Assembly (NCBI RefSeq): GCF_014698145.1
Contig: NZ_JACJSM010000001.1
Span: 216,633-280,632 of the forward strand
From: Oscillatoria sp. FACHB-1406
GTDB taxonomy: Bacteria; Cyanobacteriota; Cyanobacteriia; Cyanobacteriales; Spirulinaceae
DNA: 64,000 nt
Direction of reading: 5' to 3'
Shown here: piece by piece, positions 1-64,000 of the stretch
Position numbering within the stretch: position 1 is the stretch's first letter
Layout: every line of letters begins with the position of its first letter
Notes under the pieces: generated by a model
The model's input: the letters and a program-made list of their open reading frames with translations, nothing else
Told to the model about the DNA's origin: nothing
Databases searched by the model: none
Position numbers and translations under genes: made by a program

Positions 1-854
1 GCGATCTGCTGAGCGGGTCGCGAACTTCTAGCGCCGCGATCGCGTACAATTTTCTCGAATTCCTGCAACGCTCGCTGGTAGCTTTTTTCTGCCACCACAA
101 TCAAATCGTCGTGTCCCGCCCCTTCTACCCATAAAAAGCGTTTGGGTTCTGGGGCGGCATTGAAAAGCTGCTCTCCGTAGGAAAATGGAATGACGCGATC
201 GCCCTTTCCATGTATGACTAAAACCGGACAGCGAACCCTTTTTATCTTCTCGAGATTGCGAAACTTATCGAAAGGAAATATCGGAAAGGGAACCACGACT
301 CGAAATGCTTGAGTAAACGCACTTTCGACAATTAACCCCGCCACGGGTTGACGCGCCGCCAAATCCACCGCCGAACCGCCGCCAACCGAACGCCCGTAAG
401 CAATAATCTTTTGCGGTGGAACGCGCAAAGCTCGAACCAGGTATGAATAAGCAGCATCGACATCCTCGTAAGCGTTACGCTCGCTTGGGTGTCCTTCACT
501 GGTTCCGTAACCGCGATAATCGTAAGCAAAAATGTTAAATCCTGCATCGCGAATCGTTTCGAGCGCGAATTCAACATCGCCTAAATCTTCCGCATTGCCG
601 TGAGCGTAGAGAATAGTGTAACTTGCTTTCGGATTTGACAGGTAGCGCGCCGAAATTTTCTCTCCGCTTGGAACAGCCAGTTTGAGAATTGTATGATCGT
701 CGGTATAACTCGAAGGTTGAGGAAGAAAGATTTTACGGTCGGCAGTAAAAAAGACGTATAAGGCAACGCAAACATAGACAAAAATCAGCGATCGCGCCAA
801 TCGCCACCAACTCCACTCCCCCACCAACAAACGTTTTAATTTCGCCTTATCCAT
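1..854 (-). CDS. alpha/beta-fold serine hydrolase; 3' end runs off the window edge
   Basis: Own translation from ATG at 852-854 (minus) gives MDKAKLKRLLVGEWSWW... with an HG motif (LYAHGNAED), the nucleophile elbow AYGRSVGGG (minus codons around 395-378, in frame with 854), and a C-terminal GAGHDD. No stop occurs before position 1, so the ORF track does not list it. Track ORFs 332..577 and 581..781 are in other frames. Confidence 0.7.
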   Translation of the reverse strand, partial: MDKAKLKRLLVGEWSWWRLARSLIFVYVCVALYVFFTADRKIFLPQPSSYTDDHTILKLAVPSGEKISARYLSNPKASYTILYAHGNAEDLGDVEFALETIRDAGFNIFAYDYRGYGTSEGHPSERNAYEDVDAAYSYLVRALRVPPQKIIAYGRSVGGGSAVDLAARQPVAGLIVESAFTQAFRVVVPFPIFPFDKFRNLEKIKRVRCPVLVIHGKGDRVIPFSYGEQLFNAAPEPKRFLWVEGAGHDDLIVVAEKSYQRALQEFEKIVRDRGARSSRPAQQI

Positions 855-1045
855 CTAGCTCTAACTTATCCCAACCTTAGTCGGGTTACTCTGGGATTGA
901 AAAATTTTAATATACGAGAGCGTAAGTTCGCTTACCATTCAAAACTGCTGAAATCGGAATCTGACAGCAATTTTTAATTTTTAATTGTTAATTCCGCGAA
1001 GCGTTACATAGGACTTGTTGGAGAATCTCGTTAAAATAGAAAGCT

Positions 1046-2839
1046 ATGAAACTGCGCAACCTTTCATTTTCCGCTTTCCGCTACAGTCCCCGCGCCATTG
1101 GGTTAGTTTGGCAAACCAGCCGCTTCCTCACGGTGCTACTCGCCCTCTTCACCATCCTCGAAGGAATCTTACCCGCCGCCATCGCCTACACCGGCAAACT
1201 CATTGTCGATGCTGTCGTCGCTGCCAGTCAAGGCGGAGATGCAAGCCCCGCCCTGCGCTACGTCACCTTTGAAGCTATCTTCGTTATTCTCCAAGCTGCC
1301 GCCCAGCGCAGTTCCTCCGTCGTCCAGTTCATCCTGCGCGCCCTCCTCGGACACAAAGTTAACGTCCTCATTCTCGAGAAAGCCCTCACTCTCAACCTCG
1401 CCCACTTTGAAGACTCCGAATTTTACGACAAACTCACCCGCGCCCGCAACGAAGCCTCCTTTCGTCCCCTCACTTTCATCTTGCGTATCTCTAGCCTTGC
1501 TGAAAATGTCTTAGCCCTCATCTCCTACAGCGGACTACTGCTGCAATTCTCCGTTTTAGCCGTCCTCGTTCTCGTTGCGGCTGCCATACCTCCCTTTCTT
1601 GCCGAAACTCGCTTCGCAGGGAAAGCCTTCCGCCTCTTTCAATGGCGTTCCCCCGACACTCGCGAACAGAACTATCTCGAAGTCGTACTCGCGCGAGAAG
1701 ATTACGCAAAAGAAGTCCAACTTTATCAATTAGGGCCGTTATTTCTCTCCCGTTACCGTGGCATCTTTCAACGCCTTTTTAGTGAAGATCGCAGCCTCTT
1801 TCTGCGTCGGGGATTTTGGGGTTTTATTCTCGGATTGTTGGGAACGGGGATTTTTTATCTAGCTTACCTTTGGATTGTATTAGAAACCATGAAAGGTAAG
1901 ATTTCTCTGGGCGATATGACCATGTACTTAATGGTATTTCGACAAGGACAATCGACGCTATCTCGTTTGCTTAACAGTGTCAGCGGACTCTATGAAGATA
2001 ATCTTTATCTTTCCAATTTATTCGAGTTTCTCGACCAAAAAATTCCGAAGGCGCTAGGAATAGTAAAACAAGGCTCAATCCCTAATGATGGTATTCGCTT
2101 TGAAAACGTATCTTTTACTTATCCGGGAAGCGAATCGACTGCCTTAAATAATCTTTCATTCCACCTCAAGCCGGGTGAAAAACTCGCTATCGTCGGCAAA
2201 AATGGTTCGGGAAAAACTACTCTTATTAAACTTCTCGGTCGTCTTTACGAACCGACTCAGGGGCGAATATTACTCGATGGCTTAGACGTACAAGACTGGG
2301 ATTTACAAGTGTTGCACCAGCGTATTAGCGTCATCTTCCAAGACTTTGCCCGCTATCAATTTCCCGTCGGCGAAAATATTGGCGTTGGCGATGTCCAGCA
2401 CCTCGAAAATACCGAGCGTTGGGATAGTGCAGCTACGAAAGGAATGGCAAAACCTTTTATTGAAACGATGCCGCAAGGCTTTCAAACGCAACTCGGACGC
2501 TGGTTTAAGTCGGGGGTGGAACTTTCCGGCGGACAGTGGCAAAAAATCGCACTCTCGCGTGCTTTTATGCGGGAAAGCGCCGATATTTTAGTGCTGGACG
2601 AACCGACAGCGGCGATGGATGCGGAGGCAGAAGCGGAAATGTTCTCGCGGTTGTTGGAATTGGCGAACCGACAAATGGTATTTTTGATTTCTCACCGCTT
2701 TTCGACAGTACGCATGGCTGATTGGATTATCGTGTTAGAAAATGGGGAAATTCTCGAACAAGGAACCCACGAAAGTTTATTAGAACAACGGGGACGCTAT
2801 CAGCATTTATTTTCCTTGCAGGCAGCGGGATACCAGTAA
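1046..2839 (+). CDS. ABC transporter, fused permease/ATP-binding exporter (MsbA/HepA-like)
   Basis: 597 aa. N-terminal half is hydrophobic with multiple TM helices. Walker A GKNGSGKTT, ABC signature LSGGQWQK, Walker B ILVLDEPT. Confidence 0.85.
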   Translation: MKLRNLSFSAFRYSPRAIGLVWQTSRFLTVLLALFTILEGILPAAIAYTGKLIVDAVVAASQGGDASPALRYVTFEAIFVILQAAAQRSSSVVQFILRALLGHKVNVLILEKALTLNLAHFEDSEFYDKLTRARNEASFRPLTFILRISSLAENVLALISYSGLLLQFSVLAVLVLVAAAIPPFLAETRFAGKAFRLFQWRSPDTREQNYLEVVLAREDYAKEVQLYQLGPLFLSRYRGIFQRLFSEDRSLFLRRGFWGFILGLLGTGIFYLAYLWIVLETMKGKISLGDMTMYLMVFRQGQSTLSRLLNSVSGLYEDNLYLSNLFEFLDQKIPKALGIVKQGSIPNDGIRFENVSFTYPGSESTALNNLSFHLKPGEKLAIVGKNGSGKTTLIKLLGRLYEPTQGRILLDGLDVQDWDLQVLHQRISVIFQDFARYQFPVGENIGVGDVQHLENTERWDSAATKGMAKPFIETMPQGFQTQLGRWFKSGVELSGGQWQKIALSRAFMRESADILVLDEPTAAMDAEAEAEMFSRLLELANRQMVFLISHRFSTVRMADWIIVLENGEILEQGTHESLLEQRGRYQHLFSLQAAGYQ

Positions 2840-2907
2840 ATAATGAATAATGAATAATGGATAATGGATAATGGATAATGGATAATGGATAATGGATAAT
2901 GGATAAT
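2840..2907. repeat. heptanucleotide tandem array (ATAATGA x2 then ATAATGG x~8)
   Basis: Read directly: taatgaataatgaataatggataatggataatgg..., immediately after the ABC transporter stop codon. Confidence 0.9.
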
Positions 2908-2923
2908 TGTTATAGGAAATCCG

Positions 2924-2985
2924 GTAGGGTGGATAGCGCCCACCAGTCAAGACTTTCAGCCTTTAGAAACGTACATTCACGTTTT
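2924..2985. repeat. dispersed palindromic element, family B (GTAGGGTGG-N-CCCACC hairpin plus AAACGT-ACATTC-ACGTTT hairpin)
   Basis: A near-identical ~60 bp copy occurs at 63688-63750. A related copy with a ~120 bp insert occurs at 43588-43727. Confidence 0.7.
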
Positions 2986-3018
2986 GAGTATCGTTATAAT
3001 TAATAATTTTTTGAGGTT

Positions 3019-3435
3019 ATGGAAAGAGGTTTATTGTGGTTGCCCTTGCTAGTTCTTTTTTTCTGGTTGGCTTGGGCGGGATGGAATGAGTATCAAAAAC
3101 TGGAAGCTTACCGAGGATGGGCGGAAAGTTTCGATCGCGCTAAGTACGATATTTATGCAGTTTTGGGGCAAAAAGATGATACAATAACATGGGGAAAACC
3201 GACTCGCAAAGGCCCGATCGATCTTCAGAGTTTTTCCCTCAAGGATGTTGAATTGGTGCGGGTTTTAGTGGGAGAACGCGCGATCGATTGGGATGCGCCG
3301 CCTGCTAGAGGTTCTGCCGCGATCGAGTTCCAATTTGCTAACGCGAAACCGGCGGTACAAATTCCCTTCACCGAAATTCCCCTCGCCTTACAATGGGCTA
3401 AGTTTTTAGATAGCCAGTCTGCTACTCGCTCTTGA
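3019..3435 (+). CDS. hypothetical protein with N-terminal TM anchor
   Basis: 138-aa ORF with plausible codon usage and a hydrophobic N-terminus (LLWLPLLVLFFWLAWAGW). Confidence 0.55.
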   Translation: MERGLLWLPLLVLFFWLAWAGWNEYQKLEAYRGWAESFDRAKYDIYAVLGQKDDTITWGKPTRKGPIDLQSFSLKDVELVRVLVGERAIDWDAPPARGSAAIEFQFANAKPAVQIPFTEIPLALQWAKFLDSQSATRS

Positions 3436-3480
3436 GAAGAGCGCTCTCAGTTGGTAGAGTATTATAGCTATTCCAGCCCT

Positions 3481-4497
3481 CTAATTCCCATCGCTAACTC
3501 CCCACTCAAACCCCATTCCCTCAATTTTTTTCAATAGTTCTGGTAGCACGATTTCATTACTCTCTGCTAATAAATCGCTTTCTAAAATTTCACGCGCTCT
3601 CAAAAAAGATTGCGCTCCTATGTGATTTCCGGCATGAAAAACTAGCTTGTCGATTTGATTTAAATGGGCAGCAAGCAATTGAAGCAAAGTCATCAAAACG
3701 CGATTTCCGCCGTAAGCACCGCAGCCCCAGAATCCGGTATGAATAATGACTTGGGGCTTATTAGCCGCCTCGATTTGCGATTCGAGCCTTGCCGCCGCAA
3801 ACCCCGTAAATGCCGTTGAAAGAATGTATTCAATATCTTCTAATAAATATTGTCTGTATCCGCCAAAAGGTGCTTCCATTGCAATCAAATTGGTTCGCGT
3901 TGGCGGATTGAGTTGTGTTGTCGCGCGAGCGATGGCTTCTGGCGATGCTTTCGCAAACTGATTGCCGTACAATCCGTAAGGTCGCCCTGCTTTTTCGTTC
4001 GGTTCGGTAGCAACAGCGCAACGCCGTTCAACTCCTCGGATGAGGATAGGAGTGGGCTGCGCGCTTTCAACGGTAAGGGGTTCGATTGCGGCTGCCAATA
4101 ATGCTTCTCGTAGTGCGCCGAGGGCGGGATGTTCGGCAGCTTGCATCTCATCTTGGGCAAATAACGGCCCACTGTAAGCGCAAAATAGATTGGAGTGGGC
4201 AAAGTTGAGATACCATTCCACTGAGGCATTAGAGGGCGATTCGTAGGTGAAATGGTCTTCGCGAACTTCGAGTTCGGTTTGAATCGGTGTAGGAGCAACG
4301 GTTGGCGGTAAAGGCATCGTTTTCCAACGGGAAAAAACGATTTCACCGCTATGCGTCGCTTCCGGGGGAGAAGCGATGTCAAAAACGATCTTCTTGTTCG
4401 GGTTCTTAACTTTTGGAGGATGAGAATCCATCAAGTTTTGCGCTGCGAAAGTGTGCCGACAGATCGGAGCGTTAGCATCTTGATTCATAGTCTTCAA
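3481..4497 (-). CDS. PARG-like macrodomain protein (poly(ADP-ribose) glycohydrolase family-like), catalytic motif divergent
   Basis: 338 aa. HTGFWGCGAYGGNRVLMTLLQLLAA closely matches the canonical PARG diphosphate-binding loop (NWGCGAFGGD..L..LIQ.LAA). The upstream segment NFAHSNLFCAYSGPLFAQDEM aligns with the PARG GGG-X6-8-QEE catalytic signature but reads CAY...QDE. 31 bp downstream of the GT2 gene on the same strand. Confidence 0.5.
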   Translation of the reverse strand: MKTMNQDANAPICRHTFAAQNLMDSHPPKVKNPNKKIVFDIASPPEATHSGEIVFSRWKTMPLPPTVAPTPIQTELEVREDHFTYESPSNASVEWYLNFAHSNLFCAYSGPLFAQDEMQAAEHPALGALREALLAAAIEPLTVESAQPTPILIRGVERRCAVATEPNEKAGRPYGLYGNQFAKASPEAIARATTQLNPPTRTNLIAMEAPFGGYRQYLLEDIEYILSTAFTGFAAARLESQIEAANKPQVIIHTGFWGCGAYGGNRVLMTLLQLLAAHLNQIDKLVFHAGNHIGAQSFLRAREILESDLLAESNEIVLPELLKKIEGMGFEWGVSDGN

Positions 4498-4528
4498 CTT
4501 CCTACTGCTGTACTGATTTTATTATTGC

Positions 4529-5374
4529 TCAGCAATGACGAGCTTCCCCCTCCTTTTCCTGTTGCTGCAATTCCCAAACTTTCAACGTAATCAAGTATTC
4601 ATAGAAAAATTGCAGCGAACACCAATGAAAACCCGCCCTTCCATCCAAGATTCCCCCCAAAATAAAATACATATATAAGAAACGAACCACGGGGCGCAGG
4701 GGCAAGCGCAGGGATAAATCTTTGAGGGCGCGGCGGCGTTCGATTTCCGAGCGTCCTAAAAAGAGTTCCTTCCAACGGACATCCCCTGCTTGTAACTGAA
4801 ACAGTGTTTCTTTGGCTTCGTCGCTGGAGTAACGATTGTGTTTGTCAATCCAGCGACTAAAACCCTTGCCCGAGGTGTAGTGGGGGTAGGTTTCCTTTAA
4901 AAAACCTGTGGGACCATCGCAGACTTCGCGCTCGGTATGCCCGTAATCACTAAACCAAACTTTCCCTTTAAGAAACAGGCGCATTTGGTAGCGAGGATAC
5001 TGGGTGCAGTGACGAATCCAACGATTCATGAACATGACGCGCTCGGCAGCGTAGTAGCCGATAAACTCGTCGGATTGAGTCGCTCGATCGCATTCGGCGA
5101 ATAATTCCGGGGTCATGCGTTCGTCAGCTTCGAGGATGTAAGCCCAGTCGTATTTTGTCGGCACTTCCTCGAGCATCCAAGTCCGCTGGCGGCCGTGACT
5201 TTCAAAGACGTGCTGGATAACGCGAACGCTTTCGTAACTTTTGGCAATTTCAACGGTGCGATCGCGGCTGTAAGAATCTACAACAATAATATCGTCACAT
5301 AAGGAGATAACGGACTCGATACAGCCGGCTATCTCCACTTCTTCGTTATAAGTGAGGATGTAAACGGAGAACAT
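4529..5374 (-). CDS. family 2 glycosyltransferase
   Basis: 281 aa. N-terminus MFSVYILTYNEEVEIAGCIESV...IIVVDSYSRDRT is a typical GT2 (GT-A fold) start with a DxD-like motif. Confidence 0.8.
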   Translation of the reverse strand: MFSVYILTYNEEVEIAGCIESVISLCDDIIVVDSYSRDRTVEIAKSYESVRVIQHVFESHGRQRTWMLEEVPTKYDWAYILEADERMTPELFAECDRATQSDEFIGYYAAERVMFMNRWIRHCTQYPRYQMRLFLKGKVWFSDYGHTEREVCDGPTGFLKETYPHYTSGKGFSRWIDKHNRYSSDEAKETLFQLQAGDVRWKELFLGRSEIERRRALKDLSLRLPLRPVVRFLYMYFILGGILDGRAGFHWCSLQFFYEYLITLKVWELQQQEKEGEARHC

Positions 5375-5527
5375 TCAACAGCAAGGATGGTGTAAAGATT
5401 TCAGTCGAAGGAAGAAAACGGCATTGATTACACGGCAGCGATAGCGACTTTGCCTCCTTCGGTTGACAGGGAATGCGAGAGTTTGTTCTGGCGAACCGCA
5501 ATTCCCTTAAACTCGCCGACTTAAACT

Positions 5528-6319
5528 TTACTTCACCGCAGCGCGACGACGACCCGGACCCGATGAACCTAAGCCTTTGAAACCCATCCATCCGAGGGCG
5601 GAATAGCCAATCGCCAGCAGCAAGCTACTGATCCCGATGCGAATTCCACTTTTGACTGCATTCAGTTGGGCTTGGTCTTTCAATTCTTTTTTGCGATTGG
5701 CAATTTGTTGTTGGGCTTTTTCGATTTGCTCGTTGAGGGCTTTGGGATCTTGACGCAGGGTCAAAATTTGGTCGCGCGTCGCCTGCAATTGCTGAACTTG
5801 AGCGGGTTGTAATTTTTGACCTTGGACTTCACCGCTTTGAATGGCTTGGTCGAGTTCTTTGAGGCGGGCTTCATCTTTGACCAAGGTCGAAAGTTGTTGG
5901 CTTTGCTGCTGGATTTGACCTTCGGCGACGTTAGCTTGTTCGTCGATTTGTTTGATTTGATCGTTAATCGCGCGACTTAAGTTGCTGACGTGGAGGGGAA
6001 CCAAGAGCAGGAAGAGCAAGCCGAGAATTGTAGCGACAATGAATGCCCAAAACCGAAGATCGGTGACGGGGGAACGACCGCCATCGCCATCAATTGCATC
6101 GCCAATCCAATAACCGATACTCAAAAAGACGATTCCGACTAACGGGACGATACCGCGATCGACAATTTGGTTGGTGAACGCAATTTGCCACGCTTGGTCG
6201 AAGGGTTTAAAGGGAATGGCTAAGATAAGGTAGTCAATCAGGGATGACAAAATCAGAATCGCGCCGACGACTTTGAGCGCGAGAGCGGTGTATGCGGAAA
6301 GAACGGGGTTACTATTCAT
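5528..6319 (-). CDS. membrane protein with central Q-rich coiled coil
   Basis: 263 aa. Several N-terminal TM helices, a long coiled coil (QIDEQANVAEGQIQQQSQQL...) and a C-terminal TM helix. Co-directional with the GT2 and PARG-like genes. Confidence 0.55.
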   Translation of the reverse strand: MNSNPVLSAYTALALKVVGAILILSSLIDYLILAIPFKPFDQAWQIAFTNQIVDRGIVPLVGIVFLSIGYWIGDAIDGDGGRSPVTDLRFWAFIVATILGLLFLLLVPLHVSNLSRAINDQIKQIDEQANVAEGQIQQQSQQLSTLVKDEARLKELDQAIQSGEVQGQKLQPAQVQQLQATRDQILTLRQDPKALNEQIEKAQQQIANRKKELKDQAQLNAVKSGIRIGISSLLLAIGYSALGWMGFKGLGSSGPGRRRAAVK

Positions 6320-6697
6320 AGCCTCTTGGAATGCTTAGTCGATCTTTAAGAGTTTTTAACGTTATGCCAGAAATAATTTCCGGGTAAAATGCTAAACTCA
6401 TCAATCCTGACATAATCCAGACGCTAATGGCTAGCGCAATAGTAGAGGCTTCATAAATCGGCTCGAGAGTTGAGGCTAAAAATGCTTTCTGGCGTAAGCT
6501 GCTTGGTTCTATACTCTATACCCAGCTTGACTGCTAGCCTTTCAAGGGCAGTCATTGCTTTCTGTCGGTTCGCGTTTGCCCGATCGCGCTGGAAATATAA
6601 AATTTTTGTGAAGTTCTACGGGATTGCCGGGGGCTGTTAAGACGATGGAGTCAGAAGTCTTGAGGCAAGCCCCTTCTCTTTTTAAGATTCCCTCAAA

Positions 6698-7432
6698 ATG
6701 AACAGAGTTGTAGAAGTTGTAGAAGATAAGTCGGCGTTAATTGCGCGATCGCTGGCGTTAACGGTAGAAAAGATTATGGAAGCGACGCGCGATCGCGGGC
6801 AATGTACGATCGCGCTATCCGGCGGCAGTACGCCCAAACCCCTGTACGAAGCGATCGCGGCACAATCCCTTCCCTGGGATAAAATTCACGTTTTTTGGGG
6901 CGACGAACGCTACGTTCCCCCCACCGATCCCGATAGTAATGAAGGAATGGCGCGTGGCGCTTGGTTGGATCGCGTCGCCCTTCCGCCCGAAAATATCCAT
7001 CCGATGCCGACGGGCGCTAGCGATCCGGCTGCCGATGCTGAAACTCACGATGCACAATTGCGAGATTTTTTCAAGTCCTCGGCTGGAGAATTTCCGGAAT
7101 TCGACATTATTTTATTAGGGATGGGCGACGACGGGCATACGGCTTCTTTATTCCCGCACACCGAAGCACTGGACGTGCGCGATCGCCTCATCACTGTCGG
7201 CAACAAAGACGGTCAGCCGCGCCTGACCTTTACCGTTCCCCTGATTAACCGAGCGCGCTGCGTGATTTTTGTCGTGGCTGGAACTAGCAAGCAACCCGCC
7301 CTCGAGCAAATCTTTGCTGAAACCGCCGACGAACGGGCTTATCCTTCGCGCCAAATCCAACCGGCGGGCGAACTCTATTGGCTGCTCGATCGCGCTGCTG
7401 GGGAAGCGATCGAACAGAGAATCAACTTCTGA
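6698..7432 (+). CDS. pgl: 6-phosphogluconolactonase
   Basis: 244 aa. Motifs LSGGSTP, WGDERYVP and LGMGDDGHTASLFP are characteristic of Pgl/DevB. Confidence 0.85.
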   Translation: MNRVVEVVEDKSALIARSLALTVEKIMEATRDRGQCTIALSGGSTPKPLYEAIAAQSLPWDKIHVFWGDERYVPPTDPDSNEGMARGAWLDRVALPPENIHPMPTGASDPAADAETHDAQLRDFFKSSAGEFPEFDIILLGMGDDGHTASLFPHTEALDVRDRLITVGNKDGQPRLTFTVPLINRARCVIFVVAGTSKQPALEQIFAETADERAYPSRQIQPAGELYWLLDRAAGEAIEQRINF

Positions 7433-7559
7433 AGCACGGGAAACAAGGGCGAACTGAATGCGATGATAGGATTGACTGCAACTGCTCTATTCCCCTCCGG
7501 TTCACCTGCCCGCTGTTTTCTGATAACTGTTCACCGATAACCGATAACTGACAACTATT

Positions 7560-8324
7560 ATGATTGTTTGCCCGAATTGCAATCACCAAAATCCCGAAAG
7601 TGCAACTCAGTGCGAAGCTTGCTATACACCGCTGCCCGTCACTACGAACTGCCCGAACTGCGGCGCAACGATTCAAGAAGATGCAAGTTTCTGCGGTCAA
7701 TGCGGCTATAGCCTCAAACCGCCCACGGGACAGGCAACTATCGCCGTTAATCCGGACGAGAACGCTATTCCGGAACCCCTTCCGTCCACAGCAATCAATG
7801 CTCCTTCTCCGGCGGCCAGCGCGCCCGATCTCGAACCCATCCCCAGCGCGCCGCCCTCCGTTACGCCGCCCCCCATCCCCAGCACCCCGATGGCAGCAGA
7901 AGCAGAAGCAGAAAGCCAGATTCCTGAAGTTCCCCCCAGTGCGCCGCCTCCTGCACCGCCAGCCCCCGCCGGAAATTCTGCTACTCAGCTTCAACTCGAG
8001 CAAGCTAGCTTGTTCCACGTTCAAACTAACTCTAAAATCGAGCTTCCCAGCCAACTGTCCGTGATTCATATCGGCAAACCGGGCGGGGCGATCCCGGCTG
8101 ATATTGACGTTTCCGGTTTCCCAGATTCCAGCGTCGTTTCGCGCGTTCATGCCGATATTCGCGTTGAAGGCGGTATCTATTACCTCGAAGATGTGGGCAG
8201 TTCTAACGGCACGTATGTCAACCATACGCCCTTACCTCCCGGCAATCGCCACCGCTTGCGAGCAGGCGATCGCATCGCCCTTGGCAAAGAAGATAAAGTG
8301 ACGTTCATTTTCCAACTCTCCTAG
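7560..8324 (+). CDS. FHA-domain protein with N-terminal double zinc ribbon and Pro-rich linker
   Basis: CPNCNHQNP..CEAC and CPNCGA..CGQCGY Cys pairs, a Pro/Ala-rich low-complexity middle, and a C-terminal FHA signature (SRVHADIRVEGGIYYLEDVGSSNGTYVN...GDRIALG). Confidence 0.8.
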   Translation: MIVCPNCNHQNPESATQCEACYTPLPVTTNCPNCGATIQEDASFCGQCGYSLKPPTGQATIAVNPDENAIPEPLPSTAINAPSPAASAPDLEPIPSAPPSVTPPPIPSTPMAAEAEAESQIPEVPPSAPPPAPPAPAGNSATQLQLEQASLFHVQTNSKIELPSQLSVIHIGKPGGAIPADIDVSGFPDSSVVSRVHADIRVEGGIYYLEDVGSSNGTYVNHTPLPPGNRHRLRAGDRIALGKEDKVTFIFQLS

Positions 8325-8813
8325 CACCAACACCAAGAAACCCGGTTTTAACGAAGAAGTAGAGACCTATCACCGAAATCGGGTTTCTTGGGATTGTGAG
8401 TTGCTTAAAGAAGTGTGACATTTATCCCGAATCTTAACTGAATATTGTAGAAAAATTAGGGTTTGCGATTACAATAAGAGCTATACACCCTCAAGCAATT
8501 CGCGGCATGGATAATCTCTCCCCAACGCGAGTCGCAACTGATGACTGCCTATCGTATTTCAGTTGGATTGACAATAAAAAAAAGCTGGAACACTTTCGCT
8601 CTAAGGTAATGCGAACTCGCCTAAAGTGAATTGAAGTCTTAATGTTGCAGTTTGGAGAAATCTAGACTTGCTAAGGGTAAAGTAACAGGGCATTTAAGGG
8701 ACGTTTTGCCTCATTTTTCAGCAGCGTATGGCAAGAATAACAACGCCCTCGAACGAGGTCAATCGTTTCCTGAAAATGCGAACCTTACAATCGTAATAAT
8801 TGGAGCAGTGCAT

Positions 8814-9467
8814 ATGAAGCTTTTAATCCAGGGCAATAATATTGTCGTTACGGAAGCGATCGATAATTACGTGAAGGAGAAGCTGGAAAAAGCCGTTAAG
8901 CACTTTCAGAATTTGATTACAACAGTTGACGTTCATTTATCCGTTGCTAAAAATCATCGAGTTAGTAATAGTCACAAAGCCGAAGTAACCGTTCATGCGA
9001 ATGGCTCGACAATCCGAGCGCAGGAAGGGAGTGAAGATTTGTATGCAAGCATTGATTTAGTTGCCGATAAAATTGCGCGTCAACTCCGCAAATATAAGGA
9101 AAAAATGCTAGATCGCACCCACGTTCAACCGAAAACCGGTGAAATGGTGGCCGAATATCCGGTGGTTGAAAATTTAATTGGCGATCGCCACGTCGAACTG
9201 CCCGAGCGAGTCGTGCGCACGAAATACTTCGCGATGCCGCCTATGACAATTGAAGAAGCCCTGATACAACTCCAATTAATCGATCATGACTTCTATGTGT
9301 TCCGCAACAGTGAAACCGACGAAATTAACACGGTATACTGCCGCAATCACGGCGGATATGGCGTAATCATCCCGCGCGCGAACGGCAACGGCAATGGCAC
9401 TCGTAACGGCAAAACCGCTCAAGCGCGAACCGATGAAAAAGAACATCAATCCTCCCCTCAACGCTAA
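8814..9467 (+). CDS. hpf: ribosome hibernation promoting factor, long form (LrtA-type)
   Basis: [27 protein letters not shown]... is typical HPF/RaiA, with the C-terminal extension of long HPF. GGAG lies 8 nt upstream of ATG 8814. The track start at 8652 is a TTG giving an unlikely N-terminal extension. Confidence 0.85.
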
Positions 9468-9503
9468 TCTCGTCTCGAGCGATTAAACGGAGCAATCTAC
9501 AAA

Positions 9504-9546
9504 AAATCCCCCACCTAACAAGCGCTATGGGAGGGGGATTTTTTGG
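9504..9546 (+). terminator. rho-independent terminator of hpf
   Basis: Stem ATCCCCC (9506-9512) pairs with GGGGGAT (9533-9539), followed by TTTTTT. Confidence 0.8.
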
Positions 9547-9549
9547 GCA

Positions 9550-9638
9550 TAATTCGTAATTCGTAATTCGTAATTCGTAGTTCGTAATTCGTAATTCGTA
9601 GTTCGTAATTCGTAATTCGTAATTCGTAATTCGTAATT
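9550..9638. repeat. heptanucleotide tandem array (CGTAATT/CGTAGTT, ~13 units)
   Basis: Read directly. Generates the spurious ORF 9367..9651 (LRITNYELRITNYE...). Confidence 0.9.
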
Positions 9639-9648
9639 TAGCACTTAG

Positions 9649-9693
9649 CATTCATAACTCATTATTCATCATTCATTATTCATTATTCATCAC
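9649..9693. repeat. degenerate heptamer array (TTCATAA/CATTATT/CATTCAT)
   Basis: Read directly, adjacent to the CGTAATT array. Confidence 0.7.
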
Positions 9694-10331
9694 TCCTTCC
9701 GTCCCGACACAGAATGTTCTCTTCCGGGTAAATTTTCCATTGTCGCGAGAACCGCGCGTTCTGCTGCGAGAATATCCCGTTCTTCGCCGCCGAGATACAT
9801 CCGCCCGAAACTGCCGATCGCGGAAATTTGGATAATATTAATCGAAGCGGCTTTTTCAGCTTCATTCGCAGCCAAAGCTGCATAGGCAGCCGGTTCGACT
9901 TCAAACACATACAGGGTTTGTCCGGCAACAATCATCTGTCCCCGACGCGCGCGGTTAATTAACTGGACGTGATGCGCGTCCAAATTGCGAATCACCTGAC
10001 TCGATACGACGCGAGGCTTGAGGCAATCTCGGGCGTGCGCCCCCAAATAGTCTAAAATTGCTACGCCCGCCGTGCGGGTATCTCCTTGGCGACTCGAATG
10101 AATTTCCAGAACGCCATACAAACGTTCGACCATGAGTACGCCGGGACGAACCGCAGTAGATTTCAGGGCAATATCGGTAATACGGTGAATTTCGATCCCC
10201 GGGGAAATTTCTATCCACAGTGAAGAATCTCCCGGAAGCGGTAGAAATCCTAAAGCGACCGTTCCAATATAAGCGGCGTGTTGGGGTTGTAAGCTGTCGA
10301 TATAGACGTAACTGCGAAGTTCGATGCCCAA
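9690..10331 (-). CDS. ccmP: tandem-BMC-domain carboxysome shell protein, CcmP-like
   Basis: 213 aa. [29 protein letters not shown]...EISPGIEIH and the second half ...[20 protein letters not shown]... match my recollection of Synechococcus CcmP (two BMC-like domains, ~213 aa). Confidence 0.6.
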
Positions 10332-10415
10332 GGTATATTTACTCCGGTCAAACTGACTTTGGGAAGGGATTCCTCGAGCATGATATCAGGCTGTTCGGCA
10401 CTTTCAACAGACAAA

Positions 10416-11330
10416 TTATTCTGTTGCAATGCCGTCTTCGGGGAAAGTAATGCGATTTCTCCCGTTCTGCTTGGCTTGGTAGAGCAAGCGATCGACCTCC
10501 TGCAATAACATTAAGGGAGAGAGTTCTGGCGTAGGGGTAGCGGCGATTACGCCGATACTAATGGTGACGTAGGACTGGCAGAGAGAACCGAGATGGGGAA
10601 GTTGTAGCTTAGCGACTTCCGACTGAAGTAATTCCGCGATGGCGATCGCTTCTGGCAACTCCGCGTGCGGTAAAATTGCAGCAAACTCCTCCCCGCCGTA
10701 CCGAGCCGTAAAATAGCAGTGAGTATCGAAGATTTCCCGAAACAGACGAGCAATAGTTTTCAGACATTCATCGCCCGCGATATGACCGTAAGTATCGTTA
10801 TATTGCTTGAAATAATCGATATCAAACATCAGCAGGGCTAAAGAGTGCTGTTGGGTTAAATGAACATTCCACTGCTGATTTAAGCACTCCTCAAAACCGC
10901 GACGATTATAGAGTTGGGTGAGGGAATCGATCGCTGCTAAGTGCGTGGCATACATCACCTTTTGATGCCATTGAATATCCAAAGAATCGGCATGATCGAC
11001 CAAAATTTGAATTAAAATCTCCAGATCCTCTTTTTGCTTGGAGATATTCTCAATTAAGTTTCTCAGCGAGCGTTCGGAGCTTTCCCGCTTCGCGATCTCG
11101 TTTTGCAAACTTTCCGTAACCAGTGCTAGCGAAGTTGACAAGACAAGGTTACGAGAAATCTGGGTATCGAGCGCCGATCGCAACAAACAATTTTTAGCTT
11201 CTAATTGCTTAATTTTTTCCTGCAAAGAGCGAGCGTTTTCTAGGAGCGGTTTCTCACTCTCTTCAGAATTAGTATTATCCATAGGCTCGGTCGGTAAAAA
11301 AACTTGACTAGCAAAAATATTGCTCGACAT
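10416..11330 (-). CDS. GGDEF diguanylate cyclase with N-terminal coiled coil
   Basis: 304 aa. GGDEF-domain motifs LTQLYNRRGFEE and GGEEF (RYGGEEFAAIL). Confidence 0.85.
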   Translation of the reverse strand: MSSNIFASQVFLPTEPMDNTNSEESEKPLLENARSLQEKIKQLEAKNCLLRSALDTQISRNLVLSTSLALVTESLQNEIAKRESSERSLRNLIENISKQKEDLEILIQILVDHADSLDIQWHQKVMYATHLAAIDSLTQLYNRRGFEECLNQQWNVHLTQQHSLALLMFDIDYFKQYNDTYGHIAGDECLKTIARLFREIFDTHCYFTARYGGEEFAAILPHAELPEAIAIAELLQSEVAKLQLPHLGSLCQSYVTISIGVIAATPTPELSPLMLLQEVDRLLYQAKQNGRNRITFPEDGIATE

Positions 11331-11513
11331 TGCGGATTTTACCTAGATAAGGAGCGAATTTTCTTTGAGTACAGCATAACATTTTCAACAATCTGGGTGA
11401 GCGATCTCAACCCGAATTGGGATTATACTCTAACAAACCTTTTACTTGAAGTTCAAGACCGAACAGATAGGTTAAAGTAAAAACTTGAACTGCGCTAGCC
11501 TACCTCCAACACT

Positions 11514-12905
11514 ATGGAAGCTCGAAGAATTACCGATATCTTACGCAACGGTCAACCCGACGAAACCGTCACCGTACAAGGCTGGGTGCGGACTAAGCGC
11601 GAACTCAAAGGGTTTGCTTTCCTCGAAATCAACGACGGTTCCTCAATGGCGAACCTGCAAGTTATCCTGAACGGCGATCTGCCCGATTACGAACCGCTCC
11701 TCAAACAAATTACCACCGGAAGCTCCGTTGAAGCGATCGGCCTATTAGTCCCCTCCCAAGGAAAAGGACAGCGTATCGAATTGCAACCCTCATCCGTGCG
11801 AGTTTACGGCGGTTGCGACCCCGAAACCTACCCTCTCCAGAAAAAGCGCCATTCCTTTGAGTTTTTGCGCGATATCGGACATTTGAGAGCGAGAACCAAT
11901 ACCCTCGGAGCCGTTTTCCGCGTTCGCAACGCTTGCGCTAGCGCCATTCACCAATTCTTCCAAGAACGCGGTTTCCTCTGGGTTCACACGCCCCTAATTA
12001 CGGCCAGCGATTGCGAAGGCGCGGGCGAACTGTTTGCCGTGACTAACCTGAATCTTAAAGAGATTCCGCGTTTGGAAAATGGCGAAATAGACTACAGTCA
12101 AGACTTTTTTGGCAAACCCGCTTATCTCACGGTTAGCGGGCAACTTGAAGCCGAAATTATGGCGATGTCTTTTAAAGACGTTTATACCTTTGGGCCGACC
12201 TTCCGCGCTGAAAATTCTAACACCTCCCGCCACCTTGCCGAGTTTTGGATGATCGAGCCGGAGAAGGCTTTTTGCGATTTGGAAGGCGATATGAACTTGG
12301 CGGAAGATTTCCTAAAATATGTTTTCAATTCCGTTCTCAATACTTGTCCGGAAGACCTGGAATTTTTCAACCAGCGTATCGATAAGACGGTCTTAGCGAC
12401 GGCGGAAAATATCGTTAGCAATCAGTTCGAGCGGATTAGTTATACTGAGGCGGTGGAGTTGCTATTAAAGTGCGATCGCGCTTTTGAATTTCCCGTCGAG
12501 TGGGGAGTCGATTTACAATCGGAACACGAACGCTATCTCGCCGAAGAATTATTCAAGAAACCGACCATTGTTTATAACTATCCTAAAGATATTAAAGCCT
12601 TTTATATGCGGCTGAACGATGACGGTAAAACGGTCGCGGCGATGGACGTTCTCGCCCCAAAAGTCGGGGAAATTATCGGCGGTTCGCAGCGGGAAGAACG
12701 CCTCGATCGGTTAGAGCAGCGCATGGCAGAAATGGACATTCCTCAAGAGGAATTATGGTGGTATCTCGACTTGCGACGTTACGGAACTGTTCCTCACGCC
12801 GGTTTTGGTTTGGGGTTCGAGCGGTTGGTTCAATTTATGACGGGAATGAATAATATTCGCGATGTGATTCCTTTCCCGCGCGTGCCGTTAAGTGCAGAAT
12901 TTTAA
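11514..12905 (+). CDS. asnS: asparaginyl-tRNA synthetase
   Basis: 463 aa, class IIb aaRS. N-terminal anticodon-binding OB fold ([23 protein letters not shown]). Class II motifs FRAE and GFGLGFERL. Confidence 0.9.
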
Positions 12906-12976
12906 GGCTTAGGGGAGCTTTTTTGGGGGAGTTTAAGCTAAGGCGCATTTAAATTCGGCAGACTCAATCTCCCCCT

Positions 12977-13101
12977 CGTAATTCGTAATTTGTAATTTGT
13001 AATTCGTAATTCGTAATTCGTAATTCGTAATTCGTAATTCGTAACTCATAATTCCTAACTCATAACTCATAATTCATAACTCATAACTCATAACTCATAA
13101 T
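12977..13101. repeat. compound heptamer array (CGTAATT/TGTAATT ~10 units, then CTCATAA/TTCATAA ~8 units)
   Basis: Read directly between the asnS stop and the uvrC GTG start. Confidence 0.9.
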
Positions 13102-13111
13102 TTATCCCTCC

Positions 13112-15004
13112 GTGCTACCAACTCCCCTCGTCAAAGTTCCCGAACGCCTCGAAACTCGCTTAAAAGAAATCCCTGCCGAACCCGGGATTTATTTGATGAA
13201 AGATGCTACTGATGGTATCCTTTACATCGGCAAATCGAAAAAGCTGCGATCGCGCGTTCGTTCCTATTTCCGCGATTCCCAACGATTGAGCGATCGCATT
13301 GCGATGATGGTACGACAAGTTTGCGCGATCGAATTCATCGTCACCGATAGCGAAGCCGAAGCGCTAGCATTAGAGTCGAATTTAGTCAAGCTCCATCAGC
13401 CTTATTTCAACGTCCTGCTTAAAGATGACAAACGTTATCCCTATGTTTGCATCACTTGGTCGGAGGACTATCCGCGTATTTTCATCACTCGCAAGCGTCG
13501 CGCGAGTAACGCCCAAGACCGCTACTACGGGCCTTATGTAGATGTGCGACTACTGCGACAAACCCTTTATATCATCAAACGCATTTTCCCGTTGCGCCAG
13601 CGCCCCAAACCCCTGTTCAAAGACCGCCCCTGCCTCAATTACGATATGGGTCGCTGTCCTGGGGTTTGTCAGGCGATGATTAGCTCCGAAGACTACCATA
13701 AAACCGTGCAGAAAGTGGCGATGGTGTTCCAAGGGCGAACGGGGGAATTAATCGATATTCTCAATACACAGATGGAAGCCGCCGCAGAAGCCTTAAACTT
13801 CGAGACAGCGGCGAGGATTCGCGACCAAATACAGGGATTGAAATCGCTGCACGCGGATCAAAAAGTTTCCTTACCCGACGATACCATCTCCCGCGATGCG
13901 ATCGCGCTAGCCGCCGACGAAAAACGCTGCTGCATCCAACTGTTCCAAATCCGCGCCGGAAAACTTGTCGGACGCTTGGGCTACTTTGCCGAAGTCCCTA
14001 GCGCTGATAGTTTCGAGCCGGGAACCATTCTCCAGCGCGTCCTCGAAGAACATTATAGCCTTGTCGATCCCGTCGAAATTCCCAGCGAAATTTTAGTGCA
14101 ACACGAACTCCCCGATAGCGAAATCCTCGGCGATGGATTAAGCCAGCGCAAAGGGCGAAAAGTCAGCATTATTTCGCCGCAGCGCCAAATTAAGGCAGAA
14201 TTAATAGAGATGGTGGAACGGAATGCGCGTTACGAACTCGAAGGAGCGCAACGAGAAGGCGATCGCAACGAACAAGCCTTGCAAGATTTAGCCGAAATTC
14301 TCGATTTACCCGAACTCCCCAAACGCATCGAAGGCTACGACATCTCCCACATCCAAGGTTCCAATGCCGTCGCCTCCCAAGTCGTCTTCATCGACGGGAT
14401 TGCCGCCAACCAACACTACCGCCACTACAAAATCAAAAATCCTGAAGTCACCATCGGACATTCTGACGACTTCGCCTCTCTAGCTGAAGTTCTCGGCCGT
14501 CGCTTCCGCAAATACCTGCAAGATCCCAGTTTACCGCGCCAGGGCGACCCCGACTTTCCCGATTTAGTGATGATAGATGGGGGGAAAGGACAACTTTCTG
14601 CTGTCGTTACCGTGCTGCAAACCGATACGAACGGGACAATTTTAGAAGACTTAAAAATCGTCAGCCTCGCCAAACAACGCGAAGAAATCTTTTTACCGGG
14701 CGAATCTTTACCGTTACCGACTGAAGCCGAACAACCGGGCGTACAACTGCTGCGACGAGTGCGAGATGAAGCACACAGATTTGCCGTCAGTTTCCACCGC
14801 CAACAACGCTTAAAACAGGGCAGGCGATCGCGTCTCGACGAAATTCCCGGACTCGGTTTCGAGCGCCAAAAACAACTGCTCGCCCACTTCCACTCTATTG
14901 ATTATATTCGCGAAGCGAGCGCCGAGCAATTAACGGCTGCCCCCGGAATTGGCCCGCGTTTGGCACAGGAGATTTTTGAATATTTCCATCCGAATCAAGA
15001 ATAG
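13112..15004 (+). CDS. uvrC: excinuclease ABC subunit C
   Basis: 630 aa. GTG start. GIY-YIG domain (PGIYLMKD...[13 protein letters not shown]), a UvrBC motif and a C-terminal HhH. Confidence 0.9.
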
Positions 15005-15065
15005 TTTCTTTGCCCGTAATTCCGAATGATGGGGTTAATAATTTTGCGGGTTGAACGGTGGATTA

Positions 15066-15092
15066 ATTTTTAATTTTTAATTTTTAATTTTT
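15066..15092. repeat. heptamer array (TTTTTAA x4)
   Basis: Read directly in the convergent gap between uvrC and the ABC-class ATPase. Confidence 0.8.
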
Positions 15093-16791
15093 CCACCCGT
15101 AATGTCCGCAATCGATTTAAAGCTGCCGCTAGTTCAAAACGGCGGAATCCAGCCAAGTCGCCACGCGGAAAGTCGTCAATCGCATCGAGTCCTTGTGCTT
15201 CGAGATCTGCAAAGATGCGATCGATAATTTCTGCTAGGGTTCTTTTGCCGTCGATATAGCAATCTTTAGCATAAACGAGAGCCGCCGCGATCGCGCGCAA
15301 TTGTCCCGCATCGACAAGCTGTTCCACCGCCGCTAAATCGATGTCCTCCGTACCAAACGCCACTTCATCAACATCGCGCACCTTAACTTTTACCGCCCGG
15401 TTGCCGCGACTGGGATCGATACTGCTAGCAATGGGAATTCTGGGGGTAATGCGCCCAAATCTCTCGCCGCCCTCGCACTGGCGTTCGCTGGCGTATTCTT
15501 TCGCAATCGCTTTGGCTTCAGCGGTGACATCGCGCGCTTGAAAGTTATCCATCGCAATGACGATATCGGCGACTTCAAAATAATCGCCGCTTCCGCCCAT
15601 CACCAGCAAGGTAGATACGCCATAGTCGCTGTAGAGTTGGCGAACTTTATCGATGAAAGGGGTAATCGGTTCTTTGTCTTTGGCGATGAGTTGCTGCATC
15701 CGGCGATCGCGAATCATTAAATTCGTTGCCGCCGTATCCTCATCTATCAATAATACCTCCGCGCCCGCCTCCAACGCTTCGATAATATTCGCCGCTTGAG
15801 ACGTGCTACCGCTGGCATTGGTGGTAGAAAAATTTAGCGTCGAACTGCCACCCGGTAAGTTATCGATAAAGGGCGAAATATCAGTTCCAACGATGCTGCG
15901 CCCGTCTTCAGCGCGAATTTTCATCGCAGCGGGGTGAGTAACGACGAATTCGCGCCCATCCCCCGGAATGCGATTGTATACGCCCAACGCGATCGCGCGC
16001 AACAAGGTAGACTTACCGTGATAGCCGCCGCCCACAATCAGCGTCACGCCCGCCGGAATGCCCATCCCGGCAATCTTACCGCGATTGGGACAATCGAACT
16101 CGACTTGTAGCGAGGGGGGCGATTGGAAAGGAAGCGCCCCTTCCTTTAAAGGACGTTCGTCTACGCCACTCCGTCGGGGTAAAATTGCACCGTTCGCCAC
16201 AAAAGCCACTAAATTTCGCCGCACTAACTCCTCGCGCAACCAATCGGCATCTTCCACCGTTTCGACGTGCTGTTGTAGCGCTTTCGCATCAACAGCAATA
16301 TATTGCAGCGCGCCGCGCACAATATTAGGGATATCTTCGCATAATAATTCTGCCGCTTGTCTGCCGAGAATTTGACGGCCGCGCGCGGGCAATCCAACAA
16401 CAAATCGCGCTTCAATCTCGCCCTCATTGACTAAAATCGCCGTTCTCGCCAGCACTTCTTGCCCGAGGTGGGCGATGGCAATGAGTCCGCTTTTCCCCGT
16501 ACCGCGATGCGAACTGAGTTTTTGGGCGACGCACTCGAAGCGGCGGGCGAGATAGTCTCGCAGGGCGATTTCGCGGCTGGGGGAGGCATAAAGTTGGGGG
16601 GGCAATTGGGCAAAATTTTGGGGAACCTGCACTCGCAACTGACTGGGAGAGGCAAAAGGATCGCCTTGAACGCGATCGATAATCAGGGTAAATTCTGGAA
16701 AAGAATAGCGCCCCTTAATATCTTTGTAAGCTTTATAACCCCTAGCGTCTAAGTCGAGGAGTGTACTGTAAAGAGAGGAGGAGTCGCGCAT
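15070..16791 (-). CDS. ABC-class ATPase domain protein (COG3044-type)
   Basis: 573 aa. N-terminus YKAYKDIKGRYSFPEFTLIIDRVQGDPFASPS. Walker A GGGYHGKSTLLRAIALG. Confidence 0.6.
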   Translation of the reverse strand: MRDSSSLYSTLLDLDARGYKAYKDIKGRYSFPEFTLIIDRVQGDPFASPSQLRVQVPQNFAQLPPQLYASPSREIALRDYLARRFECVAQKLSSHRGTGKSGLIAIAHLGQEVLARTAILVNEGEIEARFVVGLPARGRQILGRQAAELLCEDIPNIVRGALQYIAVDAKALQQHVETVEDADWLREELVRRNLVAFVANGAILPRRSGVDERPLKEGALPFQSPPSLQVEFDCPNRGKIAGMGIPAGVTLIVGGGYHGKSTLLRAIALGVYNRIPGDGREFVVTHPAAMKIRAEDGRSIVGTDISPFIDNLPGGSSTLNFSTTNASGSTSQAANIIEALEAGAEVLLIDEDTAATNLMIRDRRMQQLIAKDKEPITPFIDKVRQLYSDYGVSTLLVMGGSGDYFEVADIVIAMDNFQARDVTAEAKAIAKEYASERQCEGGERFGRITPRIPIASSIDPSRGNRAVKVKVRDVDEVAFGTEDIDLAAVEQLVDAGQLRAIAAALVYAKDCYIDGKRTLAEIIDRIFADLEAQGLDAIDDFPRGDLAGFRRFELAAALNRLRTLRVEKLKIKN

Positions 16792-17046
16792 TGAGGTTCG
16801 CCTATTTCACCTTCAGGATGGTCATTCCCAAACCGTAATTTTAGCTTATAGCGTCAGGTCTAGCTTTTATCGCGATCGCGAGTTCCCTTGTTGGAAGAGA
16901 GGGCTGCAAAGGCGGGCTACCATCGTTCTCATCACTCATCTTTGGGATTATATCTTGGGAATGATGTTTTTTTGAAATGCAATTAGTATCTTTGTAAGTA
17001 ACAAACGAAACAAACACAAATTTCCTTGGAGGCGAAAGTAGAAATC

Positions 17047-17319
17047 ATGAATATTATTGCATGGGTAGTTTTAGGTTTATTGGCTGGCGCGATCGCTAAA
17101 GCAATCTATCCCGGTCATCAAGGCGGCGGTATTCTCGGAACAATTTTACTCGGTGTTATTGGTGCTTTTGTTGGTGGTAGCTTAGCGATGTTCCTCGAAA
17201 CTGGGAAGCTCGCTTTAGCTTCAAGCGCTCTGAGCATTCCGGGCGTAGCTTTAGCCGTTCTTGGTGCTATTATCGCTATCTTCATTTGGAACGCTATTTC
17301 TCGTTCGTCGGCTGTTTAA
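17047..17319 (+). CDS. GlsB/YeaQ/YmgE-family stress membrane protein
   Basis: MNIIAWVVLGLLAGAIAKAIYPG...ILGTILLGVIGAFVGG is typical of the family. GGAGG lies at 17029-17033. Confidence 0.8.
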   Translation: MNIIAWVVLGLLAGAIAKAIYPGHQGGGILGTILLGVIGAFVGGSLAMFLETGKLALASSALSIPGVALAVLGAIIAIFIWNAISRSSAV

Positions 17320-17424
17320 AACTTAATCTTGATTCAATCGAGCTTCATAACAGAAATTTGCTTAGATTGAAACATTTCAAATCATTTACCCACTCAATAT
17401 AGAACAATTTTTGGGAGAAAATTC

Positions 17425-18000
17425 ATGGTTGGATACGATCGTCGCGCTGTAGGTGTATTTTCAACTCGTCACGCTGCTGAAGCCGCTCTGCAAGAGCTAA
17501 GAAGCGCAGGGTTCCGCATGGACAATGTTTCTATCATTGCTCGCAATTCAGATGAAGGTGATATCGCTGACGTTGCGGTAACGGAAGATGTCGGCAATAA
17601 AGCAGACGAAGGCGCTGCTAAGGGCGCTGCTACAGGTGGTACTTTAGGCGGTTTGACGGGATTGTTAGTCGGTTTAGGAACCCTAGCGATTCCGGGAGTA
17701 GGACCAGTGATGTTAGCTGGAGCAACCGCGACTGCTTTGGCAACTACAGTAGCAGGTGGCGCTCTCGGTGCAGCCGCTGGTGGATTAATCGGTGCTTTAG
17801 TTGGTTTGGGTATTCCTGAAGATAGAGCCGTCGTTTATAACGACCGTTTAGGAAGAGGTCATTATGTTGTAGTCGTTGACGGTACAGAAGCCGAAGTTCG
17901 ACAAGCAGAAGCAGTTCTCAGCACTCGCGGCGTTGAAGAGTGGGGCGTTTACGATACCAATGTTAAACCGCTTCCGGAAGGTGGCTCGCGGCTTATGTAG
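17425..18000 (+). CDS. general stress protein, YflT-like N-terminal domain plus Gly-zipper region
   Basis: N-terminus VGVFSTRHAAEAALQELRSAGFRMDNVSIIAR resembles the YflT/general stress 17M fold. The middle is Gly/Ala-rich. Confidence 0.5.
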   Translation: MVGYDRRAVGVFSTRHAAEAALQELRSAGFRMDNVSIIARNSDEGDIADVAVTEDVGNKADEGAAKGAATGGTLGGLTGLLVGLGTLAIPGVGPVMLAGATATALATTVAGGALGAAAGGLIGALVGLGIPEDRAVVYNDRLGRGHYVVVVDGTEAEVRQAEAVLSTRGVEEWGVYDTNVKPLPEGGSRLM

Positions 18001-18084
18001 CTAACAAGTAGAAGGTTGCTGTGTTAACAATCAACCACTTGTTCTACAATAGGGCTTCAATTATCGGCAAGGAGAATTAAATAG

Positions 18085-18531
18085 ATGAAAAAGTTTGTTC
18101 CTTATTTACTAAGTAGTGTTCTGTTGTTAGGTACAGTCGCTTGCAGCGGTGCTAAAACGAGCGCTGATGCACCCAATACAACAAGTGGTAGTGGTGGCGA
18201 TTTAACAGCGACAGATAAGACGCAGAATGCTCAAGACGCAACCAATCCAGTGCGCGAAAAGCAGATTGAATCTGACAAGCGCGCGATCGAGCAACGCAAT
18301 ACTGCGGCTGGAAGCCCTGGTGAACTCGCAGATAATGATATTTCTAGCTTAGTTCGCAATGAGTTAGAAAAATCGATTCCCGGCAGCCAGTTATTAGTTG
18401 AATCGAAAGATGGTGCTGTCACCGTATCCGGTAAAGTTGCTACAGATGCCGAACTGAAGAAAATTGAACCCACTGTTAAAACAGTTAAAGGGGTCAAGGG
18501 CGTAACAGTAAAAGCAACGGTTGGCAAATAG
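18085..18531 (+). CDS. BON-domain lipoprotein (OsmY-like)
   Basis: Signal peptide with lipobox LGTVAC. C-terminal BON-like segment LLVESKDGAVTVSGKVATDAELKKIE. Confidence 0.65.
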   Translation: MKKFVPYLLSSVLLLGTVACSGAKTSADAPNTTSGSGGDLTATDKTQNAQDATNPVREKQIESDKRAIEQRNTAAGSPGELADNDISSLVRNELEKSIPGSQLLVESKDGAVTVSGKVATDAELKKIEPTVKTVKGVKGVTVKATVGK

Positions 18532-18606
18532 ATAGAAGAATAGAGAGAAGTGAGTATTTCGTACTTCTCTCAACCTTAGAGGGGTATTGCAAGGCAATAT
18601 CCCTTT

Positions 18607-19836
18607 TTAATTGTCGTAAGCTGGAAAAGATAAGCCTTTCAAGGTTTTCATGGCTTCTAATTCCGTTAAACCCTTACTTTGGACTAATACGCCAAAACCG
18701 CCTAAACCCGACGGATCGATGAGTTGATGCAGGGCATCTCTTCGTTGCAATATCTGTTGGAGGTTAAATTTGCCGCTAGAAAGTTCGGCGAGGCGATCGC
18801 TTAATCCTAAAGCCATTAAAAACAATCCCTGTTGCGTAAAACCGACAGTCTTTAATCCGCGTAATTCCCCCTGACGTTCTAAAGCGGTAAAGTCAACATG
18901 AGCGGTTAGATCTTGCTGTCCGAGGTTAACGTAGGGGTTGTTGTGGTGACGATGTTGGAAGTAACATTGGAGCGTTCCTTGCGATCGCGTCGGTTGATAG
19001 TAGCGCTGCGCCGTATAACCGTAGTCAACCGTAACAAGATAGCCTCGCTTGAGTTTTTGGGCGACAGTTTCCAACCAGTTGAGCGCGGCGAGATTGACTT
19101 CGGTGTGATACCCTTCAGGATAGGCAGGAGCCGTTAAATCGAGGTCGATCGCTTTAAAATAATCGAGAATGCGATCGCTCGATAATTCCCCCACTACTTC
19201 TATTAATCCCGCATCAAAAAGCGTCACATAAATTTCCTGTAATTTGCCTCCAATCTTCGTCACCCGATGCACGGGGAACGCATCGACTAACTCATTAGAA
19301 AAACAGCAGCCCACTAACGATTCATCTGCGATTTCTTCCCAACTTTGCCAGCGTATTTTTATCCCCTTGTCAAGCCATTCTTGTAATAAATTTTGTTGGC
19401 TGGCGATTAACGAGGGCGATTGCTCGACAATGATATATTCAACCCGTTCGAATAATTCGGGATAATGCTGCTGCCAGTATCGCAAAATATCTGCGGCTAG
19501 CAACCCTTGTCCGGCTCCCATTTCCAGGGCCGCAAAGGGTGCAGGATAGTCTAAAATTTCCCACATCTGCGCCAATTGCTCCGCGAGTAACTCCCCAAAA
19601 TCCGCACCGAGGGAAGCAGAGGTAAAAAAGTCACCTTGGCGGCCGATTTCGACATGGCCAGCGCTATAGTAGCCGTACTGAGGATCGTACAGGACGAAAT
19701 CCATGTACTCGGCAAAGGTAATGCGCTGTCCGGAAGTCGCGGCGATTCGCTCTCGCAGGCGCTCAAAGAGGGGGGTAAAATTTTCTTTCACAAAGCGGTT
19801 ATTTTGGCAAGTCTTTTGATTATAATTAACCATCAA
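18607..19836 (-). CDS. SAM-dependent methyltransferase, MidA/NDUFAF7 (DUF185) family
   Basis: 409 aa. Glycine-rich SAM motif LEMGAGQGLLAADIL and the overall length fit COG1565. Confidence 0.5.
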   Translation of the reverse strand: MMVNYNQKTCQNNRFVKENFTPLFERLRERIAATSGQRITFAEYMDFVLYDPQYGYYSAGHVEIGRQGDFFTSASLGADFGELLAEQLAQMWEILDYPAPFAALEMGAGQGLLAADILRYWQQHYPELFERVEYIIVEQSPSLIASQQNLLQEWLDKGIKIRWQSWEEIADESLVGCCFSNELVDAFPVHRVTKIGGKLQEIYVTLFDAGLIEVVGELSSDRILDYFKAIDLDLTAPAYPEGYHTEVNLAALNWLETVAQKLKRGYLVTVDYGYTAQRYYQPTRSQGTLQCYFQHRHHNNPYVNLGQQDLTAHVDFTALERQGELRGLKTVGFTQQGLFLMALGLSDRLAELSSGKFNLQQILQRRDALHQLIDPSGLGGFGVLVQSKGLTELEAMKTLKGLSFPAYDN

Positions 19837-19856
19837 TCTATCCGATACAGATCGCT

Positions 19857-20525
19857 ATGCTGCAAGAGAGCGCGCAACCCGATAATCCTCAAATCTACTC
19901 GATCGAGCGCTATCCATTTAATCTCAAACAATATTTCCGGCGCGGCTGGGATATTTTAAAAGAAAATGCAGTTTTATTGATAGCGTATTGCGCGATCGCG
20001 CTTTGTGTCACAGCCGCAACGGGTAGTATTATTTTCTTAATTCCCACCAAACTCGGTTTGGCTCTAACCTCGTTGCTAATGCTGGTTTTGCTGCCGCCGA
20101 TTTGGGCGGGCTTTTTTGCGGGAATTTTCCCGATGTTACGGCGCGAACGGGTGGGACTGAAACATTTTTTTCAAAGCTTTTCTGCTTTTCCTCACCTCGT
20201 CATTGCCAACCTTGTGGCTGCCTTATTAATTTTCACCGGTTGTTTCATCTCCCTGATCTTCATTCCCGGGCTTTATCTCATCATTGGCTATATCTTCGCC
20301 GCCCCCCTAATTATCGATCGCCGCTTAAAATTTTGGCAGGCCTTAGAAACCAGTCGCCTAACAATCACTCAACAATGGTTTCGCGCCTTCGCTTTTGTCC
20401 TGGCGCTGTTGGCTATTAATCTCGGCGGCGCGCTCATTTTGGGTTTGGGACTCTTCGTTACCTTACCCCTATCGTACTGCGCGATCGCGGCGGCCTACGA
20501 CGACATTATCGGTCTTCGTCGCTAA
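19857..20525 (+). CDS. integral membrane protein, unknown function
   Basis: 222 aa with four or more hydrophobic helices. Confidence 0.5.
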   Translation: MLQESAQPDNPQIYSIERYPFNLKQYFRRGWDILKENAVLLIAYCAIALCVTAATGSIIFLIPTKLGLALTSLLMLVLLPPIWAGFFAGIFPMLRRERVGLKHFFQSFSAFPHLVIANLVAALLIFTGCFISLIFIPGLYLIIGYIFAAPLIIDRRLKFWQALETSRLTITQQWFRAFAFVLALLAINLGGALILGLGLFVTLPLSYCAIAAAYDDIIGLRR

Positions 20526-20591
20526 CCATAACCCGCCACGCGGAAGGTATCAAAAAATTAAGGAGAATTTGACATCCTGTTGTTAGAAAGA

Positions 20592-21116
20592 CTAACTATT
20601 TTTGCTGCTCATAACGAAGCGCATCGCCAAAAAACCCAAACCTAATGCCGTCAGGACGATTAAGCCTACCGCCGTCGCCAATACCCAACCGCTAATTTCC
20701 GAAGAACCCTTCGCCGCACTCGGACGGTAGGAAGCCTTCTCTTCCACTTCCATGACCCAGTTTTCGGGCGAAACACTCTGCGAATGGGGCGTTAGGTCTG
20801 CTGGTTCTTCTAGGCGAACCGGCGAAATGACAGGCAGGGGTTTGCCGTACTCGTCGGAACTCGTTACTAACTGCTGCAATTGTTGCGCGGAAACGAACAA
20901 TCGGGTTGCTTCTTGGCGCAAACGGCGATTTTGTTGGAGTAATTGCTGATTTTCGTCTTTGAGAGTGTTTAAGCGTTCTTCTGCTGCCTGTAATTCGTTG
21001 GCGAGTTCGCGGTAGACGCTAATCGGGACGGAGGCGCGGTGGGGAACGTTGGTTGCGTTGATGTTGGCGGGGGCTGTCTTTGTGGATTGGGGAGGTTGAG
21101 TGCGAGTGTTAGACAT
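20592..21116 (-). CDS. coiled-coil protein with C-terminal TM anchor
   Basis: 174 aa. Coiled-coil segment EERLNTLKDENQQLLQQNRRLRQEATRL. C-terminal WVLATAVGLIVLTALGLGFLAM. Confidence 0.45.
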   Translation of the reverse strand: MSNTRTQPPQSTKTAPANINATNVPHRASVPISVYRELANELQAAEERLNTLKDENQQLLQQNRRLRQEATRLFVSAQQLQQLVTSSDEYGKPLPVISPVRLEEPADLTPHSQSVSPENWVMEVEEKASYRPSAAKGSSEISGWVLATAVGLIVLTALGLGFLAMRFVMSSKNS

Positions 21117-21170
21117 GAGGTGAAAGGCTCCGTTTTCTCAAAAGAATGATCTCATAATTCCAGCGCGAAT

Positions 21171-21989
21171 TCAGCCGGAAAAGGGGGTGCGTTCGCCTTG
21201 CAGCAGCGGAAAAAAATGACCCACCGGTCCGGTTCCTTTCCCCAAGGCTAAGGAATGCTTCAGAGCAACGGTAACATAGTTTTTGGCGCGACGAACGGCT
21301 GTTAGCGGTTCGTAACTTAAAGCGAGATTAGCAGCGATCGCGGCACTTAAAGTACAGCCGGTTCCGTGAGTATGGTTCGTCTGTATGGTTTCTGTTTTTA
21401 GCACTTCCAAATGCTCGCCGTCGAACCATACATCTACGCCTCGTAATTCCCCACTCATCCCTCCCCCTTTCACGAGTACCGCTGCTGCACCGAATTGCTG
21501 AATCATTTCGGCGGCGGTTTTCATCTGTTCGAGGGTTTCAATTTCCGTACCGCTCAAAATTTGCGCTTCGTAGCGATTCGGCGTGGCAATCGCGGCTTGG
21601 GGAAGTAAAGTGCTTCTCAGGGTGGCGATCGCGCGATCGTCAATCAATTGCGCCCCCGTTCGCGAAACCATCACCGGATCTACCACCAACTGCTTAAAAT
21701 TCCACCGTTCGACCTGCTGCGCGACGGCTTCGATAATCTCTGCCTCGAGCAGCATTCCCGTCTTCGCTGCTTGCACGCCAATATCGCTCGCTACCGCCTC
21801 AATTTGAGCCGTAACGACTTCAACGGGTAACGCTTCGACCCGGGTTACGCCAAGGGTATTTTGCGCCGTGACGCAGGTCAGAGCGCTGGTTCCGTGGACG
21901 CAGTGGAACGCAAACGTCCGTAAGTCGGCTTGGACCCCCGCACCGCCGCCGCTATCGGAACCCGCGATCGTTAAAGCAACTGGAATCAT
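21171..21989 (-). CDS. thiD: hydroxymethylpyrimidine/phosphomethylpyrimidine kinase
   Basis: 272 aa. [20 protein letters not shown] and a C-terminal [12 protein letters not shown]. Confidence 0.85.
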
Positions 21990-21998
21990 TATCTTGCT

Positions 21999-23300
21999 CT
22001 AGCGTCGGGGGAAACCTCTACGCTTCCGCAGAAATTCGGGAATATCCAATCCCAGCCCGCTCGGATCTTCAGCATTAGCCGTAGGATCGGGAGTGATGGG
22101 GCGGGCGACGGGAGGGGGCGGCGTTGGAGAAGGAACCGAGGATCGCGTTTGAGTTGGGATGGCGCGGGCGGTGGGGGGGTTGGGTTCGCCTTCGCCGCTA
22201 AATCCGGTCGCGATCGCGGTAATCCGAATTTCTCCTTGCATCTTCTCATCGATCACCGCACCAAAAATAATATTGGCATTGGGATCCACCGTTTCATAAA
22301 TCGTCTCGGCGGCTGTATTCACTTCGTGCAGCGTCAAATCGCTGCCGCCCGTAATATTAAACACCACGCCTTTTGCCCCTTCAATCGACGATTCCAACAG
22401 GGGCGAAGAAATAGCCATAATTGCGGCTTCTCGCGCTCGCGACTTGCCCGATCCCGTGCCGATTCCCATCAACGCCGATCCCGCATCTGCCATTACCGCG
22501 CGCACGTCGGCAAAGTCCACGTTCACCAAACCGGGAATAATAATAATATCGGAAATCCCCTGCACTCCTTGTCGCAGCGTATCGTCCGCCACCAAAAAGG
22601 CTTGCTGAACCGGCGTTTCCGGTGCAATCACTTCCAGCAACTTATTGTTGGGGATAATAATCAACGTATCGACTCGACCTTGGAGCGCCGAAACCCCTTC
22701 CTCGGCTTGCGTGGTGCGGCGGCGACCTTCAAATGTAAACGGGCGCGTCACAATTCCCACCGTCAAGCAGCCCATTTCCTTTGCCACTTCGGCTACGATG
22801 GGGGCGGCTCCCGTTCCCGTCCCGCCGCCCATCCCGGAGGTAATAAACACCAAATCCGTATTTTCTAGAGCTTGGGCAATCTCTTCGCGCGACTCTTCTG
22901 CGGCTTTTTGACCGATGGAAGGATTGCCGCCCGCCCCTAAACCGCGCGTCAACTTCTGACCGATTTGCAAGCGTTTGGGGGCAGCACTCATGGCTAAGGC
23001 TTGAGCATCGGTATTAATCGCCCAAAACTCTACGCCCGTGACGTTGCTGGCAATCATGCGGTTGACCGCGTTGCATCCTCCCCCACCAACGCCGATGACT
23101 TTAATTTTAGCGATATTACTGGGGACGATATTATCGCCGCGCAGGGTTTCCCGGTGCATTTCTCGAGGATCGCTGCTCGGAGGGAATGAAAGTCCCGTAC
23201 TGCTAAATGAATAGTTGTTTTCCACGGTGGCTGCCACAGGAGGGGGTTCTGGATGCTCCCCATAAGAAGGGTTCTGCCCTAGTTTACTATTATGTGTCAT
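21999..23300 (-). CDS. ftsZ: cell division GTPase FtsZ
   Basis: [13 protein letters not shown] and tubulin signature [10 protein letters not shown]. Cyanobacterial N- and C-terminal extensions. Confidence 0.95.
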
Positions 23301-23523
23301 TTCTTTGGGGAAAGATTAATAGACAATTTTACGGTATCCTTTCTAATCCAGCACTACAACTCAAACAAGTTTTCAGCCGGGGTCGAGTATCGATAACGCC
23401 GCGATCGAGAACGAATGAAGTTCTATCGATCGCATTGGGCTTTTTTTGAGTCTTAGCCTCAAGAAGGTTAACGCTCGGCGACTTGTTGGGTCAAGGGTAG
23501 CATAGTCCGAGACGTTAAGTGCT

Positions 23524-24381
23524 TTAGCGCAACTGCACGGTTGGAAAATCGGGATTCGTTAGGTCGATGTAGGCAAGGCGAGAAGTTTTAAGGCGAGTTG
23601 GGAGTTCGCGCATTTGAGCGAGCATTTCTAATTGTTTCGTCAAACGCGGCGTACCGGACTGATATTGACCCAAATGAACGATCCCCAATTCGGTTGTGAG
23701 AATTGAGTTACTCCGATTGCGAAAGTCGAGGGCGAAAATTTGAACCGGAGAGTTCCGAACCGCTTGATAAATTTCCGGCCAAGCTAACCTTAACGAGTCA
23801 TCGATTCCCAGTGCTTGAAGTTCCGGGAGGCTAGCTTCTGCTAAAAGCTGGGCGTAATTGCCTTCGGGTAGAAATATTCCTCGTTCGTCTAAAAAGCCTG
23901 TTTCTTGCTGGCTGCGGGAATCGAGGACGCGCGCGACGGGCTGCCGTTCTTTAACCGTGACGGTTAAGCCGGGGGGCAGAAGTTTGCGCGTAACCGTTGC
24001 TTCGGCGATGGGAGGGGCAGACTCCATTTGCTGGCTGAGAACTTGCGGTCGAACCTGCCAAAGGGGTTGAGGATAGGATAGGCGCAGTAGAGTGCGAATC
24101 GCTGTCGGCGAGAGCAGTTGGTTGCCTTCAATGGCGATTTGTTCGGGACGCTCTATCGTCCAATTTAGCTGGGTGAGTCCCCAGGTTAACCCGCCTGCCA
24201 TGCCGCTAACCAAGAGCAATCTCCAGAAAGCTTGCAGCAATTTTAACTGCCGACGGCGTTTGAGTTGCGCGCGACGGGCTTTGAGGTCGTGGGGAGAGAC
24301 TGAGCCAATGCTGGTCAAGGTAAGGTTTTCAGGGTGAGGTTTTCGGGGTTTTAATGAATTGCGCGGAAGGTTGCTCCTCAA
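23524..24381 (-). CDS. ftsQ: cell division protein FtsQ/DivIB-like
   Basis: 285 aa. Basic N-terminus, single TM helix (LLLVSGMAGGLTWGL), then a POTRA-like region. Sits directly upstream of ftsZ as in other cyanobacteria. Confidence 0.65.
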   Translation of the reverse strand: MRSNLPRNSLKPRKPHPENLTLTSIGSVSPHDLKARRAQLKRRRQLKLLQAFWRLLLVSGMAGGLTWGLTQLNWTIERPEQIAIEGNQLLSPTAIRTLLRLSYPQPLWQVRPQVLSQQMESAPPIAEATVTRKLLPPGLTVTVKERQPVARVLDSRSQQETGFLDERGIFLPEGNYAQLLAEASLPELQALGIDDSLRLAWPEIYQAVRNSPVQIFALDFRNRSNSILTTELGIVHLGQYQSGTPRLTKQLEMLAQMRELPTRLKTSRLAYIDLTNPDFPTVQLR

Positions 24382-24595
24382 CTATAGCAGTCTTATTCGT
24401 GAGTGGCTGTGACTTTTCCGGGAGGTTACTCAAATTTTTATTTTTTAAAAGAATAAAATCTTTGACACGCAAGAATTGCGATCGAGATCAATGTTAACGA
24501 CCGCCAGATCGTAAGATGATAGGCAAGCATCAATCTGTACGCTAAAAAAGCCATGTAGCTTAGCTCGGGCTTTATTTCTTCCATCAGGACGCATC

Positions 24596-25924
24596 ATGAA
24601 ATTGCATCTACTAAATTTTTTCAAGGCTTGCAACCCGAGCAAGACCTTGAACTTAAGCAATGCTGAGGATCGGAGCTATTACATCGATTTCTCCTCTGTC
24701 AGGGGAGGAAAGATTGTAGAAGCGCTCGAGCGAACGATTACCCGTCTTTCGCCGGACGAACCGACTTGTCAACTGTTTACCGGACATATCGGCTGCGGGA
24801 AATCGACCGAACTGCTGCGACTCAAAGCATCTTTGGAACAGCAACAATTCCACGTTGTTTATTTTGAGTCGAGTCGGGACTTAGATCTGGCAGATGTTAG
24901 CATTAGCGACATTCTTTTGGCAATCGCGCGATCGGTCAGCGAAAGCTTGGAGGCGGTTGGCATTCACCTCAAACCCGGTTACTTTGGCAACTTGTTTTCC
25001 GAAGTTAAAAATTTCTTGCAAACCCCTATCGAGTTGGATGCGGAAGCAGAACTTTCTGTTGGCATTGCCCGCATCACGGCGCGCACGAAAGAAAGTCCAA
25101 AATTGCGAGAGCAGTTGCGGCAATCCCTGGAACCGCGAGTAGAAGGGATTCTGCGGGCGATTAACGAAGAAATTATGCAGCGCGGCACTCAGGAGTTGAA
25201 ACTGCGCGGCAAGCGTGGATTGGTGGCGATCGTGGATAATTTAGACCGAGTATCGGCACAAATGGCGACTCAGACGCGATCGCTCCCCGAATACATTTTT
25301 ATCGATCGCGGCCCCCAATTGCGCCGCCTGCAATGCCATGTCGTTTACACGCTACCCCTATCGCTGATTTTCTCCAATGAGTTTCAGTCCCTAAAAAACC
25401 GTCTTGGCGGCGGAGTGGCTCCGAAAGTGCTGCCAATGGTTCCGCTATACCAACGCAATGGTAGCGAAAACGTTCGAGGTATGGCGCTGCTGCGTCAACT
25501 CGTCCTTGCTCGCGCCTTTCCAGAGGTCGATCCGCAAACGCGGCTGAGTTTGATTGGCGAAGTAGTAGACCATCCCAGTACGCTCGATCGCCTCTGTTAT
25601 ATTAGCGGCGGCCACGTTCGCACTCTCTTAGGCTTGTTGTTCAACTGCTTGCAACAACAGGATCCGCCTTTTTCCCGACAGTGTATCGAGCAAGCGATCG
25701 ATGCCTATCGCGATGATATCGTCTTGGCCGTCGAAGAAGATGAATGGTCGCTCATTTCCCAAGTCGTCAGCAAACAAATCGTCAAAGGCGAGCAAGAATA
25801 TCAAGCGCTGCTGCGCAGTATGTTCGTATTTGAATATCGCGACGAGGCAGGACGCTGGTTCGGGGTGAATCCCGCTCTAGCTGAAACCGAGCGCTTTAAA
25901 AGCCTGCAAGCAATGGGAGTCTAA
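24596..25924 (+). CDS. stand-alone P-loop NTPase (AAA_16/STAND-like), unknown function
   Basis: 442 aa. Walker A GHIGCGKSTELL. Candidate Walker B LVAIVDNLD. Helical C-terminal half. Confidence 0.6.
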   Translation: MKLHLLNFFKACNPSKTLNLSNAEDRSYYIDFSSVRGGKIVEALERTITRLSPDEPTCQLFTGHIGCGKSTELLRLKASLEQQQFHVVYFESSRDLDLADVSISDILLAIARSVSESLEAVGIHLKPGYFGNLFSEVKNFLQTPIELDAEAELSVGIARITARTKESPKLREQLRQSLEPRVEGILRAINEEIMQRGTQELKLRGKRGLVAIVDNLDRVSAQMATQTRSLPEYIFIDRGPQLRRLQCHVVYTLPLSLIFSNEFQSLKNRLGGGVAPKVLPMVPLYQRNGSENVRGMALLRQLVLARAFPEVDPQTRLSLIGEVVDHPSTLDRLCYISGGHVRTLLGLLFNCLQQQDPPFSRQCIEQAIDAYRDDIVLAVEEDEWSLISQVVSKQIVKGEQEYQALLRSMFVFEYRDEAGRWFGVNPALAETERFKSLQAMGV

Positions 25925-26545
25925 TAAGACGGCGTGTAACTGCTGTTAGGGCGAGGATAGGACGGGTTCTGCTCGCTTATTCCCTCGCTCTTGTCTCAGT
26001 CCGCGTCTAAGCTCTTCTCAGAGTTCGAGCCTAAAACAGCCCGTCTAGTTGAAGAAGCCCGGTCTCAATCCTTGCCACTTCAACACTGGACAGCGTAAAG
26101 AAATAAAACCGATCTGAAGGCAAATCCAAAAGATATTGCTTTATATCATTTTTTTATTTTTGTCAAGCGCTAAAGCTGAACGGGTGAGTTTGAGGAGAAT
26201 CGAGCGGGTTACAAGTCTTTTAACTCGCAGTGTGACGCGGTGCGAGCGATCGCAAAATTAGAACCGTTGCGCGCGTCTATAGCATTTTTCGTTGGCGTGA
26301 GGTACACCACACGGGCGAATGCCATTCGCCCCTACCCATCTAATTTCCATTTTTGTACCCTTATCCATTTGAAAAACGCTATATCCCCAAAAAGCACTTT
26401 CGTTGGCCCGGGACAAAACCATCCCTTGGGTCAAACTCCCGTTCAACCCCATTCCTCGTCTCATTGAACGTCTCAATTCAATGGGGATGTGTTGCGTTAG
26501 CCTACTGCGCCTGCCTCTCTACAATGGCTTCTGCCCCTTGCAACC

Positions 26546-29500
26546 ATGTGTACTACTAACCCCCCCCACCTCGTCAGCCAATCGAACGATCGGTCTCTAT
26601 CGATTCTGGCACGAGCGATTCTCCTCGGTCGCTATCAATTTGCTTTAATTCTCGTGCGCTGTAACTACGAACGATTGCAGCGGCAAATGTGGCAAGGACT
26701 GCAACAGGAGTTGCGCTCTCAATCAGAAGCGGAGGTTCGCTTACGAGAAATTCGCTTTTCTTCCTCTACCCCCGCCCTATTCGATACGCTCCTAAGCGTT
26801 GTTGAAGCGGAAATTGCCGCCCAACCGGAGGAGGCAGCACCTCAACCCTCGCGACGCTGCAATCTAGATGCTTTAATGGTCTTCGGACTGGAATCAGCAG
26901 AAGATTTGGAGCGAGTTTTAGCCGATACCAATCAAGTCCGCGAAGAGTTTCGCAAGCACTTCACCTGTCCGGTGGTGCTGTGGGCGACGGATGAAGTCCT
27001 GCAAAAAATGACCCGTTTCGCGCCAGATTTTAAAAGCTGGGCTTCCGCCGCGATTAAATTCGAGCAGGCCATTGAAGACTCCATCCAACTGTGGTGGGAA
27101 ATTGTTGCTCGCCTGTTTCGAGAACTTTTAGATTCGGGGGCGAAGCGTTTCGTTTCCAACGCCGAGTTGGGGCTTGCGCCAGGAAGCCGCGATCGCCGAG
27201 AATTAGAGTGCGCCCGCTTGGAAGTTCTCGCCGCCCACATCGAGCTATCGGAGATGGTAGAAGCGATTTGGGCGTTTATCCTCGGGCGGGATGCTTACAA
27301 CGAGGGTCGCATCCAAGAAGCGCTAGAACAGTATCAACGCAGTCTCGAGTTTTGGGGGCAAGGATCGGAGGATCGGGTTGCCAATGCAGTACCCTCCGCA
27401 CCCAACATCGCCAATCCATTTTTAGAGCAAAAAGGGCTGCTGCTTTACCATCTCGGTTTGTGCTACTGCTATGAAGCGAGGGAACATCCCAACCGCAGCC
27501 GTCAATGCGCAACTCAGGCGCGCCTTTGCTTCAGCGACAGCTTAGAAATTTTTACCTTAAAAGAGCGTCCCGAAGCGATCGCGAATCTCACCGTTCAACT
27601 CGGTCAAGTGCTGCAACAGCTTGAATACTGGCACGAATTGCAAGCCTTAGCCCGAGGGGCGCTTACCCAAAGCACGATTTATCATACCCCGGAAGTCCGA
27701 GCGCGGGCTTATGGATTTTTAGCGCGTGGGGCGCTGGCTCGAGGCAATCCCGAAGCGGCGAGAATCTTAGCGCTGAAGGCGTTGGGCATTCACGAACGCG
27801 CGTCCACAGCGAATTCGCTAGGAGAAGCCTTGTATTCCTACTTGTTAGCGCGATCGCAATACGAACTCGGCCAGACGATGGAAGCGATCGCGCTTTTGGA
27901 GCGGGCGCGCTCGGCCATTGCACCGAAAACGATCGCGTCCGAGGGCGAAGTCCAACCCACCACAGAGAAAGAAACCCTTTATCTCGAAATCTTGGAAATG
28001 CTGCGATCGCTATACTTCCAGCAGCATCAATACGAACTCGCCTTCACCCTCAAACAAGAGCAGCAGCGAGTCGAGCAAGCCTGCGGGCTGCGGGCTTTCT
28101 ACGGCCTATCTTCCCCCACTGGGGAAGGAGATCGCCTCCCCTCCTACTATCCAACTGAAATCCTCGCTTTCGGTCGCCAGCGAGATGTCGAGGCGCTGCT
28201 AGAACGGGTACGGCGCAGCGAACACAAACTCACGATCCTCCACGGACCTTCGGGGGCGGGCAAAAGCAGCTTGCTGCACGCCGGTCTGGTTCCGGCTTTA
28301 TGGGACGAAATCATCGCCGCTCGCGAAATTCTCCCCGCCATTCAAACGACTTACAATGATTGGCAACAAGGGTTGAGTCGCGCTTTTTCCCGATCGCTGA
28401 CTCTGCGGGAGCGCAAGTTAGGACAGCCCCAAACCCTCCCTGACTTGCTCTCGCCCGCAGCGATTTTAGACTTTCTTCAATCCAGCAGCCAGGGAAATTT
28501 ATTGGTCGTTATTGTTTTCGATCAATTTGAAGAATTCTTTTACAATTGTCCCCAACGCGAAGACAGACGGGCATTTTATCGATTCTTATGCGACAGTTTG
28601 AGCATCCCCTTCGTGAAAGTGATTCTCTGCCTGAGAGAGGATTGCTTGCACGAACTGCTGGCAATGGAACGGGAGATGGATTGGGGGATCGTCGATAACG
28701 ATTTGCTCGATCGCCAAGTGCGTTATGCGCTCGCGGATTTGAGCTTAGAAGCGGCGGCGGGCGTGGTGAAGCGACTGACCGAGCGATCGCACTTTCACCT
28801 CGAAAACGACCTGATCGAGCGTTTTGTCTGCGATTTAGCGGACTCCCAACAGACGATTCGCCCGATCGAATTGCAGGTCGTCGGCAGCGCGCTACAAGCC
28901 GAAAAAATCACCTTACTGCAAGAATATCGGCAGTTGGGCAGCAACCCGAAAACGATTTTAGTCGAACGCTGGTTGCAGTCCGCGATCGCCGACTGCGGCC
29001 CGGAAAACGAAGAAGTCGTCTGGCAGGTTTTATACGCTCTGACCGATTCCCAAGGATTGCGCCTACTGAAAACGCAAGCCGAACTTGCAAGGGCAGTGCG
29101 CTCGGAACGCACCAGGAAGCAGCGTTCGGAAACGCTTCCCAGTCCCCCTCTTACCTCGATCTTAAAAATCCTGGTCGGTTCGGGTTTGGTGTCTCGCCTG
29201 CGGGAAGAGTCCGACGAGCGCTATCAACTCGTTCACGGCTATCTCGTCGGGCGCATTCGCCAACAATATAGCGATCGCACTTCTCGAGCGATCGCCACGC
29301 AACTGAGCGGTAGCAAAGCTGAAGTAACGCGAGCGCGCAAACAGCGCCTTCATGCCCTCACTATTGGCGGTATTTGCGCTCTTTTCGCCCTTAGTGCGGT
29401 TTATTTAAGCTTGCAAACGGAAACCCAACGCCGTTTAGCCACAATCGTCTCTCGCAATGCAGAACTGATGGCGCTTTCTGCCTCCTCCGAAGCACTATTT

Positions 29501-31561
29501 GCTTCTAACCAGGAATTTGAAGCGCTGCTGGAAGGGTTGAGGGCGGTCAAACAATTAAAGGCAGAACCGCCGATTCGCCAGAAACCGTCCTTGCAAGCCT
29601 TGCATTTACCGACCGATACCGCGACGGACATTAAAACCGATACGCGCTTAAAAGTTTTAACCGTTCTCGAACAAGCTTTATACGGAACGTTGGAACGGAA
29701 TCGCTTAGAAGGTCATAGCGATGTCGTCTGGGGGGTCTGTTTTTCGCCGGACGGACAGCGCATTGCAACAGCGAGCTTGGATAGAACGGTTAAGGTTTGG
29801 CATCCTGACGGCCGCCTGCTAACGACACTGTTCGGTCATCGGGATAGCGTCACAAGCGTTGATATCAGTCGGGATGGTAGTATTGCTTCGAGCAGTTGGG
29901 ATGGGACGGTTCGCCTTTGGAACGTTGATGGAACGCCCGATTTGGCGATTCAGGCACATCGGGGCCGCGTCTACAGCGTTCGCTTCAGTCGGGATGGGGA
30001 AATGTTGGCGAGTGCGGGCGCAGATGGAATGGTAAAAATTTGGTCGCGCCAAGGCCGGTTGTTGCAAACTTTATCGGGGCATCGAGGGGAAGTGAGTTGG
30101 GCGAGCTTTAGTCCCGATGGCAGCGAGATTGCTTCCGTGGGACAGGATGGGACGCTGCGCTTGTGGAAGATTGGGGGGCAAGTTGTTAAGGTGGTGCGCG
30201 CTCATCAGGAGGCGGCGAACTATGTGGTTTTTAGCCCGAAGGGAGATGTGCTGGCGACGGCGGGCGAGGATCGCGCCGTGAAGCTTTGGAGTCGGGATGG
30301 GCGCTTACTGCGGGTACTGTCGGGGCATCAGGGTAGCGTTCACGCGATCGCGTTTAGTCCCGATGGCCAACGGTTGGCTTCGGCGAGTAATGACAATACG
30401 ATCGCGCTCTGGAACCGTCAGGGGCGTTTGTCGAGCGTGTTGAAGGGACATAGCGATCGCGTTACGGGCGTGGGCTTCAGTCCGGATGGGCTGACGCTGG
30501 TGTCTTCGAGTTTCGACAAGACGATTAAGCTCTGGACGCTCCAGAAGCGCTCCCGCGTCGTACTGCGAGGACATCGCGATCGCGTCCTGGATGTTGTCTT
30601 TTCTCCCGATGGGGATATAGTGGCCACCGCGAGCAAGGATAAAACCGCAAAGTTGTGGACGCGCCAAGGACAATTGCTGGCAACTTTAAGCGGACACCGC
30701 GATTCGGTGTTAGCGGTTGCTTTTTCGCCCGATGGCGAGCGAGTCGCCACCGCGAGTAAGGATAAAAGCGTGAAAGTGTGGACGCGGCGGGGGCAATTGT
30801 TACAAACGCTTTCCGGTCACGGGGATTGGGTTCTGGATGTGGAGTGGTCGCCCGACGGTCAATGGTTAGCAACGGCGAGTCGCGATAAAACCGTGAAATT
30901 ATGGAGCCGCGAGGGGAAATTGCGTCAAACTTTGAGCGGACACCGCGATCGCGTTAATGCGGTTGCGTTTAATGCCGACGGTAGCTTACTGGCTTCCGCC
31001 AGCGACGATCGCACGATTAAGCTTTGGCGCTTCCACCGGAAGTTGCGTAGCGGCAGGCCAGAAGATGGGGCTTTTGACCCGCAACCGCTCTCAACGTTGA
31101 AAGGGCATAGCAACTGGGTTCTCGATGTTACTTTTTTGCCGCCGCGAGCCGATGGTCGTGCTTCTCCCCTTTTGGCTTCTGCGAGTTACGATAACACCGT
31201 CAAATTTTGGAGCGATCGCGAAATGCTTTACACGCTCAAAGGTCATACCGATAGCGTTGCCCATCTCAGCTTTAACCCCACGGGCGAAATTTTGGCGACT
31301 ACAACTTGGAGCAGCGAAGTCCAATTATGGCGATTAGACGATACTCTGCTTAAAACCCTCGAAGGTCATAGCGATCGCGCCACCAGCGTGGCTTGGAGCC
31401 AAGATGGAAACGCCCTCGCCACCGCCAGCGAGGATAAAACCGCGATAATTTGGAATTTTGATGAGGAACAATTGGCTAAAAATGCTTGCGATTGGCTCCG
31501 CAATTACATTCACAATAGCAATGAAGTCAGGAGGAGCGATCGCCAATTGTGTACGTCATAA
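26546..31561 (+). CDS. giant nSTAND-type NTPase / WD40-repeat protein
   Basis: 1671 aa. ~550-aa helical/TPR-like N-terminal region. P-loop GPSGAGKSSLLHAGLVPAL. Hydrophobic helix LTIGGICALFALSAVYLSL. Then ~14-16 WD40 repeats (GH..V..V.FSPDG...AS.S.D.T.KLW), two 7-bladed propellers, from ~29700. Confidence 0.85.
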   Translation: MCTTNPPHLVSQSNDRSLSILARAILLGRYQFALILVRCNYERLQRQMWQGLQQELRSQSEAEVRLREIRFSSSTPALFDTLLSVVEAEIAAQPEEAAPQPSRRCNLDALMVFGLESAEDLERVLADTNQVREEFRKHFTCPVVLWATDEVLQKMTRFAPDFKSWASAAIKFEQAIEDSIQLWWEIVARLFRELLDSGAKRFVSNAELGLAPGSRDRRELECARLEVLAAHIELSEMVEAIWAFILGRDAYNEGRIQEALEQYQRSLEFWGQGSEDRVANAVPSAPNIANPFLEQKGLLLYHLGLCYCYEAREHPNRSRQCATQARLCFSDSLEIFTLKERPEAIANLTVQLGQVLQQLEYWHELQALARGALTQSTIYHTPEVRARAYGFLARGALARGNPEAARILALKALGIHERASTANSLGEALYSYLLARSQYELGQTMEAIALLERARSAIAPKTIASEGEVQPTTEKETLYLEILEMLRSLYFQQHQYELAFTLKQEQQRVEQACGLRAFYGLSSPTGEGDRLPSYYPTEILAFGRQRDVEALLERVRRSEHKLTILHGPSGAGKSSLLHAGLVPALWDEIIAAREILPAIQTTYNDWQQGLSRAFSRSLTLRERKLGQPQTLPDLLSPAAILDFLQSSSQGNLLVVIVFDQFEEFFYNCPQREDRRAFYRFLCDSLSIPFVKVILCLREDCLHELLAMEREMDWGIVDNDLLDRQVRYALADLSLEAAAGVVKRLTERSHFHLENDLIERFVCDLADSQQTIRPIELQVVGSALQAEKITLLQEYRQLGSNPKTILVERWLQSAIADCGPENEEVVWQVLYALTDSQGLRLLKTQAELARAVRSERTRKQRSETLPSPPLTSILKILVGSGLVSRLREESDERYQLVHGYLVGRIRQQYSDRTSRAIATQLSGSKAEVTRARKQRLHALTIGGICALFALSAVYLSLQTETQRRLATIVSRNAELMALSASSEALFASNQEFEALLEGLRAVKQLKAEPPIRQKPSLQALHLPTDTATDIKTDTRLKVLTVLEQALYGTLERNRLEGHSDVVWGVCFSPDGQRIATASLDRTVKVWHPDGRLLTTLFGHRDSVTSVDISRDGSIASSSWDGTVRLWNVDGTPDLAIQAHRGRVYSVRFSRDGEMLASAGADGMVKIWSRQGRLLQTLSGHRGEVSWASFSPDGSEIASVGQDGTLRLWKIGGQVVKVVRAHQEAANYVVFSPKGDVLATAGEDRAVKLWSRDGRLLRVLSGHQGSVHAIAFSPDGQRLASASNDNTIALWNRQGRLSSVLKGHSDRVTGVGFSPDGLTLVSSSFDKTIKLWTLQKRSRVVLRGHRDRVLDVVFSPDGDIVATASKDKTAKLWTRQGQLLATLSGHRDSVLAVAFSPDGERVATASKDKSVKVWTRRGQLLQTLSGHGDWVLDVEWSPDGQWLATASRDKTVKLWSREGKLRQTLSGHRDRVNAVAFNADGSLLASASDDRTIKLWRFHRKLRSGRPEDGAFDPQPLSTLKGHSNWVLDVTFLPPRADGRASPLLASASYDNTVKFWSDREMLYTLKGHTDSVAHLSFNPTGEILATTTWSSEVQLWRLDDTLLKTLEGHSDRATSVAWSQDGNALATASEDKTAIIWNFDEEQLAKNACDWLRNYIHNSNEVRRSDRQLCTS

Positions 31562-31655
31562 ATAATTGATAATGGATAATGGATAACGAATTGGATAATT
31601 GACAATGGACAATGGATAACGTTTTGAATAATTGACAATGGACAATGGATAACGT
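31561..31655. repeat. degenerate ATAATGG/ACAATGG heptamer array with ~31-bp higher-order duplication
   Basis: Read directly after the WD40 gene stop. aattgacaatggacaatggataacg occurs twice. Confidence 0.75.
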
Positions 31656-31704
31656 TTGAATTCGTGAGATGAAATGAGGGTCAAGTCGCGTTGCCCCAAT
31701 TCTT

Positions 31705-31736
31705 AATTACGAATTACGAATTACGAATTACGAATT
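31705..31736. repeat. heptamer array (AATTACG x~5), reverse complement of the CGTAATT family
   Basis: Read directly. Same family as 9550 and 12977 but in inverted orientation. Confidence 0.85.
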
Positions 31737-31741
31737 ATTTC

Positions 31742-32293
31742 TCATTCTTCATCGAAGTCGGCGCGAATTAATTCTACGGCATCGCGTCCGTCGCTTTCTT
31801 GCAAGTATACCTTCACTTTTTCTTCGGCTGCTGTTGGCAGTTGTTTGCCGATAAAATCGGGGTGAATGGGCAGTTGGCGATGGCCGCGATCGATTAAAAC
31901 AGTCAAACCGATAATTTCGGGTCGTCCGTATTCTAAAACGGCATTGAGGGCGGCTCTAGCAGTGCGTCCTTTAAAAATAACATCATCGACTAAAATGACA
32001 ACTTTATCGGTCAAGTCGAAGGGAATTTGAGTTTTGGCGGGGGTTCGCATTCCGACGCGATCGAGATCGTCTCGATAAAGGGTAATATCGATCGCGCCAA
32101 CGGGAATTTTAATGCCTTCAAGCAGTTCGATTTGAGCCGCGATCGCGCGAGCGAGGGGAACGCCGCGCGTATGAATACCGAGCAAAACCAACTTAGTCGG
32201 CTCGTCGAATTTTTCCACAACTTGCGACGCAATCCGATTCAAGGTTCTGCGAATTTCTTCAGCCGAGAGAATTTCAATAATTTTAGCTGGCAT
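31742..32293 (-). CDS. pyrR: bifunctional pyr operon regulator / uracil phosphoribosyltransferase PyrR
   Basis: [24 protein letters not shown]...; PRPP-binding [19 protein letters not shown]. Start taken at the internal ATG (32293) rather than the track's 32353. Confidence 0.85.
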
Positions 32294-32357
32294 TTTTTGT
32301 ATTAAACAAAGATTGGATATTTGCCCGATCGCGAATTCCCAAATTTTAAACAAGTGA

Positions 32358-33428
32358 TTAAGAAGGTTTTTGACCGTTGTTTTTAAAAAATTCTGCTCGC
32401 AACTCTTCTAATTCTAGATCGATCGCGTTAGCTGTGGTAATTGTAGGAGGCGGCGAAGGCGGAGAAGACTTTGGAGGTTTCGGCTGCACGAATTGACTGC
32501 GAATTCGCTCGATCTCAAAATCTAAGTTGCTCGTACCGTCTGGCAATTGATAAGGCTTTTGGACATCGCTGAGAACATCTCTCGCCGATTGATAGCGCTG
32601 ACTCGGAATAGGGTGTAACATTTTATCGAGGACTCTAGCGAGAGGCTCGCTAACGGGGTTGGGAAGCTGACCGTGCCAAGTCCAAACGCCTTCGTAAGAG
32701 TCGAAGAGATTGCTAGGAGCGATACCTGTGAGTAAGTGAATGCAAGTTACGCCGAGACTGTAAAGATCGCTTGCATAAGTCGCGCGTCCGAGGGCTTGTT
32801 CTGGCGGGATGTAGCCCATCGAACCAATCGCAGTTCCCGTTTGCATCGAACCGTCCGCATCTACACCCTTTGCTGCCCCAAAATCAACCAGGAACAGTCG
32901 TTCGTCGCTACGTCGGAGAATAATATTAGCTGGTTTAATATCGCGGTGAACGACTTGATGTTGGTGGACGAACTCGAGGACGGGCAATAAATCTTTGAGT
33001 AGGGCGCGAATTTGCGTTTCGCTAAAGGAACCGTTAGCGGCTAATTCTTGGGCGAGATCGTCTCCTTCAATAAATTCTTGCACTAAATATTGGCGATCGC
33101 CCTGAAAAAAATACGCCATCAGATCGGGGATTTGCTCGTGTCTGCCTAAAATATCGAGTTGGACTGCCTCTCGCTCGAACATTTGCGCCGCTTTTTCCAG
33201 CGATTGCTGCTTCTGGACTTGCGGTAACAATTGTTTGATAACGCAGTAGGGTTTAGAAGGTTTATCTTCATCAACCGCGAGGAAGGTTCGCCCAAATCCC
33301 CCTTGTCCGATGGGGCGCAGCGCGCGATATCGTTCTTTCAGGCGCAAAGGACTGCCGCAGGCATGACAAAATTGACTGGGAGAGGGGTTGTGAGGATGAG
33401 AGCAATTGGGATTGAGACAGTAGCTCAT
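32358..33428 (-). CDS. Ser/Thr protein kinase with N-terminal zinc ribbon
   Basis: N-terminus [17 protein letters not shown]. Kinase motifs [14 protein letters not shown] and APE-like PPE. Pro-rich C-terminus. Confidence 0.85.
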
Positions 33429-33642
33429 CGTAGTGGCTTTACTGGCGTGCTTTCTTCTATTATCGTGCTAGCCGCGAGTTTTGCTCTCTACCCTCTTTAA
33501 TAGTCTGTCGTTTTATTCTGATAGCGCGATTAAGAGGCAGTACGGCGCGCGCCTAACGCACTGACTCTCGCTCAACAGATAACCGCTCAACAGTGGGCGT
33601 GGACTGGGATTGCGTTATATGACGGTTAACCTTGCAATCTCT

Positions 33643-33933
33643 TCAAGTCGTAAATACAACTTCGTGCAAACTCTTCTGATACTCGTTTTCTGCCAGATCG
33701 AGCATTTCACCAAAGAGGGGTGAAAAGGGTCGATTCGTATCCATTGCTGTATAGGCTTCCAGCGATCGCCAATGCCCAAAATTAATACAACGCCAACCGT
33801 CTAAGCTGCGATGTGCATGAGTCGAAATCAACCCTGATTGTCCTGAAACCATAACTAGCGCCTCACGAAATAACTCAATGAATCGAGCTTGATTTTCGGG
33901 CTGCTTCATCTTAAAAATGCCCAAGTTGAGCAA
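33643..33933 (-). CDS. small protein, possibly ABM/Dabb-like fold
   Basis: 96-aa ORF with an alternative start ~33909 (MKQPEN). Weak resemblance to antibiotic biosynthesis monooxygenase-like proteins. Confidence 0.35.
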   Translation of the reverse strand: MLNLGIFKMKQPENQARFIELFREALVMVSGQSGLISTHAHRSLDGWRCINFGHWRSLEAYTAMDTNRPFSPLFGEMLDLAENEYQKSLHEVVFTT

Positions 33934-34031
33934 TCCATTGAGTATAGCTTGTTACTCTTAATCCATCGCGACTGCGAAGCACTGTACCCGACACAAACCC
34001 TGTCTTGTGCTTAAGAACAGATTCAATGTTC

Positions 34032-34062
34032 CGTAGGGGCGAATGGTATTCGCCCGCTGGGT
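34032..34062. repeat. dispersed palindromic element, family A (GTAGGGGCGAATGGTATTCGCCCGCTGGGTG)
   Basis: Identical 35-mer tccgtaggggcgaatggtattcgcccgctgggtgt at 63222-63256. A variant forms the clpB terminator at 63035. Confidence 0.85.
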
Positions 34063-34303
34063 GTGCCTCATCCCTGTGAAAACTGCTATATCTTTTGTCT
34101 GAAATATTATTCTTACCAAGCAGAAAAAGGAGTAGTTGCAGTAAACGGGGTGCGTTACACTTCGCGTCCCGCAGCGTCTCCTTATATCTGCACCGCTACG
34201 CAGATATACACACCCTCGCGCCTCACAAGTTCCTCAAATTCTTCAGCTATAACCAAAGGTGAGATCGAAATAACCCCTCTAACCCAGGTTAAACGTAGGC
34301 GCA

Positions 34304-35068
34304 ATGCAAGTCTCAACAACCCCTCTTCCGCATCCTACTGCCGTTCGCGGCTATATCCACTCTTTTGAAAGCTGCGGTACTGTCGATGGCCCGGGCATTC
34401 GCTTTGTCATCTTTACCGCTGGTTGTCCCCTGCGATGTCTTTATTGCGCCAATCCCGACAGTCGTTACATGAAAAACGGCAAGGTGATGTCGGTGGACGA
34501 GTTAATTCCGGAGATTCAGAAATACACGACTTACATGAGAACCTCTGGGGGCGGCGTTACCGTCAGCGGTGGCGAACCACTCTATCAACCCCATTTTGTC
34601 GCAGAAATCTTTAGGCGCTGCAAGGCGTTGGGGATTCATACCGCCCTCGATACTTCCGGACATTGCGAGTTGCATTTAGCGAAAGCGGTTCTCGAGTATA
34701 CCGATCTCGTCCTCCTCGATATTAAATCTTTCGATCGCGCCCTGTTTGAGAAAGTGACGAGCGTTAATCTCGAACCCACCCTAGAAATGGCGCGTTACCT
34801 CGATGAAATCGGCAAACCGACTTGGATTCGCTTTGTTCTCGTTCCCGGTTTAACCGACGCTGCGGACAATGTTTGCGGGTTAGCCGATTTTGTGGCGACG
34901 CTGAACAATGTAGAAAAAGTGGAAGTTTTACCGTTCCATAAAATGGGCGAGTATAAGTGGGAACAGTTAGGTTATGACTACCAACTCCAGCAAGTCGAAC
35001 CGCCGACGCGATCGCAAATTGAAGTCGTTCTCGATATTTTCCACAGTCGAGGCATTAACGCAGTTTAA
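34304..35068 (+). CDS. pflA: pyruvate formate-lyase activating enzyme (radical SAM)
   Basis: 254 aa. Radical SAM motif CPLRCLYCAN and the preceding G-rich DGPGIRFVIF. Confidence 0.85.
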   Translation: MQVSTTPLPHPTAVRGYIHSFESCGTVDGPGIRFVIFTAGCPLRCLYCANPDSRYMKNGKVMSVDELIPEIQKYTTYMRTSGGGVTVSGGEPLYQPHFVAEIFRRCKALGIHTALDTSGHCELHLAKAVLEYTDLVLLDIKSFDRALFEKVTSVNLEPTLEMARYLDEIGKPTWIRFVLVPGLTDAADNVCGLADFVATLNNVEKVEVLPFHKMGEYKWEQLGYDYQLQQVEPPTRSQIEVVLDIFHSRGINAV

Positions 35069-35134
35069 ATGAATGATGAATAATGATTTGCTGCAATCGG
35101 AACGCAACACTTTCCTCAAAATCTTGGAGCAATT

Positions 35135-37819
35135 ATGAGCATTACCAATCGTCAAGAACTCGAACTCTTAATTCAATCGGTTAAAGCCGCTCAAGAGCAG
35201 TACGCAACCTTTTCTCAAGCGCAAGTCGATCGCATCTTCAAACAAGCCTCGCTCGCGGCCAACGCCGCCCGCATTCCCCTTGCAAAGCTAGCCGTACAAG
35301 AAACGGGGATGGGAATCGTCGAAGATAAAGTCATCAAAAATCACTTTGCTTCGGAATATATTTACAACAAGTACAAACAGGAGAAAACTTGCGGTGCGAT
35401 CGAAGAAGATAAATCCTTCGGCATTCAAAAGATCGCCGAACCCGTGGGAATTATCGCCGGGATTATTCCCGTGACTAATCCAACCTCGACCACCTTTTTT
35501 AAAGCTTTAATTGCCCTAAAAACGCGCAATGCAATCATCTTTTCGCCCCACCCCCGCGCTAAAAAATGCACGGCAGAAGCAGCCAAAGTGGTTTTAGAAG
35601 CAGCCGTTGCAGCGGGCGCGCCCGAAGGTTTAATCGGTTGGATTGACGAACCGACAGTAGAGTTATCGCAAGCATTAATGCAGCATCCCGATATTAAGTT
35701 AATTCTGGCAACGGGCGGCCCTGCAATGGTGAAAGCTGCCTATTCTTCGGGACATCCTTCTTTAGGTGTGGGGGCTGGAAATACGCCTGCTGTTATTGAT
35801 GAAAGTGCCGACATTCAAACGGCGGTTAGCTCGATTTTGTTGAGCAAAACGTTTGATAATGGCATGATTTGTGCATCGGAACAATCGGTTATTGTTTTAG
35901 ATGCAGTGTACGATCGCGTCAAACAAGAATTCCAGGATCGCGGGGCTTATTTCCTTTCCCCCGAACAGAAGCAACAAGTAAGCTGCATTCTGCTTAAGGA
36001 TGGTCATCTCAACCCGGCAATTGTCGGGCAATCGGTGGGACAAATCGCCGAACTTGCAGGCATTGGTTTAGTCTGTCTCGAAGATGTTACCAAGCCGCGC
36101 CAGCGAACGGAAACGCACAATCCCCTTCCTTGTACGCTGCCGAAAGTTTTAATTGGCGAAGTGGAAGAAATCGGTACGAGCGAACCATTTTCCTACGAAA
36201 AATTATCGCCGGTTCTGGCAATGTACCGCGCTAGCGATTTCCAAGATGCGGTCGCGAAAGCGAAAAAATTAGTCGAATTCGGCGGACAAGGACATACATC
36301 GGTATTGTATATTAACCCCGCCTATAAATCGGGAATTGCTGAATTTGAAAACGCGATGACGACTTCGCGAGTTCTCATTAATACGCCTTCTTCTCAAGGC
36401 GCGATCGGAGATTTGTACAACTTTAAACTCGATCCTTCCTTAACCCTCGGTTGCGGGACTTGGGGCGGCAATACGATTTCAGAAAACGTTACGCCGCACC
36501 ATTTACTGAACGTGAAAACCGTTTCGGAACGGCGGGAAAATATGCTCTGGTTCCGCATTCCGCCCAAGATTTATTTTAAATATGGGTGTTTGCCGGTAGC
36601 GTTGAAGGATTTAGCCGGAAAACAACGGGCTTTTATCGTTACAGATCGTCCTTTATTTCAAATGGGCGTAGTCGATAAAATTACCGTCGTTTTGGATGAA
36701 ATGGGGATCGACTACGACGTATTCCATGAAGTCGAACCCGATCCGACTTTAACGAATGTTAATAAGGGCTTAGAATTACTGCGGAATTATCAACCCGATG
36801 TCATCATTGCCATTGGCGGCGGTTCGCCGATGGATGCAGCGAAGGTGATGTGGTTGATGTACGAACATCCAGAGGTGGAATTTGAAGGTTTGGCGACGCG
36901 ATTTATGGATATTCGCAAGCGGGTTTACGAACTGCCAACCCTCGGACAAAAAGCGATGGTGGTGGCAATTCCGACGACTTCGGGAACGGGTTCGGAAGTT
37001 ACGCCCTTTGCCGTGATTACCGACGATCGCGCCGGGATTAAATACCCCTTAGCCGATTATGCCCTAACGCCGCACATGGCGATCGTCGATCCGGAATTAG
37101 TGCTGCATATGCCGAAAAAATTAACCGCTTACGGCGGAATCGATGCGCTGACGCACGCGCTGGAATCCTACGTTTCGGTACTGGCGACGGAATTTACTGA
37201 AGGGTTGGCGTTGGAAGCGATCGCGCTGCTCTTTAAATACCTCCCGCGATCGTACCAGAACGGGGCTAGCGATCCCGAAGCGCGGGAAAAAGTTCACTAC
37301 GCTGCCACGATTGCAGGGATGGCGTTTGCGAATGCGTTTTTGGGGGTTTGTCACTCGATGGCGCACAAACTCGGTTCTACTTTCCACGTTCCCCACGGGT
37401 TAGCGAATGCGCTGATGATTTCCCACGTCATCCGCTACAATGCAACGGATATTCCGTTTAAACAAGCGATTTTTCCGCAATATAAATACCCGCACGCAAA
37501 GGAACGCTATGCAAAAATTGCTGACTACTTGCAATTAGGCGGCGATACGCCCGATGAAAAAGTCGAACGGTTAGTCGATGCAATTGAGGAGTTAAAACAT
37601 CAACTCGATATTCCCAATACGGTGAAAGAAACTTTGTCTGAAGACGAGCAAGATTTTTACAACAAAGTAGAAGGAATGGCAGAGCAAGCGTTCGACGATC
37701 AATGCACGGGTGCAAATCCTCGCTATCCTTTAATTCAGGATTTGAAGGAACTGTATACCCTCGCTTATTTGGGATGCCGTACAGATGCCGTATTGTATCA
37801 TGAACCGGCGAATATCTAA
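35135..37819 (+). CDS. adhE: bifunctional acetaldehyde-CoA / alcohol dehydrogenase
   Basis: 894 aa. N-terminal aldehyde dehydrogenase domain and C-terminal Fe-ADH domain (GGGSPMDAAK). Confidence 0.9.
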   Translation: MSITNRQELELLIQSVKAAQEQYATFSQAQVDRIFKQASLAANAARIPLAKLAVQETGMGIVEDKVIKNHFASEYIYNKYKQEKTCGAIEEDKSFGIQKIAEPVGIIAGIIPVTNPTSTTFFKALIALKTRNAIIFSPHPRAKKCTAEAAKVVLEAAVAAGAPEGLIGWIDEPTVELSQALMQHPDIKLILATGGPAMVKAAYSSGHPSLGVGAGNTPAVIDESADIQTAVSSILLSKTFDNGMICASEQSVIVLDAVYDRVKQEFQDRGAYFLSPEQKQQVSCILLKDGHLNPAIVGQSVGQIAELAGIGLVCLEDVTKPRQRTETHNPLPCTLPKVLIGEVEEIGTSEPFSYEKLSPVLAMYRASDFQDAVAKAKKLVEFGGQGHTSVLYINPAYKSGIAEFENAMTTSRVLINTPSSQGAIGDLYNFKLDPSLTLGCGTWGGNTISENVTPHHLLNVKTVSERRENMLWFRIPPKIYFKYGCLPVALKDLAGKQRAFIVTDRPLFQMGVVDKITVVLDEMGIDYDVFHEVEPDPTLTNVNKGLELLRNYQPDVIIAIGGGSPMDAAKVMWLMYEHPEVEFEGLATRFMDIRKRVYELPTLGQKAMVVAIPTTSGTGSEVTPFAVITDDRAGIKYPLADYALTPHMAIVDPELVLHMPKKLTAYGGIDALTHALESYVSVLATEFTEGLALEAIALLFKYLPRSYQNGASDPEAREKVHYAATIAGMAFANAFLGVCHSMAHKLGSTFHVPHGLANALMISHVIRYNATDIPFKQAIFPQYKYPHAKERYAKIADYLQLGGDTPDEKVERLVDAIEELKHQLDIPNTVKETLSEDEQDFYNKVEGMAEQAFDDQCTGANPRYPLIQDLKELYTLAYLGCRTDAVLYHEPANI

Positions 37820-37847
37820 ATCGTGAATCGTTAGATTAATGGCGATT

Positions 37848-37878
37848 GTAGGGTGCGTTACGCTACGCTAACGCACCG
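37848..37878. repeat. dispersed palindromic element, family C (GGTGCGTTACGCT-ACGCTAACGCACC)
   Basis: Inverted copy at 43742-43770. Degenerate copies at ~34147-34170 and ~49628-49645. Confidence 0.7.
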
Positions 37879-38153
37879 TTAAAAGGAGGGCAGGCAAGGC
37901 AGTTATTATCTTTGTTGAGAGATTAATCTCAACACCTTGCGTCTCTACACTGGATTGGTAAGCATTGCTAAATTTAGCATAGCATACTACCTAGCTAAGG
38001 CAACTAACGTTCCGACTGAGTTATACTAATAAAATGCTACGCAGAACTTCACACAAACTTGATTCAGCAAGGCTAAAAATTGTTTATTTTTTTACTAGAG
38101 GTCATAGAGTCAACTGTCCGCATTCCAAACTTAGCAAGTATTAATGATATGAT

Positions 38154-38717
38154 ATGAAAATTTTCAATTTGACTCCAAGAGAACGAAGAAGATTAATAGG
38201 GAGAATTAGTCAGGCATCAGGGATTGCACGGTATGCGTTGGAAGCGAAGATGAGTGACGAACAAATCATTAAAGCTGCTGAAAATCTAAATACCTTAGCG
38301 CTCATTAAATCAGCTAATACTTATAATCGTTATTGTCAATCTCAAAAAACGGCTGAAGCGAATGAAAAGCTAAAGCAGTTCATTGATGTCAAAAATTCCG
38401 AGATTTATAAAGCGGGGCAGTGGTTGTTGAATTGCTTGTCTCGGACAGGACAAGATAGGAAAGAAAGTTTAATCAAAAAAAAATTAGTTCATAAAGAAGA
38501 TTACAATGAAGCTGTGGTTGACTTAACAGATACAGTCTCCGAACAAAAAGTGAAAGCTCAACAGCAAACGCTTATAGCCCAGAGAACAATAGAGGATATC
38601 CAACAGACTAATGACTCATTGCGAAAACAATTGGCTTTTATCCAAGAATATATAGAAAACAACTACAGTCACAAAGACTGGAAAGATGTAAAAAAGTATC
38701 TCCAAAAAAATATTTAA
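38154..38717 (+). CDS. hypothetical coiled-coil protein, AT-rich cassette gene 1
   Basis: 187 aa, Lys/Glu-rich. Codon usage dominated by AAA/AAT/GAA, unlike its neighbours. Confidence 0.6.
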   Translation: MKIFNLTPRERRRLIGRISQASGIARYALEAKMSDEQIIKAAENLNTLALIKSANTYNRYCQSQKTAEANEKLKQFIDVKNSEIYKAGQWLLNCLSRTGQDRKESLIKKKLVHKEDYNEAVVDLTDTVSEQKVKAQQQTLIAQRTIEDIQQTNDSLRKQLAFIQEYIENNYSHKDWKDVKKYLQKNI

Positions 38718-38718
38718 A

Positions 38719-39084
38719 GTGATGGCTCGAGTGAAGACTATCGAAGGGCTAAGTTATAGAGATTGGCAAAAGAGAAATAAACAATATTTTGATGCTTTAA
38801 GTAAAGAGCAGCAAAAAGATGCGAGAAGGCAAGGATATAATAATCGCGGATGGAAACAAATTAAGCGCGCTTGGAGGATCGTTCGTAAATTTAATCAAAA
38901 TGTAAAAAGTTTATTTGAATACAAGCTCGATAGGGGAGATTTAGTCGGTGCGATAGATATATCCCTCCTGGAAGCAGAGCGAGCAAAAGCAGTAGCGAAA
39001 ACTACGCTAAAAGAGCTTGAGAAACGACAAAAAGAATTAGACCAAATTGCAGACAGAGCCTTAAAAAAATATGTACCCCTTTAA
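38719..39084 (+). CDS. hypothetical basic protein, AT-rich cassette gene 2
   Basis: 121 aa. Starts 2 nt after the gene 1 stop. Basic and helical. Confidence 0.55.
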   Translation: MMARVKTIEGLSYRDWQKRNKQYFDALSKEQQKDARRQGYNNRGWKQIKRAWRIVRKFNQNVKSLFEYKLDRGDLVGAIDISLLEAERAKAVAKTTLKELEKRQKELDQIADRALKKYVPL

Positions 39085-39090
39085 AAAGTC

Positions 39091-39591
39091 ATGAGTGAAG
39101 TTGTTAAAAAATCAAGCCTGAAAACTTTATATCGTGCCAGCGATATTAATCGAGTTTGGCAAGCCAGCCAAAATGTACAGGCGATCGAGCATCCCGAACG
39201 CGGTTTCATTAGTCCAAACGAGTATCGTGCATTGTATAAAGGTAAGCCCTGCCCTTATTGTGGTCAGAAGATGGTGCATAGTCAACAACTTTATAGCACC
39301 ACTTCAAAGCAAGAAGCGATCGATCGAGGCTATGAATATACTGATAAGCTTGCTGGCAAGGTGATTAACCAAGCAGGCAATACTTTTTTTCATCCTCACT
39401 ATGTGACGTTAGACCACAAAATTAATAAAGCTCGTTGTCCGGAAAAAATGTTTGAGTTTAGCAATTTAGAGGTTATCTGTTGGCGCTGCAATCAGAATAA
39501 GGGTGATAATAATACTTTTGAGTTGCAACATAATTTGGATTATTTAAATGCTTTAGCGGATGAGGCGCTAACACGCTATCCGCTTCTTTAA
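39091..39591 (+). CDS. HNH endonuclease, AT-rich cassette gene 3
   Basis: 166 aa. CPYCGQ...HPHYVTLDHKINKARCP...NLEVICWRCNQNKGD reads as an HNH motif (C-x2-C ... DH ... N ... C-x2-C-N). Starts 6 nt after the gene 2 stop. Confidence 0.7.
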   Translation: MSEVVKKSSLKTLYRASDINRVWQASQNVQAIEHPERGFISPNEYRALYKGKPCPYCGQKMVHSQQLYSTTSKQEAIDRGYEYTDKLAGKVINQAGNTFFHPHYVTLDHKINKARCPEKMFEFSNLEVICWRCNQNKGDNNTFELQHNLDYLNALADEALTRYPLL

Positions 39592-39676
39592 AGTCTTACA
39601 CGGGTAAATTCGGTTGAAATGACGAACAACTTAACGTCTTCAGAAAGTTTGCACCGACTACACTGATTTAAAGATT

Positions 39677-42484
39677 ATGCAATCTCTGACATCCTCTGTT
39701 TCTGACCCTGCATCCGACCTTTTACGCTCCGAACATCGCCCGCTGGATGCCATTTTTGCGCCCAAATCCGTCGCCGTTATCGGTGCGACGGAGCGCCAGG
39801 GCAGCGTCGGACGTATTGTATTATGGAACCTGATTTCCAATTCCTTCGGCGGGACGGTGTATCCCGTCAATCCCAAACGGCATAGCGTACTGGGGATCAA
39901 GGCTTATCCCAGCATTGCCGAGATTCCCGAACAAGTCGATCTCGTCGCGATCGCGATCCCGGCTGCCTCAGTCCCCGGTACAATTCAAGAATGCGTCGAT
40001 GCAGGCGTAAAAGGCGCGATCGTCCTCTCGGCAGGATTCAAAGAAATCGGCCTCCAAGGAGTCGAACTCGAGCGGCAAATCAAAGAACAACTCAGCCGCA
40101 GTTCGATGCGCTTAATCGGCCCTAATTGTCTGGGAGTTATTAACCCGATCGCGGGCTTAAATGCTACCTTTGCCAACGCCATGCCCGCTCCCGGTAATGT
40201 CGGCTTTATCAGTCAAAGCGGCGCGCTTTGTTCGGCTATTTTAGACTGGAGTTTCCGCGAAAATGTCGGCTTTAGCTCCTTCATTTCCATCGGTTCGATG
40301 CTCGATGTCAATTGGGGCGACTTGATTTATTACCTGGGGGACGATCCCAATACCCATAGCATTGTCATTTACATGGAATCGATTGGCGATGCGCGTTCCT
40401 TCCTTTCCGCCGCGCGAGAAGTTGCGCTGACTAAGCCCATCGTCGTGCTGAAAACGGGGCGTACCGAAGCGGCGGCCCAGGCGGCAACGTCCCACACCGG
40501 CGCGCTAGCGGGAAGCGATGCGGTACTGGATGCAGCATTTCGTCGCTGCGGCGTGCTGCGCGTCGATACCATTTCCGAACTGTTCGATATTGCCGAAGTG
40601 TTAGCCAAACAGCCGCGCCCGAAAGGCCCGCGCCTGACGATTATTACCAATGCTGGCGGCCCGGGCGTTCTAGCGACCGATGCGTTACTCAAAGATGGCG
40701 GCGAACTAGCGCACCTATCCGAGAAGTCGATCGCGTCCCTCAACGAACAGCTACCGCTGTTTTGGAGCCATCACAACCCCATCGATATCTTAGGCGATGC
40801 CGACCCCGATCGCTACCAAAAAGCCCTGGAAATCGCCGCAAAAGACCCGGAGAGCGACGGTTTGCTGGTCATTCTCACCCCCCAAGCGATGACCGATCCC
40901 ACTCAAACCGCCCAACGCTTGAAAACTTGGGTGGAAAATCAACCGTCGCAGCGCGCCAAAAAACCGATTATCGCCAGTTGGATGGGCGATACGGATATTA
41001 ACGACGGTGAATTGCTGCTCAATCAAGCTAAGATTCCTACCTATCGCTTTCCCGATACGGCGGCGCGCGTGTTTAGCTATCTGTGGAAGTATAGCTACAA
41101 CCTGCGCGGAATTTACGAAACGCCGATCTTAGCAAGCGATAGGGAAGCTGAAATCGGCGATCCCGCAGGGATCCGCGTAGCGGCACGCGCGGTTGTCGAT
41201 ACCATTATCGATCGCGCGCGCCAAGCTGGGCGAACCCTCCTCACTGAAGTCGAATCCAAGCAAATCCTCGCCGCCTACAGCATTCCTGTCGTTCCGACTT
41301 CGCTCGCCGCTAGCGAAGAAGAAGCGGTAAACTGTGCGGAAGTGTTGGGCTATCCCGTCGTTCTCAAGCTCTTTTCCCAAACCATTACCCATAAAACCGA
41401 TGTTGGCGGCGTACAACTCAATTTAGTCGATGCAGAAGCCGTGCGGCGCGCCTACCAAACCATCGAATCCTCTGTCGCCGCCACCGTCGGAACCGAGCAT
41501 TTTTTAGGCGTAACGGTGCAACCAATGGTGAAACTTTCGGGCTATGAATTGATTATCGGCAGCAGTTTGGATCCGCAGTTCGGCTCGGTGCTGCTGTTCG
41601 GTTCTGGGGGACAATTAGTAGAAGTGTTCCAAGATCGCGCGATCGCATTACCGCCCCTCACCTCCACCTTAGCGCGGCGTTTAATGGAACAAACGCATAT
41701 ATACAAAGCGCTGCAAGGAACGCGGGGCAAACCTGCGGTGGATCTCGCCGCCCTCGAACAGTTGCTGGTGCGCTTCAGTCAACTCGTCGCCGAACAACGC
41801 TGGATTAAGGAGATCGACATTAATCCGCTTTTGGCTTCTCCTGTCGATAGCGCCAACCCCAATCCTTCCAGCCTTCTGGCGTTGGATGCTCGCATTGTCC
41901 TGCACGATGCTAGCCTCAGCGAAGATAAACTGCCGAAATTGGCGATTCGTCCTTATCCGGTGCAGTATGTTTCCCAGTGGAAGTTTGACGATGGGATGGA
42001 AGTGACGTTTCGCCCGATTCGTCCTGAAGACGAACCGTTAATCGTTCGCTTTCACGAAACTCTATCCGAGCAAAGCGTTTATCTGCGCTACTTCCATTTG
42101 CTCAAACTCAGTCAGCGCACCGCCCACGAACGCATGACGCGGATTTGCTTCGTCGATTACGATCGCGAAATGGCAATGGTAGTCGATTACAAAAATCCGG
42201 AAACGGGAACCCACGAAATTTTAGCGGCAGGGCGTTTGAGCAAGTTGCACGGCACGCGAGAGGCAGAATTTGCGATGATGGTGAGCGATCGCGTTCAATG
42301 TCGCGGTTTGGGGACGGAGTTATTGCGGCGGCTGCTGGAAATGGGGCGAGACGAGCAACTCGAGCGCGTAACCGCAGAGATTCTCTCGGATAATCTGGGA
42401 ATGCAGCACGTTTGTCGGAAACTCGGTTTTGAAATCTTACCGACGCAGGTTCCCTCCGTGGTGAAGGCCGCGATCGAATTTTAA
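39677..42484 (+). CDS. Pat-like protein: NDP-forming acyl-CoA synthetase domains fused to a C-terminal GNAT acetyltransferase
   Basis: 935 aa. N-terminal CoA-binding region ([14 protein letters not shown]), succinyl-CoA-synthetase-like and ATP-grasp regions, and a C-terminal GNAT ([12 protein letters not shown]). Confidence 0.75.
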
Positions 42485-42576
42485 GCGATCGCGAGTCAAG
42501 TTAGCCCTGGCTTGTTAAGGGGAGCCAAGAACTTACCCTTTCAATAGGCTTATCATTGCCCTAAAAACCCGACCAA

Positions 42577-43428
42577 TTAACTATTATGTTGACAATATTT
42601 CAGGGTCAGAATCGGTTCGTCTTTAACCGTATAAGCCGCCCCTGGAATTAAAATAAATTCGCTCGCTCCGACGGGATGACTTGGATTACCCCAATCATAA
42701 GTATAACCCAAGCCCGTAAACGGTTGCAGTCCGTTGCGAATGCTAATGTAATACAAGTTTTTAAAGAATAATGGGTAATCCGCGATCGCAGAATTCAGCG
42801 TTGCTCCTGCTACTTTGGGTTTTTCTTCACCAAACTTCAAATTACATTTTGTATCCGTCACTTCCGGATCGACGCAGGGGCGAAAGATATCTGCTGGATC
42901 GACCCACATTTCCACAAAAACATCATACTGCCAATTCGGGTCTAATCCCAAATATTGCTTCAATCGCAACTTCACATCCTCTTCCGTCGCATTGGGATTC
43001 TTTGTTAAATATTGGTGACAAAAATCCTTAACTTGGTTGGCTAACGTAACCCACAGCAAGCGATTTTCATCGCTGGACACATTGCGAGCGGGCTTAATAA
43101 AGCGATCGTAAGAACTTTGACTCTTCCAGGTGGTTACTAGAACCTTCGTTTTATCCTCATTCCAAATCAAATTGGAATTCTCGGGGACAAGCGCCAGCAA
43201 CTCATTGAAATCTTCTCCCTCTTCCACTAAAGCCGCATCTTGTACTGCCGCGCGATATCGCTCTTTTAAAGAGGGTTCAGAAGACTGAGAAATCCCTTTA
43301 GGAAGGAAAGCTAAGGAGCTACCGAAAACGCTAACCAAAAACAAGAGAGAATGAGCGATTGTTCTGTTTTTCCCGAATCTCATAGTTGTCTTTATTGTCA
43401 GGATGATATTTTTTGAGTAGTTAGTCAC
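42577..43428 (-). CDS. hypothetical exported protein
   Basis: 283 aa. Probable signal peptide at the internal start MRFGKNRTIAHSLLFLVSVFGSSLAFL. Confidence 0.5.
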   Translation of the reverse strand: MTNYSKNIILTIKTTMRFGKNRTIAHSLLFLVSVFGSSLAFLPKGISQSSEPSLKERYRAAVQDAALVEEGEDFNELLALVPENSNLIWNEDKTKVLVTTWKSQSSYDRFIKPARNVSSDENRLLWVTLANQVKDFCHQYLTKNPNATEEDVKLRLKQYLGLDPNWQYDVFVEMWVDPADIFRPCVDPEVTDTKCNLKFGEEKPKVAGATLNSAIADYPLFFKNLYYISIRNGLQPFTGLGYTYDWGNPSHPVGASEFILIPGAAYTVKDEPILTLKYCQHNS

Positions 43429-43587
43429 AACCTAGGATCGATGACTGTTTGAAGTTCTTGCCAAACTTCACAAACCCTCGAACGGTTCGCGTCCGTCTCG
43501 GACGATCGATTTTTCGATTTTAGAGAGCAATGTACGGGATGTCAAATCGCCATTTTTTAACAAAGCGTTACAATGCCGAGTCCATTA

Positions 43588-43727
43588 GTAGGGTGGGAAT
43601 TGCCGCAACTTCTCAAAACTTTAGGGGCTAACTTTAAATTGGCAATGCCCACCTAAATGCTCGGGCGGGCAAGGCGATCGTTAATAAGCGCTTATAAAAA
43701 TCTAGTTTGCTCCCTTGCCCACCCTAC
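43588..43727. mobile_element. MITE-like element bounded by 10-bp inverted repeats GTAGGGTGGG / CCCACCCTAC
   Basis: Termini match the family B hairpin arms. Interior ~120 bp is non-coding. Lies in the hcp upstream intergenic region. Confidence 0.45.
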
Positions 43728-43741
43728 AAATCTGCTGAGAC

Positions 43742-43770
43742 GGTGCGTTACGCTTCGCTAACACACCCTA
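43742..43770. repeat. dispersed palindromic element, family C (inverted copy)
   Basis: ggtgcgttacgcttcgctaacacaccctac, to be compared with 37848-37878. Confidence 0.65.
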
Positions 43771-43815
43771 CTTATTCCTTTGAAGTGGAAGGAAATATAA
43801 AATTTTTTTCAGTTT

Positions 43816-43829
43816 TTGACTTAAGTCAA
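43816..43829. promoter_or_regulatory. candidate CRP/FNR-family operator (TTGAC-TTAA-GTCAA) upstream of hcp
   Basis: Perfect 14-bp dyad ~75 bp upstream of the hcp ATG, with an extra GTCAAC half-site at 43831-43836. Confidence 0.35.
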
Positions 43830-43890
43830 AGTCAACGCCCCTCCTTGCTTCGTAAAGTACAAACAGATTCTTAACGACAGAGGAAGCACG

Positions 43891-45543
43891 ATGTTTTGCG
43901 AACAATGCGAACAAACCGCCAGCGGTAACGGATGCCATCAGTGGGGCGCTTGTGGTAAAAGTCCGGAGGTGAATGCAGTACAAGATTTGTCGATGTACGT
44001 GCTGCGCGGACTCGCTCCGGTGGCGCTGCGCGCTCGCGAACTGGGAATTTCGACAACAGAGGTCGATCGCTTTACTTGCGAGGCAATCTTTGCGACGATG
44101 ACCAATGTAAACTTCGATCGCGATCGCTTCAGTAACGACATTCGCCGCGCCATCGCCTATCGCGAAGATATTAAAGCACAAATTCAGCAAGCGGGCGCGC
44201 CCGAAACTTGGTTGCCCATTTCTTGCTACGAACCGGATTACAATGAAAGCTTAGTCAGCCAAGGTCAAGAGATCTCCCTGCAATTCCTCAGCCAAGGGCA
44301 AGGCAACGTCGATATCTTTTCCCTCAAACTGACGGTATTGTACGGCATTAAAGGCGTTGCTTCCTATGCGTTCCACGCGATGGAAATGGGGCAGGAAGAT
44401 GGGGCGGTTTATCAATTCATTTACGAAGCTCTCGCTGCCTTAGAACGCCAAAATATAACTCTAAATGGTTGGGTTGCGATCGCTCTCAAAGTCGGCGAAA
44501 TTAACCTGCGAACGATGGAACTTTTGGATGCGGGACACACCTCAACCTACGGACATCCTACCCCAACTCCCGTTCCCCTCAACCATAAAACGGGTAAAGC
44601 AATCCTCGTCTCCGGACACGATATTCCCCAACTCGAAGCCATCCTCACACAAACGGTAGGGAAAGGCATTACCGTTTACACCCACGGTGAATTATTGCCC
44701 GCCCACGGATACCCGCGCTTGAAAGAAACTTATCCCCATCTACACGGACATTACGGTACGGCGTGGCAAAATCAAACTAAAGATTTCGCAAAATTCCCCG
44801 GCGCAATTATTATCACGACAAATTGCTTGATGCCGCCCCACGATAATTACGAGCATAAACTCTTTAGCGTCGGGCCGGTGGGCTATCCGGGATTGAATGC
44901 AATTCCGATGGGTGCAGATGGACATCCCGACTTTACACCTGCAATTAATAAAGCATTGGAATTGCCAGGATTTACCGAAGAAGACGCACCGCGACAAGTG
45001 ATGACGGGTTTTGCTCGCAATGCGGTGTTAGGGGTTGCAGATAAAGTGATTGAAGCGGTAAAAGCGGGGCAGATTCGCCATTTCTTCCTCGTAGGCGGTT
45101 GCGACGGCGCGAAACCCGATCGCAATTATTATACGGAATTTGTCGAAAAAGTCCCCGAAGATTGCATCGTGTTAACCCTCGCTTGCGGTAAATTCCGCTT
45201 CTTCGATAAAGATTTGGGCAACATTGGCGGCATTCCACGCCTGCTAGATGTGGGACAATGTAACGATGCTTATTCGGCCATTCAAATCGCGATCGCGCTA
45301 GCCAATGCTTTCGGTGTTGGCGTAAACGAACTGCCCCTGTCGATGATTCTTTCTTGGTACGAACAAAAAGCCGTCGCCGTATTATTAACGCTGCTGTATT
45401 TAGGGATACAAGATATCCGTTTGGGGCCGACTTTACCCGCCTTTATTTCCCCTAACGTGATGAGTTTGCTCTCACAAACCTATAAACTTAAACCGATTGC
45501 AACTCCCGATGAAGATTTAGCCGCTTGCTTGGCGAAAGGTTAA
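43891..45543 (+). CDS. hcp: hydroxylamine reductase / hybrid cluster protein
   Basis: 550 aa. N-terminal MFCEQCEQTASGNGCHQWGACGK cysteine motif typical of Hcp. Confidence 0.9.
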   Translation: MFCEQCEQTASGNGCHQWGACGKSPEVNAVQDLSMYVLRGLAPVALRARELGISTTEVDRFTCEAIFATMTNVNFDRDRFSNDIRRAIAYREDIKAQIQQAGAPETWLPISCYEPDYNESLVSQGQEISLQFLSQGQGNVDIFSLKLTVLYGIKGVASYAFHAMEMGQEDGAVYQFIYEALAALERQNITLNGWVAIALKVGEINLRTMELLDAGHTSTYGHPTPTPVPLNHKTGKAILVSGHDIPQLEAILTQTVGKGITVYTHGELLPAHGYPRLKETYPHLHGHYGTAWQNQTKDFAKFPGAIIITTNCLMPPHDNYEHKLFSVGPVGYPGLNAIPMGADGHPDFTPAINKALELPGFTEEDAPRQVMTGFARNAVLGVADKVIEAVKAGQIRHFFLVGGCDGAKPDRNYYTEFVEKVPEDCIVLTLACGKFRFFDKDLGNIGGIPRLLDVGQCNDAYSAIQIAIALANAFGVGVNELPLSMILSWYEQKAVAVLLTLLYLGIQDIRLGPTLPAFISPNVMSLLSQTYKLKPIATPDEDLAACLAKG

Positions 45544-45560
45544 TCGCATTGAAATAAGAA

Positions 45561-45612
45561 GATCGCGCCCCGAAGTTTTACAACACCGAGGCGCGATTGT
45601 TATATCTTTATT
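45561..45612 (+). terminator. possible terminator after hcp
   Basis: ATCGCGCC (45562-45569) pairs with GGCGCGAT (45590-45597), followed by a T-rich stretch. The loop is long (20 nt). Confidence 0.3.
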
Positions 45613-45992
45613 TATCTGGCGTTTCAACTTAGAAAAAGCTACAAGTTCCCCCCACCAAAAGCCGAACGGCTGGGGAAGACGCAAACAATTGAGTAATCTC
45701 AAACTTTACATAGACATCTCTCAATTCAATAGAGATTGGCCAATTGTAGTTATAACTTATTTAAAAGATTGGCATATTTGTTATGGCAACATAACCGTTA
45801 AAATAACATTTAATCCAATGCCAAGCGATTCCAAGCTCTATTGAGTTCTGGTTTAGTTCTGGCATAGATAAAGCTTTGTACACTACAAAACAGCAAAAGA
45901 AAACGCTTTTTAGCAATTTCATTTTGTGACATTTGCTCCATAAATTATTCTGGGGCGCGATTTCGGTGCAAATATTTTTAAGATAGCGAGAG

Positions 45993-47984
45993 ATGATGAC
46001 GACCAACAACAGAACGTTTTCCTGCAAATACATCGGTTTGTTAGGCCTCCTAGCGAGTGGAACAGCCTTCTTGCCGGTTGCCGCAATCGCAGCAGAAGTG
46101 AATAGCTTAGCTGACTCCCCAGCATTGCCAACCAGCGCAACCGAGTTACCAAACGATTTAACCGACTCCCCAACGTTGCCAGCCAGCGCAACAGAACCAC
46201 CAGCAGAAGCACCCCAACTAATCGCCAACACCCCAAACCTGCCAAGCGAAGCAATATTACCCATCGTACCGACTGCTTCCGAAACCGAACCCCTAACTTC
46301 CGTTTCCCAACTCACCTCGGAAAGCGACCCCCTCGCCCCCGCACCGATGGCCCAATTTAACCGCGTCTCGAAATTTTCCGACGTGCGGCCGACAGATTGG
46401 GCTTTCCAAGCTTTGGAAGATTTAGTCCAGCGCTACGATTGTCTTGTCGGCTACCCAGACGGCACTTTTCGCGGCAATCGCCCCCTAACGCGCTATGAAT
46501 TCGCCGCCGGTTTGAATGCTTGCATGAACCAAATCGAACGACTGATTGGCGGCACTAATTTTGTCACGCGGGATGATTTAGAAACGCTGCGCCGCTTGAT
46601 GCAAGAATTTGAGACGGAGTTAGCATCATTAGGAACTCGAGTCGATAACCTGGAGGCGCGGACGGCGTTCCTCGAAGACCATCAATTCTCGACCACAACC
46701 AAATTACGCGGACAAGTTATCTTAAGCTTGGCGGGCGCTTACGGCGCTTACCCCGGCCCAGGAGGCAATGCAGCCCCTAACAATACGACACTCACGGGTT
46801 TAGGTGCGGCGGATACGAGTCCCGGTAACGATTCGGAAGTCGTCTTTAACAACCGCGTTCGTTTAAACCTGCAAACCAGCTTTACCGGGAAAGATACCCT
46901 CATTGTCGGCTTGCAAGCCTTTAACTTTGGGGGTGGTATCGCCAATCCCACCAGCAGTATGGCCGGTACGCTGGGATACGCCGACGGCTTATTCGGAACC
47001 AATAGCAATGTTCGCCTTGCCTACGAACCTCAGTTCGGCGCGACGAACCCCTCCAATTTAGGCAATGCTGCTGGGGCCGATAATTCCGTCGGAATCTACA
47101 AACTCCTTTATCTCACGCCCGTATCCGATAAGATAGCTGCTTTTATTGCCCCCGCTGTCGAAGTCGATGATGCTTTTCCTGCCATCGTGCCGTTCTACGG
47201 CGACGGCGAAGAATCGATTTCGCGCTTCGGACAAATGAACCCCGTTTTGCGGGTTTCGGGGGGAACTTCGGGTTTTGGCTTAGCTTCTGCGGCGGGCTTT
47301 ATCTGGAATATCGCCGACGGAATCGACCTGCGGGCGTTGTATGGCAGCGTTAATGCTAGCATTCCCGCGAATGTAGGCTTTTCCGGCGGTACGCCACTCG
47401 GCGCGGGGGTTTTTGGGGGAAGTTATGTCGCCGCCGCCCAACTGACGCTCAAACCCTTACCGGCGCTGGATGTCGCGCTCAATTACGCTCATAGTTACCA
47501 TCAGATTAATATTCTCGGGATTGGGGAAGGTGCATCCGATATCGGTGCGATTCCCAACGTGGCGGCGACGACTGGCGTGCATTTGAATTCTTTCGGCGCG
47601 ACGGCTGCTTATCGGCTTTCACCCGAGATTACTTTAACGGGCTTTTTCTTCTATAGTATGGTGGACGCTGCCAGCGGGCCGGATGCTGGGGCAGATTTCA
47701 TGAGTTATATGGGCGGCATCCACTTCAAAGATATTTTGAAGCAGGGGAATACGCTGGGCGTACTGTTCGGGCAGCCTCCCGCGCGCGTCGGGACTTCGGG
47801 GGCCGCTTCTTTGGTTGCTACGCCAGAAAACAGCAAACCTTACCATCTGGAGGCTTATTACAAGTACCGAGTGAACGACAATATCAGCATTACGCCCGGT
47901 ATTTTCGTGTTGTTTAATCCGGAAGGGTATAGCGGCAATCGCACGACTTATGTGCCGATGCTGCGTACGACTTTTACGTTCTAG
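45993..47984 (+). CDS. outer-membrane porin with N-terminal SLH domain and OprB-type barrel (SomA/SomB-like)
   Basis: Signal peptide. SLH-like segment FSDVRPTDWAFQALEDLVQRYDCLVGYPDGTFRG. C-terminal beta-rich region ending in F. Confidence 0.85.
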   Translation: MMTTNNRTFSCKYIGLLGLLASGTAFLPVAAIAAEVNSLADSPALPTSATELPNDLTDSPTLPASATEPPAEAPQLIANTPNLPSEAILPIVPTASETEPLTSVSQLTSESDPLAPAPMAQFNRVSKFSDVRPTDWAFQALEDLVQRYDCLVGYPDGTFRGNRPLTRYEFAAGLNACMNQIERLIGGTNFVTRDDLETLRRLMQEFETELASLGTRVDNLEARTAFLEDHQFSTTTKLRGQVILSLAGAYGAYPGPGGNAAPNNTTLTGLGAADTSPGNDSEVVFNNRVRLNLQTSFTGKDTLIVGLQAFNFGGGIANPTSSMAGTLGYADGLFGTNSNVRLAYEPQFGATNPSNLGNAAGADNSVGIYKLLYLTPVSDKIAAFIAPAVEVDDAFPAIVPFYGDGEESISRFGQMNPVLRVSGGTSGFGLASAAGFIWNIADGIDLRALYGSVNASIPANVGFSGGTPLGAGVFGGSYVAAAQLTLKPLPALDVALNYAHSYHQINILGIGEGASDIGAIPNVAATTGVHLNSFGATAAYRLSPEITLTGFFFYSMVDAASGPDAGADFMSYMGGIHFKDILKQGNTLGVLFGQPPARVGTSGAASLVATPENSKPYHLEAYYKYRVNDNISITPGIFVLFNPEGYSGNRTTYVPMLRTTFTF

Positions 47985-48196
47985 GAATTAGAAAGGTGGG
48001 AGCGATAAGATCGCTCCTAATAGAAAACCCTTGGGAGTCTTGCCGTGTTTCGACCCCAAGGATTTCCTAGCTCACTATTCCTCACACACAAGTTGATTAT
48101 GCGGCAGATTTTTTATCGGGAAAGGGGTAAGGTGACACTTTTCAAAGTGTCTGAGGTCACAGGGAGTGGCAAAGAGATGTAAACGCTCGCTGTGAT

Positions 48197-49051
48197 TTAC
48201 GCGAAGACGACGGTACGATTGCTGTAGACGAGGACGCGATTTTGCAGGTGCAGGCGCACGGCGCGCGAGAGGACGAGGCGTTCGACATCTTTTCCCTTAC
48301 GGATTAGATCCGCAACGCGATCGCGGTGAGTGACGCGCACGACTTCTTGTTCGATAATTGGCCCTTCGTCGAGGTCGGCGGTGACGTAATGGGCGGTAGC
48401 ACCGATGACTTTAACGCCGCGTTCGTAGGCGCGCTCGTAAGGATTTGCACCGGGAAAAGCGGGCAAGAATGAGTGATGAATATTAATAATACTAGGGAAT
48501 TTTGCGACAAATTCCGGGCTGAGAATTTGCATATATTTGGCGAGAACAACTAGATCGATTTGATAGCGATCGAGGATTTCTAGTTGTTTTTCTTCTTGCT
48601 CTTTTTTATTTTCTTTTGTAATATTAATATGATGATAATCAATATTAAATTGTTTGGCAATCGGTTCGAGTTTGGAATGATTGCTAATAATTAAGGGGAT
48701 TTCGCCAGGAAGTTCTCTGGCGCGATCGCGCCAAAGTAGATCGAGCAAACAATGATCTTGCTTTGTCACCCAAATCGCGATACGGGGGACTTTATCGGAG
48801 AAATGCAGCGTCCATTCGGCTTGTAAGGGTTTCGCGATCGCGCCGAAAGCCACCGCGATCGCCGAGCGCGGCAAATTAAACCCTTGCAACTGCCACTCAA
48901 CGCGCATTAAAAACAAGCCCGTCGCAAAATCGGTATGTTGGTCGGCATGAATGATATTGCCACCATTCGCGTAGATAAAATTCGCAATTTTAGCGACAAT
49001 TCCTTGACCGTCAGGACAGGAAATTAAGAGTGTAGCAGTCGGACAATTCAT
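48197..49051 (-). CDS. purU: formyltetrahydrofolate deformylase
   Basis: 284 aa. N-terminal ACT domain and formyltransferase core (HHSFLPAF, ATAHYVT..LDEGPII). Confidence 0.85.
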   Translation of the reverse strand: MNCPTATLLISCPDGQGIVAKIANFIYANGGNIIHADQHTDFATGLFLMRVEWQLQGFNLPRSAIAVAFGAIAKPLQAEWTLHFSDKVPRIAIWVTKQDHCLLDLLWRDRARELPGEIPLIISNHSKLEPIAKQFNIDYHHINITKENKKEQEEKQLEILDRYQIDLVVLAKYMQILSPEFVAKFPSIINIHHSFLPAFPGANPYERAYERGVKVIGATAHYVTADLDEGPIIEQEVVRVTHRDRVADLIRKGKDVERLVLSRAVRLHLQNRVLVYSNRTVVFA

Positions 49052-49052
49052 T

Positions 49053-49096
49053 AGATAATGGATAATGGATAATGGATAATGGACAATGGATAATGA
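49053..49096. repeat. heptamer array (ATAATGG x~6)
   Basis: Read directly. Begins 2 nt upstream of the purU start codon. Confidence 0.9.
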
Positions 49097-49140
49097 TATT
49101 AAACTAAAACAATCTCATCCAGATATCCCACAAATCTTTC

Positions 49141-49250
49141 CCTCTCTCCATCACCCCGTCCCCCTGTCCCCTCGTCACCCCATCCCCCCATCACCCCATC
49201 ACCTCATCCCCCCATCACCCCGTCACCCCGTCACCCCATCTCCCTCTCAG
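49141..49250. repeat. C-rich 7/8-bp array (CCCCATCA / CCCCGTCA units)
   Basis: Read directly: catcaccccgtccccctgtcccctcgtcaccccatcccc... Adjacent to the ATAATGG array. Confidence 0.8.
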
Positions 49251-49549
49251 TCCTCCTCAGTCGGTTCGAGTTCTTCCGGCGGAAGATTGAGGGTTAAAGC
49301 TTGCAACTTCAAGCGAGCGATGTAAGGCCAGCCGCCAGTTTCTTCAATATCCTTGATTAATTTATAGAGATCGTGGCGAGTATTAGGCAAGGAAGCTTGA
49401 AACAGTTCCTCTTGAATCGTGCGATGCGATTGCTCCAAAGAGCGAAGCAGCGCCAATAGTGCCAGCGTGTCTCCCCGACATTCTTGTGCCAGAGCAAGAA
49501 CGGTTTGAGCCAGAGTTTCTAGGCGAGTGTCAAGTTGCGTGCGGTCCAA
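49247..49549 (-). CDS. hypothetical protein
   Basis: 100-aa ORF with reasonable codon usage. Its 3' end overlaps the C-rich array. Confidence 0.4.
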   Translation of the reverse strand: MDRTQLDTRLETLAQTVLALAQECRGDTLALLALLRSLEQSHRTIQEELFQASLPNTRHDLYKLIKDIEETGGWPYIARLKLQALTLNLPPEELEPTEED

Positions 49550-49871
49550 GCTGAGCGATCTCCGTTTATTGTCAATTAAAAATTTCCCTTAAATATCTTA
49601 CGCGAGGGCGTTCCAACTGGTGCGTTACCGAATTTGCTGTTTGAGGGGGGAGCAGTGTAATTCGTAATGGATAGTCTTTCATCCCTTGTCGCTTCGTTAC
49701 CCCTAGCGGGAGCCGATAGATTTCCGTATGGAAAGGTCGCGCAGCCGTGTACAATGCTGTAAATGCTATCGTTATGCCTGTTAGACGCGATCGCGCACCC
49801 CTGCGATCGTGAGGGCAGAACGATTTTTAAATAAGACCGAATTAAGAGATTGACAAACACGAGGTTAGACC

Positions 49872-50705
49872 ATGAGGTATCGCGCATTGATTGTAGCTTT
49901 CCTGGCTCTATGCTTAGGATTGCTAACCGCTTGCGGTTCGGGACCCGCCCAAGCCACGACCAGAGAACAACTAACTTACGATGATATTCTCGGAACGGGC
50001 TTGGCAAATACCTGTCCTCAACTCTCGGGAACAACTCGCGGTTCTATTCCTATTGAAACTGGGAAAAAATACGAACTGACAAATTTGTGCATAGAACCCC
50101 AAGAGTATTTCGTGAAGGCAGAGGGAACCAAGCGCAAAGAAGCCGCTTTTATCCCCGGTAAAGTGTTAACCCGCTACACCACCGCTCTCGATCAAGTCAG
50201 CGGCAAAATTCTGCTCAACGGCGATGGAACCTTAACTTTCAAAGAAGAAAGTGGTATTGACTTCCAACCGATCACGGTTTTACTCCCGGGCGGTGAAGAA
50301 GTTCCTTTCATGTTCACCATGAAGAGTTTAGTGGCAACCACGCGCAGTACGGCAGACTCGATTAATTCTTCGACCGATCTCCGGGGCGAATATAAAGTAC
50401 CTTCCTATCGCGGTGCGGTATTCCTCGATCCTAAAGGTCGCGGTGTTGCTAGTGGCTACGATACGGCAGTCGCACTCCCCGCTCAAGGCGATAGCGAAGA
50501 ATACGCACGCTCCAACACCAAGCGGATTCCGGGCGGACGGGGCGAAATGGAACTTCAAGTCACCCGAGTCGATAGCAATTCGGGGGAAATTGCTGGCGTT
50601 TTTGAAAGCATTCAGCCTTCAGATACGGATTTAGGCGCTGCTGACCCCGAAGAAGTCAAAATTCGCGGTGTTTTCTACGGAATCGTAAGTGCCGTAGACG
50701 AATAA
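49872..50705 (+). CDS. psbO: photosystem II manganese-stabilising protein
   Basis: Signal peptide with a lipoprotein-like LTACGS. Mature N-terminus ...LTYDDILGTGLANTCPQL and overall PsbO features. 277 aa. Confidence 0.9.
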   Translation: MRYRALIVAFLALCLGLLTACGSGPAQATTREQLTYDDILGTGLANTCPQLSGTTRGSIPIETGKKYELTNLCIEPQEYFVKAEGTKRKEAAFIPGKVLTRYTTALDQVSGKILLNGDGTLTFKEESGIDFQPITVLLPGGEEVPFMFTMKSLVATTRSTADSINSSTDLRGEYKVPSYRGAVFLDPKGRGVASGYDTAVALPAQGDSEEYARSNTKRIPGGRGEMELQVTRVDSNSGEIAGVFESIQPSDTDLGAADPEEVKIRGVFYGIVSAVDE

Positions 50706-50733
50706 AATCTTCTAGTCCGTTGATTGAAAAAGT

Positions 50734-50760
50734 GAGGGATAGTCGTCCCTCCTTTTTTTT
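50734..50760 (+). terminator. rho-independent terminator of psbO
   Basis: GAGGGA (50734-50739) pairs with TCCCTC (50746-50751), followed by eight T. Confidence 0.8.
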
Positions 50761-50964
50761 GACAAATTTTTCTCGAAAGTTCCTAAGAAATACGAATTGC
50801 CTCCAGTCGAGTTTGGGATATAAACTTGAGGAGAGAAAATAACTGAGGGCGCTCGGCGGCGATCGCGAAAGACGAAAATAACCATGACGAGGGCGCTCGA
50901 TCTAACAAATTGGAGAGATATCGATCGCAGTTGGAGCAGTCCCGAGGCAGTAAGATAGATTCTA

Positions 50965-51777
50965 TTGTGGCGGGGTAAACCGCTCGTATCATTGACTATG
51001 GCTATGTCTACCACCATCCATTCGAGTTTAAAAGAACAAAGCTTGCACCTTCTAGTCGAGTACCAGAAGACGAAAAAGGTTGACTTGCGCGATCGGCTAG
51101 TGCGACTCAATATTGGTTTGGTGAGACGAGAAGCACATCATTGGACTAACCAATGCAGCGAAACTTATGAAGATTTATTACAGGTCGGTTGTATCGGTTT
51201 GATTCAAGCGATCGATCGCTTCGACCCGACCAAAGGCTACGCTTTTAGCTCCTTCGCCATTCCCTACATCCGAGGCGAAATTCAACATTACCTGCGCGAT
51301 AAAAGTACCTCCGTGCGGATTCCCCGGCGCTGGCTAGAGTTGCGCCATCAAGCAAGCAATACCGCGCGAGAACTCAGAATCCAACTGCACCGCCAGCCCA
51401 CCGATGAAGAAATCGCGCGATCGCTCGGAGTCGATCCCCAAGAGTGGGAAGAAATCCAACTCGCCTATCAAAATCGCGAACCCCTCAGCTTAGACGTTCC
51501 CGTCGGTAACGATGAGGACGAAAGCGTCAGCTTAGCGGAATTAGTCCCCGATCCCCAATACCGCAGCTTCCAACTCGCCCAAGAAGATCGCCTTCGTCTC
51601 CAACAAGCCCTCGTCCAACTCGAACAGCGGACGCGAGAAGTGGTGGAATTTGTCTTTTTGCACGATCTCACCCAAAAAGAAACCGCCGAACAGTTAGGGA
51701 TTAGCGTCGTCACCGTTTCCCGCCAGGTAAAGAAAGGGTTGAAGGCATTGAAAAATCTAATGCTGATGGAACTCTAG
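50965..51777 (+). CDS. RNA polymerase sigma factor, group 3 (SigB/SigF/SigG-type)
   Basis: 270 aa. Region 2 (DLLQVGCIGLIQAIDRFDP), region 3 and region 4 HTH (LTQKETAEQLGISVVTVSR). The start may be an internal ATG. Confidence 0.8.
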   Translation: MWRGKPLVSLTMAMSTTIHSSLKEQSLHLLVEYQKTKKVDLRDRLVRLNIGLVRREAHHWTNQCSETYEDLLQVGCIGLIQAIDRFDPTKGYAFSSFAIPYIRGEIQHYLRDKSTSVRIPRRWLELRHQASNTARELRIQLHRQPTDEEIARSLGVDPQEWEEIQLAYQNREPLSLDVPVGNDEDESVSLAELVPDPQYRSFQLAQEDRLRLQQALVQLEQRTREVVEFVFLHDLTQKETAEQLGISVVTVSRQVKKGLKALKNLMLMEL

Positions 51778-51778
51778 G

Positions 51779-51809
51779 AATTAAAAATTAAAAATTAAAA
51801 ATTAAAAAT
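51779..51809. repeat. heptamer array (AAAAATT x~4.5)
   Basis: Read directly, 2 nt after the sigma factor stop. Confidence 0.8.
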
Positions 51810-52618
51810 CAAGGGTTAAAGTTGCGATCGCCTTTATAACCGGACAATTGCGCCAACTCGTCCAAAGAACGAACGCCGGGATAAAATTTTCCCTTAACTT
51901 CCCAAGTGGGAAAAGTCGAGATTCCCGCTTTTTTGCAAGGATCGGTGTCAGAATCTTTTGCTTTCGGATCGCAGGTGACTTCAGCAATACTACTCGCAGC
52001 CGTACTAAAATAATTGCGCTGGTACTGACATTCTTGGCAGTCCGCCTTTATATAAAGTTTTGCCCCCATCTCCGTTAAGTGCTGGGCGAGAGCGAGTTTG
52101 GGTTCATCCTGCGGAGCGGCAGCTTTACCGCCTTTCTGGGCAGAATTCGGGCCGGTTACGGCAATAATTCCCGACGGCGGGGGTTTAACGTCGGATTGCG
52201 GTTCGGGAGTTCCTTGTTGACTCTGCTGGCGTGCGTGGGCGAAGTTTTCTCGGTAGCCTGCCAATTTTTCGCGGGCGACAGTGCTTTTGGGATCGGTTTT
52301 AGGCACGGATTCGAGCAGCGCGATCGCGCGTTCCCATTGTTGGGCGATCAGCTTCCAGTCTTCAGCAGAAACCGCCGACTGCGTAAGCGCGATCGCTCCT
52401 TGGGCAGCATCTTCCGCCGCCACGAACGGATCGGCAACCGTAACCGCCCTCGGAGTCGCAGCAGGCGGTGGCGCTACCGGAGAAGAAACAACCGGCGAGG
52501 GCGAAACCTCAACGGTGGGGGGTGGAGACGACTCGCTACAGCCAGAGATCCCCCCACTCGAGAGCAGCATTCCCAAAATAAAAAAGCTCGCGATCGGCTT
52601 AGCAGTCCTGAATTCCAT
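51809..52618 (-). CDS. lipoprotein with Pro-rich linker and C-terminal thioredoxin-like (VKOR-type Trx) CxxC domain
   Basis: Lipobox LSSGGISGC. Pro/Ala-rich spacer. C-terminus CQECQ...GISTFPTWEVKGKFYPGVRSLDELAQLSGY resembles the Trx-like domain fused to cyanobacterial VKOR. Confidence 0.5.
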   Translation of the reverse strand: MEFRTAKPIASFFILGMLLSSGGISGCSESSPPPTVEVSPSPVVSSPVAPPPAATPRAVTVADPFVAAEDAAQGAIALTQSAVSAEDWKLIAQQWERAIALLESVPKTDPKSTVAREKLAGYRENFAHARQQSQQGTPEPQSDVKPPPSGIIAVTGPNSAQKGGKAAAPQDEPKLALAQHLTEMGAKLYIKADCQECQYQRNYFSTAASSIAEVTCDPKAKDSDTDPCKKAGISTFPTWEVKGKFYPGVRSLDELAQLSGYKGDRNFNP

Positions 52619-52838
52619 AACCCCTAAAGAGAAAACTCACCCAAAAATTTTAAATATCTTTTCAGTTTTAACGCGAATTCAAGAAACAAGGACGCTAAAT
52701 TTTGCCGCGCGTTCTGTACGGGTGGGATAACCGAACGCCCCAAAAGCTTACCCTGCAACCCTCGTGCTGCCGAATACGTTACAATCAAAAACATCCAGTT
52801 GTAACAAGACATCGCGTTTTCATCGCAGCCCCGAACCT

Positions 52839-53486
52839 ATGAATTTACCGATTAAGGCTGTACAGTCTCCCTACTACGGCGACGCATACTATCGCAAACC
52901 GCCGCCGGATCTGTCTTCGCTCATGCTTAAAGAGCGAATCGTATATCTCGGGATGCCGCTGTCCCCGCAAGTTGCCGAACTGATTGTGGCAGAACTGCTC
53001 TACCTTCAGTACGACGACCCGGAAAAACCGATTAAAATCTACATTAACTCTCCCGGGGAATATCCCGGTTTAGAGACTTCAGCCTTTGCGATCTGCGACA
53101 CGATGAATTACGTCAAGCCGCCGATTCAAACCATTTGTATCGGTGCGGCGCTGGGAATGGCAGCGACGATTCTGGCTTGCGGGACGAAGGGCTATCGGCT
53201 TAGCTTGCCCCACGCTCGGATTCTTCTCAACGATACCAGCGGTTCGACGAGCGGGCGATCGCAAGCGTCGGATATTCAAATTCGGGCAAAAGAAATCTTA
53301 GCCACTCGCCAAGCAACCATCGATCTCCTCGCCAAACAAACCGGACAAACGCCTGAAAAGATTCGCAAAGATATCGATCGCCCCTTCTATATGGATCCCC
53401 TGGAAGCCAAAGAATACGGACTGATCGATCGCATCCTCGAAAGCGGAGCCGAACTTCCCGTCCCTGCCCCCGCAGGCATTATTTAA
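52839..53486 (+). CDS. clpR: ClpR, non-catalytic ClpP paralogue
   Basis: ClpP fold, but the catalytic Ser position reads GAALGMAA and the His position reads RILLNDTSG. Start taken at ATG 52839 (MNLPIKA). Confidence 0.75.
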
Positions 53487-53512
53487 AACGCATTATTACA
53501 CGGAGTAAATTC

Positions 53513-54136
53513 ATGCCATTAGATGTCCCAAAGGTTCCGTATCGCTTGCCCGGACAGCCTTACGAAGACTGGATTTCAATTTACAATCGCTTATTTTTAG
53601 AGCGGATTTTATTCTTAGGTTGGGAAATCGACGACGAGACAGCCAATCGCATCGTTGCCTATATGCTGTATCTTGACTCTGAAGATCAGAATAAAGATAT
53701 TTACCTGTATATCAACTCTCCCGGCGGTTCCGTTACGGCGGGAATGGCAATTTACGACACCATGCAGCATATTCGCTCCAATGTCGTCACGATTTGCGTC
53801 GGTTTAGCCGCTTCAATGGGCGCATTTTTATTGGCAGCGGGAACGAAAGGAAAACGCCTCGCTCTGCCCCACGCGCGGGTTATGATCCACCAACCGGCGC
53901 TCTCACAAGGGTTTTACGGACAGGCAACTGATATTAGCATTGCCGCCAAACAGATCATCCGCACGCGCCAGCAAATGGATGAAATTATGGCTGCCCGTAC
54001 CGGACAACCCATCGAACGGATTAAGAAAGATACCGATCGCGACTATTATATGTCTGCCTTCGATGCGAAGGAATACGGCATTATCGATCGCGTGATCGAA
54101 GAGCAACCCACGCCTAATGCAGCACTGTTGACTTAA
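53513..54136 (+). CDS. clpP: ATP-dependent Clp protease proteolytic subunit (ClpP3-type)
   Basis: 207 aa. Catalytic Ser in GLAASMGAF, His in RVMIHQP. Confidence 0.85.
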
Positions 54137-54160
54137 AATCGCATCGATTTAACCTTGGCG

Positions 54161-54192
54161 AACCCGGCTTTAGTTATAAAGCCGGGTTTCTC
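54161..54192 (+). terminator. possible terminator after clpP
   Basis: AACCCGGCTTT pairs with AAAGCCGGGTT (loop AGTTAT), followed by a weak TTTCTCTG tail. Confidence 0.4.
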
Positions 54193-54281
54193 TGTATCGG
54201 GCGAGATAATTGCCCTTTTTCTGGAGTATGATAGCGATCGATTCATTTCTCGCTCGATAAAGTATAACCAGACTGAATGGG

Positions 54282-54875
54282 ATGGAATTAGCGGACTGCT
54301 ATCGCCTGTTAGGGCTGAATTTCGATGCAAAACCGGAGCAAATTAAAGCATCTTATCGCCGGTTGGCGCGCTCTTATCATCCCGATGCCAATCCCGACAA
54401 TCCCGCCCTCGCTCACGTTAAATTCATTCAATTAACCGAAGCCTATCAACTGCTGTTGCAAGCTGCCCCGCAACCCCCGCAGCCCGTTACCGTTCCCTCC
54501 ACTAACATTAAACCGCCACCGCCTCCCGCACCGCCACCGCCACCGCCTAACCTTCCCAAACTCTCGCCCAAAGACCGACAATTAAAATCGAGTAGCTATC
54601 AAACCTTACAAAAATTGCTAGCTGAAAAGCGATTTGCCAGAGCGATTGCGTTAGTAGAAGGATTGGCTTATCGCTTCCCGTTAGATGCAGAAATTCGTCA
54701 GTGGCAAGCGATCGCGTATCAACAGCAAGGACGGCAATTCATACGCGATCGCGCTTTCTATAAAGCCGCCGTTTACCTGAACAAAGCGCTGCGTACCGAT
54801 CCTCATAACCGTTCCCTCGCCGCCGCGATCGAAAAAGATTTTCAATTGATGAGGCGTTCTATGAAACCCGGTTGA
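54282..54875 (+). CDS. J-domain (DnaJ-like) protein with Pro-rich linker and TPR-like C-terminus
   Basis: CYRLLGLNFDAKPEQIKASYRRLARSYHPDANPDN (HPD motif). PPPPAPPPPPP linker. Confidence 0.8.
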   Translation: MELADCYRLLGLNFDAKPEQIKASYRRLARSYHPDANPDNPALAHVKFIQLTEAYQLLLQAAPQPPQPVTVPSTNIKPPPPPAPPPPPPNLPKLSPKDRQLKSSSYQTLQKLLAEKRFARAIALVEGLAYRFPLDAEIRQWQAIAYQQQGRQFIRDRAFYKAAVYLNKALRTDPHNRSLAAAIEKDFQLMRRSMKPG

Positions 54876-55020
54876 ATGCCTACCATAAAAATTTTGCGAA
54901 CCCCAAAGACACAAAGTTGTAATTAAAGAGAACATAGGGAGGGCGTGTTTTCTTATCGATTCGATCGTTTCTAGACAGGGATTTTAGGTAAACCCGCCCC
55001 TACAGTTCTGGTTAACTTTT

Positions 55021-57885
55021 TTATGCCCTTCTACTGACTGCTCGATTATTTTTAAAACTGCGATCGCCAAACCGCCCAACAATTTGCTTTCGGACTTCAT
55101 CTACTATCAGAATTAAAAGCGGACAAAACAAGAGCATCAACCATTGCAAGGAAGAGAGCGGAGCGCTCGAAAAGATTTTTTCTAAAGCCGGGACGTAAAT
55201 AATCGAGAGAATTAGCGCCCACTCAACTGCAATGCCAAACCAAATCAAACGGTTGCTAAAAAAGCCCAAGCGGAAAATCGAAACCCGCTCGCTGCGGCAA
55301 GCGAAAACGTTGCCATCTTGACAAGCAACGATCGCTGCCAATGTTACCGTGGTGGCTTGATGGTAAATGGCTATTTGAGCCGCTGTCGCCGAATGAGCCA
55401 GAATTGAAGAATTTATGGCCTGCAACTGGGGAATTCCGTAACCATTCGCCCACCAAACCAGCAGAAAACCTGTCATTCCGGTCAGTCCTTCTAATAACCC
55501 CAAAAAGCAATAAGCGCGTAACAGTAAAGAAAGATCCAGTAAAGGTTTCGACTTCTTGCGGGGAGGTTGAAGCAAGATGCCAGTCTCCGGTTTTTCTGCA
55601 CCTAACGCGAGGGCGGGAAGCATATCGGTGCCGAGATCGATCGCGAGAATTTGTAGAATCACCAAAGCGGGTGGAATCTTCAAAAATACCATCGCGAGGA
55701 AGGGAATAAACTCGGCCATATTGGAGGACAGAATATAGGTGATAAACTTGCGAATATTCTGATAGACTGCCCGTCCCTGTTCGATCGCGCTGACAATCGT
55801 CGCAAAGTTATCGTCAATCAGCACGATATCTGCCGCTTCCCGCGCCACATCCGTACCGCTCATCCCCATCGCAATGCCAATATTCGCAGCCCTCAACGCG
55901 GGCGCATCGTTTACGCCATCGCCTGTAACGGCGACGATATGCCCCATCGCGATGTAAGCCCGAACCAATCTTAGCTTCTGTTCTGGCATCATACGAGCGA
56001 AGACTAAGCCAGATTTGCGGTGCAAAATCTGACGCAGTTGAGCATCGGAGAGATGGCCCATTTCTTCGCCCGTCACCACTCGGGTTTTTTGATTCACTAA
56101 ACCAATACGACGCGCGATCGCTTCTGCGGTTAGTCCGTAGTCCCCCGTTACCATTGTCACCTGAATTCCGGCTCGATGGCATTTCGCGATCGCGTCGGCC
56201 ACTTCCGGGCGCGGCGGGTCGATAGTCGCTGTTAAACCGAGAAAAATCGGATTTTCCTCCAAATCTCTCGCCTCTTGCGACGGTAGCGCTGTCCTGCACT
56301 GTCCCGCTACAGCTAAAACTCGATAGCCCCGACTCGCCAAGCGATCGTTCGCCGCCTCAATCTCGCTGCGCGCGGCTGCCGATAATTCTTCAATCCGCCC
56401 TTCTTTCAAGCTCCACTGACAGTGTTGCAGGACATCCAACGGCGCGCCTTTGGTAAAAATGAGATAAGTTTCCCTTCCCCTCTCGCCCAAAGAGGAGGGA
56501 CGGACTAACTCGCGCCCTAAATCCGAATCCTCCGAACTGCTTTGCAAGACGACGCTCATCATGCGTCGGTGAGAATCAAAGGGGATTTCCTGAATTCTCG
56601 GCCATTGACGCTGGAGTTCTTCCAAGTTCAAGCCCTGTTTTAAGGCAGCTACCAAGAGTGCAGCTTCGGTGGGATCGCCAATTTCTTGCCACTGACTGGA
56701 ACCGTTCGGATGCAGCAAACGAGCATTGCAGCACAGCGCCGCACCGGATAGAAGTAGATTGACTTGGGGCTGTTGCCCTTCGCTCGCGCGTACCTCTCCC
56801 GTCGGCTGGTAGCCCGTTCCCGTGATTTCAATCTCCGTTTCCGGAATCCAGAGTTGGCGCACCGTCATCTCGTTTTTGGTGAGGGTTCCGGTCTTATCGG
56901 TGCAAATAACCGTTGTCGCGCTCAAGGTTTCCACGGCGGAGAGGCGACGCACGAGCGCATTGCGTTGTGCCATGCGCTTCACCCCAATCGCTAAAGCTAG
57001 GGTAACAGTTGGTAGGAGTCCTTCGGGGACAAAGGCGACAATAATCCCAATCGCAAAAATAAAGCTTTCCTTAACGCCCATCCCCACCAAGAGATTGGTG
57101 AGTAGGAAGACTAGAACGCCCATTCCGATCGCGATCGCGGTGATAATATGAACGACCCCATTAATTTGCACTTCCAACGTGCTGGGTTCCCGCTTCAGGG
57201 TTGCCGTCCGGTGGGCGACTTGACCGAACTCGGTTTGAGTTCCGGTAGCATAGACGACAGCTAAACCTCGTCCTGCGGAAACGGTGGAACCCGCAAACAC
57301 GAGATTGTGAGCTTCCGAGGCGCGGAGCTTGCTGGCGGCGGCGGGTTCGGCACTGCGGGTGATTGGTAGCGATTCCCCCGTCAGTACCGAGACATCGACG
57401 TATAAAGATTGGGAGGAAACCAGTCTAGCATCGGCGGAAATGCGATCGCCTTCTTCCAACTGCAAAAGGTCGCCTGGAACCATCTCTCGCACGGGAATCT
57501 CGCGTAAGATGCCATCGCGATAGACTTTCGCTTGCGCGGGCAGCATTTTATTGAGGGCTGCGAGCGCTTGTTCTGCCTTAAATTCTTGCCAAAAACTAAA
57601 CCCCGCATTAATCCAAATCACCGCCCAAATTGCCCAGCCCAGTTCCGGAGTACCGGAGATAAAAGCCAGGATTCCTGCAATCCAAAGCAGGAGGGCCATG
57701 AAGTGAGTTAACTGGTCGATGAAACGGAGAAAAAGCGATCGCCGCGCGGGTTCGGGCAGTTCGTTAAACCCGTAATGTTCGAGCCGGGTTGCGGTTTCTG
57801 TCTCGGGAAGCCCCCGTTCCGAAGTAGACAGCTTTTCGTAGACTTGCTGTGTCGATAAAGTCCAAATGGGTAGATGAGGTGCCAT
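55021..57885 (-). CDS. P-type (E1-E2) cation-transporting ATPase, type II (Ca2+/cation, PacL-like)
   Basis: 954 aa. DKTGTLT phosphorylation site. PEGL in M4. TGDGVNDAPAL hinge. Confidence 0.85.
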   Translation of the reverse strand: MAPHLPIWTLSTQQVYEKLSTSERGLPETETATRLEHYGFNELPEPARRSLFLRFIDQLTHFMALLLWIAGILAFISGTPELGWAIWAVIWINAGFSFWQEFKAEQALAALNKMLPAQAKVYRDGILREIPVREMVPGDLLQLEEGDRISADARLVSSQSLYVDVSVLTGESLPITRSAEPAAASKLRASEAHNLVFAGSTVSAGRGLAVVYATGTQTEFGQVAHRTATLKREPSTLEVQINGVVHIITAIAIGMGVLVFLLTNLLVGMGVKESFIFAIGIIVAFVPEGLLPTVTLALAIGVKRMAQRNALVRRLSAVETLSATTVICTDKTGTLTKNEMTVRQLWIPETEIEITGTGYQPTGEVRASEGQQPQVNLLLSGAALCCNARLLHPNGSSQWQEIGDPTEAALLVAALKQGLNLEELQRQWPRIQEIPFDSHRRMMSVVLQSSSEDSDLGRELVRPSSLGERGRETYLIFTKGAPLDVLQHCQWSLKEGRIEELSAAARSEIEAANDRLASRGYRVLAVAGQCRTALPSQEARDLEENPIFLGLTATIDPPRPEVADAIAKCHRAGIQVTMVTGDYGLTAEAIARRIGLVNQKTRVVTGEEMGHLSDAQLRQILHRKSGLVFARMMPEQKLRLVRAYIAMGHIVAVTGDGVNDAPALRAANIGIAMGMSGTDVAREAADIVLIDDNFATIVSAIEQGRAVYQNIRKFITYILSSNMAEFIPFLAMVFLKIPPALVILQILAIDLGTDMLPALALGAEKPETGILLQPPRKKSKPLLDLSLLLRAYCFLGLLEGLTGMTGFLLVWWANGYGIPQLQAINSSILAHSATAAQIAIYHQATTVTLAAIVACQDGNVFACRSERVSIFRLGFFSNRLIWFGIAVEWALILSIIYVPALEKIFSSAPLSSLQWLMLLFCPLLILIVDEVRKQIVGRFGDRSFKNNRAVSRRA

Positions 57886-58140
57886 AGTCAGACTTCGAGC
57901 AGTTGTTGCTCGGCAAAGGATATCAAAACCTTGCTATGTTTCGATGTTACCTCGGGGCGATCGAACGGTTTCTCATTCAGCAAGATTTCGTAAGGATGCG
58001 ATCGCAACACTTACAGCGAAATCCAGCACTTTTAGTAAAGTTTTCCAGTACGACAGCGCCGCGCACCGTAAAGCGGCTCCGGAGCGCGATCGCACTTTCA
58101 AAATTTATCCTATACTTTGGTTAGTCTCTGCTGCGAAGGT

Positions 58141-58290
58141 ATGGCCGCGATCGATAACTCCGAACAATTCCTCGACGATTTCTACAACGCCTGCGATCCT
58201 TTTGAACCGCTTCCCGCAGGCGATTCGGGGAAAAAAATTGCTCTCAAAAATCGAATTAATACATTAGCTGAATTGGGTCGATTGAAATAA
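58141..58290 (+). CDS. unlisted 49-aa ORF (MAAIDNSEQFLDDFYNACDPFEPLPAGDSGKKIALKNRINTLAELGRLK), possible gene fragment
   Basis: Own translation. Below the ORF-track length cutoff. Followed by an AT-rich non-coding stretch. Confidence 0.25.
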   Translation: MAAIDNSEQFLDDFYNACDPFEPLPAGDSGKKIALKNRINTLAELGRLK

Positions 58291-58392
58291 CGTTATATAG
58301 TTAATTTTTCAAAAAATAGCAATGTGTACTTTTTATTTTTTAGCCATAAATCTGATAAAGTTTTGTTGACTTCTCGTTTTAAAAAACGTGCA

Positions 58393-58728
58393 TTAAGCTA
58401 CTCCAAAATCCGTGTAAGCTCTAACGTAGGGAATTTGAAAACCTAAAATAATATCCTCTCGCGCCACCCCCATTTCGACTAACTCCCTGCCGGGTTCTGC
58501 TTCAGTTGCATTCTCTTGAATCCAAATCTTGCCATCTTTAAGATCGAAGTGCATAGTGCAACTATGAATTCGACGATTTCCCTGCCAACCCACGTCCATG
58601 ATGAGATAGCGATCGCGCTCCCGATCGATGATAGCCTGTACCTCAATCTCTCCACTATTGGGAGCTACTTCTGAATATTTTATTAGCAATTTTTCAAGGT
58701 ATTGACGATAGCAGTCTAACTTATCCAT
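58393..58728 (-). CDS. xisI: XisI (fdxN-element excision controlling factor-like)
   Basis: 111 aa. MDKLDCYRQYLEKLL...DRYLIMDVGWQG...HFDLKDGKIWIQEN is typical XisI. Overlaps xisH by 13 nt. Confidence 0.8.
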   Translation of the reverse strand: MDKLDCYRQYLEKLLIKYSEVAPNSGEIEVQAIIDRERDRYLIMDVGWQGNRRIHSCTMHFDLKDGKIWIQENATEAEPGRELVEMGVAREDIILGFQIPYVRAYTDFGVA

Positions 58729-59132
58729 CTGACAATTTCCTCCAGTATCGGATCGTACACAAGTAATCGAACTTGATACCGTTGCACGGAAGCCTGTAAA
58801 AACTCGCGCTCGAAAAGTGATTCGTAGATTGCGACAGGAACAGCTAAATACAGTACGCGATCGCGATCGCTAAAATCCAAAGCCAGCTTGTAATTGAGAA
58901 ACTGACCCAATGCAGTATGGTAAGCATTGACGGAAGATTCTTCCAAAAAGCTTTTAACCTCGACCGCTATTTTTTAGCGACCTTTCTCTGCTCCTATTAA
59001 GCACTCTGCACCCAAATCGATCTCAAGCTTAACACTTCCGACTTCTAGTTTAAGAGGGTCATCTGTAATTATCCACTCCTCCTTTTGTAACCCTTTTTTT
59101 ACACAAAAGTGGAAGCGATCGCGAACTGCCAT
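58716..59132 (-). pseudogene. xisH: xisH interrupted by an in-frame TAA
   Basis: Own translation from ATG 59130-59132 gives MAVRDRFHFCVKKGLQKEEWIITDDPLKLEVGSVKLEIDLGAECLIGAEKGR, then a stop (TAA at 58974-58976). The same frame continues KIAVEVKSFLEESSVNAYH...VYDPILEEIVRWIS, which is track ORF 58716..58946. Confidence 0.7.
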
Positions 59133-59295
59133 AATTTCGATTGTCTATAACCTTACTTATTTTACACAGCGCTCGCGGCGACCGCCTGCATTTTACGGAA
59201 TGTAGCTCGTGCGACTGAAGCGCGATTATACCTTAAGGTTCTCGGCTCTATAATAAAAGCGATGCCTCGTCCCTTCCTCAGAGATATCTGCAAAA

Positions 59296-60090
59296 ATGTA
59301 CCAACCCGACTCCCCTGCATCGCCGCTCAAAGTTCTGCCGACGATGTACGATTTACCCAGTGAAAATCCAGAGGAACCCGGAGTGCCTGACACTTTCCAC
59401 GTTTTTCAACCTCGCCTGCTTGACGACACCTTCTCTCCAAGCAATTATCCGCCAGAACGCATCTTTACCGGCAGCGATGTCAATCTCTACTACGATTCCA
59501 ATAACACGCTTTGGTACAAGCGCCCCGATTGGTACGCCGTCTTGGGAGTGCCGCGCCTTTATCAAGAACGGGATTTGCGGTTGAGTTATGTGGTGTGGGA
59601 TGAAAAAGTCACTCCGTTTATCGTCGTTGAGTTACTTTCTCCCGGAACCGAAAAGGAAGACTTAGGGCGAACTTTGCGAGATGCAAAATCGCCGCCGACG
59701 AAATGGGAAGTTTACGAACAGATTCTCAAGATTCCCTACTATGCAATCTTCGATCGCTACAGCCAAATGTTCCAACCCTTTAAACTGGAAGAAGGGGGTT
59801 ACAAAGCGATAAAAGTGGGGGACAGCGAACGTTTTTGGCTGCCAGAGATTCAGTTAGGGCTGGGGATTTGGGAAGGAGAGTATGACGGAATCGAACATCG
59901 TTGGTTGCGCTGGTATGATGCGGAAGGCTGGGTACTCACGCCGATGGAACGAGAACGGAAACGGGCTGAAAGCGAACGACAGCGCGCAGAACAGCAGCAG
60001 CAACTTGCTGAAAGCGAACGACAGCGCGCAGAACGCTTAATAGCGCAATTAAGAGCGTTAGGAATCGAACCGGATGGGGAGAATGGGTAA
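59296..60090 (+). CDS. Uma2-family (DUF820) restriction-endonuclease-fold protein with C-terminal ESERQRAE repeats
   Basis: MYDLPSENPEEPGVPDTFHVFQPRLL N-terminus is typical of cyanobacterial Uma2 proteins. Repeated AESERQRAE near the C-terminus. Confidence 0.75.
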   Translation: MYQPDSPASPLKVLPTMYDLPSENPEEPGVPDTFHVFQPRLLDDTFSPSNYPPERIFTGSDVNLYYDSNNTLWYKRPDWYAVLGVPRLYQERDLRLSYVVWDEKVTPFIVVELLSPGTEKEDLGRTLRDAKSPPTKWEVYEQILKIPYYAIFDRYSQMFQPFKLEEGGYKAIKVGDSERFWLPEIQLGLGIWEGEYDGIEHRWLRWYDAEGWVLTPMERERKRAESERQRAEQQQQLAESERQRAERLIAQLRALGIEPDGENG

Positions 60091-60388
60091 AGCTTGCGGA
60101 ATTTTAAGCTCGAGATTGTAACACTATTTAGCACAGCAAGCTAAATCGAGTTGCATTGAGTTGGAGAGAGAGGCAAAAGAATAGCCGGTGAGAAATCCAG
60201 CCCCTTTAGGTAGGGTTTTCCTGCACGACAACGCACGCGATCGCGCCGTACAATAACGGTGTGGCGAATTCACAAGGCAGAATGTCGAACTCAATCGCCT
60301 TTCGGACATAGGATCATTCTGCCAGTCAATTGGATTCTTGCCCGTGCAGAACCCGCTTTATAGATAGTCCTAACGACCATTCCAACCT

Positions 60389-63016
60389 ATGCAACCGACT
60401 AATCCCAATCAATTTACAGAAAAAGCTTGGGCTGCCATCGTCCGCACCCCAGATATTGCCAAACAATACAAACACCAGCAAATTGAAAGCGAACACCTGA
60501 TGCGCGCCCTTCTCGAAGAAGAGGGACTCGCCACCAGTATCCTAACCAAAGCGGGCGGAAATGTGCAGCGTTTTCGCGACAAAACCGAAGAGTTCATCAA
60601 CCGCCAGCCCAAACTTTCGCAACCAAGCGAATCGGTCTATTTAGCGCGCAGTTTAGATACTTTACTCGATCGCGCTGAAAATATCCGCAAGGAATTCGAG
60701 GATGACTTCATCTCCATCGAACATCTCATCCTTGCTTACCCAAAAGATGACCGTTTTGGTAAAGCATTATTCCAAGAATTCGGCATTACCGAAGATACGT
60801 TAAGAACTGCTATCAAAGAGATTCGAGGTTCCCAAAAAGTGACCGACCAAAACCCAGAAGGTAAATACGAAGCCCTAGAACGCTACGGTAGGGATTTAAC
60901 CGAGATGGCGAGACAGGGAAAACTCGACCCCGTTATCGGGCGCGATGATGAAATTCGCCGCACAATTCAAATCCTTTCTCGTCGCACTAAAAATAATCCT
61001 GTTTTAATTGGCGAACCGGGTGTAGGTAAGACGGCAATTGTGGAAGGACTTGCCCAACGAATTGTCAGTCGCGACGTTCCGGAATCCTTGCGCGATCGCA
61101 AAGTCATCGGTCTTGATATGGGCGCTTTAATTGCCGGTGCAAAATATCGCGGTGAATTTGAAGAACGCCTCAAAGCGGTTCTCAAAGAAGTGACCGATTC
61201 TAACGGTCAAATTATCCTCTTTATCGATGAAATTCATACTGTCGTCGGTGCGGGCGCAACCCAAGGCGCGATGGATGCGGGCAACTTATTGAAACCGATG
61301 CTCGCTCGCGGCGAATTGCGCTGTATCGGTGCGACAACGTTGGATGAATACCGTCAGTATATCGAGAAAGATGCGGCATTAGAACGTCGTTTCCAAGAAG
61401 TTCTTGTAGACGAACCTAATGTCGTCGATACGATTTCGATTTTGCGCGGATTGAAGGAACGCTACGAAGTTCACCACGGCGTAAAAATTTCCGATAGCGC
61501 TCTGGTAGCGGCGGCGATGCTTTCCAACCGTTATATTAGCGATCGCTTCCTCCCGGATAAAGCGATCGATCTCGTAGACGAGGCGGCGGCAAAATTAAAG
61601 ATGGAGATTACTTCCAAACCGGAAGAACTCGATGAAGTCGATCGCAAAATTTTGCAGATGGAAATGGAACGCCTTTCTCTGCAAAAGGAAAGCAATGAAG
61701 CATCTCGCGAACGCCTCCAAAAGTTGGAAAAGGAACTCGCTAACCTCAAAGAAGATCAATCTCGACTCAACGCGCAATGGCAATCAGAAAAAGAAGTCAT
61801 TGACGAAATTCGTAAGATTAAGGAAACCATCGACCATACTAACTTAGAAATTCAACAAGCAGAACGCGATTACGACCTCAATCGTGCGGCTGAGTTGCGT
61901 TATGGAAAACTGACCGATTTGCAGCGCCAATATCGCGAGACTGAGAACAAGTTAACCGCGATTCAAACGACGGGTAAATCGTTGCTGCGGGAAGAAGTTC
62001 TTGAGGGCGATATTGCGGAGATTATCTCGAAGTGGACGGGAATTCCTCTCAGTAAGTTAGTGGAATCGGAGAAGGAAAAACTGCTGTATTTGGAAGATGA
62101 ATTGCACCAGCGCGTCATCGGGCAAGAAGAGGCGGTAACGGCAGTAGCAGATGCAATTCAGCGATCGCGCGCCGGACTTTCCGATCCCAAACGTCCCATC
62201 GCCAGCTTCATTTTCCTCGGCCCCACGGGCGTAGGTAAAACCGAACTTGCGAAAGCGCTAGCAGCCAACCTCTTCGATACTGAAGAAGCAATGGTTCGCA
62301 TCGATATGTCTGAATATATGGAGAAACACGCGGTTTCCCGTTTGGTGGGCGCGCCTCCGGGATATGTGGGGTACGAACAAGGCGGACAACTGACTGAAGC
62401 GATTCGCCGCCGTCCTTACTCTGTCATTCTCTTCGACGAAATCGAAAAGGCGCACGCGGATGTGTTTAATATCATGCTGCAAATCCTCGATGACGGGCGT
62501 TTGACGGATTCTCAAGGACATACGGTGGATTTCAAAAATACCATCGTGATTATGACCAGTAACGTCGGCTCGCAGTATATCCTGGATGTTGCGGGAGATG
62601 AGAGTCATTATGGCGAAATGCGATCGCGCGTGCTGGAAGCAATGCAGGCGAATTTCCGCCCCGAATTCCTCAACCGCATTGATGAAATGATCATCTTCCA
62701 CGGACTGGCTAAATCACAACTTCGCGAAATTGTCAACCTACAAGTTCAACATTTGGGAAGTCGTTTAGCCGAGCAAAAACTCTCGCTGAAACTCTCCGAT
62801 GCGGCGGCAGATTACCTGGCAGAAATCGGCTACGATCCCGTCTACGGCGCGCGTCCGCTGAAACGGGCGGTGCAGCGCTACTTAGAAACCGCGATCGCGA
62901 AATCGATTCTACGCGGCGAATTTAAGAGTGGCGATACCATCTTTGTGGATGTCGAATCGGAACGCTTAACGTTTAAACGTTTGCCCAGCAGTTTGGAGAT
63001 GCTGGCGAAATCGTAA
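60389..63016 (+). CDS. clpB: ATP-dependent chaperone ClpB
   Basis: 875 aa. Two AAA+ modules ([16 protein letters not shown]), a long middle coiled coil and a Clp N-domain. Confidence 0.95.
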
Positions 63017-63034
63017 GGGTTGAATTCAGATGGT

Positions 63035-63064
63035 AGGGGCGAATGGCATTCGCCCTTTTTTTTG
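63035..63064 (+). terminator. rho-independent terminator of clpB built from a family A palindromic element
   Basis: GGGCGAA pairs with TTCGCCC (hairpin 63037-63055), followed by eight T. Confidence 0.8.
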
Positions 63065-63224
63065 TCAGTATCTTGACTTTGATATCATAAAATCATATTT
63101 TAAACAAGTAAACCAAACGTAAACATTGTTATATAGCGTTTTTCGTTTGTGTAAGGTACAGTTCCAAACATCAAATCGGTAGGGACGCGGATTTCGAGGT
63201 CGCCTCGAAATTAAACGCCGCTCC

Positions 63225-63255
63225 GTAGGGGCGAATGGTATTCGCCCGCTGGGTG
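63225..63255. repeat. dispersed palindromic element, family A
   Basis: Identical to 34032-34062. Preceded by a separate perfect hairpin ATTTCGAGG-TCG-CCTCGAAAT at 63191-63211. Confidence 0.85.
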
Positions 63256-63346
63256 TACTATGAATAAGAGTCCCGAAAAATAAATAAAAACAAACCGTAA
63301 ACAAAGTCTTTATAATCCCTCCAAACTTGTACGAGAGCGATAAAGA

Positions 63347-63683
63347 TATGGAATACAAAGGATATACAGCTTCAATTGAAATTGATGAAGATGTTAGTAG
63401 TTTATTCGGTACAGTTTTAGGGATAAAAGATGTTATTACGTTTCAAGGTAACACCGTTAATGAGTTGCGCCACGCCTTTCAAGACTCGGTAGACGATTAC
63501 TTGGAATGGTGTGAAGAATTAGGTGAAAAACCGGATAAACCCTTTTCAGGAAAGCTCCCCTTTCGGACAACGCCAGAAATTCATCGTCAGATTTATATGG
63601 CGGCAAGGAAAGCGAATAAAAGTATTAATTCCTGGATGGATGAAGTGGTGGCAAAGGCAGCGAAAGAGGCAATTAAGGAGTAG
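63347..63683 (+). CDS. HicB-family antitoxin-like protein (no HicA partner found)
   Basis: MEYKGYTASIEIDEDVSSLFGTVLGIKDVITFQGNTVNELRHAFQDSVDDYLEWCEE...KLPFRTTPEIHRQIYMAARKANKSINSW is a typical HicB N-domain plus RHH-like tail. Confidence 0.65.
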
Positions 63684-63687
63684 TCTA

Positions 63688-63750
63688 GTAGGGTGGGCAG
63701 CGCCCACCAGCAGAGACTTTGGTTTATTTAGAAACGTACATTCACGTTTA
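63688..63750. repeat. dispersed palindromic element, family B
   Basis: GTAGGGTGGGCAGCGCCCACC...TTTAGAAACGTACATTCACGTTT. Compare 2924-2985. Confidence 0.7.
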
Positions 63751-63800
63751 AAGTAGCGATCTACATCATTACCGAGCAGAGTGACGGAGCGATGAAGTCA

Positions 63801-64000
63801 TTATCCCAGATAAGGATACTGCAACGGTTTAGTTTTCAGGAGTTCGTACCAATATTTTTTGGCATTGCGTTTGGTCGTTTCTAAATCTCGCTGTTTGTGA
63901 ACTCTCCCTATTTCTTGCAAAAAATAGGTCAGTTTAAGGGCAGTCCAGATATTTCTAAACCCTACTGCTTTCAAGTTTTGTAAAAAAAGATGTCGAAGCA
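63801..64000 (-). CDS. 3' end of a gene entering from beyond the window (C-terminal ~65 aa), unknown product
   Basis: Own translation of the minus strand from 63998 reads ...LRHLFLQNLKAVGFRNIWTALKLTYFLQEIGRVHKQRDLETTKRNAKKYWYELLKTKPLQYPYLG, then TAA at 63801-63803. No in-frame stop occurs in the 65 codons back to the window edge. Confidence 0.3.
   Translation of the reverse strand, partial: LRHLFLQNLKAVGFRNIWTALKLTYFLQEIGRVHKQRDLETTKRNAKKYWYELLKTKPLQYPYLG

Follow-up and report, generated by a model that had tools for sequence, protein, structure and literature searches.

Heptanucleotide arrays of probable slippage origin at gene boundaries in a 64-kb region of the Oscillatoria sp. FACHB-1406 genome

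The window analysed here is a 64,000-nucleotide stretch of the genome of Oscillatoria sp. FACHB-1406, a filamentous cyanobacterium, and contains 91 HIP1 sites. It carries 13 short tandem arrays that are strewn across 51 kb rather than forming an island, and the genes that flank them include those for an ABC transporter, hpf, asnS, uvrC, purU, a sigma factor and a WD40 protein (Table 1). The repeat units are ATAATGG, CGTAATT, TCATAAC, TCATTAT, AAAAATT and TTTTTAA. Two families, ATAATGG and CGTAATT, each recur at least three times within the 64 kb and in both orientations, as the initial annotation had observed. The arrays were detected by TRF, with scores of 60-164. Ten heptamer arrays had been listed previously, and nine of these were recovered at period 7, whereas the tenth (A9) is an octamer array and is not 7-bp periodic as had been supposed. 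TRF adds three period-7 arrays to that list: A1 and the weak w1 and w2.

Table 1. Tandem arrays of the window and the genes that adjoin them
Array	Coordinates	Strand	Repeat	Gene context	Detection
A1	969-993	.	(AATTTTT) x3.6	53 nt 5' of ABC-transporter gene start (1046)	TRF
A2	2840-2907	+	(ATAATGA)x2 then (ATAATGG)x7.7	begins 0 nt past TAA of ABC-transporter gene 1046-2839(+); 111 nt 5' of ORF 3019-3435(+)	TRF: ATAATGG x9.7
w1	7522-7548	+	weak (GATAACY) x3.9, 75% matches	upstream of FHA/zinc-ribbon gene 7560-8324(+)	TRF, marginal
A3a	9550-9638	+	(TAATTCG) x12.7, including two TAGTTCG variants	82 nt past stop of hpf 8652-9467(+)	
A3b	9649-9692	-	(TCATTAT/TCATCAT/TCATAAC) x6 on +, (ATAATGA)-type on -	covers TGA stop (9690-9692) of ORF 9690-10331(-)	TRF: 9650-9690, ATTCATT x5.9
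A4	12976-13102	+	18 units, TCGTAAT-type then TCATAAC-type	between asnS (stop 12905, 70 nt upstream) and uvrC (GTG 13112)	TRF
A5	15063-15092	.	(TTAATTT) x4.3	between convergent uvrC (stop 15004) and ABC_ATPase gene 15070-16791(-)	
A6	31561-31661	+	degenerate ATAATGG/ACAATGG heptamers; better as 33-bp higher-order unit x3.1 (TRF 31562-31661)	starts on last base of TAA of STAND/WD40 gene 26546-31561(+)	TRF
A7	31705-31737	-	(AATTACG) x4.7 on +, CGTAATT on -	ends 4 nt from stop of phosphoribosyltransferase gene 31742-32353(-)	TRF
w2	35068-35086	+	short (AATGAAT) x2.7; unit type as A3b(-)	begins on last stop base of radical-SAM gene 34304-35068(+)	TRF, weak
A8	49054-49095	+	(GATAATG) x6, one GACAATG variant	2 nt from ATG (49049-49051) of purU 48197-49051(-)	TRF
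A9	49148-49244	-	C-rich octamer (CCCCATCA-like), period 8/16/24	2 nt past stop of ORF 49247-49549(-)	TRF
A10	51779-51809	.	(AATTAAA) x4.4	occupies whole 31-nt gap between convergent sigma-70 gene (stop 51775-51777) and ORF 51809-52618(-)	TRF

The period-7 arrays are intergenic, or overlap merely stop or start codons or the last ~7 codons of a gene. Confinement to non-coding gaps, as first described, is nearly complete; the exceptions are A5, which encodes the last ~7 codons (..KLKIKN*) and the stop of the ABC_ATPase gene, and A4, in whose last unit the NCBI uvrC model begins, at an ATT (13100) that forms the final 3 nt of the array. A distance of 0-2 nt from stop or start codons had also been proposed; relaxed to at most 4 nt, this describes one end of nine of the 13 arrays, but not A3a, the upstream end of A4, or A1.

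Ten perfect runs of at least three copies are present in the window at period 7 compared with 0.00 expected from 100 second-order Markov simulations, which excludes a chance origin. No such run occurs in the window at periods 4, 5 or 8-12, and the two found at period 6 both lie within ORFs. That the arrays are artefacts of short-read assembly is vanishingly improbable. The assembly is a draft, and for the longest array (127 bp) the number of copies it gives may not be exact, but all of the arrays are at most 127 bp long with unique flanks inside a 602-kb contig, and equivalents are found in many independent assemblies, including the chromosome-level OZ245322, AP018314 and AP018227. Such repeats, moreover, first came to light in cloned DNA that was sequenced by the Sanger method (Mazel 1990, as cited in PMC4692102).

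For every unit in the window, at least one strand carries stop codons in each frame: both strands in A1 and A10, the + strand only in A2, and the - (sense) strand only in A3b and A7. Most arrays, A2 and A10 among them, are predicted to be unstructured as RNA. A3a folds as a weak imperfect hairpin (-12 kcal/mol across 89 nt) and lies 3 nt beyond a strong bidirectional terminator hairpin downstream of hpf (9500-9546; -24.2 kcal/mol, z -4.4). On the purU sense strand A8 is (CCATTAT)n, which lacks both stops and ATGs and folds into no RNA structure. A9 reads (TGATGGGG)n on the - strand and fits the G3+N1-7 x4 motif of a putative G-quadruplex; a CCCCATCT array resembling it is carried by L121, the closest of the relatives sampled. 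No array matched an Rfam family at gathering score, and the sole hit in the window, Cyano-1 at 48018-48091(-), overlaps none of them.

We consider it likely that these are STRR-like heptanucleotide long simple sequence repeats (SSRs), that is, intergenic microsatellites of the hypervariable kind that filamentous cyanobacteria typically carry, made by slippage and with no dedicated function. Variant units cluster in adjacent blocks. The first part of A4 comprises TCGTAAT x2, TTGTAAT x2, TCGTAAT x5 and TCGTAAC, and is followed by TCATAAT, TCCTAAC and then TCATAAC/TCATAAT x6, such that TCGTAAT passes through TCATAAT to TCATAAC in place; A6 is a 33-bp higher-order repeat. This block structure and the in-place grading of units agree with replication slippage.

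Comparison with other genomes shows that arrays of this type come and go. In other loci amounting to 847 kb, period-7 runs number 230, as against 22, 3, 5 and 2 runs at periods 4, 5, 6 and 8. The search seed inflates the period-7 figure, but non-seed units, among them AACTGAT, AACTGTC and AGGGGCG, are numerous; arrays of AACTGAT (the same repeat as TAACTGA) co-occur in these loci. The nearest relatives (UvrC 79-84% identical, the next-best match to the UvrC of the window being 84% identical) contain period-7 arrays of TTGGTCA and TTACTGA at non-orthologous sites, and homologous loci elsewhere either lack the array or have other units in its place. Rivularia has a gene whose homologue in another MAG is 89.6% identical; one of the two carries a (GGTAATT)n array that the other lacks, and homology stops at the array edge. 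Arrays with a TAAT core are also found in many cyanobacteria, Bacteroidota, Clostridia and viral contigs, and each of the eight TAATKSR variants is found in array form across taxa, which makes the 'family' a wide class of AT-rich heptamers rather than one element.

The recurrence of ATAATGG and CGTAATT had been read as a sign of a common mechanism of spread. Insertion at gene ends of an element that is mobile or was acquired horizontally, or ectopic gene conversion that spreads or homogenises the families, could produce this recurrence in both orientations, the two-part layout common to A3 and A4 (CGTAATT-type, then TCAT-type units) and the GACAATG variant common to A6 and A8, and the presence of TAAT-core arrays in distant phyla and viral contigs echoes MacGregor's suggestion of horizontal transfer. 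Such dispersal is nevertheless very unlikely. The array-masked 150-nt flanks yield just chance matches of 10-14 nt (best E 0.077), and without similarity between flanks the arrays are not mobile-element cargo. Neither inverted termini nor target-site duplications were seen at the window arrays, single units and period-7 doublets outside the arrays are at or below expectation in the window, array formation extends to every TAATKSR variant, and the relatedness of the units is accounted for by in-place transitions; these comparisons do not support the idea of a dispersing element. A MITE or other small mobile element was also considered and rejected, as the masked 150-nt flanks share none of the conserved ends, terminal inverted repeats or target-site duplications of such elements and give nothing better than the E value above. 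An ATAATGG fragment noted earlier in the psbO leader (TAATTCGTAATGGA at 49658) is at chance level; it is one of four TAATNNNTAATNNN doublets outside arrays, for which 2.4 +- 1.5 are expected, and is thus not significant.

Arrays abut ORF ends about 2.5-fold more often than under random placement, both in the window (3 versus 1.2, p 0.017) and in cyanobacterial loci (22 versus 8.4 +- 1.9, p<0.0005), where gene calls are a long-ORF proxy. All asymmetric window arrays that touch a 3' end carry all-frame stops in the sense direction, and in independent cyanobacterial loci the same orientation prevails by 17:5 within 10 nt of the 3' end (p 0.017), declining to 38:31 by 300 nt, with the bias gone beyond ~100 nt. 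These stops, their sense orientation and the 17:5 ratio are what could be expected if arrays were selected as frame-independent stop barriers that back up termination in three frames at gene 3' ends, a proposal that we find hardly credible. Stop-bearing units are not enriched, at 38 of 53 arrays (72%) compared with 0.68 of random 7-mers from the same gaps (p 0.35), which largely refutes it already; the orientation bias decays with distance, and would also follow from ascertainment and from arrays being simply tolerated when they run into a dispensable C-terminal tail. Because stop-bearing units show no overall enrichment, the 3'-end orientation looks like tolerance rather than function. Ascertainment accounts for some of the signal in both abutment and orientation, since any ORF that enters an array with all-frame stops must end there. 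The ~2.5-fold abutment could instead signal function at gene boundaries.

A function of this kind might be cis-regulatory, the arrays providing sites for a protein with a ~7-nt footprint on single-stranded RNA or DNA, or UTR modules that affect mRNA stability, translational coupling or promoter spacing, with copy number as a phase-variation-like dial. In addition to the excess of abutted start and stop codons, A8 lies beside the purU ATG in the sole orientation that lacks stops and ATGs, the structure-free AU-rich RNA of most arrays is expected for S1, RNase E or RRM-type ligands, and A2 yields periodic sigma70-like matches (TGGATA-17-GATAAT) facing the downstream gene. Deletion of heptamer repeats in Nostoc 7120 changes NtcA/LexA-dependent recO reporter activity (10.1101/2022.06.06.494920), and some arrays therefore have cis effects; binding of CSP, S1 or Csr has been proposed for TAACTGA repeats (MacGregor 2015, PMC4679880), and proposals of transcript stabilisation and translational coupling are cited in PMC2670836. 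As a general account of the arrays we nonetheless think regulation rather unlikely. The flanking genes share no theme, one and the same unit is found at 3' ends, at 5' ends and between convergent genes in both orientations, relatives have other units at non-orthologous sites, homologous loci gain and lose arrays, the orientation bias does not extend past ~100 nt, and the promoter matches are consensus hits only. We know of no binding partner for the arrays.

Under the slippage interpretation, arrays would originate, and grow or shrink, through slipped-strand mispairing or unequal exchange during replication and repair, and point mutations within units would then be amplified locally, causing unit 'families' to drift. 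One such path may lead from TCGTAAT through TCATAAT to TCATTAT (reverse complement ATAATGA) and CCATTAT (reverse complement ATAATGG), and all of these steps are present in the window. Purifying selection would keep the arrays in non-coding DNA, since 7 cannot be divided by 3, and deletion of neutral spacer while slippage renews the array would leave arrays against gene ends; one that touches or invades a gene 3' end would be tolerated only in the orientation with all-three-frame stops. The arrays are probably co-transcribed as AU-rich, unstructured UTR segments, and any effects on expression would follow incidentally from spacing or UTR composition, with no dedicated function. Slippage alone does not explain the preference for 7 nt, nor the recurrence of two unit families at least three times in 64 kb.

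Heptamer arrays are already a well-known feature of cyanobacterial genomes, and are seen here with AT-rich units. The STRRs of Mazel et al., from 1990, reportedly have the consensus units CCCCAGT (STRR1), TTGGTCA (STRR2) and CAACAGT (STRR3), and are said to be highly repeated and dispersed genome-wide at about 100 copies per family, with heterocystous cyanobacteria as hosts in the original hybridisation survey; Rasmussen and Svenning are said to have used them for STRR-PCR fingerprinting in 1998. The window arrays are likewise dispersed intergenic tandem heptamers of several unit families, in both orientations and in a cyanobacterial host, and the earlier reading of them as STRR-like with non-classical units stands. 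They differ in that their units (ATAATGG, CGTAATT, TCATAAC, AAAAATT) are AT-rich and none among the window arrays matches STRR1-3, TTGGTCA, the reported STRR2 unit, being found only in relative L121, and in that the host is presumably non-heterocystous, judging by its genus. Repeats of this type are documented in both heterocystous and non-heterocystous filamentous cyanobacteria (PMC4692102, PMC4679880, PMC2670836), and as 7-bp STRRs have also been reported from Lyngbya majuscula (PMC2670836), a heterocystous host is no longer a strict criterion.

The TAACTGA direct repeats of marine Beggiatoaceae, cyanobacteria and Bacteroidetes (MacGregor 2015, PMC4679880) are similarly intergenic AT-rich heptamers with three-frame stops in one orientation, often a few nt from codon boundaries, with singletons uncorrelated with arrays and a patchy spread over Cyanobacteria and Bacteroidota. 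The unit sequences differ, TRF found no TAACTGA array in the window, and the BOGUAY arrays are mostly just 5' of start codons whereas those in the window mostly abut stops. The G-rich GGGGA(C/T)T / GGGAATC heptamer repeats of Nostoc and Xanthomonas (Rehm et al. 2015, PMC4692102) are resembled only by A9, an intergenic G4-prone tract adjoining a gene end, although its period is 8 nt and not 7; the other window arrays are AT-rich and unable to form G-quadruplexes. The closest correspondence is with the long SSRs (LSSRs) of Mrazek, Guo and Shah 2007, which, as summarised in PMC4679880 and PMC4692102, are tandem repeats of a 1-11 nt unit that exceed the length statistically expected for the genome; heptanucleotides are their most abundant class, those with unit lengths indivisible by 3 favour intergenic DNA and those with multiples of 3 may be coding, cyanobacteria are among the richest genomes, and polymerase slippage was proposed as their origin. 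The window arrays are longer than statistically expected and their non-multiple-of-3 units lie outside coding sequence, and together with the other loci examined they reproduce the LSSR traits of a period-7 excess and an intergenic bias, with the same proposed origin. On the features so summarised nothing substantive sets them apart, and LSSRs are the general class to which the window arrays belong.

Heptanucleotide arrays are present at all but one of the positions for which the initial annotation reported them, and Tandem Repeats Finder and Markov simulations over the whole window place them far above chance. The exception to the reported 7-bp periodicity is A9, in which the period is 8, 16 or 24; three further arrays (A1, w1 and w2) had not been reported. 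Counting perfect runs of three copies or more, the window has ten at period 7 and zero at periods 4, 5 and 8-12, and the period-7 expectation is 0.00 per window in 100 second-order Markov simulations. All other perfect tandem runs in the window are hexamers: there are two at period 6, both within ORFs, in keeping with a rule by which coding DNA tolerates frame-preserving periods only.

Tandem arrays in the window and in two loci from other genomes (L121, the nearest relative sampled, and L122). TRF, Tandem Repeats Finder.
Array	Position	Unit and copies	Method	Remark
A1	969-993	AATTTTT x3.6	TRF	not in initial annotation
A2	2840-2907	ATAATGG x9.7	TRF	
w1	7522-7548		TRF	weak period-7; not in initial annotation
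hexamer	7895-7913	(AGCAGA)x3.2		inside FHA/zinc-ribbon gene
A3a	9550-9638	TAATTCG x12.7	TRF	
A3b	9650-9690	x5.9	TRF	
A4	12976-13102	x18	TRF	
A5	15063-15092	x4.3	TRF	
A6	31562-31661	33-bp unit x3.1	TRF	degenerate; 33-bp unit describes it better
A7	31705-31737	x4.7	TRF	
w2	35068-35086		TRF	weak period-7; not in initial annotation
A8	49054-49095	x6	TRF	
A9	49148-49244	CCCCATCA	TRF	C-rich octamer
A10	51779-51809	x4.4	TRF	
hexamer	54512-54547	(ACCGCC)x6		inside ORF 54282-54875
L121 octamer	7750-7791	CCCCATCT x5		C-rich; adjoins uvrC
L121 period-9	27-80	CCCCCTGCT x6		intergenic
L122 period-9	7462-7520	TCTCCCCTA x6.5		intergenic
L122 period-9	13854-13892	GGGAAGATG x4.3		intergenic

Dissection unit by unit reveals identical variants lying next to each other (ATAATGA twice at the edge of A2, TTGTAAT twice in A4), a graded series in A4 from TCGTAAT through TCGTAAC and TCATAAT to TCATAAC, and a higher-order repeat of 33 bp in A6. 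The side-by-side variants, the A4 transition and the A6 higher-order unit are hallmarks of local amplification. Single-substitution intermediates between the unit 'families' are all found within the window and suggest, with modest weight, a chain from TCGTAAT (A3a, A4) to TCATAAT (A4), TCATTAT (A3b) and CCATTAT; TCATTAT is the reverse complement of ATAATGA at the A2 edge, and CCATTAT that of ATAATGG. The best-supported mechanism, and probably the correct one, is that slippage, a step that we infer, would create intergenic heptamer tracts, lengthen them and let them drift, and that selection against frame disruption would filter the products. An all-versus-all BLAST of 123 loci provides one informative homologous pair, in which a Rivularia chromosome (L018) and an unrelated marine cyanobacterial MAG (L036) share a 202-aa gene with 89.6% nucleotide identity. 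A (GGTAATT)n array precedes the start codon by 20 nt at only one of these loci (L018 1044-1100 compared with L036 3051-3090), the arrayless copy having just a GTTAACA doublet there, and the homology stops at the array edge; arrays are therefore gained or lost more quickly than the sequence beside them changes. Such identity across different taxa may reflect recent transfer.

The initial annotation took the recurrence of units at several loci to imply spread by a common mechanism, and as a dispersing element this is unsupported. When arrays are masked, the 150-nt flanks of ten loci have common matches of just 10-14 nt (best E 0.077, BLAST), and a mobile or dispersing element is rejected on this basis; single units outside arrays are also unenriched (TAATGGA, 3 versus 6.3 expected; TAATTCG, 6 versus 17), and exact period-7 doublets show no excess (4 versus 3.9). 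The ATAATGG fragment pointed out in the psbO leader (TAATTCGTAATGGA) is one of four TAATNNNTAATNNN doublets where 2.4 +- 1.5 are expected and is not significant, so that as a proto-array it stands at chance level.

A role of the arrays as terminators or structured RNAs is also rejected. As RNA the ATAATGG, CCATTAT, AAAAATT and TTTTTAA arrays have a minimum free energy of 0, with all shuffles folding equally well or better; the CGTAATT array alone folds, into an imperfect hairpin that is weak (-12 kcal/mol across 89 nt), and no Rfam family overlaps any array in a search of the window. The sole Rfam match in the window is a Cyano-1 sRNA directly downstream of purU (48018-48091, minus strand), which scores 52.5 bits against a gathering score of 41 over the full-length model. 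The main rival to slippage, and one compatible with it, is a cis-regulatory role for some arrays: the ATAATGG array yields periodic sigma70-like matches (TGGATA-17-GATAAT), these being consensus matches only, and heptamers by start codons and promoters in Nostoc 7120 have a modest effect on reporter regulation (bioRxiv 10.1101/2022.06.06.494920). We regard such a role as unlikely.

Scanned for four copies of TAATKSR, a pattern covering both recurring families, 185,579 species genomes yield at least 120 loci. Among the matches listed, 58 are cyanobacterial, from Nostocales and Oscillatoriales (for example Okeania, Dapis, Microcoleus, Planktothrix and Microseira), with the others coming from Bacteroidota, Clostridia, Lentisphaeria, Treponema, Planctomycetota and further taxa, and all eight TAATKSR variants form arrays. 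We note that rumen Prevotellaceae and Ruminococcus MAGs also carry them (L002, L004, L031, L039 and others). Viral contigs in IMG/VR, giant-virus MAGs included, contain at least 120 loci (L124-L243). In 847 kb of listed loci there are 230 period-7 runs, TAACTGA-type units among them, versus 22, 3, 5 and 2 at periods 4, 5, 6 and 8. The distribution of AT-rich heptamer arrays is far wider than the cyanobacterial literature implies.

The best UvrC match in JGI is 84% identical and no close relative is found there. The nearest relatives (UvrC 79-84% identical) have period-7 arrays of other units, including TTGGTCA and TTACTGA, and none of three such relatives shows synteny with the window around uvrC. 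C-rich octamer arrays occur both in the window (A9) and in the closest relative (L121), and their G-rich strand satisfies, by sequence, the G3+N1-7 x4 quadruplex motif; they are like the GGGGAYT heptamers of Nostoc (Rehm 2015), with a period of 8 nt instead of 7. Among the three period-9 arrays carried by relatives (L121 and L122), one sits closely upstream of uvrC, in Spirulina sp. CS-785/01.

The genes flanking the window arrays are ordinary and functionally unrelated to one another: an ABC transporter, hpf, asnS, uvrC, an ABC-class ATPase, a 1671-aa STAND/WD40 protein, a phosphoribosyltransferase, purU, psbO (present within the window) and a group-2/3 sigma factor. The window also contains 91 HIP1 (GCGATCGC) sites. 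A2 begins 0 nt past a stop codon; A3b, A6, A10 and w2 overlap one by 1-3 nt, A9 and A7 are 2 and 4 nt from one, and A8 is 2 nt from the purU ATG. The 31-nt gap between two convergent genes is wholly A10, and for A1, A3a and the upstream end of A4 the nearest codon boundary is 53-82 nt away. The gene whose stop A6 overlaps (26546-31561, plus strand) encodes a STAND NTPase (nSTAND1) with some 14 WD40 repeats fused to it. A5 has become a protein C-terminal tail, its (AAAAATT)n encoding the last residues (..KLKIKN) and stop of the ABC-class ATPase gene (15070-15092, minus strand). Within 13100-13114, the NCBI UvrC model (634 aa, MYPSV...) starts at ATT, the final triplet of A4, with an alternative GTG start 12 nt downstream at 13112, and it looks as if the repeat influenced the start-codon call. 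A3a is preceded by a strong bidirectional intrinsic terminator (9500-9546; -24.2 kcal/mol, z -4.4), an A6-C5...G5-T6 hairpin between the convergent hpf and ORF 9690-10331 that a simple terminator scan overlooked; predicted transcripts of this minus-strand ORF would run through A3b and A3a before reaching it.

Proximity to gene ends was assessed by placing each array randomly inside its own intergenic gap and scoring those no more than 2 nt from an ORF end. Arrays abut ORF ends at about 2.5 times expectation, with 3 versus 1.2 expected in the window (p 0.017) and, among the matches listed, 22 versus 8.4 +- 1.9 at cyanobacterial loci (p<0.0005) and 9 versus 3.2 at non-cyanobacterial loci. The excess is real. 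Part of it is a mechanical effect: where an array carries stops in every frame, any ORF that reads into it ends there. We attribute the rest to loss of neutral spacer during continued renewal of the array by slippage. That it reflects a genuine gene-boundary process, and not tolerance alone, seems improbable; arrays may then be seeded at gene ends by replication- or transcription-linked template slippage, or may form a 7-nt-register platform for an abundant single-strand RNA-binding protein of filamentous cyanobacteria, which may set mRNA 3'-end stability or translational coupling and uncoupling. If such a process is true, the heptamer period would be the footprint of an RNA-binding protein or a polymerase.

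On one strand or both, every unit in the window carries stops in each of the three frames, and the asymmetric arrays touching a 3' end have them in sense in every case. At independent loci outside the window (among the matches listed, with genes defined by a long-ORF proxy), arrays no more than 10 nt from a 3' end are 17 sense versus 5 antisense (p 0.017), a bias that fades to 38:31 at 300 nt. Counting only arrays outside the search-pattern selection, stop-bearing units are not enriched (38 of 53, versus 0.68 for random 7-mers in the same intergenic gaps; p 0.35), and on this ground selected all-frame stop modules are rejected as a general rule. The stop and orientation pattern fits tolerance plus ascertainment rather than a selected module.

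Tandem heptanucleotides have a long history, with three families in Calothrix (Mazel 1990, as cited in PMC4692102) and G-rich GGGGA(C/T)T heptamers in Nostoc (PMC4692102). According to PMC4679880 and PMC4692102, Mrazek (2007) found heptanucleotides to be the most abundant long simple-sequence repeats (LSSRs) and cyanobacteria to be among the genomes richest in LSSRs, and proposed polymerase slippage. Beggiatoaceae, cyanobacteria and Bacteroidetes have TAACTGA repeats close to start codons (PMC4679880), and intergenic seven-bp short tandemly repeated repetitive sequences (STRRs), whose function is 'still not known', are found in the non-heterocystous Lyngbya majuscula as well as in Nostoc and Anabaena (PMC2670836). 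The abutment excess gives a concrete handle on STRR purpose, as does an orientation bias seen only at touched 3' ends while stop-bearing units are unenriched overall. The arrays would be ready strain-typing markers and are also an annotation hazard, setting ORF ends and drawing start-codon calls such as the ATT of uvrC. Their exact AT-rich unit strings have no match in the searchable literature. By definition they are heptanucleotide LSSRs, and by structure they are also STRRs, but their units depart from the STRR1-3 consensus. The arrays are genuine but ordinary, new unit types and a new host of a long-known class, and the discovery, of small value, is of a non-heterocystous Oscillatoria with a heptamer-repeat load long known from Nostocales.

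Follow-up and report, generated by a model that had tools for sequence, protein, structure and literature searches.

Conflict systems enriched in multicellular prokaryotes are the setting in which nSTAND1 NTPases were defined (Kaur, Burroughs, Iyer, Aravind 2020/2021; PMC7159879, PMC8195603), and the closest bacterial relatives of Apaf-1 have been reported in cyanobacteria (PMC13581612). Here we analyzed a 64,000-nt stretch of the Oscillatoria sp. FACHB-1406 genome (the window), which contains two adjacent NTPase genes, termed A and B. Comparison with the nSTAND1 conflict NTPases shows that B shares with them the PF20703 module, the Walker A and B motifs, C-terminal WD40 repeats and a multicellular cyanobacterial host, and that plasmid-borne paralogues of the A–B pair also reside in conflict-like neighborhoods. 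However, B is without an EAD, effector, caspase or trypsin partner and is instead partnered with a second, KAP-like NTPase. It also differs in its new alpha/beta plus TPR N terminus and in a transmembrane (TM) helix between the NTPase and the WD40 repeats, while the ftsQ-linked lineage to which it belongs is vertical, strongly constrained and syntenic with ftsQ–ftsZ.

The tripartite logic of Avs and bNACHT proteins, with an N-terminal domain, a STAND NTPase and a C-terminal repeat sensor, is likewise found in B. In contrast to those systems, the sensor is built of WD40 rather than TPR-like repeats and is conserved rather than variable, and the locus has a two-gene layout, lies outside a defense island and has no recognizable effector of the nuclease, protease, TIR or SIR2 type. 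B also resembles the AP-ATPases of the Apaf-1 apoptosome in combining a STAND NTPase with a sensor made of two WD40 propellers, but its NTPase is nSTAND1, and it has no CARD or caspase; NB-ARC, CARD and Peptidase_C14 were absent among the Pfam hits listed for the NTPase segment and the N-terminal region of B. Moreover, with the predicted TM helix the propellers would end up on the far side of the membrane, where an Apaf-1-type clamp of WD40 on NOD would be precluded. Paired NLRs (NAIP–NLRC4; plant RGA4/RGA5 and the NRC network) are similar to A–B in consisting of two co-encoded, co-inherited STAND-type NTPases, one large with sensor repeats and one minimal, and the small partner has a TIR effector in a paralogue of A–B; this likeness is one of analogy, with no homology past the P-loop class. 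KAP NTPases (PF07693) include the phage-exclusion protein PifA. Gene A is like them in its marginal profile match and in the long insert that separates its Walker motifs, but this insert is not hydrophobic (maximal Kyte–Doolittle value, 1.32), and A thus lacks the membrane-embedded insert that KAP proteins typically have. Finally, the predicted topology of B, a cytoplasmic switch, one TM helix and large C-terminal repeats outside, is that of the single-pass bacterial receptor kinases of the PknB-PASTA type, although in B a STAND NTPase takes the place of the kinase.

Domain organization of the two NTPases

The features of the locus are collected in Table 1. A sequence-only reading of the window had described a 442-aa and a 1671-aa open reading frame beside the divergent ftsQ–ftsZ genes, and both frames proved to be exactly as stated. 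Both lie on the forward strand and start with ATG, with ftsQ 214 nt from gene A. The P-loop and Walker B motifs quoted for A (GHIGCGKST and LVAIVDNLD) and the P-loop sequence quoted for B (GPSGAGKSSLLHAGLVPAL, beginning at residue 567) are present, as are the hydrophobic helix and the STAND/WD40 architecture of B and the second, small P-loop NTPase represented by A. Its estimate of about 15 WD40 blades was one too high, and its ~550-aa helical N-domain holds for the TPR-like solenoid but not for residues 1–175, which are alpha/beta in the AF2 model. Thousands of homologues and dN/dS values well below 1 establish that A and B are real genes and not chance reading frames.

Table 1. Positions in the window of genes A and B, their parts and the neighboring division genes
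Feature	Position	Strand	Remarks
ftsZ	21999..23300	-	Tubulin + FtsZ_C; in conserved block
ftsQ, divergent neighbor	23524..24381	-	POTRA_1; in conserved block
Gene A (442-aa P-loop NTPase)	24596..25924	+	ATG start
A, Walker A, GHIGCGKST, aa 63-71	24782..24808	+	invariant, 16 homologues
A, Walker B region, LVAIVDNLD, aa 209-217	25220..25246	+	form hhhhDxhD
A–B intergenic gap, 621 nt	25925..26545		no strand
Gene B (1671 aa, five-part protein)	26546..31561	+	ATG start
B, unclassified 5-stranded alpha/beta domain, aa 1-175	26546..27070	+	AF2 pLDDT >90 over most
B, TPR-like helical solenoid, aa 176-513	27071..28084	+	AF2
B, nSTAND1 NTPase module, aa 542-901	28169..29248	+	PF20703
B, Walker A, GPSGAGKSS, aa 567-575	28244..28270	+	
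B, Walker B, VVIVFDQFEE, aa 654-663	28505..28534	+	
B, one predicted TM helix, aa 938-956	29357..29413	+	Kyte–Doolittle 2.03; RARKQR before it
B, 14 WD40 repeats (two 7-bladed propellers), aa ~1052-1650	29699..31495	+	Pfam + direct reading

The product of gene A matches a protein of Oscillatoria sp. FACHB-1406 recorded as "P-loop NTPase fold protein" at 100% identity, and public records label it "KAP family." The profile search that the sequence-only reading had proposed for this protein returned two Pfam matches over cutoff, AAA_22 (31.9 bits; cutoff 27) and KAP_NTPase (22.9 bits at residues 39–227; cutoff 20, a threshold passed marginally), while ATPase_2 and nSTAND5 matches fell under theirs. 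The layout of A is KAP/STAND-like, with a helical insert of ~100 residues between Walker A and Walker B of the NTPase core, and its C-terminal region is helical and winged-helix-like, with a beta-hairpin at the end. D214, N215, L216, D217 and R218 are invariant among 16 homologues, and the form of Walker B is like that of NACHT-type STANDs. No TM segment was found by hydropathy (1.32 being the highest 19-residue mean). Gene A encodes a soluble minimal NTPase that has neither a sensor nor an effector domain.

Gene B encodes a nSTAND1 STAND NTPase with WD40 repeats. Its N-terminal alpha/beta domain contains the motifs LILVRCNY, MVFGLES, TNQVREEF, PVVLW and APDFKSWA, has no sequence match in Pfam or the PDB and also exists on its own, as a family of proteins of ~165 residues. 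The domain is novel and autonomous, and it could conceivably be enzymatic. Together with the solenoid it forms an N-terminal region modeled by AF2 at a pLDDT of 87.7, in which Pfam and PDB searches recognized no effector (nuclease, protease, TIR or SIR2). The nSTAND1 module scores 103.4–106.2 bits against PF20703 (cutoff 27.1; E 3e-29/4e-30), and its Walker A (GxxGxGKS) and Walker B (hhhhDQFEE) motifs are intact, with frequencies of 0.8–1.0 across 30 orthologues. A hydrophobic helix, which in B has basic residues on its N-side, lies at the matching position in most of these 30 orthologues and in the plasmid-borne paralogues. The WD40 repeats were detected by Pfam as 14 stretches (E 3e-149). 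Hydropathy thus predicts B to be a single-pass membrane STAND (NLR-like) protein.

Pairing, synteny and selection in the ftsQ-linked lineage

To place the locus we compared 80 loci that are the best matches to gene A, a sample biased to the orthologous lineage because it was so chosen. B follows A in 70 of the 72 related loci with enough flank and is intact, at 1620–1815 residues, in every full locus; in Nostoc T09 and 106C, the two genes are duplicated as one unit (L079, L080). A and B probably work together as a single two-gene module. The sequence-only reading had held that the pairing would fall if the genes did not co-occur elsewhere and if the N-domain of B were only a TPR scaffold. Given the co-occurrence and the alpha/beta domain at the start of B, this refutation fails, though no known effector was found there. 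A lacks an adjoining B at L020 and L023, as well as at L082, and a Microcoleus-type A paralogue is solo; L020, L023 and this paralogue indicate that A can be encoded separately from B. The A–B gap ranges from 42 to 1197 nt across orthologous loci. In FACHB-1406 it contains no terminator-like site or Rfam match and shows no conservation against the other loci, and co-transcription of A and B is not assured there, because 621 nt lie between them.

ftsQ lies divergently upstream of A, with ftsZ behind it, in 67 of 77 loci, and Arthrospira carries this block too. In Anabaena PCC 7120, all3856 and all3855 are the predicted orthologues of the pair. The block ends at ftsZ on one side and at B on the other, the genes beyond either end not being conserved; those surrounding A–B in the window are housekeeping genes. 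The pair is kept but located away from ftsQ in the other 10 loci, which include the closest relatives (Spirulinaceae, ESFC-1). The ftsQ–A spacer shows no conservation, its length varying between 156 and 3123 nt. psbO is found directly downstream of B in Nostocales, but not in the window or in Oscillatoriales. The named hosts of the core lineage are filamentous without exception.

Gene A is conserved about as much as FtsZ: across 55 loci, mean pairwise identity is 0.84 for A, 0.87 for FtsZ and 0.64 for FtsQ. The dN/dS values are 0.046, 0.031 and 0.135, respectively. The parts of B (N-terminal region, nSTAND1 and WD40) show identities of 0.66–0.70 in the same loci and dN/dS values of 0.106–0.126, the WD40 value being 0.126. 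Purifying selection extends to B and its WD40 "sensor"; the WD40 part is not diversifying. Divergence of both A and B follows that of FtsZ (Spearman 0.94–0.96). All 70 ftsQ-linked A sequences fall in one clade of a neighbor-joining tree without support values, and in the same tree the plasmid, TIR-fused and other A paralogues all lie outside it. The copy in the window is part of a separate orthologous lineage with vertical inheritance and strong purifying selection, which in filamentous cyanobacteria is usually fixed head-to-head with ftsQ–ftsZ. Its strong conservation and vertical inheritance make A–B look like a core cellular signaling module rather than a mobile antiviral system.

Defense tests and mobile relatives

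PADLOC returned no Avs or other system match for A or B. Its matches were limited to a generic HEAT-ARM_XIII hit (through the WD40 repeats) and a noise-level LmuB hit for B, and to weak mad8 and PDC-S20 hits for A (E 1e-4 to 1e-2). No phage-borne homologue was found. The Avs-type or antiviral function raised in the sequence-only reading is not supported for the ftsQ-linked copy, which has no recognizable effector, no PADLOC match, housekeeping neighbors, vertical inheritance and a WD40 part that is not diversifying. The same idea has some basis in the wider family, where plasmid pairs and a TIR fusion occur; only plasmid paralogues, which fall outside the core clade, have a defense-island or mobile context.

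The A-then-B order and all five parts of B are retained in distant paralogues from Crocosphaera (gap of 13 nt), the Acaryochloris plasmid pREB2 (4-nt overlap) and the Nostoc ATCC 53789 plasmid pNsp_c. A Xenococcaceae paralogue keeps the order and all parts of B except the TM helix; a B protein that lacks this helix yet has WD40 repeats is awkward for an obligatory extracytoplasmic sensor. Plasmid A–B paralogues are flanked by HicAB, RelE/ParE, integrases and a NACHT gene, another adjoins TnpB, and in a Calothrix plasmid version the A-like protein is fused to TIR_2. These plasmid-borne relatives of the pair look like conflict systems. A-type and nSTAND1-type NTPases are also linked in other layouts, namely an A-like protein fused to a nSTAND1-like one (P0187) and an AAA_16–TPR–A-like protein adjoining a 420-aa nSTAND1 gene (P0171), and these lend indirect support to an interaction of the two NTPases. 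P0200 is the product of a tandem duplication in one metagenome-assembled genome. The conflict traits of the wider family, namely plasmids, toxin–antitoxin and integrase neighbors and the TIR fusion, count against the core-signaling reading.

A candidate role and its alternatives

The A–B pair is uncharacterized, and a literature search found no publication or experiment on its function. We propose, at even confidence, that A–B is an NLR-like membrane receptor module of two NTPases that has become fixed by vertical inheritance, its link to division or the envelope being suggested by synteny only. Judged by hydropathy, the alpha/beta–TPR–nSTAND1 half of B would be cytoplasmic and both propellers would lie across the membrane, in the periplasm or lumen. 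The nSTAND1 NTPase would be switched either from the WD40 side, by binding or clustering, or by a cytoplasmic ligand of the TPR solenoid, and oligomerization would follow; the B oligomer may recruit or template A, as in a sensor/helper NLR pair. Since the part that would bind the ligand is conserved rather than diversifying, the likeliest cue is a conserved feature of self or of the envelope, not a phage protein. The A-type partner can bear a TIR effector in plasmid-borne relatives; the core lineage has no attached effector, and its output would therefore probably be protein–protein signaling. The process served is speculatively the control of cell division, septum or envelope, as suggested by the conserved divergent pairing with ftsQ–ftsZ. 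Gene order is the sole tie to division, and Pfam and NCBIfam show no homology of A or B to a known divisome protein. A more specific version, which we consider rather improbable, is that the ftsQ-linked pair is a domesticated NLR-like receptor complex, in which WD40 reads an extracytoplasmic cue from the shared periplasm or septum and NTP-dependent oligomerization signals the divisome. If true, it would constitute a STAND-based checkpoint on cell division or the integrity of the filament that only filamentous (multicellular) cyanobacteria possess, and its origin would lie in a mobile conflict system still in circulation on cyanobacterial plasmids.

Alternatively, A–B might be a chromosomally entrenched innate-immune or programmed-cell-death system, in which B senses infection or envelope damage, A acts as helper or executor, and the filament is protected by the death or arrest of the infected cell upon activation; the high conservation would then come from guarding a host target that is itself conserved, perhaps the divisome encoded nearby. 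The definition of nSTAND1 NTPases in conflict systems of multicellular prokaryotes (PMC8195603, PMC7159879), the filamentous habit of the named hosts, the toxin–antitoxin, integrase, NACHT or TnpB neighbors of the plasmid pairs and the Calothrix TIR_2 fusion all point this way. We nevertheless regard it as less likely, given that the core lineage tracks FtsZ, is under strong purifying selection, is set apart from every mobile paralogue and sits among housekeeping genes, that the presumed sensor is conserved as much as the NTPase, and that searches found no effector domain, PADLOC system or phage-borne homologue.

If A–B had a structural or assembly role apart from division, for instance by scaffolding or chaperoning complexes of the envelope, septal junctions or thylakoids while the NTPases served as assembly switches, the ftsQ neighborhood would be a historical accident. 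Such a role is unlikely: TPR and WD40 repeats are generic scaffolds, psbO adjoins B in Nostocales, and 10 loci retain the pair away from ftsQ, but the psbO adjacency does not extend to the window or Oscillatoriales, and no specific pointer leads to any such complex. A divergent gene pair that persists across orders is, moreover, unusual without a functional or regulatory link. That A is instead an ORC/Cdc6- or DnaA/Hda-like AAA+ DNA-binding regulator of the promoter region shared with ftsQ, with B as an unrelated neighbor, seems very improbable. A is divergent from ftsQ, its AF2 model finds archaeal Cdc6/Orc1 as nearest Foldseek match (E 4e-4), and NCBIfam gives a noise-level Hda match (E 0.08). 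However, that model is poor (pLDDT 61, low confidence) and the ORC/Cdc6-like matches are weak (TM-scores of 0.21–0.25), the ftsQ–A spacer is not conserved, and B accompanies A even in paralogues without ftsQ. Chance adjacency of A and B, with no joint function, might be argued from the 621-nt gap in FACHB-1406 and from the three loci at which A stands without B, but is effectively refuted by co-occurrence: in 70 of 72 loci B comes after A, duplication has copied both genes together, and the plasmid copies have overlapping or near-abutting reading frames.

A conserved gene pair divergent from ftsQ and ftsZ

Gene A, which encodes a small P-loop NTPase, and gene B, which encodes an nSTAND1/WD40 giant and lies directly downstream, form a functional pair, and the copy in the window belongs to a core, vertically inherited and strongly constrained lineage. 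The sequence-only reading placed both ORFs correctly, and the motifs it quoted are found in the sequences. It had also proposed to look for co-occurrence of the two genes in other genomes, and such co-occurrence is borne out. When one genome was scanned for each species, at least 594 places were seen to encode a gene A relative, and the best 80 loci were kept; these are the top matches to A and hence are biased toward the orthologous lineage. Among these 80, B with all its parts directly follows A in 70 of the 72 loci with at least 2.5 kb downstream, and a divergent ftsQ lies upstream of A in 67 of 77. B is intact, at 1620–1815 aa, wherever the contig permits. The record titles of the 80 loci are nearly all cyanobacterial, and the named genera, mostly filamentous, include Oscillatoria, Spirulina, Coleofasciculus, Moorena, Stenomitos, Limnothrix, Phormidium, Kastovskya and many Nostocales.

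Features of the window and of the gene B protein (window positions in nt, protein positions in aa)
Feature	Position	Strand	Description
PARG-type macro domain protein	3481–4497	-	338 aa; PF05028, E 2e-11
Protein with weak coiled-coil-type Pfam matches only	20592–21116	-	174 aa
ftsZ	21999–23300	-	divergent, upstream of A
ftsQ	23524–24381	-	POTRA_1; divergent, upstream of A
16-mer copy	24430–24445		upstream of A
Gene A	24596–25924	+	442 aa
16-mer copy	26146–26161		A–B gap
16-mer copy	26339–26354		A–B gap
Gene B	26546–31561	+	1671 aa
B alpha/beta domain	aa 1–175		5-stranded; modeled with high confidence
B TPR-like solenoid	aa 176–513		nearest structures Pins/LGN, Rap phosphatases, NprR, MalT domain III
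B nSTAND1 NTPase	aa 542–901		103 bits vs cutoff 27; conserved Walker motifs
B hydrophobic helix	aa 938–956		one helix, RARKQR in front; position kept in most orthologues
B WD40 repeats	aa ~1052–1650		14 repeats
Phosphoribosyltransferase	31742–32353	-	converges on B 3' end
Ser/Thr protein kinase	32358–33428	-	converges on B 3' end

Conservation does not extend to the genes past ftsZ (thiD) or past B (the phosphoribosyltransferase and kinase in the window, psbO in Nostocales); the block is therefore exactly ftsZ–ftsQ and the divergent A–B, and it is also present in Arthrospira. ftsQ and A are separated by 214 nt, while the A–B gap measures 621 nt in the window, 42–260 nt in most Nostocales and 170–1200 nt in other orders. 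Neither intergenic region contains an Rfam match or a terminator, or shows nucleotide or translated conservation against the other loci; the A–B gap likewise holds no terminator-like hairpin and no sequence kept elsewhere. Promoter-like sites occur in both regions at chance level. An AT-rich 16-mer, TCAAATTTTTATTTTT, recurs with variants at three sites, with TTGACA-like boxes behind the first two copies; these elements may mean that A and B each have a promoter of their own, or may reflect chance.

The remainder of the window, where neither mobile elements nor defence genes were found, is ordinary chromosome (thiD, an aminoacyl-tRNA synthetase, uvrC, adhE, clpB, a porin and a P-type ATPase). 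The gene A product is 100% identical to an Oscillatoria sp. FACHB-1406 protein. The macro domain protein is encoded amid housekeeping genes, and the 174-aa protein two genes past ftsZ, adjoining thiD. Neither the kinase nor the phosphoribosyltransferase gene is kept beside B in related loci. Two marine cyanobacterial genomes (L020 and L023) carry a core-clade A that has no B and no ftsQ closer than 10 kb. At the Arthrospira platensis NCB002 locus (L090, 7001–12191), the B orthologue is split into overlapping 190-aa and 1546-aa ORFs, a frameshift or assembly error, and just past ftsZ (1–2354) lies a separate conflict-type pair of Peptidase_C14 (caspase-like) and nSTAND1-pentapeptide-repeat genes.

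Mode of evolution of the core lineage

Sequence identity and dN/dS were compared across 55 complete loci, with dN/dS calculated by NG86 from up to 13 close pairs, of which 9–13 were usable per gene. The small partner A is about as conserved as FtsZ, and the WD40 region is no less conserved than the other parts of B. For every part, pairwise divergence tracks that of FtsZ, with Spearman coefficients of 0.94–0.96 over the 55 loci. The core A–B lineage is thus vertically inherited and under purifying selection, unlike a diversifying phage sensor.

Conservation of genes A and B and of the adjoining division genes
Part	Mean pairwise identity	Median dN/dS
FtsZ	0.87	0.031
Gene A	0.84	0.046
FtsQ	0.64	0.135
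B N-region	0.66	0.123
B nSTAND1	0.69	0.106
B linker		0.109
B WD40	0.70	0.126

An NJ tree of A, rooted at its midpoint and calculated without support values, places all 70 ftsQ-linked genes and 10 from rearranged or short-contig loci in one clade, and the plasmid, TIR-fused and other paralogues all fall outside the ftsQ-linked clade. Two Nostoc strains, T09 and 106C, carry a second, diverged A–B pair (L079 and L080; A 65%, B N-region 34%), not adjoining ftsQ, in addition to their ftsQ-linked pair (L069 and L071); in the same tree these second copies also lie outside the core clade.

Architecture of the two NTPases

Gene A scores above the Pfam threshold for AAA_22 and marginally so for KAP_NTPase, and falls under it for ATPase_2 and nSTAND5. 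Its Walker A (GHIGCGKST) and Walker B region (VDNLDR, a NACHT-like form) are invariant and are separated by an insert of ~100 helical residues; the C-terminal 160 residues are helical, with a β-hairpin at the end. As no hydrophobic segment is present (maximum KD 1.32), gene A differs from KAP proteins in lacking their typical membrane insert. The AF2 model, from a shallow alignment of 16 sequences with 72–82% identity, was poor (pLDDT 61), and ORC/Cdc6, its nearest folds, were set aside given that model and TM-scores of only ~0.2. A profile search against PDB sequences returned no match to gene A.

The alpha/beta domain at the N terminus of B has no counterpart in Pfam or PDB; C39, N40, N129, Q130, R132 and W146 are invariant in it. 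Its profile finds 431 proteins, and because about half of the best matches are stand-alone proteins of 160–170 aa, it constitutes an unclassified, autonomous domain family. Stand-alone relatives of ~165 aa are widespread in cyanobacteria and 40–46% identical to B residues 1–170. In two lineages (L086–L089, 7001–7495; L091–L093, 6001–6498) an RlaP-family (PF10127) nucleotidyltransferase gene lies ~118 nt behind such a gene; in a third (L094, 6001–6501) it has no RlaP-family gene behind it. One apparent stand-alone protein, P0446, proved to be a fragment, the N-terminal end of a B gene broken by a frameshift in one Arthrospira assembly.

Judged by hydropathy, B would be an NLR-like receptor that crosses the membrane once, with its NTPase half in the cytoplasm and its WD40 propellers on the far side; one paralogue lacks the TM helix. 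A sensor placed there could not clamp the NOD of its own molecule in the usual way, and B may instead be activated by ligand-driven clustering or through its cytoplasmic TPR. Gene A would serve as a helper-like partner NTPase of B. In mobile relatives, an A-type partner can carry a TIR effector.

Mobile relatives and possible roles of the pair

An exhaustive profile-free search returned 2565 clusters related to A, 321 of them with E < 1e-30; those carrying names are all cyanobacterial, and no A homologue was found in phage genomes. Distant A-like genes (47–60% identity) likewise have a B-like giant downstream, complete with the five parts. In a Crocosphaera-labeled MAG the two genes lie 13 nt apart. 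The pair on Acaryochloris marina plasmid pREB2, with a 4-nt overlap between its reading frames, has HicAB, RelE/ParE, integrases and a NACHT gene on its flanks; on Nostoc ATCC 53789 plasmid pNsp_c the pair adjoins TnpB. Calothrix sp. NIES-4101 plasmid4 (L096, 9001–16508) harbors a three-gene variant composed of A, an A-like–TIR_2 fusion and a 1300-aa B-like protein that lacks WD40 repeats but keeps the alpha/beta, TPR and nSTAND1 parts, with a TM helix close to the C terminus. A Xenococcaceae MAG encodes A, an alpha/beta–A fusion and a B-like protein without a TM helix; local tandem duplication accounts for this fusion.

Other arrangements include a fusion of A-like and nSTAND1-like proteins (P0187), an AAA_16-TPR-A-like protein adjoining a 420-aa nSTAND1 gene (P0171) and a solo Microcoleus-type A paralogue. 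The reading of P0200 as a Rosetta-stone fusion of a B-type alpha/beta domain to an A-type NTPase lost weight: the protein comes from a single MAG, and its alpha/beta part is near-identical to that of the neighboring B gene, which indicates a local tandem duplication. The metagenomic P0247 and P0258, in which a truncated A-like N terminus is joined to internal pieces of the B N-region, are chimeras that probably arose by deletion between the two genes or by misassembly.

Since A–B lies divergent from ftsQ–ftsZ across orders, we speculate, from this gene order, that the core pair serves division, septum or envelope control. The main rival, an entrenched immune or cell-death module, still carries considerable weight, since conflict-type members are clearly present in the wider family; the window copy itself shows none of the operational defence-system hallmarks that could be tested. 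Current work on bacterial STAND/NLR proteins treats them almost wholly as mobile antiviral sensors. In many filamentous cyanobacteria, one lineage of a two-NTPase NLR-like module has turned into a core gene pair, head-to-head with ftsQ–ftsZ, while its closest relatives, carried on plasmids, still act like conflict systems, one with a TIR domain. This contrast provides a concrete case in which to study whether an immune-type switch becomes domesticated for cell biology or is retained as an indispensable suicide or immunity module in a multicellular bacterium.

Public names for A are "P-loop NTPase fold," "KAP family," "AAA family ATPase" and "hypothetical," and those for B "WD repeat" and "hypothetical." No account of the pair was found in the papers that defined nSTAND1, or in the literature on ftsQ, WD40 and NTPase in cyanobacteria and on nSTAND1/KAP/WD40; the tags all3855 and all3856, with any prefix, are absent from the searchable literature. 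Genetically tractable strains should allow direct tests of A and B. The Nostoc FACHB-152 order, ftsZ–ftsQ divergent from A–B–psbO, agrees with the PCC 7120 numbering (psbO, all3854; ftsQ, alr3857), and the Anabaena PCC 7120 orthologues are therefore predicted to be all3856 (A) and all3855 (B).

Follow-up and report, generated by a model that had tools for sequence, protein, structure and literature searches.

We found that a cassette of about 1.4 kb (38154-39591) in the genome of Oscillatoria sp. FACHB-1406 is, as judged by its sequence relatives, one copy of a rare, horizontally spread three-gene operon that occurs only in cyanobacteria. The conserved unit comprises the three coding sequences alone, here called g1, g2, and g3, the last of which is predicted to encode an HNH nuclease with an intact active site. 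The best-supported reading of the triad, to which we give slightly less than an even chance, is that of a regulated-nuclease conflict module. All coordinates refer to the window, that is, the whole stretch of 64,000 nucleotides that was analyzed.

ORF calling placed the adhE stop codon at 37819 and the start of the next gene at 39677, with three plus-strand ORFs in between, in agreement with the original prediction of three small, tightly packed genes on the same strand. The features of the locus are:

37820-38153, plus strand: leader, adhE stop codon to g1 start codon, presumed promoter region
38154-38717, plus strand: g1, 187 aa
38719-39084, plus strand: g2, 121 aa when started at GTG 38719
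38731-39084, plus strand: g2 with the start set by homology, 117 aa; alternative starts at 38719 and 38722
39091-39591, plus strand: g3, 166 aa, HNH (H-N-N variant) nuclease as predicted from sequence

The GC content was 0.34-0.40 across 37800-39600, as compared to 0.45-0.59 on either side (300-nt windows). The cassette itself had a value of 0.375, while those of the 4-kb flanks were 0.48 and 0.51 and that of the whole window was 0.492, confirming that the stretch is AT-rich relative to its surroundings. Family profiles likewise bore out the predicted neighbors pflA, adhE, a pat-like gene, and hcp, which form a fermentation cluster. Both pflA (TIGR02493) and adhE (NF010378) scored above the curated NCBIfam cutoffs. 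The pat-like gene combines the alpha domain of an ADP-forming acetate-CoA ligase, which at 562.5 bits narrowly missed the cutoff of 567.15, with a GNAT/Pat-like C terminus, and hcp encodes a hydroxylamine reductase. No tRNA was found near the cassette.

The spacing of the genes and the length of g2 agreed with the original prediction in part. The gap of 6 nt between g2 and g3 was correct, whereas the one between g1 and g2, given as 2 nt, is 1, 4, or 13 nt when g2 is started at GTG 38719, ATG 38722, or GTG 38731, respectively. The start at GTG 38731 yields MKTIEGLSYRDW, which agrees with the MKxIxGxNYRxW motif of the homologues and with the 117-aa NCBI call, and it is most likely the one used. 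The g2 product is basic, as had been stated, but it reaches the proposed 121 aa only from GTG 38719 and has 117 aa by homology. For g1, the NCBI call of 155 aa omits 32 conserved N-terminal residues, including six invariant positions.

The region upstream of g1 differed from its original description. Counted from the adhE stop codon up to the ATG of g1, the leader is 334 nt long instead of about 270 bp, and the two palindromes reported in it do not exceed chance: no perfect arm within the last 200 nt is longer than 7 nt, a length that 14% of shuffled sequences reached. We rejected these palindromes as operators on that ground. Across 20 loci, the best upstream inverted repeats had a mean z of 0.83, and only three loci, not including that of the window, beat almost all shuffles. 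The strong hairpin at 37851-37877 recurs at 43741-43767; being a repeat dispersed in the genome, it was likewise rejected as a part of the cassette. The leader, which presumably holds a promoter, is not conserved between loci. It showed no excess of promoter-like sites, had no match in Rfam, and belongs to a set of 20 upstream regions sharing no k-mers beyond shuffle expectation. Direct repeats flanking the cassette, which the original prediction had considered, were not found, and neither were inverted repeats or target duplications. Because there are no shared upstream k-mers, no terminal repeats, and no Rfam match, the conserved unit is confined to the three coding sequences.

We found the complete triad, in the same gene order, in all 23 distinct loci that we examined, both chromosomal and on five plasmids, always with one copy per genome. 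Apart from the window, it was present in 13 other species-representative cyanobacterial genomes in unrelated neighborhoods, the species representatives with a triad amounting to 13 of 185,579. The intergenic gaps, measured by tblastn in species representatives and in metagenomic and plasmid loci, ranged from -17 to +53 nt. Every named source of g1 and g3 homologues was cyanobacterial, and many of these homologues share contigs. The triad lies next to MltA/TamB in Lusitaniella, next to CobN/Uma2 in Lyngbya, and next to a type I R-M system on a Euhalothece plasmid; further copies adjoin DUF1517/globin or ligA/nitroreductase genes. As to composition, the triad proved AT-poorer than the DNA on either side in 13 of 14 hosts. 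It was found neither in IMG/VR nor in any of 50,697 phage records.

Two strains of Acaryochloris marina carry triads that are only 50-55% identical and reside on different plasmids with unrelated flanks, which indicates independent acquisition. Together with the unrelated contexts in the 13 other genomes and on the five plasmids and with the composition, this pair supports the original prediction of a horizontally acquired module. None of the observations that had been named as speaking against such a cassette was made, be it a GC profile like that of the flanks, conservation of all three genes at this locus across the genus, or housekeeping families for g1 and g2 combined with a g3 lacking the catalytic His/Asn.

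An empty site was sought with the adhE and pat proteins but not recovered. Exact look-ups gave no match, and a metagenome scan with adhE returned 80 loci, in none of which adhE was followed by pat or by the cassette; of the contigs, the four closest stop about 0-720 nt past adhE. We also considered a small plasmid or circular element as the carrier of the triad. Many homologues lie on contigs of 1-5 kb, but these proved to be pieces of fragmented chromosomal assemblies in which the neighboring genes are ordinary, and the idea was rejected. The assemblies of Lyngbya break at a tandem hairpin repeat downstream of the triad.

All three triad genes are under purifying selection, with dN/dS values of 0.07-0.31. 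For g3, the range was 0.07-0.11 and for g2 it was 0.07-0.31. Decay of the triad does occur, as evidenced by one metagenomic variant in which g3 is truncated to 98 aa. The pairwise identities of g1, g2, and g3 were weakly correlated (r = 0.18-0.35); because all pairs fall into a narrow band of 39-67%, these correlations are uninformative with regard to co-evolution.

The predicted nuclease of the triad is g3, the core of which is located as follows:

39391-39513, plus strand: predicted HNH ββα-metal core of g3, residues 101-141, from the Pfam match and the invariant columns

The protein matched the Pfam HNH profile PF01844 over residues 104-139 with an E value of 4.1e-6 (27.3 bits, cutoff 21.4). 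The residues C54, C57, D108, H109, N125, C130, C133, N134, K137, D139, and N141 were invariant in 26 homologues, as were the motifs CPYC, DH, N, and CWRCN..K..D.N that contain them. The clear HNH motif reported earlier was therefore upheld, with a profile score above the cutoff and all catalytic and zinc residues kept, and by these sequence criteria g3 belongs to the HNH superfamily. Given the Pfam match and the residues invariant in 26 homologues, g3 is, on sequence grounds, a ββα-metal nuclease of the H-N-N type that is braced by zinc and has kept its site intact. The family, for which we found 91 homologues, has in addition a conserved N-terminal region of about 50 residues that is specific to it. 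The best PHROG match of g3 was phrog_1035 "endonuclease VII" (E = 3.5e-7, residues 40-146), and the Pfam Endonuclease_7 profile gave no match at E ≤ 1. Pfam detected no NUMOD or IENR-type DNA-binding modules in the cassette proteins.

The two upstream proteins had been described as belonging to no named system, and this held true: neither g1 nor g2 had a credible match in Pfam, NCBIfam, PADLOC, or PHROGs, PDB sequences searched with profiles yielded nothing for either of them, and no significant fold match was obtained. The g1 family consists of 98 homologues (45-65% identity, 23 invariant columns). When 1.84 billion representative proteins were searched exhaustively with a g1 profile in HMMER, only 53 clusters emerged, all of similar length. 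The protein is predicted to be all-helical (AF2 mean pLDDT 88.5), with a 57-residue helix spanning positions 114-170. The earlier description of g1 as a Lys/Glu-rich coiled coil falls short, since most of the 23 invariant positions lie within about 120 residues at the N terminus, a region conserved over approximately the first 110. This N terminus bears a weak, non-significant resemblance to an MntR-type HTH. We propose that g1 serves as a scaffold or receptor.

The basic, helical g2 protein occurs in every triad (39-60% identity) and consists of an N-terminal motif, YRxWQxRN...GYxNxGW, followed by a long C-terminal helix; its AF2 model was weak (pLDDT 67). A first hhalign comparison aligned 86 columns of g2 and g3 with a P value of about 4e-6. 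We considered g2 as a degenerate HNH paralogue of g3 and rejected this possibility, because the score dropped to 17.3 after removal of the tails, a value within the shuffle null. The similarity is limited to the last approximately 23 residues:

39013-39081, plus strand: g2 C-terminal helix and tail, ending in ...IADRALKKYVPL, common with g3
39520-39588, plus strand: g3 C-terminal helix and tail, ending in ...LADEALTRYPLL, homologous to the g2 tail

This C-terminal element, newly found here, has the consensus ...AL-x-[KR]-Y-x-x-L in both g2 and g3. Alignment of g2 residues 98-120 with g3 residues 144-166 in hhalign gave a score of 40.1, while 200 column shuffles scored 12.7±2.4 and never exceeded 21.9. 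The pattern [KRQ]-Y-x-x-[LF]-COOH was found in 7 of 7 g2 homologues and in 68 of 91 g3 homologues, but in none of 98 g1 homologues and none of 92 neighboring proteins. Furthermore, the two tails co-vary within loci (identity of 5.5 versus 4.5 of 14 residues; p about 2e-4 in a permutation that ignores phylogeny). Both have Q as their last residue on pREC4; in L038, a divergent lineage, the two tails have changed to another pattern that ends in I. Because the third codon positions of the tails showed no excess, co-adaptation is favored over gene conversion. This suggests, at the level of sequence, that the tails of g2 and g3 dock on one partner. The partner is possibly g1; it could also be a host factor, e.g., a protease, which would fit the co-variation equally well.

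With regard to known systems, we found that the type of effector is known, while the partner proteins g1 and g2, the strict triad, and the common-tail architecture are uncatalogued in the libraries searched. Similarly to other members of the HNH/ββα-Me superfamily (PF01844; McrA/COG1403-type small HNH proteins), g3 has a DH...N...CxxCN..K core and two CxxC pairs. It differs from them in having Asn as the last metal ligand (the H-N-N variant), its own N-terminal region of about 50 residues, the C-terminal tail common with g2, and two orphan partner genes that are always present. Its best PADLOC matches were PtuB profiles of Septu (E = 3.8e-8), a system composed of the PtuA ATPase and the HNH protein PtuB, together with the PADLOC candidate PDC-M01B; like PDC-S64, these represent the same effector type. 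However, the match covers only the HNH core of about 40 residues, corresponding to positions of approximately 62-110 in profiles of 198-268. As this core is all that PADLOC recognized, the comparison did not assign the triad to a named defense system. In contrast to Septu, the triad has no PtuA-like ABC ATPase, and g1 and g2 lack PADLOC or Pfam matches.

Compact operons that combine a coiled-coil protein with a nuclease effector are also found in Lamassu (LmuB/LmuA) and in Zorya II (ZorA and the HNH protein ZorE). In contrast to these, g1 has only 187 aa, with no SMC/ABC ATPase heads and no membrane motor, and no sequence or fold similarity was found. In tripartite toxin-antitoxin-chaperone (TAC) modules, a C-terminal extension serves as a docking element. 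The triad is analogous to TAC and other three-gene toxin-antitoxin (TA) modules in consisting of three small co-oriented genes and in having a C-terminal tail that may serve for docking; however, its tail is present on both the nuclease and the middle protein, and we found no SecB-like chaperone, known antitoxin fold, or enrichment of operator-like palindromes. Full-text searches of the literature returned no description of the triad. Catalogues of defense systems were built mostly from Proteobacteria and Firmicutes and cover cyanobacteria poorly.

The genomic context offers further hints as to function. Among 92 neighboring ORFs scanned, we detected Uma2 (three cases), a retron-type RT_XIII, type I R-M, Cas1, nucleotidyltransferases, and DUF5615, with most of the neighbors being housekeeping genes. 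The RT_XIII and a PIN protein are among the defense genes that adjoin the triad. In the divergent L121-L124 lineage, the triad is immediately flanked by a PLD-SNF2 helicase of 1182 aa on one side and by a methylase of the Eco57I/MmeI type on the other. Plasmid triads are found near VapC with a RecB-like nuclease or near BrnT, as well as near a T4CP/M23 peptidase, a PolA-like polymerase, a DUF3854 primase-like protein, and a strawberry-notch helicase. Altogether, defense genes occurred within 5 kb of the triad in roughly 6-8 of about 21 contexts, a raw count that stands beside many housekeeping contexts. The neighborhoods with defense genes are suggestive of conflict islands. The flanks of the window's own triad are purely metabolic, and many other loci are flanked by housekeeping genes only.

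It is plausible that the triad is a defense or addiction system, with defense against invading DNA as its most likely role. If it is a regulated-nuclease conflict module, its output would be regulated DNA cleavage, with g3 acting as the effector nuclease and g1 and g2 as obligate partners that control it. The amphipathic C-terminal helices of g2 and g3 ([K/R]-Y-x-x-L-COOH) would dock on one receptor, for which g1 is the most economical candidate, tethering or holding back the nuclease. Accordingly placed, g2 might be a co-tethered adaptor or a competitor for the same site on g1. The target would be invading DNA of a phage or plasmid or, as an abortive response, the host chromosome. Complex formation, the identity of the receptor, the trigger, and the role in defense are what we infer. 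A more specific form of this scheme seems rather unlikely to us. It holds that the triad is a cyanobacteria-specific tripartite immune/addiction system in which interchangeable tails of g2 and g3 compete for one coiled-coil receptor and thereby release the HNH nuclease, the non-nuclease parts being unrelated to known defense proteins.

Several lines of evidence count for the conflict module, namely the strict triad, its occurrence in unrelated contexts and on five plasmids, its composition, the dN/dS values, the invariant HNH residues, and the common tail; defense genes adjoining the triad in several lineages and its absence from the phage collections point the same way. Against it stand the lack of an NTPase or recognizable sensor domain, the absence of PADLOC matches for g1 and g2, the restriction of the g3 match to the generic HNH core, and the many loci flanked by housekeeping genes only. 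Some of the same features would also be expected of a TA-like module acting by post-segregational killing, with g3 as a DNase toxin that g2 and/or g1 neutralize, in which case the module would stabilize plasmids and genomic islands instead of protecting against phage. The small, tightly packed genes with the nuclease last, the patchy, horizontal distribution, and the five plasmid copies, often adjoining TA genes (VapC, BrnT), would all agree with addiction, and the common hydrophobic tail could be a degron or a chaperone-docking element, as in TAC. We nevertheless consider addiction unlikely, as most copies are chromosomal and lie between housekeeping genes, the upstream regions show no enrichment of operator-like palindromes (only 3 of 20 loci stand out), no antitoxin family is matched by g1 or g2, and three genes conserved without exception exceed the needs of a minimal TA pair.

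The PHROG annotation of g3 as endonuclease VII raises the question of an accessory role in DNA transactions, in which a structure-specific g3 of the T4 endonuclease VII type, together with DNA-binding or targeting by g1 and g2, would resolve branched DNA or multimers or process plasmid and transferred DNA. The replication- and transfer-type genes near plasmid triads (T4CP/M23 peptidase, PolA-like, DUF3854 primase-like, strawberry-notch), the basic g2, and the weakly and non-significantly HTH-like N terminus of g1 could be accommodated by such a role. We regard it as quite improbable, however: g3 does not match Endonuclease_7 in Pfam, chromosomal triads show no link to replication or transfer genes, and an operon found in 13 of 185,579 species representatives is far too rare for housekeeping and follows the AT-rich, horizontally moving pattern typical of conflict genes. 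A selfish cassette, in which g3 as a free-standing homing endonuclease would cleave empty sites that repair then fills with a copy of the cassette, would account for an HNH nuclease within an insertion-like, AT-rich segment located between intact genes. Its probability is very low in our estimation. The insertion site is different in every genus, with no common target or flanking sequence, each genome has one copy, and no triad occurs in phages, IMG/VR, introns, or inteins. Furthermore, NUMOD or IENR-type modules are lacking, and homing leaves unexplained the two extra genes under strong purifying selection.

In the window, the finding means that foreign DNA breaks up the pflA-adhE-acs cluster of fermentation genes. 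For the family as a whole, the triad is a clean candidate for a new conflict system, being compact, strictly conserved, and mobile, with a putatively intact HNH site and two proteins without detectable relatives. The common, co-varying tail offers a directly testable handle on the control of the nuclease. Even if the triad were an addiction module only, the cassette would still be useful for marking DNA that cyanobacterial genomes have gained by horizontal transfer.

The NCBI record for g1, the helical protein that opens the AT-rich triad, starts at M33 of our reading frame and gives a protein of 155 aa. Six of the 32 residues upstream of this start (R11, G23, A25, Y27, A28, and K32) are invariant across 26 homologues, which defines an N-terminal stretch left out of the NCBI call:

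Window 38154-38249: N-terminal stretch of g1 containing these six positions invariant in 26 homologues

Because these invariant positions fall upstream of M33, the 187-aa ORF, and not the 155-aa call, is the true g1 gene.

The gene order at window 34304-42484 is pflA-adhE, followed by the cassette and then the gene for an ADP-forming acetyl-CoA synthetase; the cassette splits an apparent mixed-acid fermentation cluster. We found no terminator-like site 3' of g3, the HNH nuclease gene, in the window, and the gap to the synthetase gene is just 85 nt. Read-through from g3 into this downstream gene is therefore possible. A repeat search of the window detected a GC-rich hairpin in two copies, where none would be expected by chance:

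Window 37851-37877: hairpin GGGTGCGTTACGCTACGCTAACGCACC, a short way 3' of the adhE stop
Window 43741-43767: second copy with three mismatches, upstream of hcp

This hairpin resembles a dispersed cyanobacterial repeat or a terminator element; it lies outside the cassette and is not a component of it. Among the homologous loci, a hairpin array follows g3 in Lyngbya, and g3 is shortened in a single metagenomic variant of a divergent form of the triad:

L009 (Lyngbya sp. PCC 8106) 6464-6670: tandem array of hairpin units, directly 3' of g3
L039 3638-3934: shortened g3

The Lyngbya units are ~65 nt long and hairpin-forming (GGGTGGGTGAG...CTCACCCACCC), and three independent assemblies (L003-L005) end at this array, exactly 61 nt past the g3 stop. 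The shortened g3 encodes only 98 aa, through an internal deletion or frameshift, whereas the sister contigs L038 and L040 retain 155 aa; this comparison of sequences provides evidence that triad copies can decay.

Two further genes of the window were evaluated:

Window 32358-33428, minus strand: Ser/Thr kinase of 356 aa with an N-terminal zinc-ribbon-like motif
Window 42577-43428, minus strand: ORF of 283 aa between the acs/pat-like gene and hcp

The top NCBIfam match of the kinase is the antiphage MADS6 kinase; however, the score (147.8 bits) is far under the 460-bit cutoff, and thus the resemblance probably reflects generic kinase similarity. The 283-aa ORF has an apparent hydrophobic signal at its N terminus and no match at E≤1e-10 in the NCBIfam profile search.

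Elsewhere, some triad loci have defence-type neighbours:

L007 (Lusitaniella coriacea) 71-1690: retron-type reverse transcriptase (PADLOC RT_XIII, E=2e-193)
L121 300-3848 and 5576-7564; L123 2716-5196: PLD-SNF2 helicase / N6-methylase context

In Lusitaniella, the triad is preceded, at a distance of 3.3 kb, by the reverse transcriptase together with a PIN-domain pair. In a divergent lineage (L121 and L123), the triad has a 1182-aa PLD-SNF2 helicase on one side and an N6-methylase of the Eco57I/MmeI type on the other, with which it may form a larger composite defence locus.

Follow-up and report, generated by a model that had tools for sequence, protein, structure and literature searches.

A probable recent nonsense-mutated xisH pseudogene beside an intact xisI gene in Oscillatoria sp. 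FACHB-1406

What does an in-frame TAA mean in the xisH gene of Oscillatoria sp. FACHB-1406, a member of a non-heterocystous genus? The preliminary description of this locus offered four options, namely a nonsense-mutated pseudogene, a sequencing error, a split gene and programmed readthrough, and linked the xisH-xisI pair and a nearby Uma2 gene to excision elements. We analysed the locus within a 64-kb stretch of DNA (hereafter the window; Table 1), and our favoured reading, to which we assign a probability of about 0.75, is an ordinary and recent pseudogene in which CAA became TAA at codon 53 while the adjoining xisI stayed intact. Among the other options, an error is unlikely, and a split gene and programmed readthrough are disfavoured by the position of the only possible restart (codon 63), by the CAA codon of the closest homologue and by the scattered stops of other xisH copies.

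Table 1. Positions of the features of the xisHI locus and its flanks within the window.
Feature	Position	Strand	Basis or remark
Direct repeat, ~47 nt, imperfect, left copy	58018..58063	plus	local alignment
Hypothetical ORF, 57 aa, between P-type ATPase gene and xisI, convergent with xisI	58117..58290	plus	exact match to MBD2576309.1
xisI, intact, 111 aa	58393..58728	minus	PF08869; exact match to MBD2576310.1
xisH reading frame, probable pseudogene	58716..59132	minus	138 codons plus TAG, one interruption; translation, PF08814, homologues
TTG, Leu63 in frame; first canonical start codon past the stop	58944..58946	minus	ORF list and sequence
Glu58-Val59-Lys60 codons, ExK motif	58953..58961	minus	downstream of the stop; E58 and K60 invariant columns
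Premature TAA, codon 53	58974..58976	minus	CAA (Gln) in closest homologue; DNA alignment with L001
Asp39 codon, PD-(D/E)XK acidic residue	59016..59018	minus	upstream of the stop; invariant column
Divergent intergenic region xisH/Uma2, 163 bp	59133..59295		ORF coordinates
Uma2/DUF820 gene, intact, 264 aa	59296..60090	plus	PF05685; exact match to MBD2576311.1
42-nt tandem duplication, Uma2 C-terminal tail	59947..60030	plus	repeat search
Direct repeat, ~47 nt, right copy, between Uma2 and clpB	60192..60239	plus	local alignment

One xisH frame with a single break

The two halves of xisH form one gene. Translation of the minus strand over 58713–59132 gives MAVRDRF...GAEKGR, a stop, KIAVEVKSF...VRWIS and a second stop, which agrees with the clean N-terminal half described earlier, running from the ATG at 59132 to the TAA after GAEKGR. 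The frame extends from this ATG to the TAG at 58716–58718, and the TAA is its sole break; neither a further stop nor a frameshift is present. Its continuation to a normal XisH C-terminus that overlaps xisI by 13 nt (58716–58728), also described earlier, is borne out by the translation and by a full-length profile match: with the stop masked as X, XisH covers PF08814 from end to end (model 1–134 of 134, E = 4.8e-50, 169.6 bits against a curated cut-off of 25), and so the halves are one gene in one frame and not a chance pair of ORFs. The structures PDB 2okf and 2inb match XisH at E = 1e-39.

The stop separates residues that the family does not vary. Asp39, Glu58 and Lys60 are all encoded in the frame, with the TAA falling between Asp39 and Glu58-x-Lys60. 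The three residues are invariant across 20 aligned XisH homologues; in the genomic xisH copies among the matches listed, Asp39 is found in 84 of 85, and Glu58 and Lys60 in all 85. None of the 42 columns that are invariant in the family has changed in the FACHB-1406 frame. An uninterrupted XisH ORF of ~138 aa is absent owing to the TAA at codon 53, which makes the locus as read a pseudogene of the family rather than a functional member, and the window contains no second copy of xisH, xisI or Uma2.

The partner gene is complete. XisI matches PF08869 over the whole model (1–110 of 110, E = 1.1e-41), a GGAGG lies 10 nt upstream of its ATG, and the same 13-nt overlap with xisH recurs in the locus of the closest XisH homologue (L001). 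Among the matches listed, xisI lies directly downstream of xisH in 85 of 87 other genomic copies.

The public record fits a gene already set aside. GenBank protein numbers run consecutively through the locus, from an ATPase (ending in 308) through a hypothetical protein (MBD2576309.1), XisI (MBD2576310.1) and Uma2 (MBD2576311.1) to ClpB (ending in 312); the numbering passes directly from XisI (RefSeq WP_190712470) to Uma2 (WP_190712471), hence xisH has no protein record. This would be expected if the annotators had treated xisH as a pseudogene, a flag that we infer from the accession numbering. A protein collection of ~15 billion sequences contains neither half of XisH.

Taken together, the locus would be a free-standing cassette of two genes within the core chromosome of FACHB-1406, in which XisH is a PD-(D/E)XK nuclease-fold protein and XisI its partner. 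xisH would have been inactivated recently by one base substitution (C to T in the simplest case) that changed the Gln codon 53 from CAA to TAA. Translation would then end after 52 residues, and the resulting peptide, which has Asp39 but lacks Glu58-x-Lys60 and, at the C-terminal end, two thirds of the fold, would not be expected to supply functional XisH. The intact xisI, preceded by a Shine-Dalgarno-like GGAGG of its own, could still yield an orphan XisI. Three elements of this reading are our inference: the stop reflects a genuine mutation and not a fault of the assembly, it arose recently, and XisI is still expressed. In the gap between xisH and Uma2, a TATAAT on the minus strand (59225–59230), which a consensus scan did not flag, may be a promoter element.

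The altered codon and competing explanations

Codon 53 was most simply CAA before the change. The closest intact homologue (P0001/L001) is 86% identical to xisH in amino acids and 83% in nucleotides, and an alignment that is gap-free over the adjoining codons sets GGT CGC TAA AAA in xisH against GAC AAC CAA AAA in the homologue. The alignment to intact XisH that had been proposed to identify the codon therefore returns CAA (Gln), which makes C to T the simplest change. This direction hangs on one close homologue, as most distant homologues have Glu (GAA/GAG) and would need a G-to-T change. Homologues carry Gln or Glu in this column (Q in 2okf, E in 2inb). Glu is the majority residue in an unbiased protein search, and Gln is found in 72 of 85 genome loci among the matches listed, a biased count, since the patterns used for the scan included QKIAVEVK.

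The interruption appears young. Relative to L001, dN/dS is 0.070 for codons 1–52 and 0.084 for codons 54–138, alongside 0.089 for xisI, with dS of 0.6–1.1. Equally low ratios on both sides of the stop, in a frame with no other stop or frameshift, indicate either a young lesion or an error. A single near-identical relative was found, the Logan contig L082 (SRR21279718), which is 91% identical over 550 nt and closer in the coding part; it begins 116 nt upstream of xisI and thus does not reach codon 53. Exact-protein contig look-ups with XisI, Uma2 and a Uma2 paralogue (P0121) returned no match. A degenerate DNA pattern across the stop region gave 0 matches in metagenome_contigs, where it missed even the contig of L001, indicating that this collection holds no close relatives; the best match to the locus in genome_contigs is 64% identical (among the matches listed).

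The organism's xisH would be intact if the TAA had arisen in sequencing or assembly, or if a polymorphism of the culture had entered the consensus. The pattern seen, a lone substitution with the rest of the frame perfectly conserved, is what such an error would look like, and the unrelaxed selection past the stop and the full set of invariant columns would be expected from it as well. However, the change is a substitution and not an indel, even though it adjoins an A6 run, and in a consensus, wrong substitutions are in general less frequent than homopolymer indels. In our Pfam scan of 30 larger ORFs, no match to a main family model was obviously cut short, which speaks against an assembly of low quality, and single-stop xisH alleles make up ~6% of copies elsewhere (among the matches listed), so that a true nonsense allele is not unusual. 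We consider an error unlikely.

A gene working in two pieces is far harder to reconcile with the locus. Such a gene would combine the 52-aa N-terminal peptide with a C-terminal peptide restarted at the TTG at 58946, which opens a 76-codon ORF (58716..58946) to the normal C-terminus, has a GAGG 11 nt upstream and leads into a part without decay. The second-half ORF (MEESS) had been credited with its own Met; the ORF exists, but its first codon is this TTG, Leu63 of the frame, downstream of Glu58 and Lys60. The stretch from the stop to codon 63 contains no ATG, GTG or TTG, so a restarted peptide would be missing both of these invariant residues, and the N-terminal fragment would have only Asp39. 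The GAGG is accounted for by Val-Glu-Val codons that are conserved in all homologues, neither fragment is a known protein among the ~15 billion sequences, the best 120 of 675 homologues are all single chains of 130–146 aa, and the stops of other xisH copies fall at unrelated positions. These points leave a functional split gene very improbable, and programmed readthrough or recoding of the TAA, giving low and regulated amounts of full-length XisH, is the least credible of the readings. It draws on the frame being the same before and after the stop and on the conservation of the sequence past it; yet the closest relative has the sense codon CAA, and the stops in other copies occupy five different codons and are of three types (among the matches listed). 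The window contains no tRNA gene and hence no suppressor tRNA, the surroundings of the locus gave no Rfam match and no notable RNA structure, and the TAA has an A directly after it. In bacteria, UAA-A terminates translation efficiently and is not known as a leaky context.

Genomic surroundings and the excision-element question

The locus does not support an excision-element context. The Pfam scan of the 64-kb window found no recombinase, integrase or transposase (Resolvase/Recombinase domains) among the 30 larger ORFs, and the neighbours are housekeeping genes (ClpP/ClpR, DnaJ, P-type ATPase and ClpB). A recombinase family is likewise absent from the top 25 immediate neighbours of 75 xisHI loci among the matches listed. 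Inspection of the flanks for an element or its scar, as had been suggested, revealed the direct repeat of ~47 nt, present in just two copies in the window, which enclose a 2.2-kb block of the small ORF, xisI, xisH and Uma2. Its alignment score of 47 exceeds those of 1000 dinucleotide shuffles (mean 20.4, sd 2.35, maximum 32), and the folds of the two copies are no more stable than those of shuffled sequences. No interrupted gene is evident in the window, however, as both genes that border the block, those for the ATPase and ClpB, are full length. A search for an ATPase-clpB junction without the insert found the nearest clpB loci in metagenomes to be just 70–78% identical and to have unrelated upstream genes; the ClpB cluster members P0315–P0321 were rejected as unrelated fragments of 30–50 aa. 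The 57-aa ORF within the block has no Pfam match.

Uma2 is an unrelated neighbour with no conserved linkage to xisHI. The gene does adjoin the pair and matches PF05685 (E = 3.2e-14, 53.2 bits against a curated cut-off of 27), but the two are divergent and 163 bp apart rather than 170 bp as first given. Among the matches listed, Uma2 is the upstream neighbour in 2 of 75 xisHI loci (3 of 81 in a tblastn check), a scarce linkage that, with the absent recombinase and the housekeeping neighbours, lends no support to the proposed association with an excision element. The closest Uma2 homologues (66–70% identity) lie in unrelated contexts. The C-terminal ESERQRAE repeats noted earlier correspond to the tandem duplication, whose copies (59947–59988 and 59989–60030) are 81% identical and encode a repeated AESERQRAE. 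Uma2/DUF820 proteins have a putative restriction-endonuclease fold, and many cyanobacterial relatives of this one end in the same kind of ERQRAE...LRALGIEPD tail, with a variable number of repeat copies. The earlier remark that the XisH and Uma2 families are large is compatible with 675 XisH hits (E ≤ 1e-10) and 4179 Uma2 hits (E ≤ 1e-20).

The locus can also be compared with the fdxN element. The FACHB-1406 frame shares its full-length profile, the D39/E58/K60 residues and the xisI gene directly after it with XisH (PF08814; PDB 2okf, 2inb), the "fdxN element excision controlling factor" of Anabaena/Nostoc PCC 7120; unlike that gene, it is broken by a TAA and has no XisF-type recombinase or interrupted target gene nearby in the window. 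XisI (PF08869) is a proposed recombination directionality factor. The FACHB-1406 xisI is an intact, full-length match under purifying selection, but it would stand without a functional XisH and, in the window, has no recombinase to direct.

Stops in other xisH copies and a possible role of the pair

Nonsense alleles of xisH recur in other genomes. Our sample comprised 85 full-length xisH copies from 80 other genome loci (among the matches listed), of which five have exactly one in-frame stop, at codons 41 (TAG), 50 (TGA), 108 (TAA), 117 (TAA) and 118 (TAA). All five adjoin an intact xisI, and none of 86 xisI copies among the matches listed has an in-frame stop. The asymmetry (5/85 against 0/86) is marginally significant (Fisher p = 0.029; per-codon binomial p = 0.05); with the FACHB-1406 copy added, it becomes 6/86 for xisH against 0/86–87 for xisI (Fisher p = 0.014).

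The pair resembles decaying type II toxin-antitoxin pairs in that two small overlapping genes sit amid housekeeping genes and the nuclease-fold member bears stops while its partner bears none; PIN and Gp49/HigB-like genes also turn up next to xisHI loci. Unlike toxin-antitoxin systems, XisH and XisI have no matches to known profiles, neither protein matching in PADLOC and NCBIfam; in the same defence and naming profile search, Uma2 gave only weak matches to PDC-S03 (E = 0.002). The literature searched did not describe xisH-xisI as a toxin-antitoxin system. We tentatively raise the idea, which we regard as doubtful, that xisHI pairs outside heterocyst excision elements may be toxin/immunity pairs serving addiction or defence, in which a costly XisH nuclease would be lost repeatedly and XisI would be kept as a protector without a partner. 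On this view, the allele seen in FACHB-1406 would be one fresh case.

On its own, the finding is minor: it adds one more degraded member to a cyanobacterial gene family that is abundant, and the protein of this copy is already missing from public annotation. It does counsel caution, as such a stop should not be taken as a sign of recoding or of an excision element. If the asymmetry held in a phylogenetically controlled survey, it would offer a first functional handle on recombinase-less xisHI pairs, whose role in non-heterocystous organisms is stated as unknown (PMC2674450, PMC4853749). Besides the asymmetry of stops, two observations hint at the toxin/immunity idea. Unequal numbers of the two genes are on record in a published Thiomargarita genome, with 4 xisH and 7 xisI genes. 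In two Komarekiella species, independent stops were seen at adjacent codons of orthologous xisH genes.

The interrupted xisH frame

The xisH gene is a single XisH frame broken by one in-frame TAA, as the preliminary description had it (Table). Translation on the minus strand gives MAVRDRF...GAEKGR for the N-terminal half, and beyond the TAA the unchanged frame continues as KIAVEVKSF...VRWIS up to its TAG. When the 138-residue product was searched with the stop masked, it covered positions 1-134 of the 134-position Pfam model PF08814 (E=4.8e-50) and matched the solved XisH structures 2okf and 2inb (E=1e-39 each). xisH shows no further stop or frameshift, and 42/42 invariant family columns are kept.

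Coordinates of features in the window and in comparison loci
Feature	Position	Strand	Evidence
Direct repeat, ~47 nt, imperfect	58018-58063 and 60192-60239		38 matching positions, two 1-nt gaps
57-aa hypothetical protein	58117-58290	plus	
xisI	58393-58728	minus	PF08869 full length, E=1.1e-41
xisH, interrupted frame	ATG 59132 to TAG 58716-58718	minus	translation
Premature TAA, xisH codon 53	58974-58976	minus	translation
Uma2/DUF820 gene, upstream of clpB	59296-60090	plus	PF05685, E=3.2e-14
HicB-family antitoxin-like ORF	63327-63683	plus	PF05534, E=7e-18
Uma2 upstream of clpB, metagenomic	L083:2663-3403		
Uma2 upstream of clpB, metagenomic	L086:5049-5858		
Uma2 upstream of clpB, metagenomic	L087:2996-3835		
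RtcB ligase gene, metagenomic	L085:2242-3978	minus	

Among 5.8 billion clustered proteins, the nearest intact XisH (P0001, 86% identity; DNA locus L001) comes from a JGI metagenome contig. The codon hit, which had been left to a comparison with an intact XisH, is a CAA in this homologue, set opposite the TAA by a gap-free DNA alignment. The simplest history would be a single C-to-T transition that hit a Gln codon. At column 53, which is variable and not functionally critical, 2okf has Gln, and 2inb and most distant homologues have Glu. With L001 as reference, dN/dS (Nei-Gojobori; dS 0.6-1.1) was 0.070 for xisH codons 1-52, 0.084 for codons 54-138 and 0.089 for xisI, with no drift 3' of the stop. 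The lesion is thus either very recent, on the dS timescale, or an artefact.

GenBank protein numbers run consecutively through ClpP (MBD2576306), a DnaJ-domain protein (MBD2576307), a P-type ATPase (MBD2576308), the 57-aa hypothetical protein (MBD2576309), XisI (MBD2576310), Uma2 (MBD2576311) and ClpB (MBD2576312), with none between XisI and Uma2. To judge from this numbering, xisH lacks a protein record, as expected if it was called a pseudogene. Exact look-up in the protein collection gave no match for the 52-aa N-fragment or for the C-fragment of 76 aa that starts at TTG. With neither fragment there and no number at xisH, the stop is presumably present in the deposited assembly.

Competing explanations of the stop

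A genuine pseudogene is the reading we favour among the four options of the preliminary description, at a probability of about three in four. It would stem from a recent nonsense mutation, in a housekeeping region where the adjacent xisI is intact. A sequencing or assembly error is unlikely, though the lack of drift 3' of the stop would fit an artefact equally. Two halves forming an active enzyme are harder to accept. XisH has been placed among the PD-(D/E)XK fold proteins (PMC3424549). All of 20 aligned homologues have Asp39, Glu58 and Lys60, and these residues are nearly invariant among the genomic copies in the matches listed (84/85, 85/85 and 85/85); the stop falls between Asp39 and Glu58. 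The codons that follow it (AAA ATA GCG GTC GAG GTT AAA AGC TTT TTG, minus strand), read directly, hold no canonical start before codon 63, and the 'Met' once thought to open the second half is a TTG, Leu63 of the intact frame. A re-initiated product would therefore lack Glu58-x-Lys60, which makes a split yet active enzyme very unlikely.

Programmed readthrough, with the TAA recoded, is extremely improbable. A genome scan with one genome per species yielded at least 80 loci with xisH relatives and at least 85 full-length copies. Among the matches listed, 5/85 full-length copies carry exactly one in-frame stop, scattered over codons 41 (TAG, L050), 50 (TGA, L006), 108 (TAA, L076), 117 (TAA, L047) and 118 (TAA, L026), and 0/5 have it at codon 53. 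Codon 53 is a sense codon in the closest relative, the 64-kb window has no tRNA gene, and Rfam gave no match near the locus. As far as sequence comparison tells, the pattern is what random decay within a large family would give, rather than recoding. The preliminary observation was thus correctly made, but concerns an ordinary feature. In L006:1-3414, from a metagenome-assembled genome (SRP290908_co2_197), a clpB orthologue has its 3' end 1.9 kb upstream of the TGA-bearing xisH; the genes are arranged otherwise than in the window, so that coincidence is probable.

The only thread with some potential is the asymmetry in loss between xisH and xisI. Among the matches listed, 0/86 xisI copies have an internal stop against 5/85 for xisH (Fisher p=0.029; per-codon binomial p=0.05 with gene length allowed for), and xisI is intact next to 5/5 stop-bearing xisH genes. 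The xisH genes of Komarekiella delphini-convector (L026:3001-3417) and K. atlantica (L047:3001-3417) are orthologous and share 97% identity, but their stops are independent and sit at neighbouring codons (CAA TAA vs TAA CAA); in K. atlantica, Asp39 is also replaced by Tyr. Both loci keep xisI intact. The stop counts in the two genes are a weak hint of preferential loss of the nuclease-fold partner. In the window, the 13-nt overlap of xisI with the xisH 3' end agrees with the earlier description and recurs in L001. GGAGG lies 10 nt upstream of the xisI ATG, within the xisH 3' end, and is kept in L001; with this conserved motif of its own, xisI could plausibly still be translated despite the broken xisH.

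Neighbourhood of the xisHI pair

An association with excision elements, proposed earlier, is not supported by gene content. Excision of the fdxN element in Nostoc PCC 7120 requires xisH and xisI (PMC4874684). A Pfam scan of 30 of the larger window ORFs found no recombinase, integrase or transposase. These ORFs include FtsZ, UvrC, an aminoacyl-tRNA synthetase, AdhE, a hybrid-cluster protein, PsbO, a sigma factor, ClpP/ClpR, DnaJ, P-type ATPase, ClpB and HicB, the last just downstream of clpB. xisHI is widespread without xisF, its role there being stated as unknown (PMC2674450, PMC4853749). Across 75 loci among the matches listed, the immediate neighbours of xisHI are heterogeneous (tRNA methyltransferases, periplasmic binding proteins, TPR proteins, PIN-domain genes, n=4, further xisH, n=3, Gp49-like, n=2), and the top 25 families include no recombinase. 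Similarity to L001 is confined to 59135-58395, the two genes themselves; a nearer relative, Logan contig L082 (SRR21279718; 91% over 550 nt), is similar from xisH to ~58298, ~95 nt past the xisI stop, and diverges completely beyond. Since similarity ends near the pair in both, xisHI behaves as a compact unit in differing neighbourhoods.

The Uma2 gene is indeed a neighbour of xisH, 163 bp away rather than the 170 bp first given and transcribed divergently, and its C-terminal repeats were described rightly: AESERQRAE is encoded by a 42-nt tandem duplication. The ERQRAE tail is common to this Uma2 clade and varies in copy number. Among the matches listed, Uma2 is the upstream neighbour of xisHI in 2/75 loci (neighbour census) and lies beside it in 3/81 (tblastn), and the closest homologues (66-70% identity) occur in unrelated contexts; an association with xisHI is not supported by these comparisons. 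In the window and in 3/9 metagenomic cyanobacterial clpB loci, the gene directly upstream of clpB belongs to the Uma2 family and has the same orientation as clpB. The three metagenomic proteins share only 20-35% identity with the Uma2 of the window, and recurrent adjacency rather than shared ancestry may be involved.

The direct repeat brackets a 2.2-kb block of the small ORF, xisI, xisH and Uma2. Its two copies, the only ones in the window, align with a score of 47; 1000 dinucleotide shuffles scored 20.4 on average (sd 2.35) and at most 32. The block contains no recombinase, and no interrupted gene is evident; the repeat has no Rfam match, and its copies fold no better than shuffled sequences. 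No empty site was seen among the related genomes compared, none being close enough to show one. Possible origins of the repeat are an insertion scar, an att-like site and duplication of a regulatory segment. The 57-aa ORF (MBD2576309.1) is a singleton cluster without a Pfam match; its FYNACDPFEPLPAGD stretch is presumably similar to the N-termini of larger ATPase-type proteins in cyanobacteria, and the ORF may be a gene remnant. On a metagenomic cyanobacterial contig (L085), the region upstream of clpB holds an RtcB ligase gene that carries an intein and an HNH domain. The HIP1 octamer GCGATCGC occurs 92 times in the 64 kb at 49% G+C, as is typical of cyanobacteria, with several copies within xisH and xisI.
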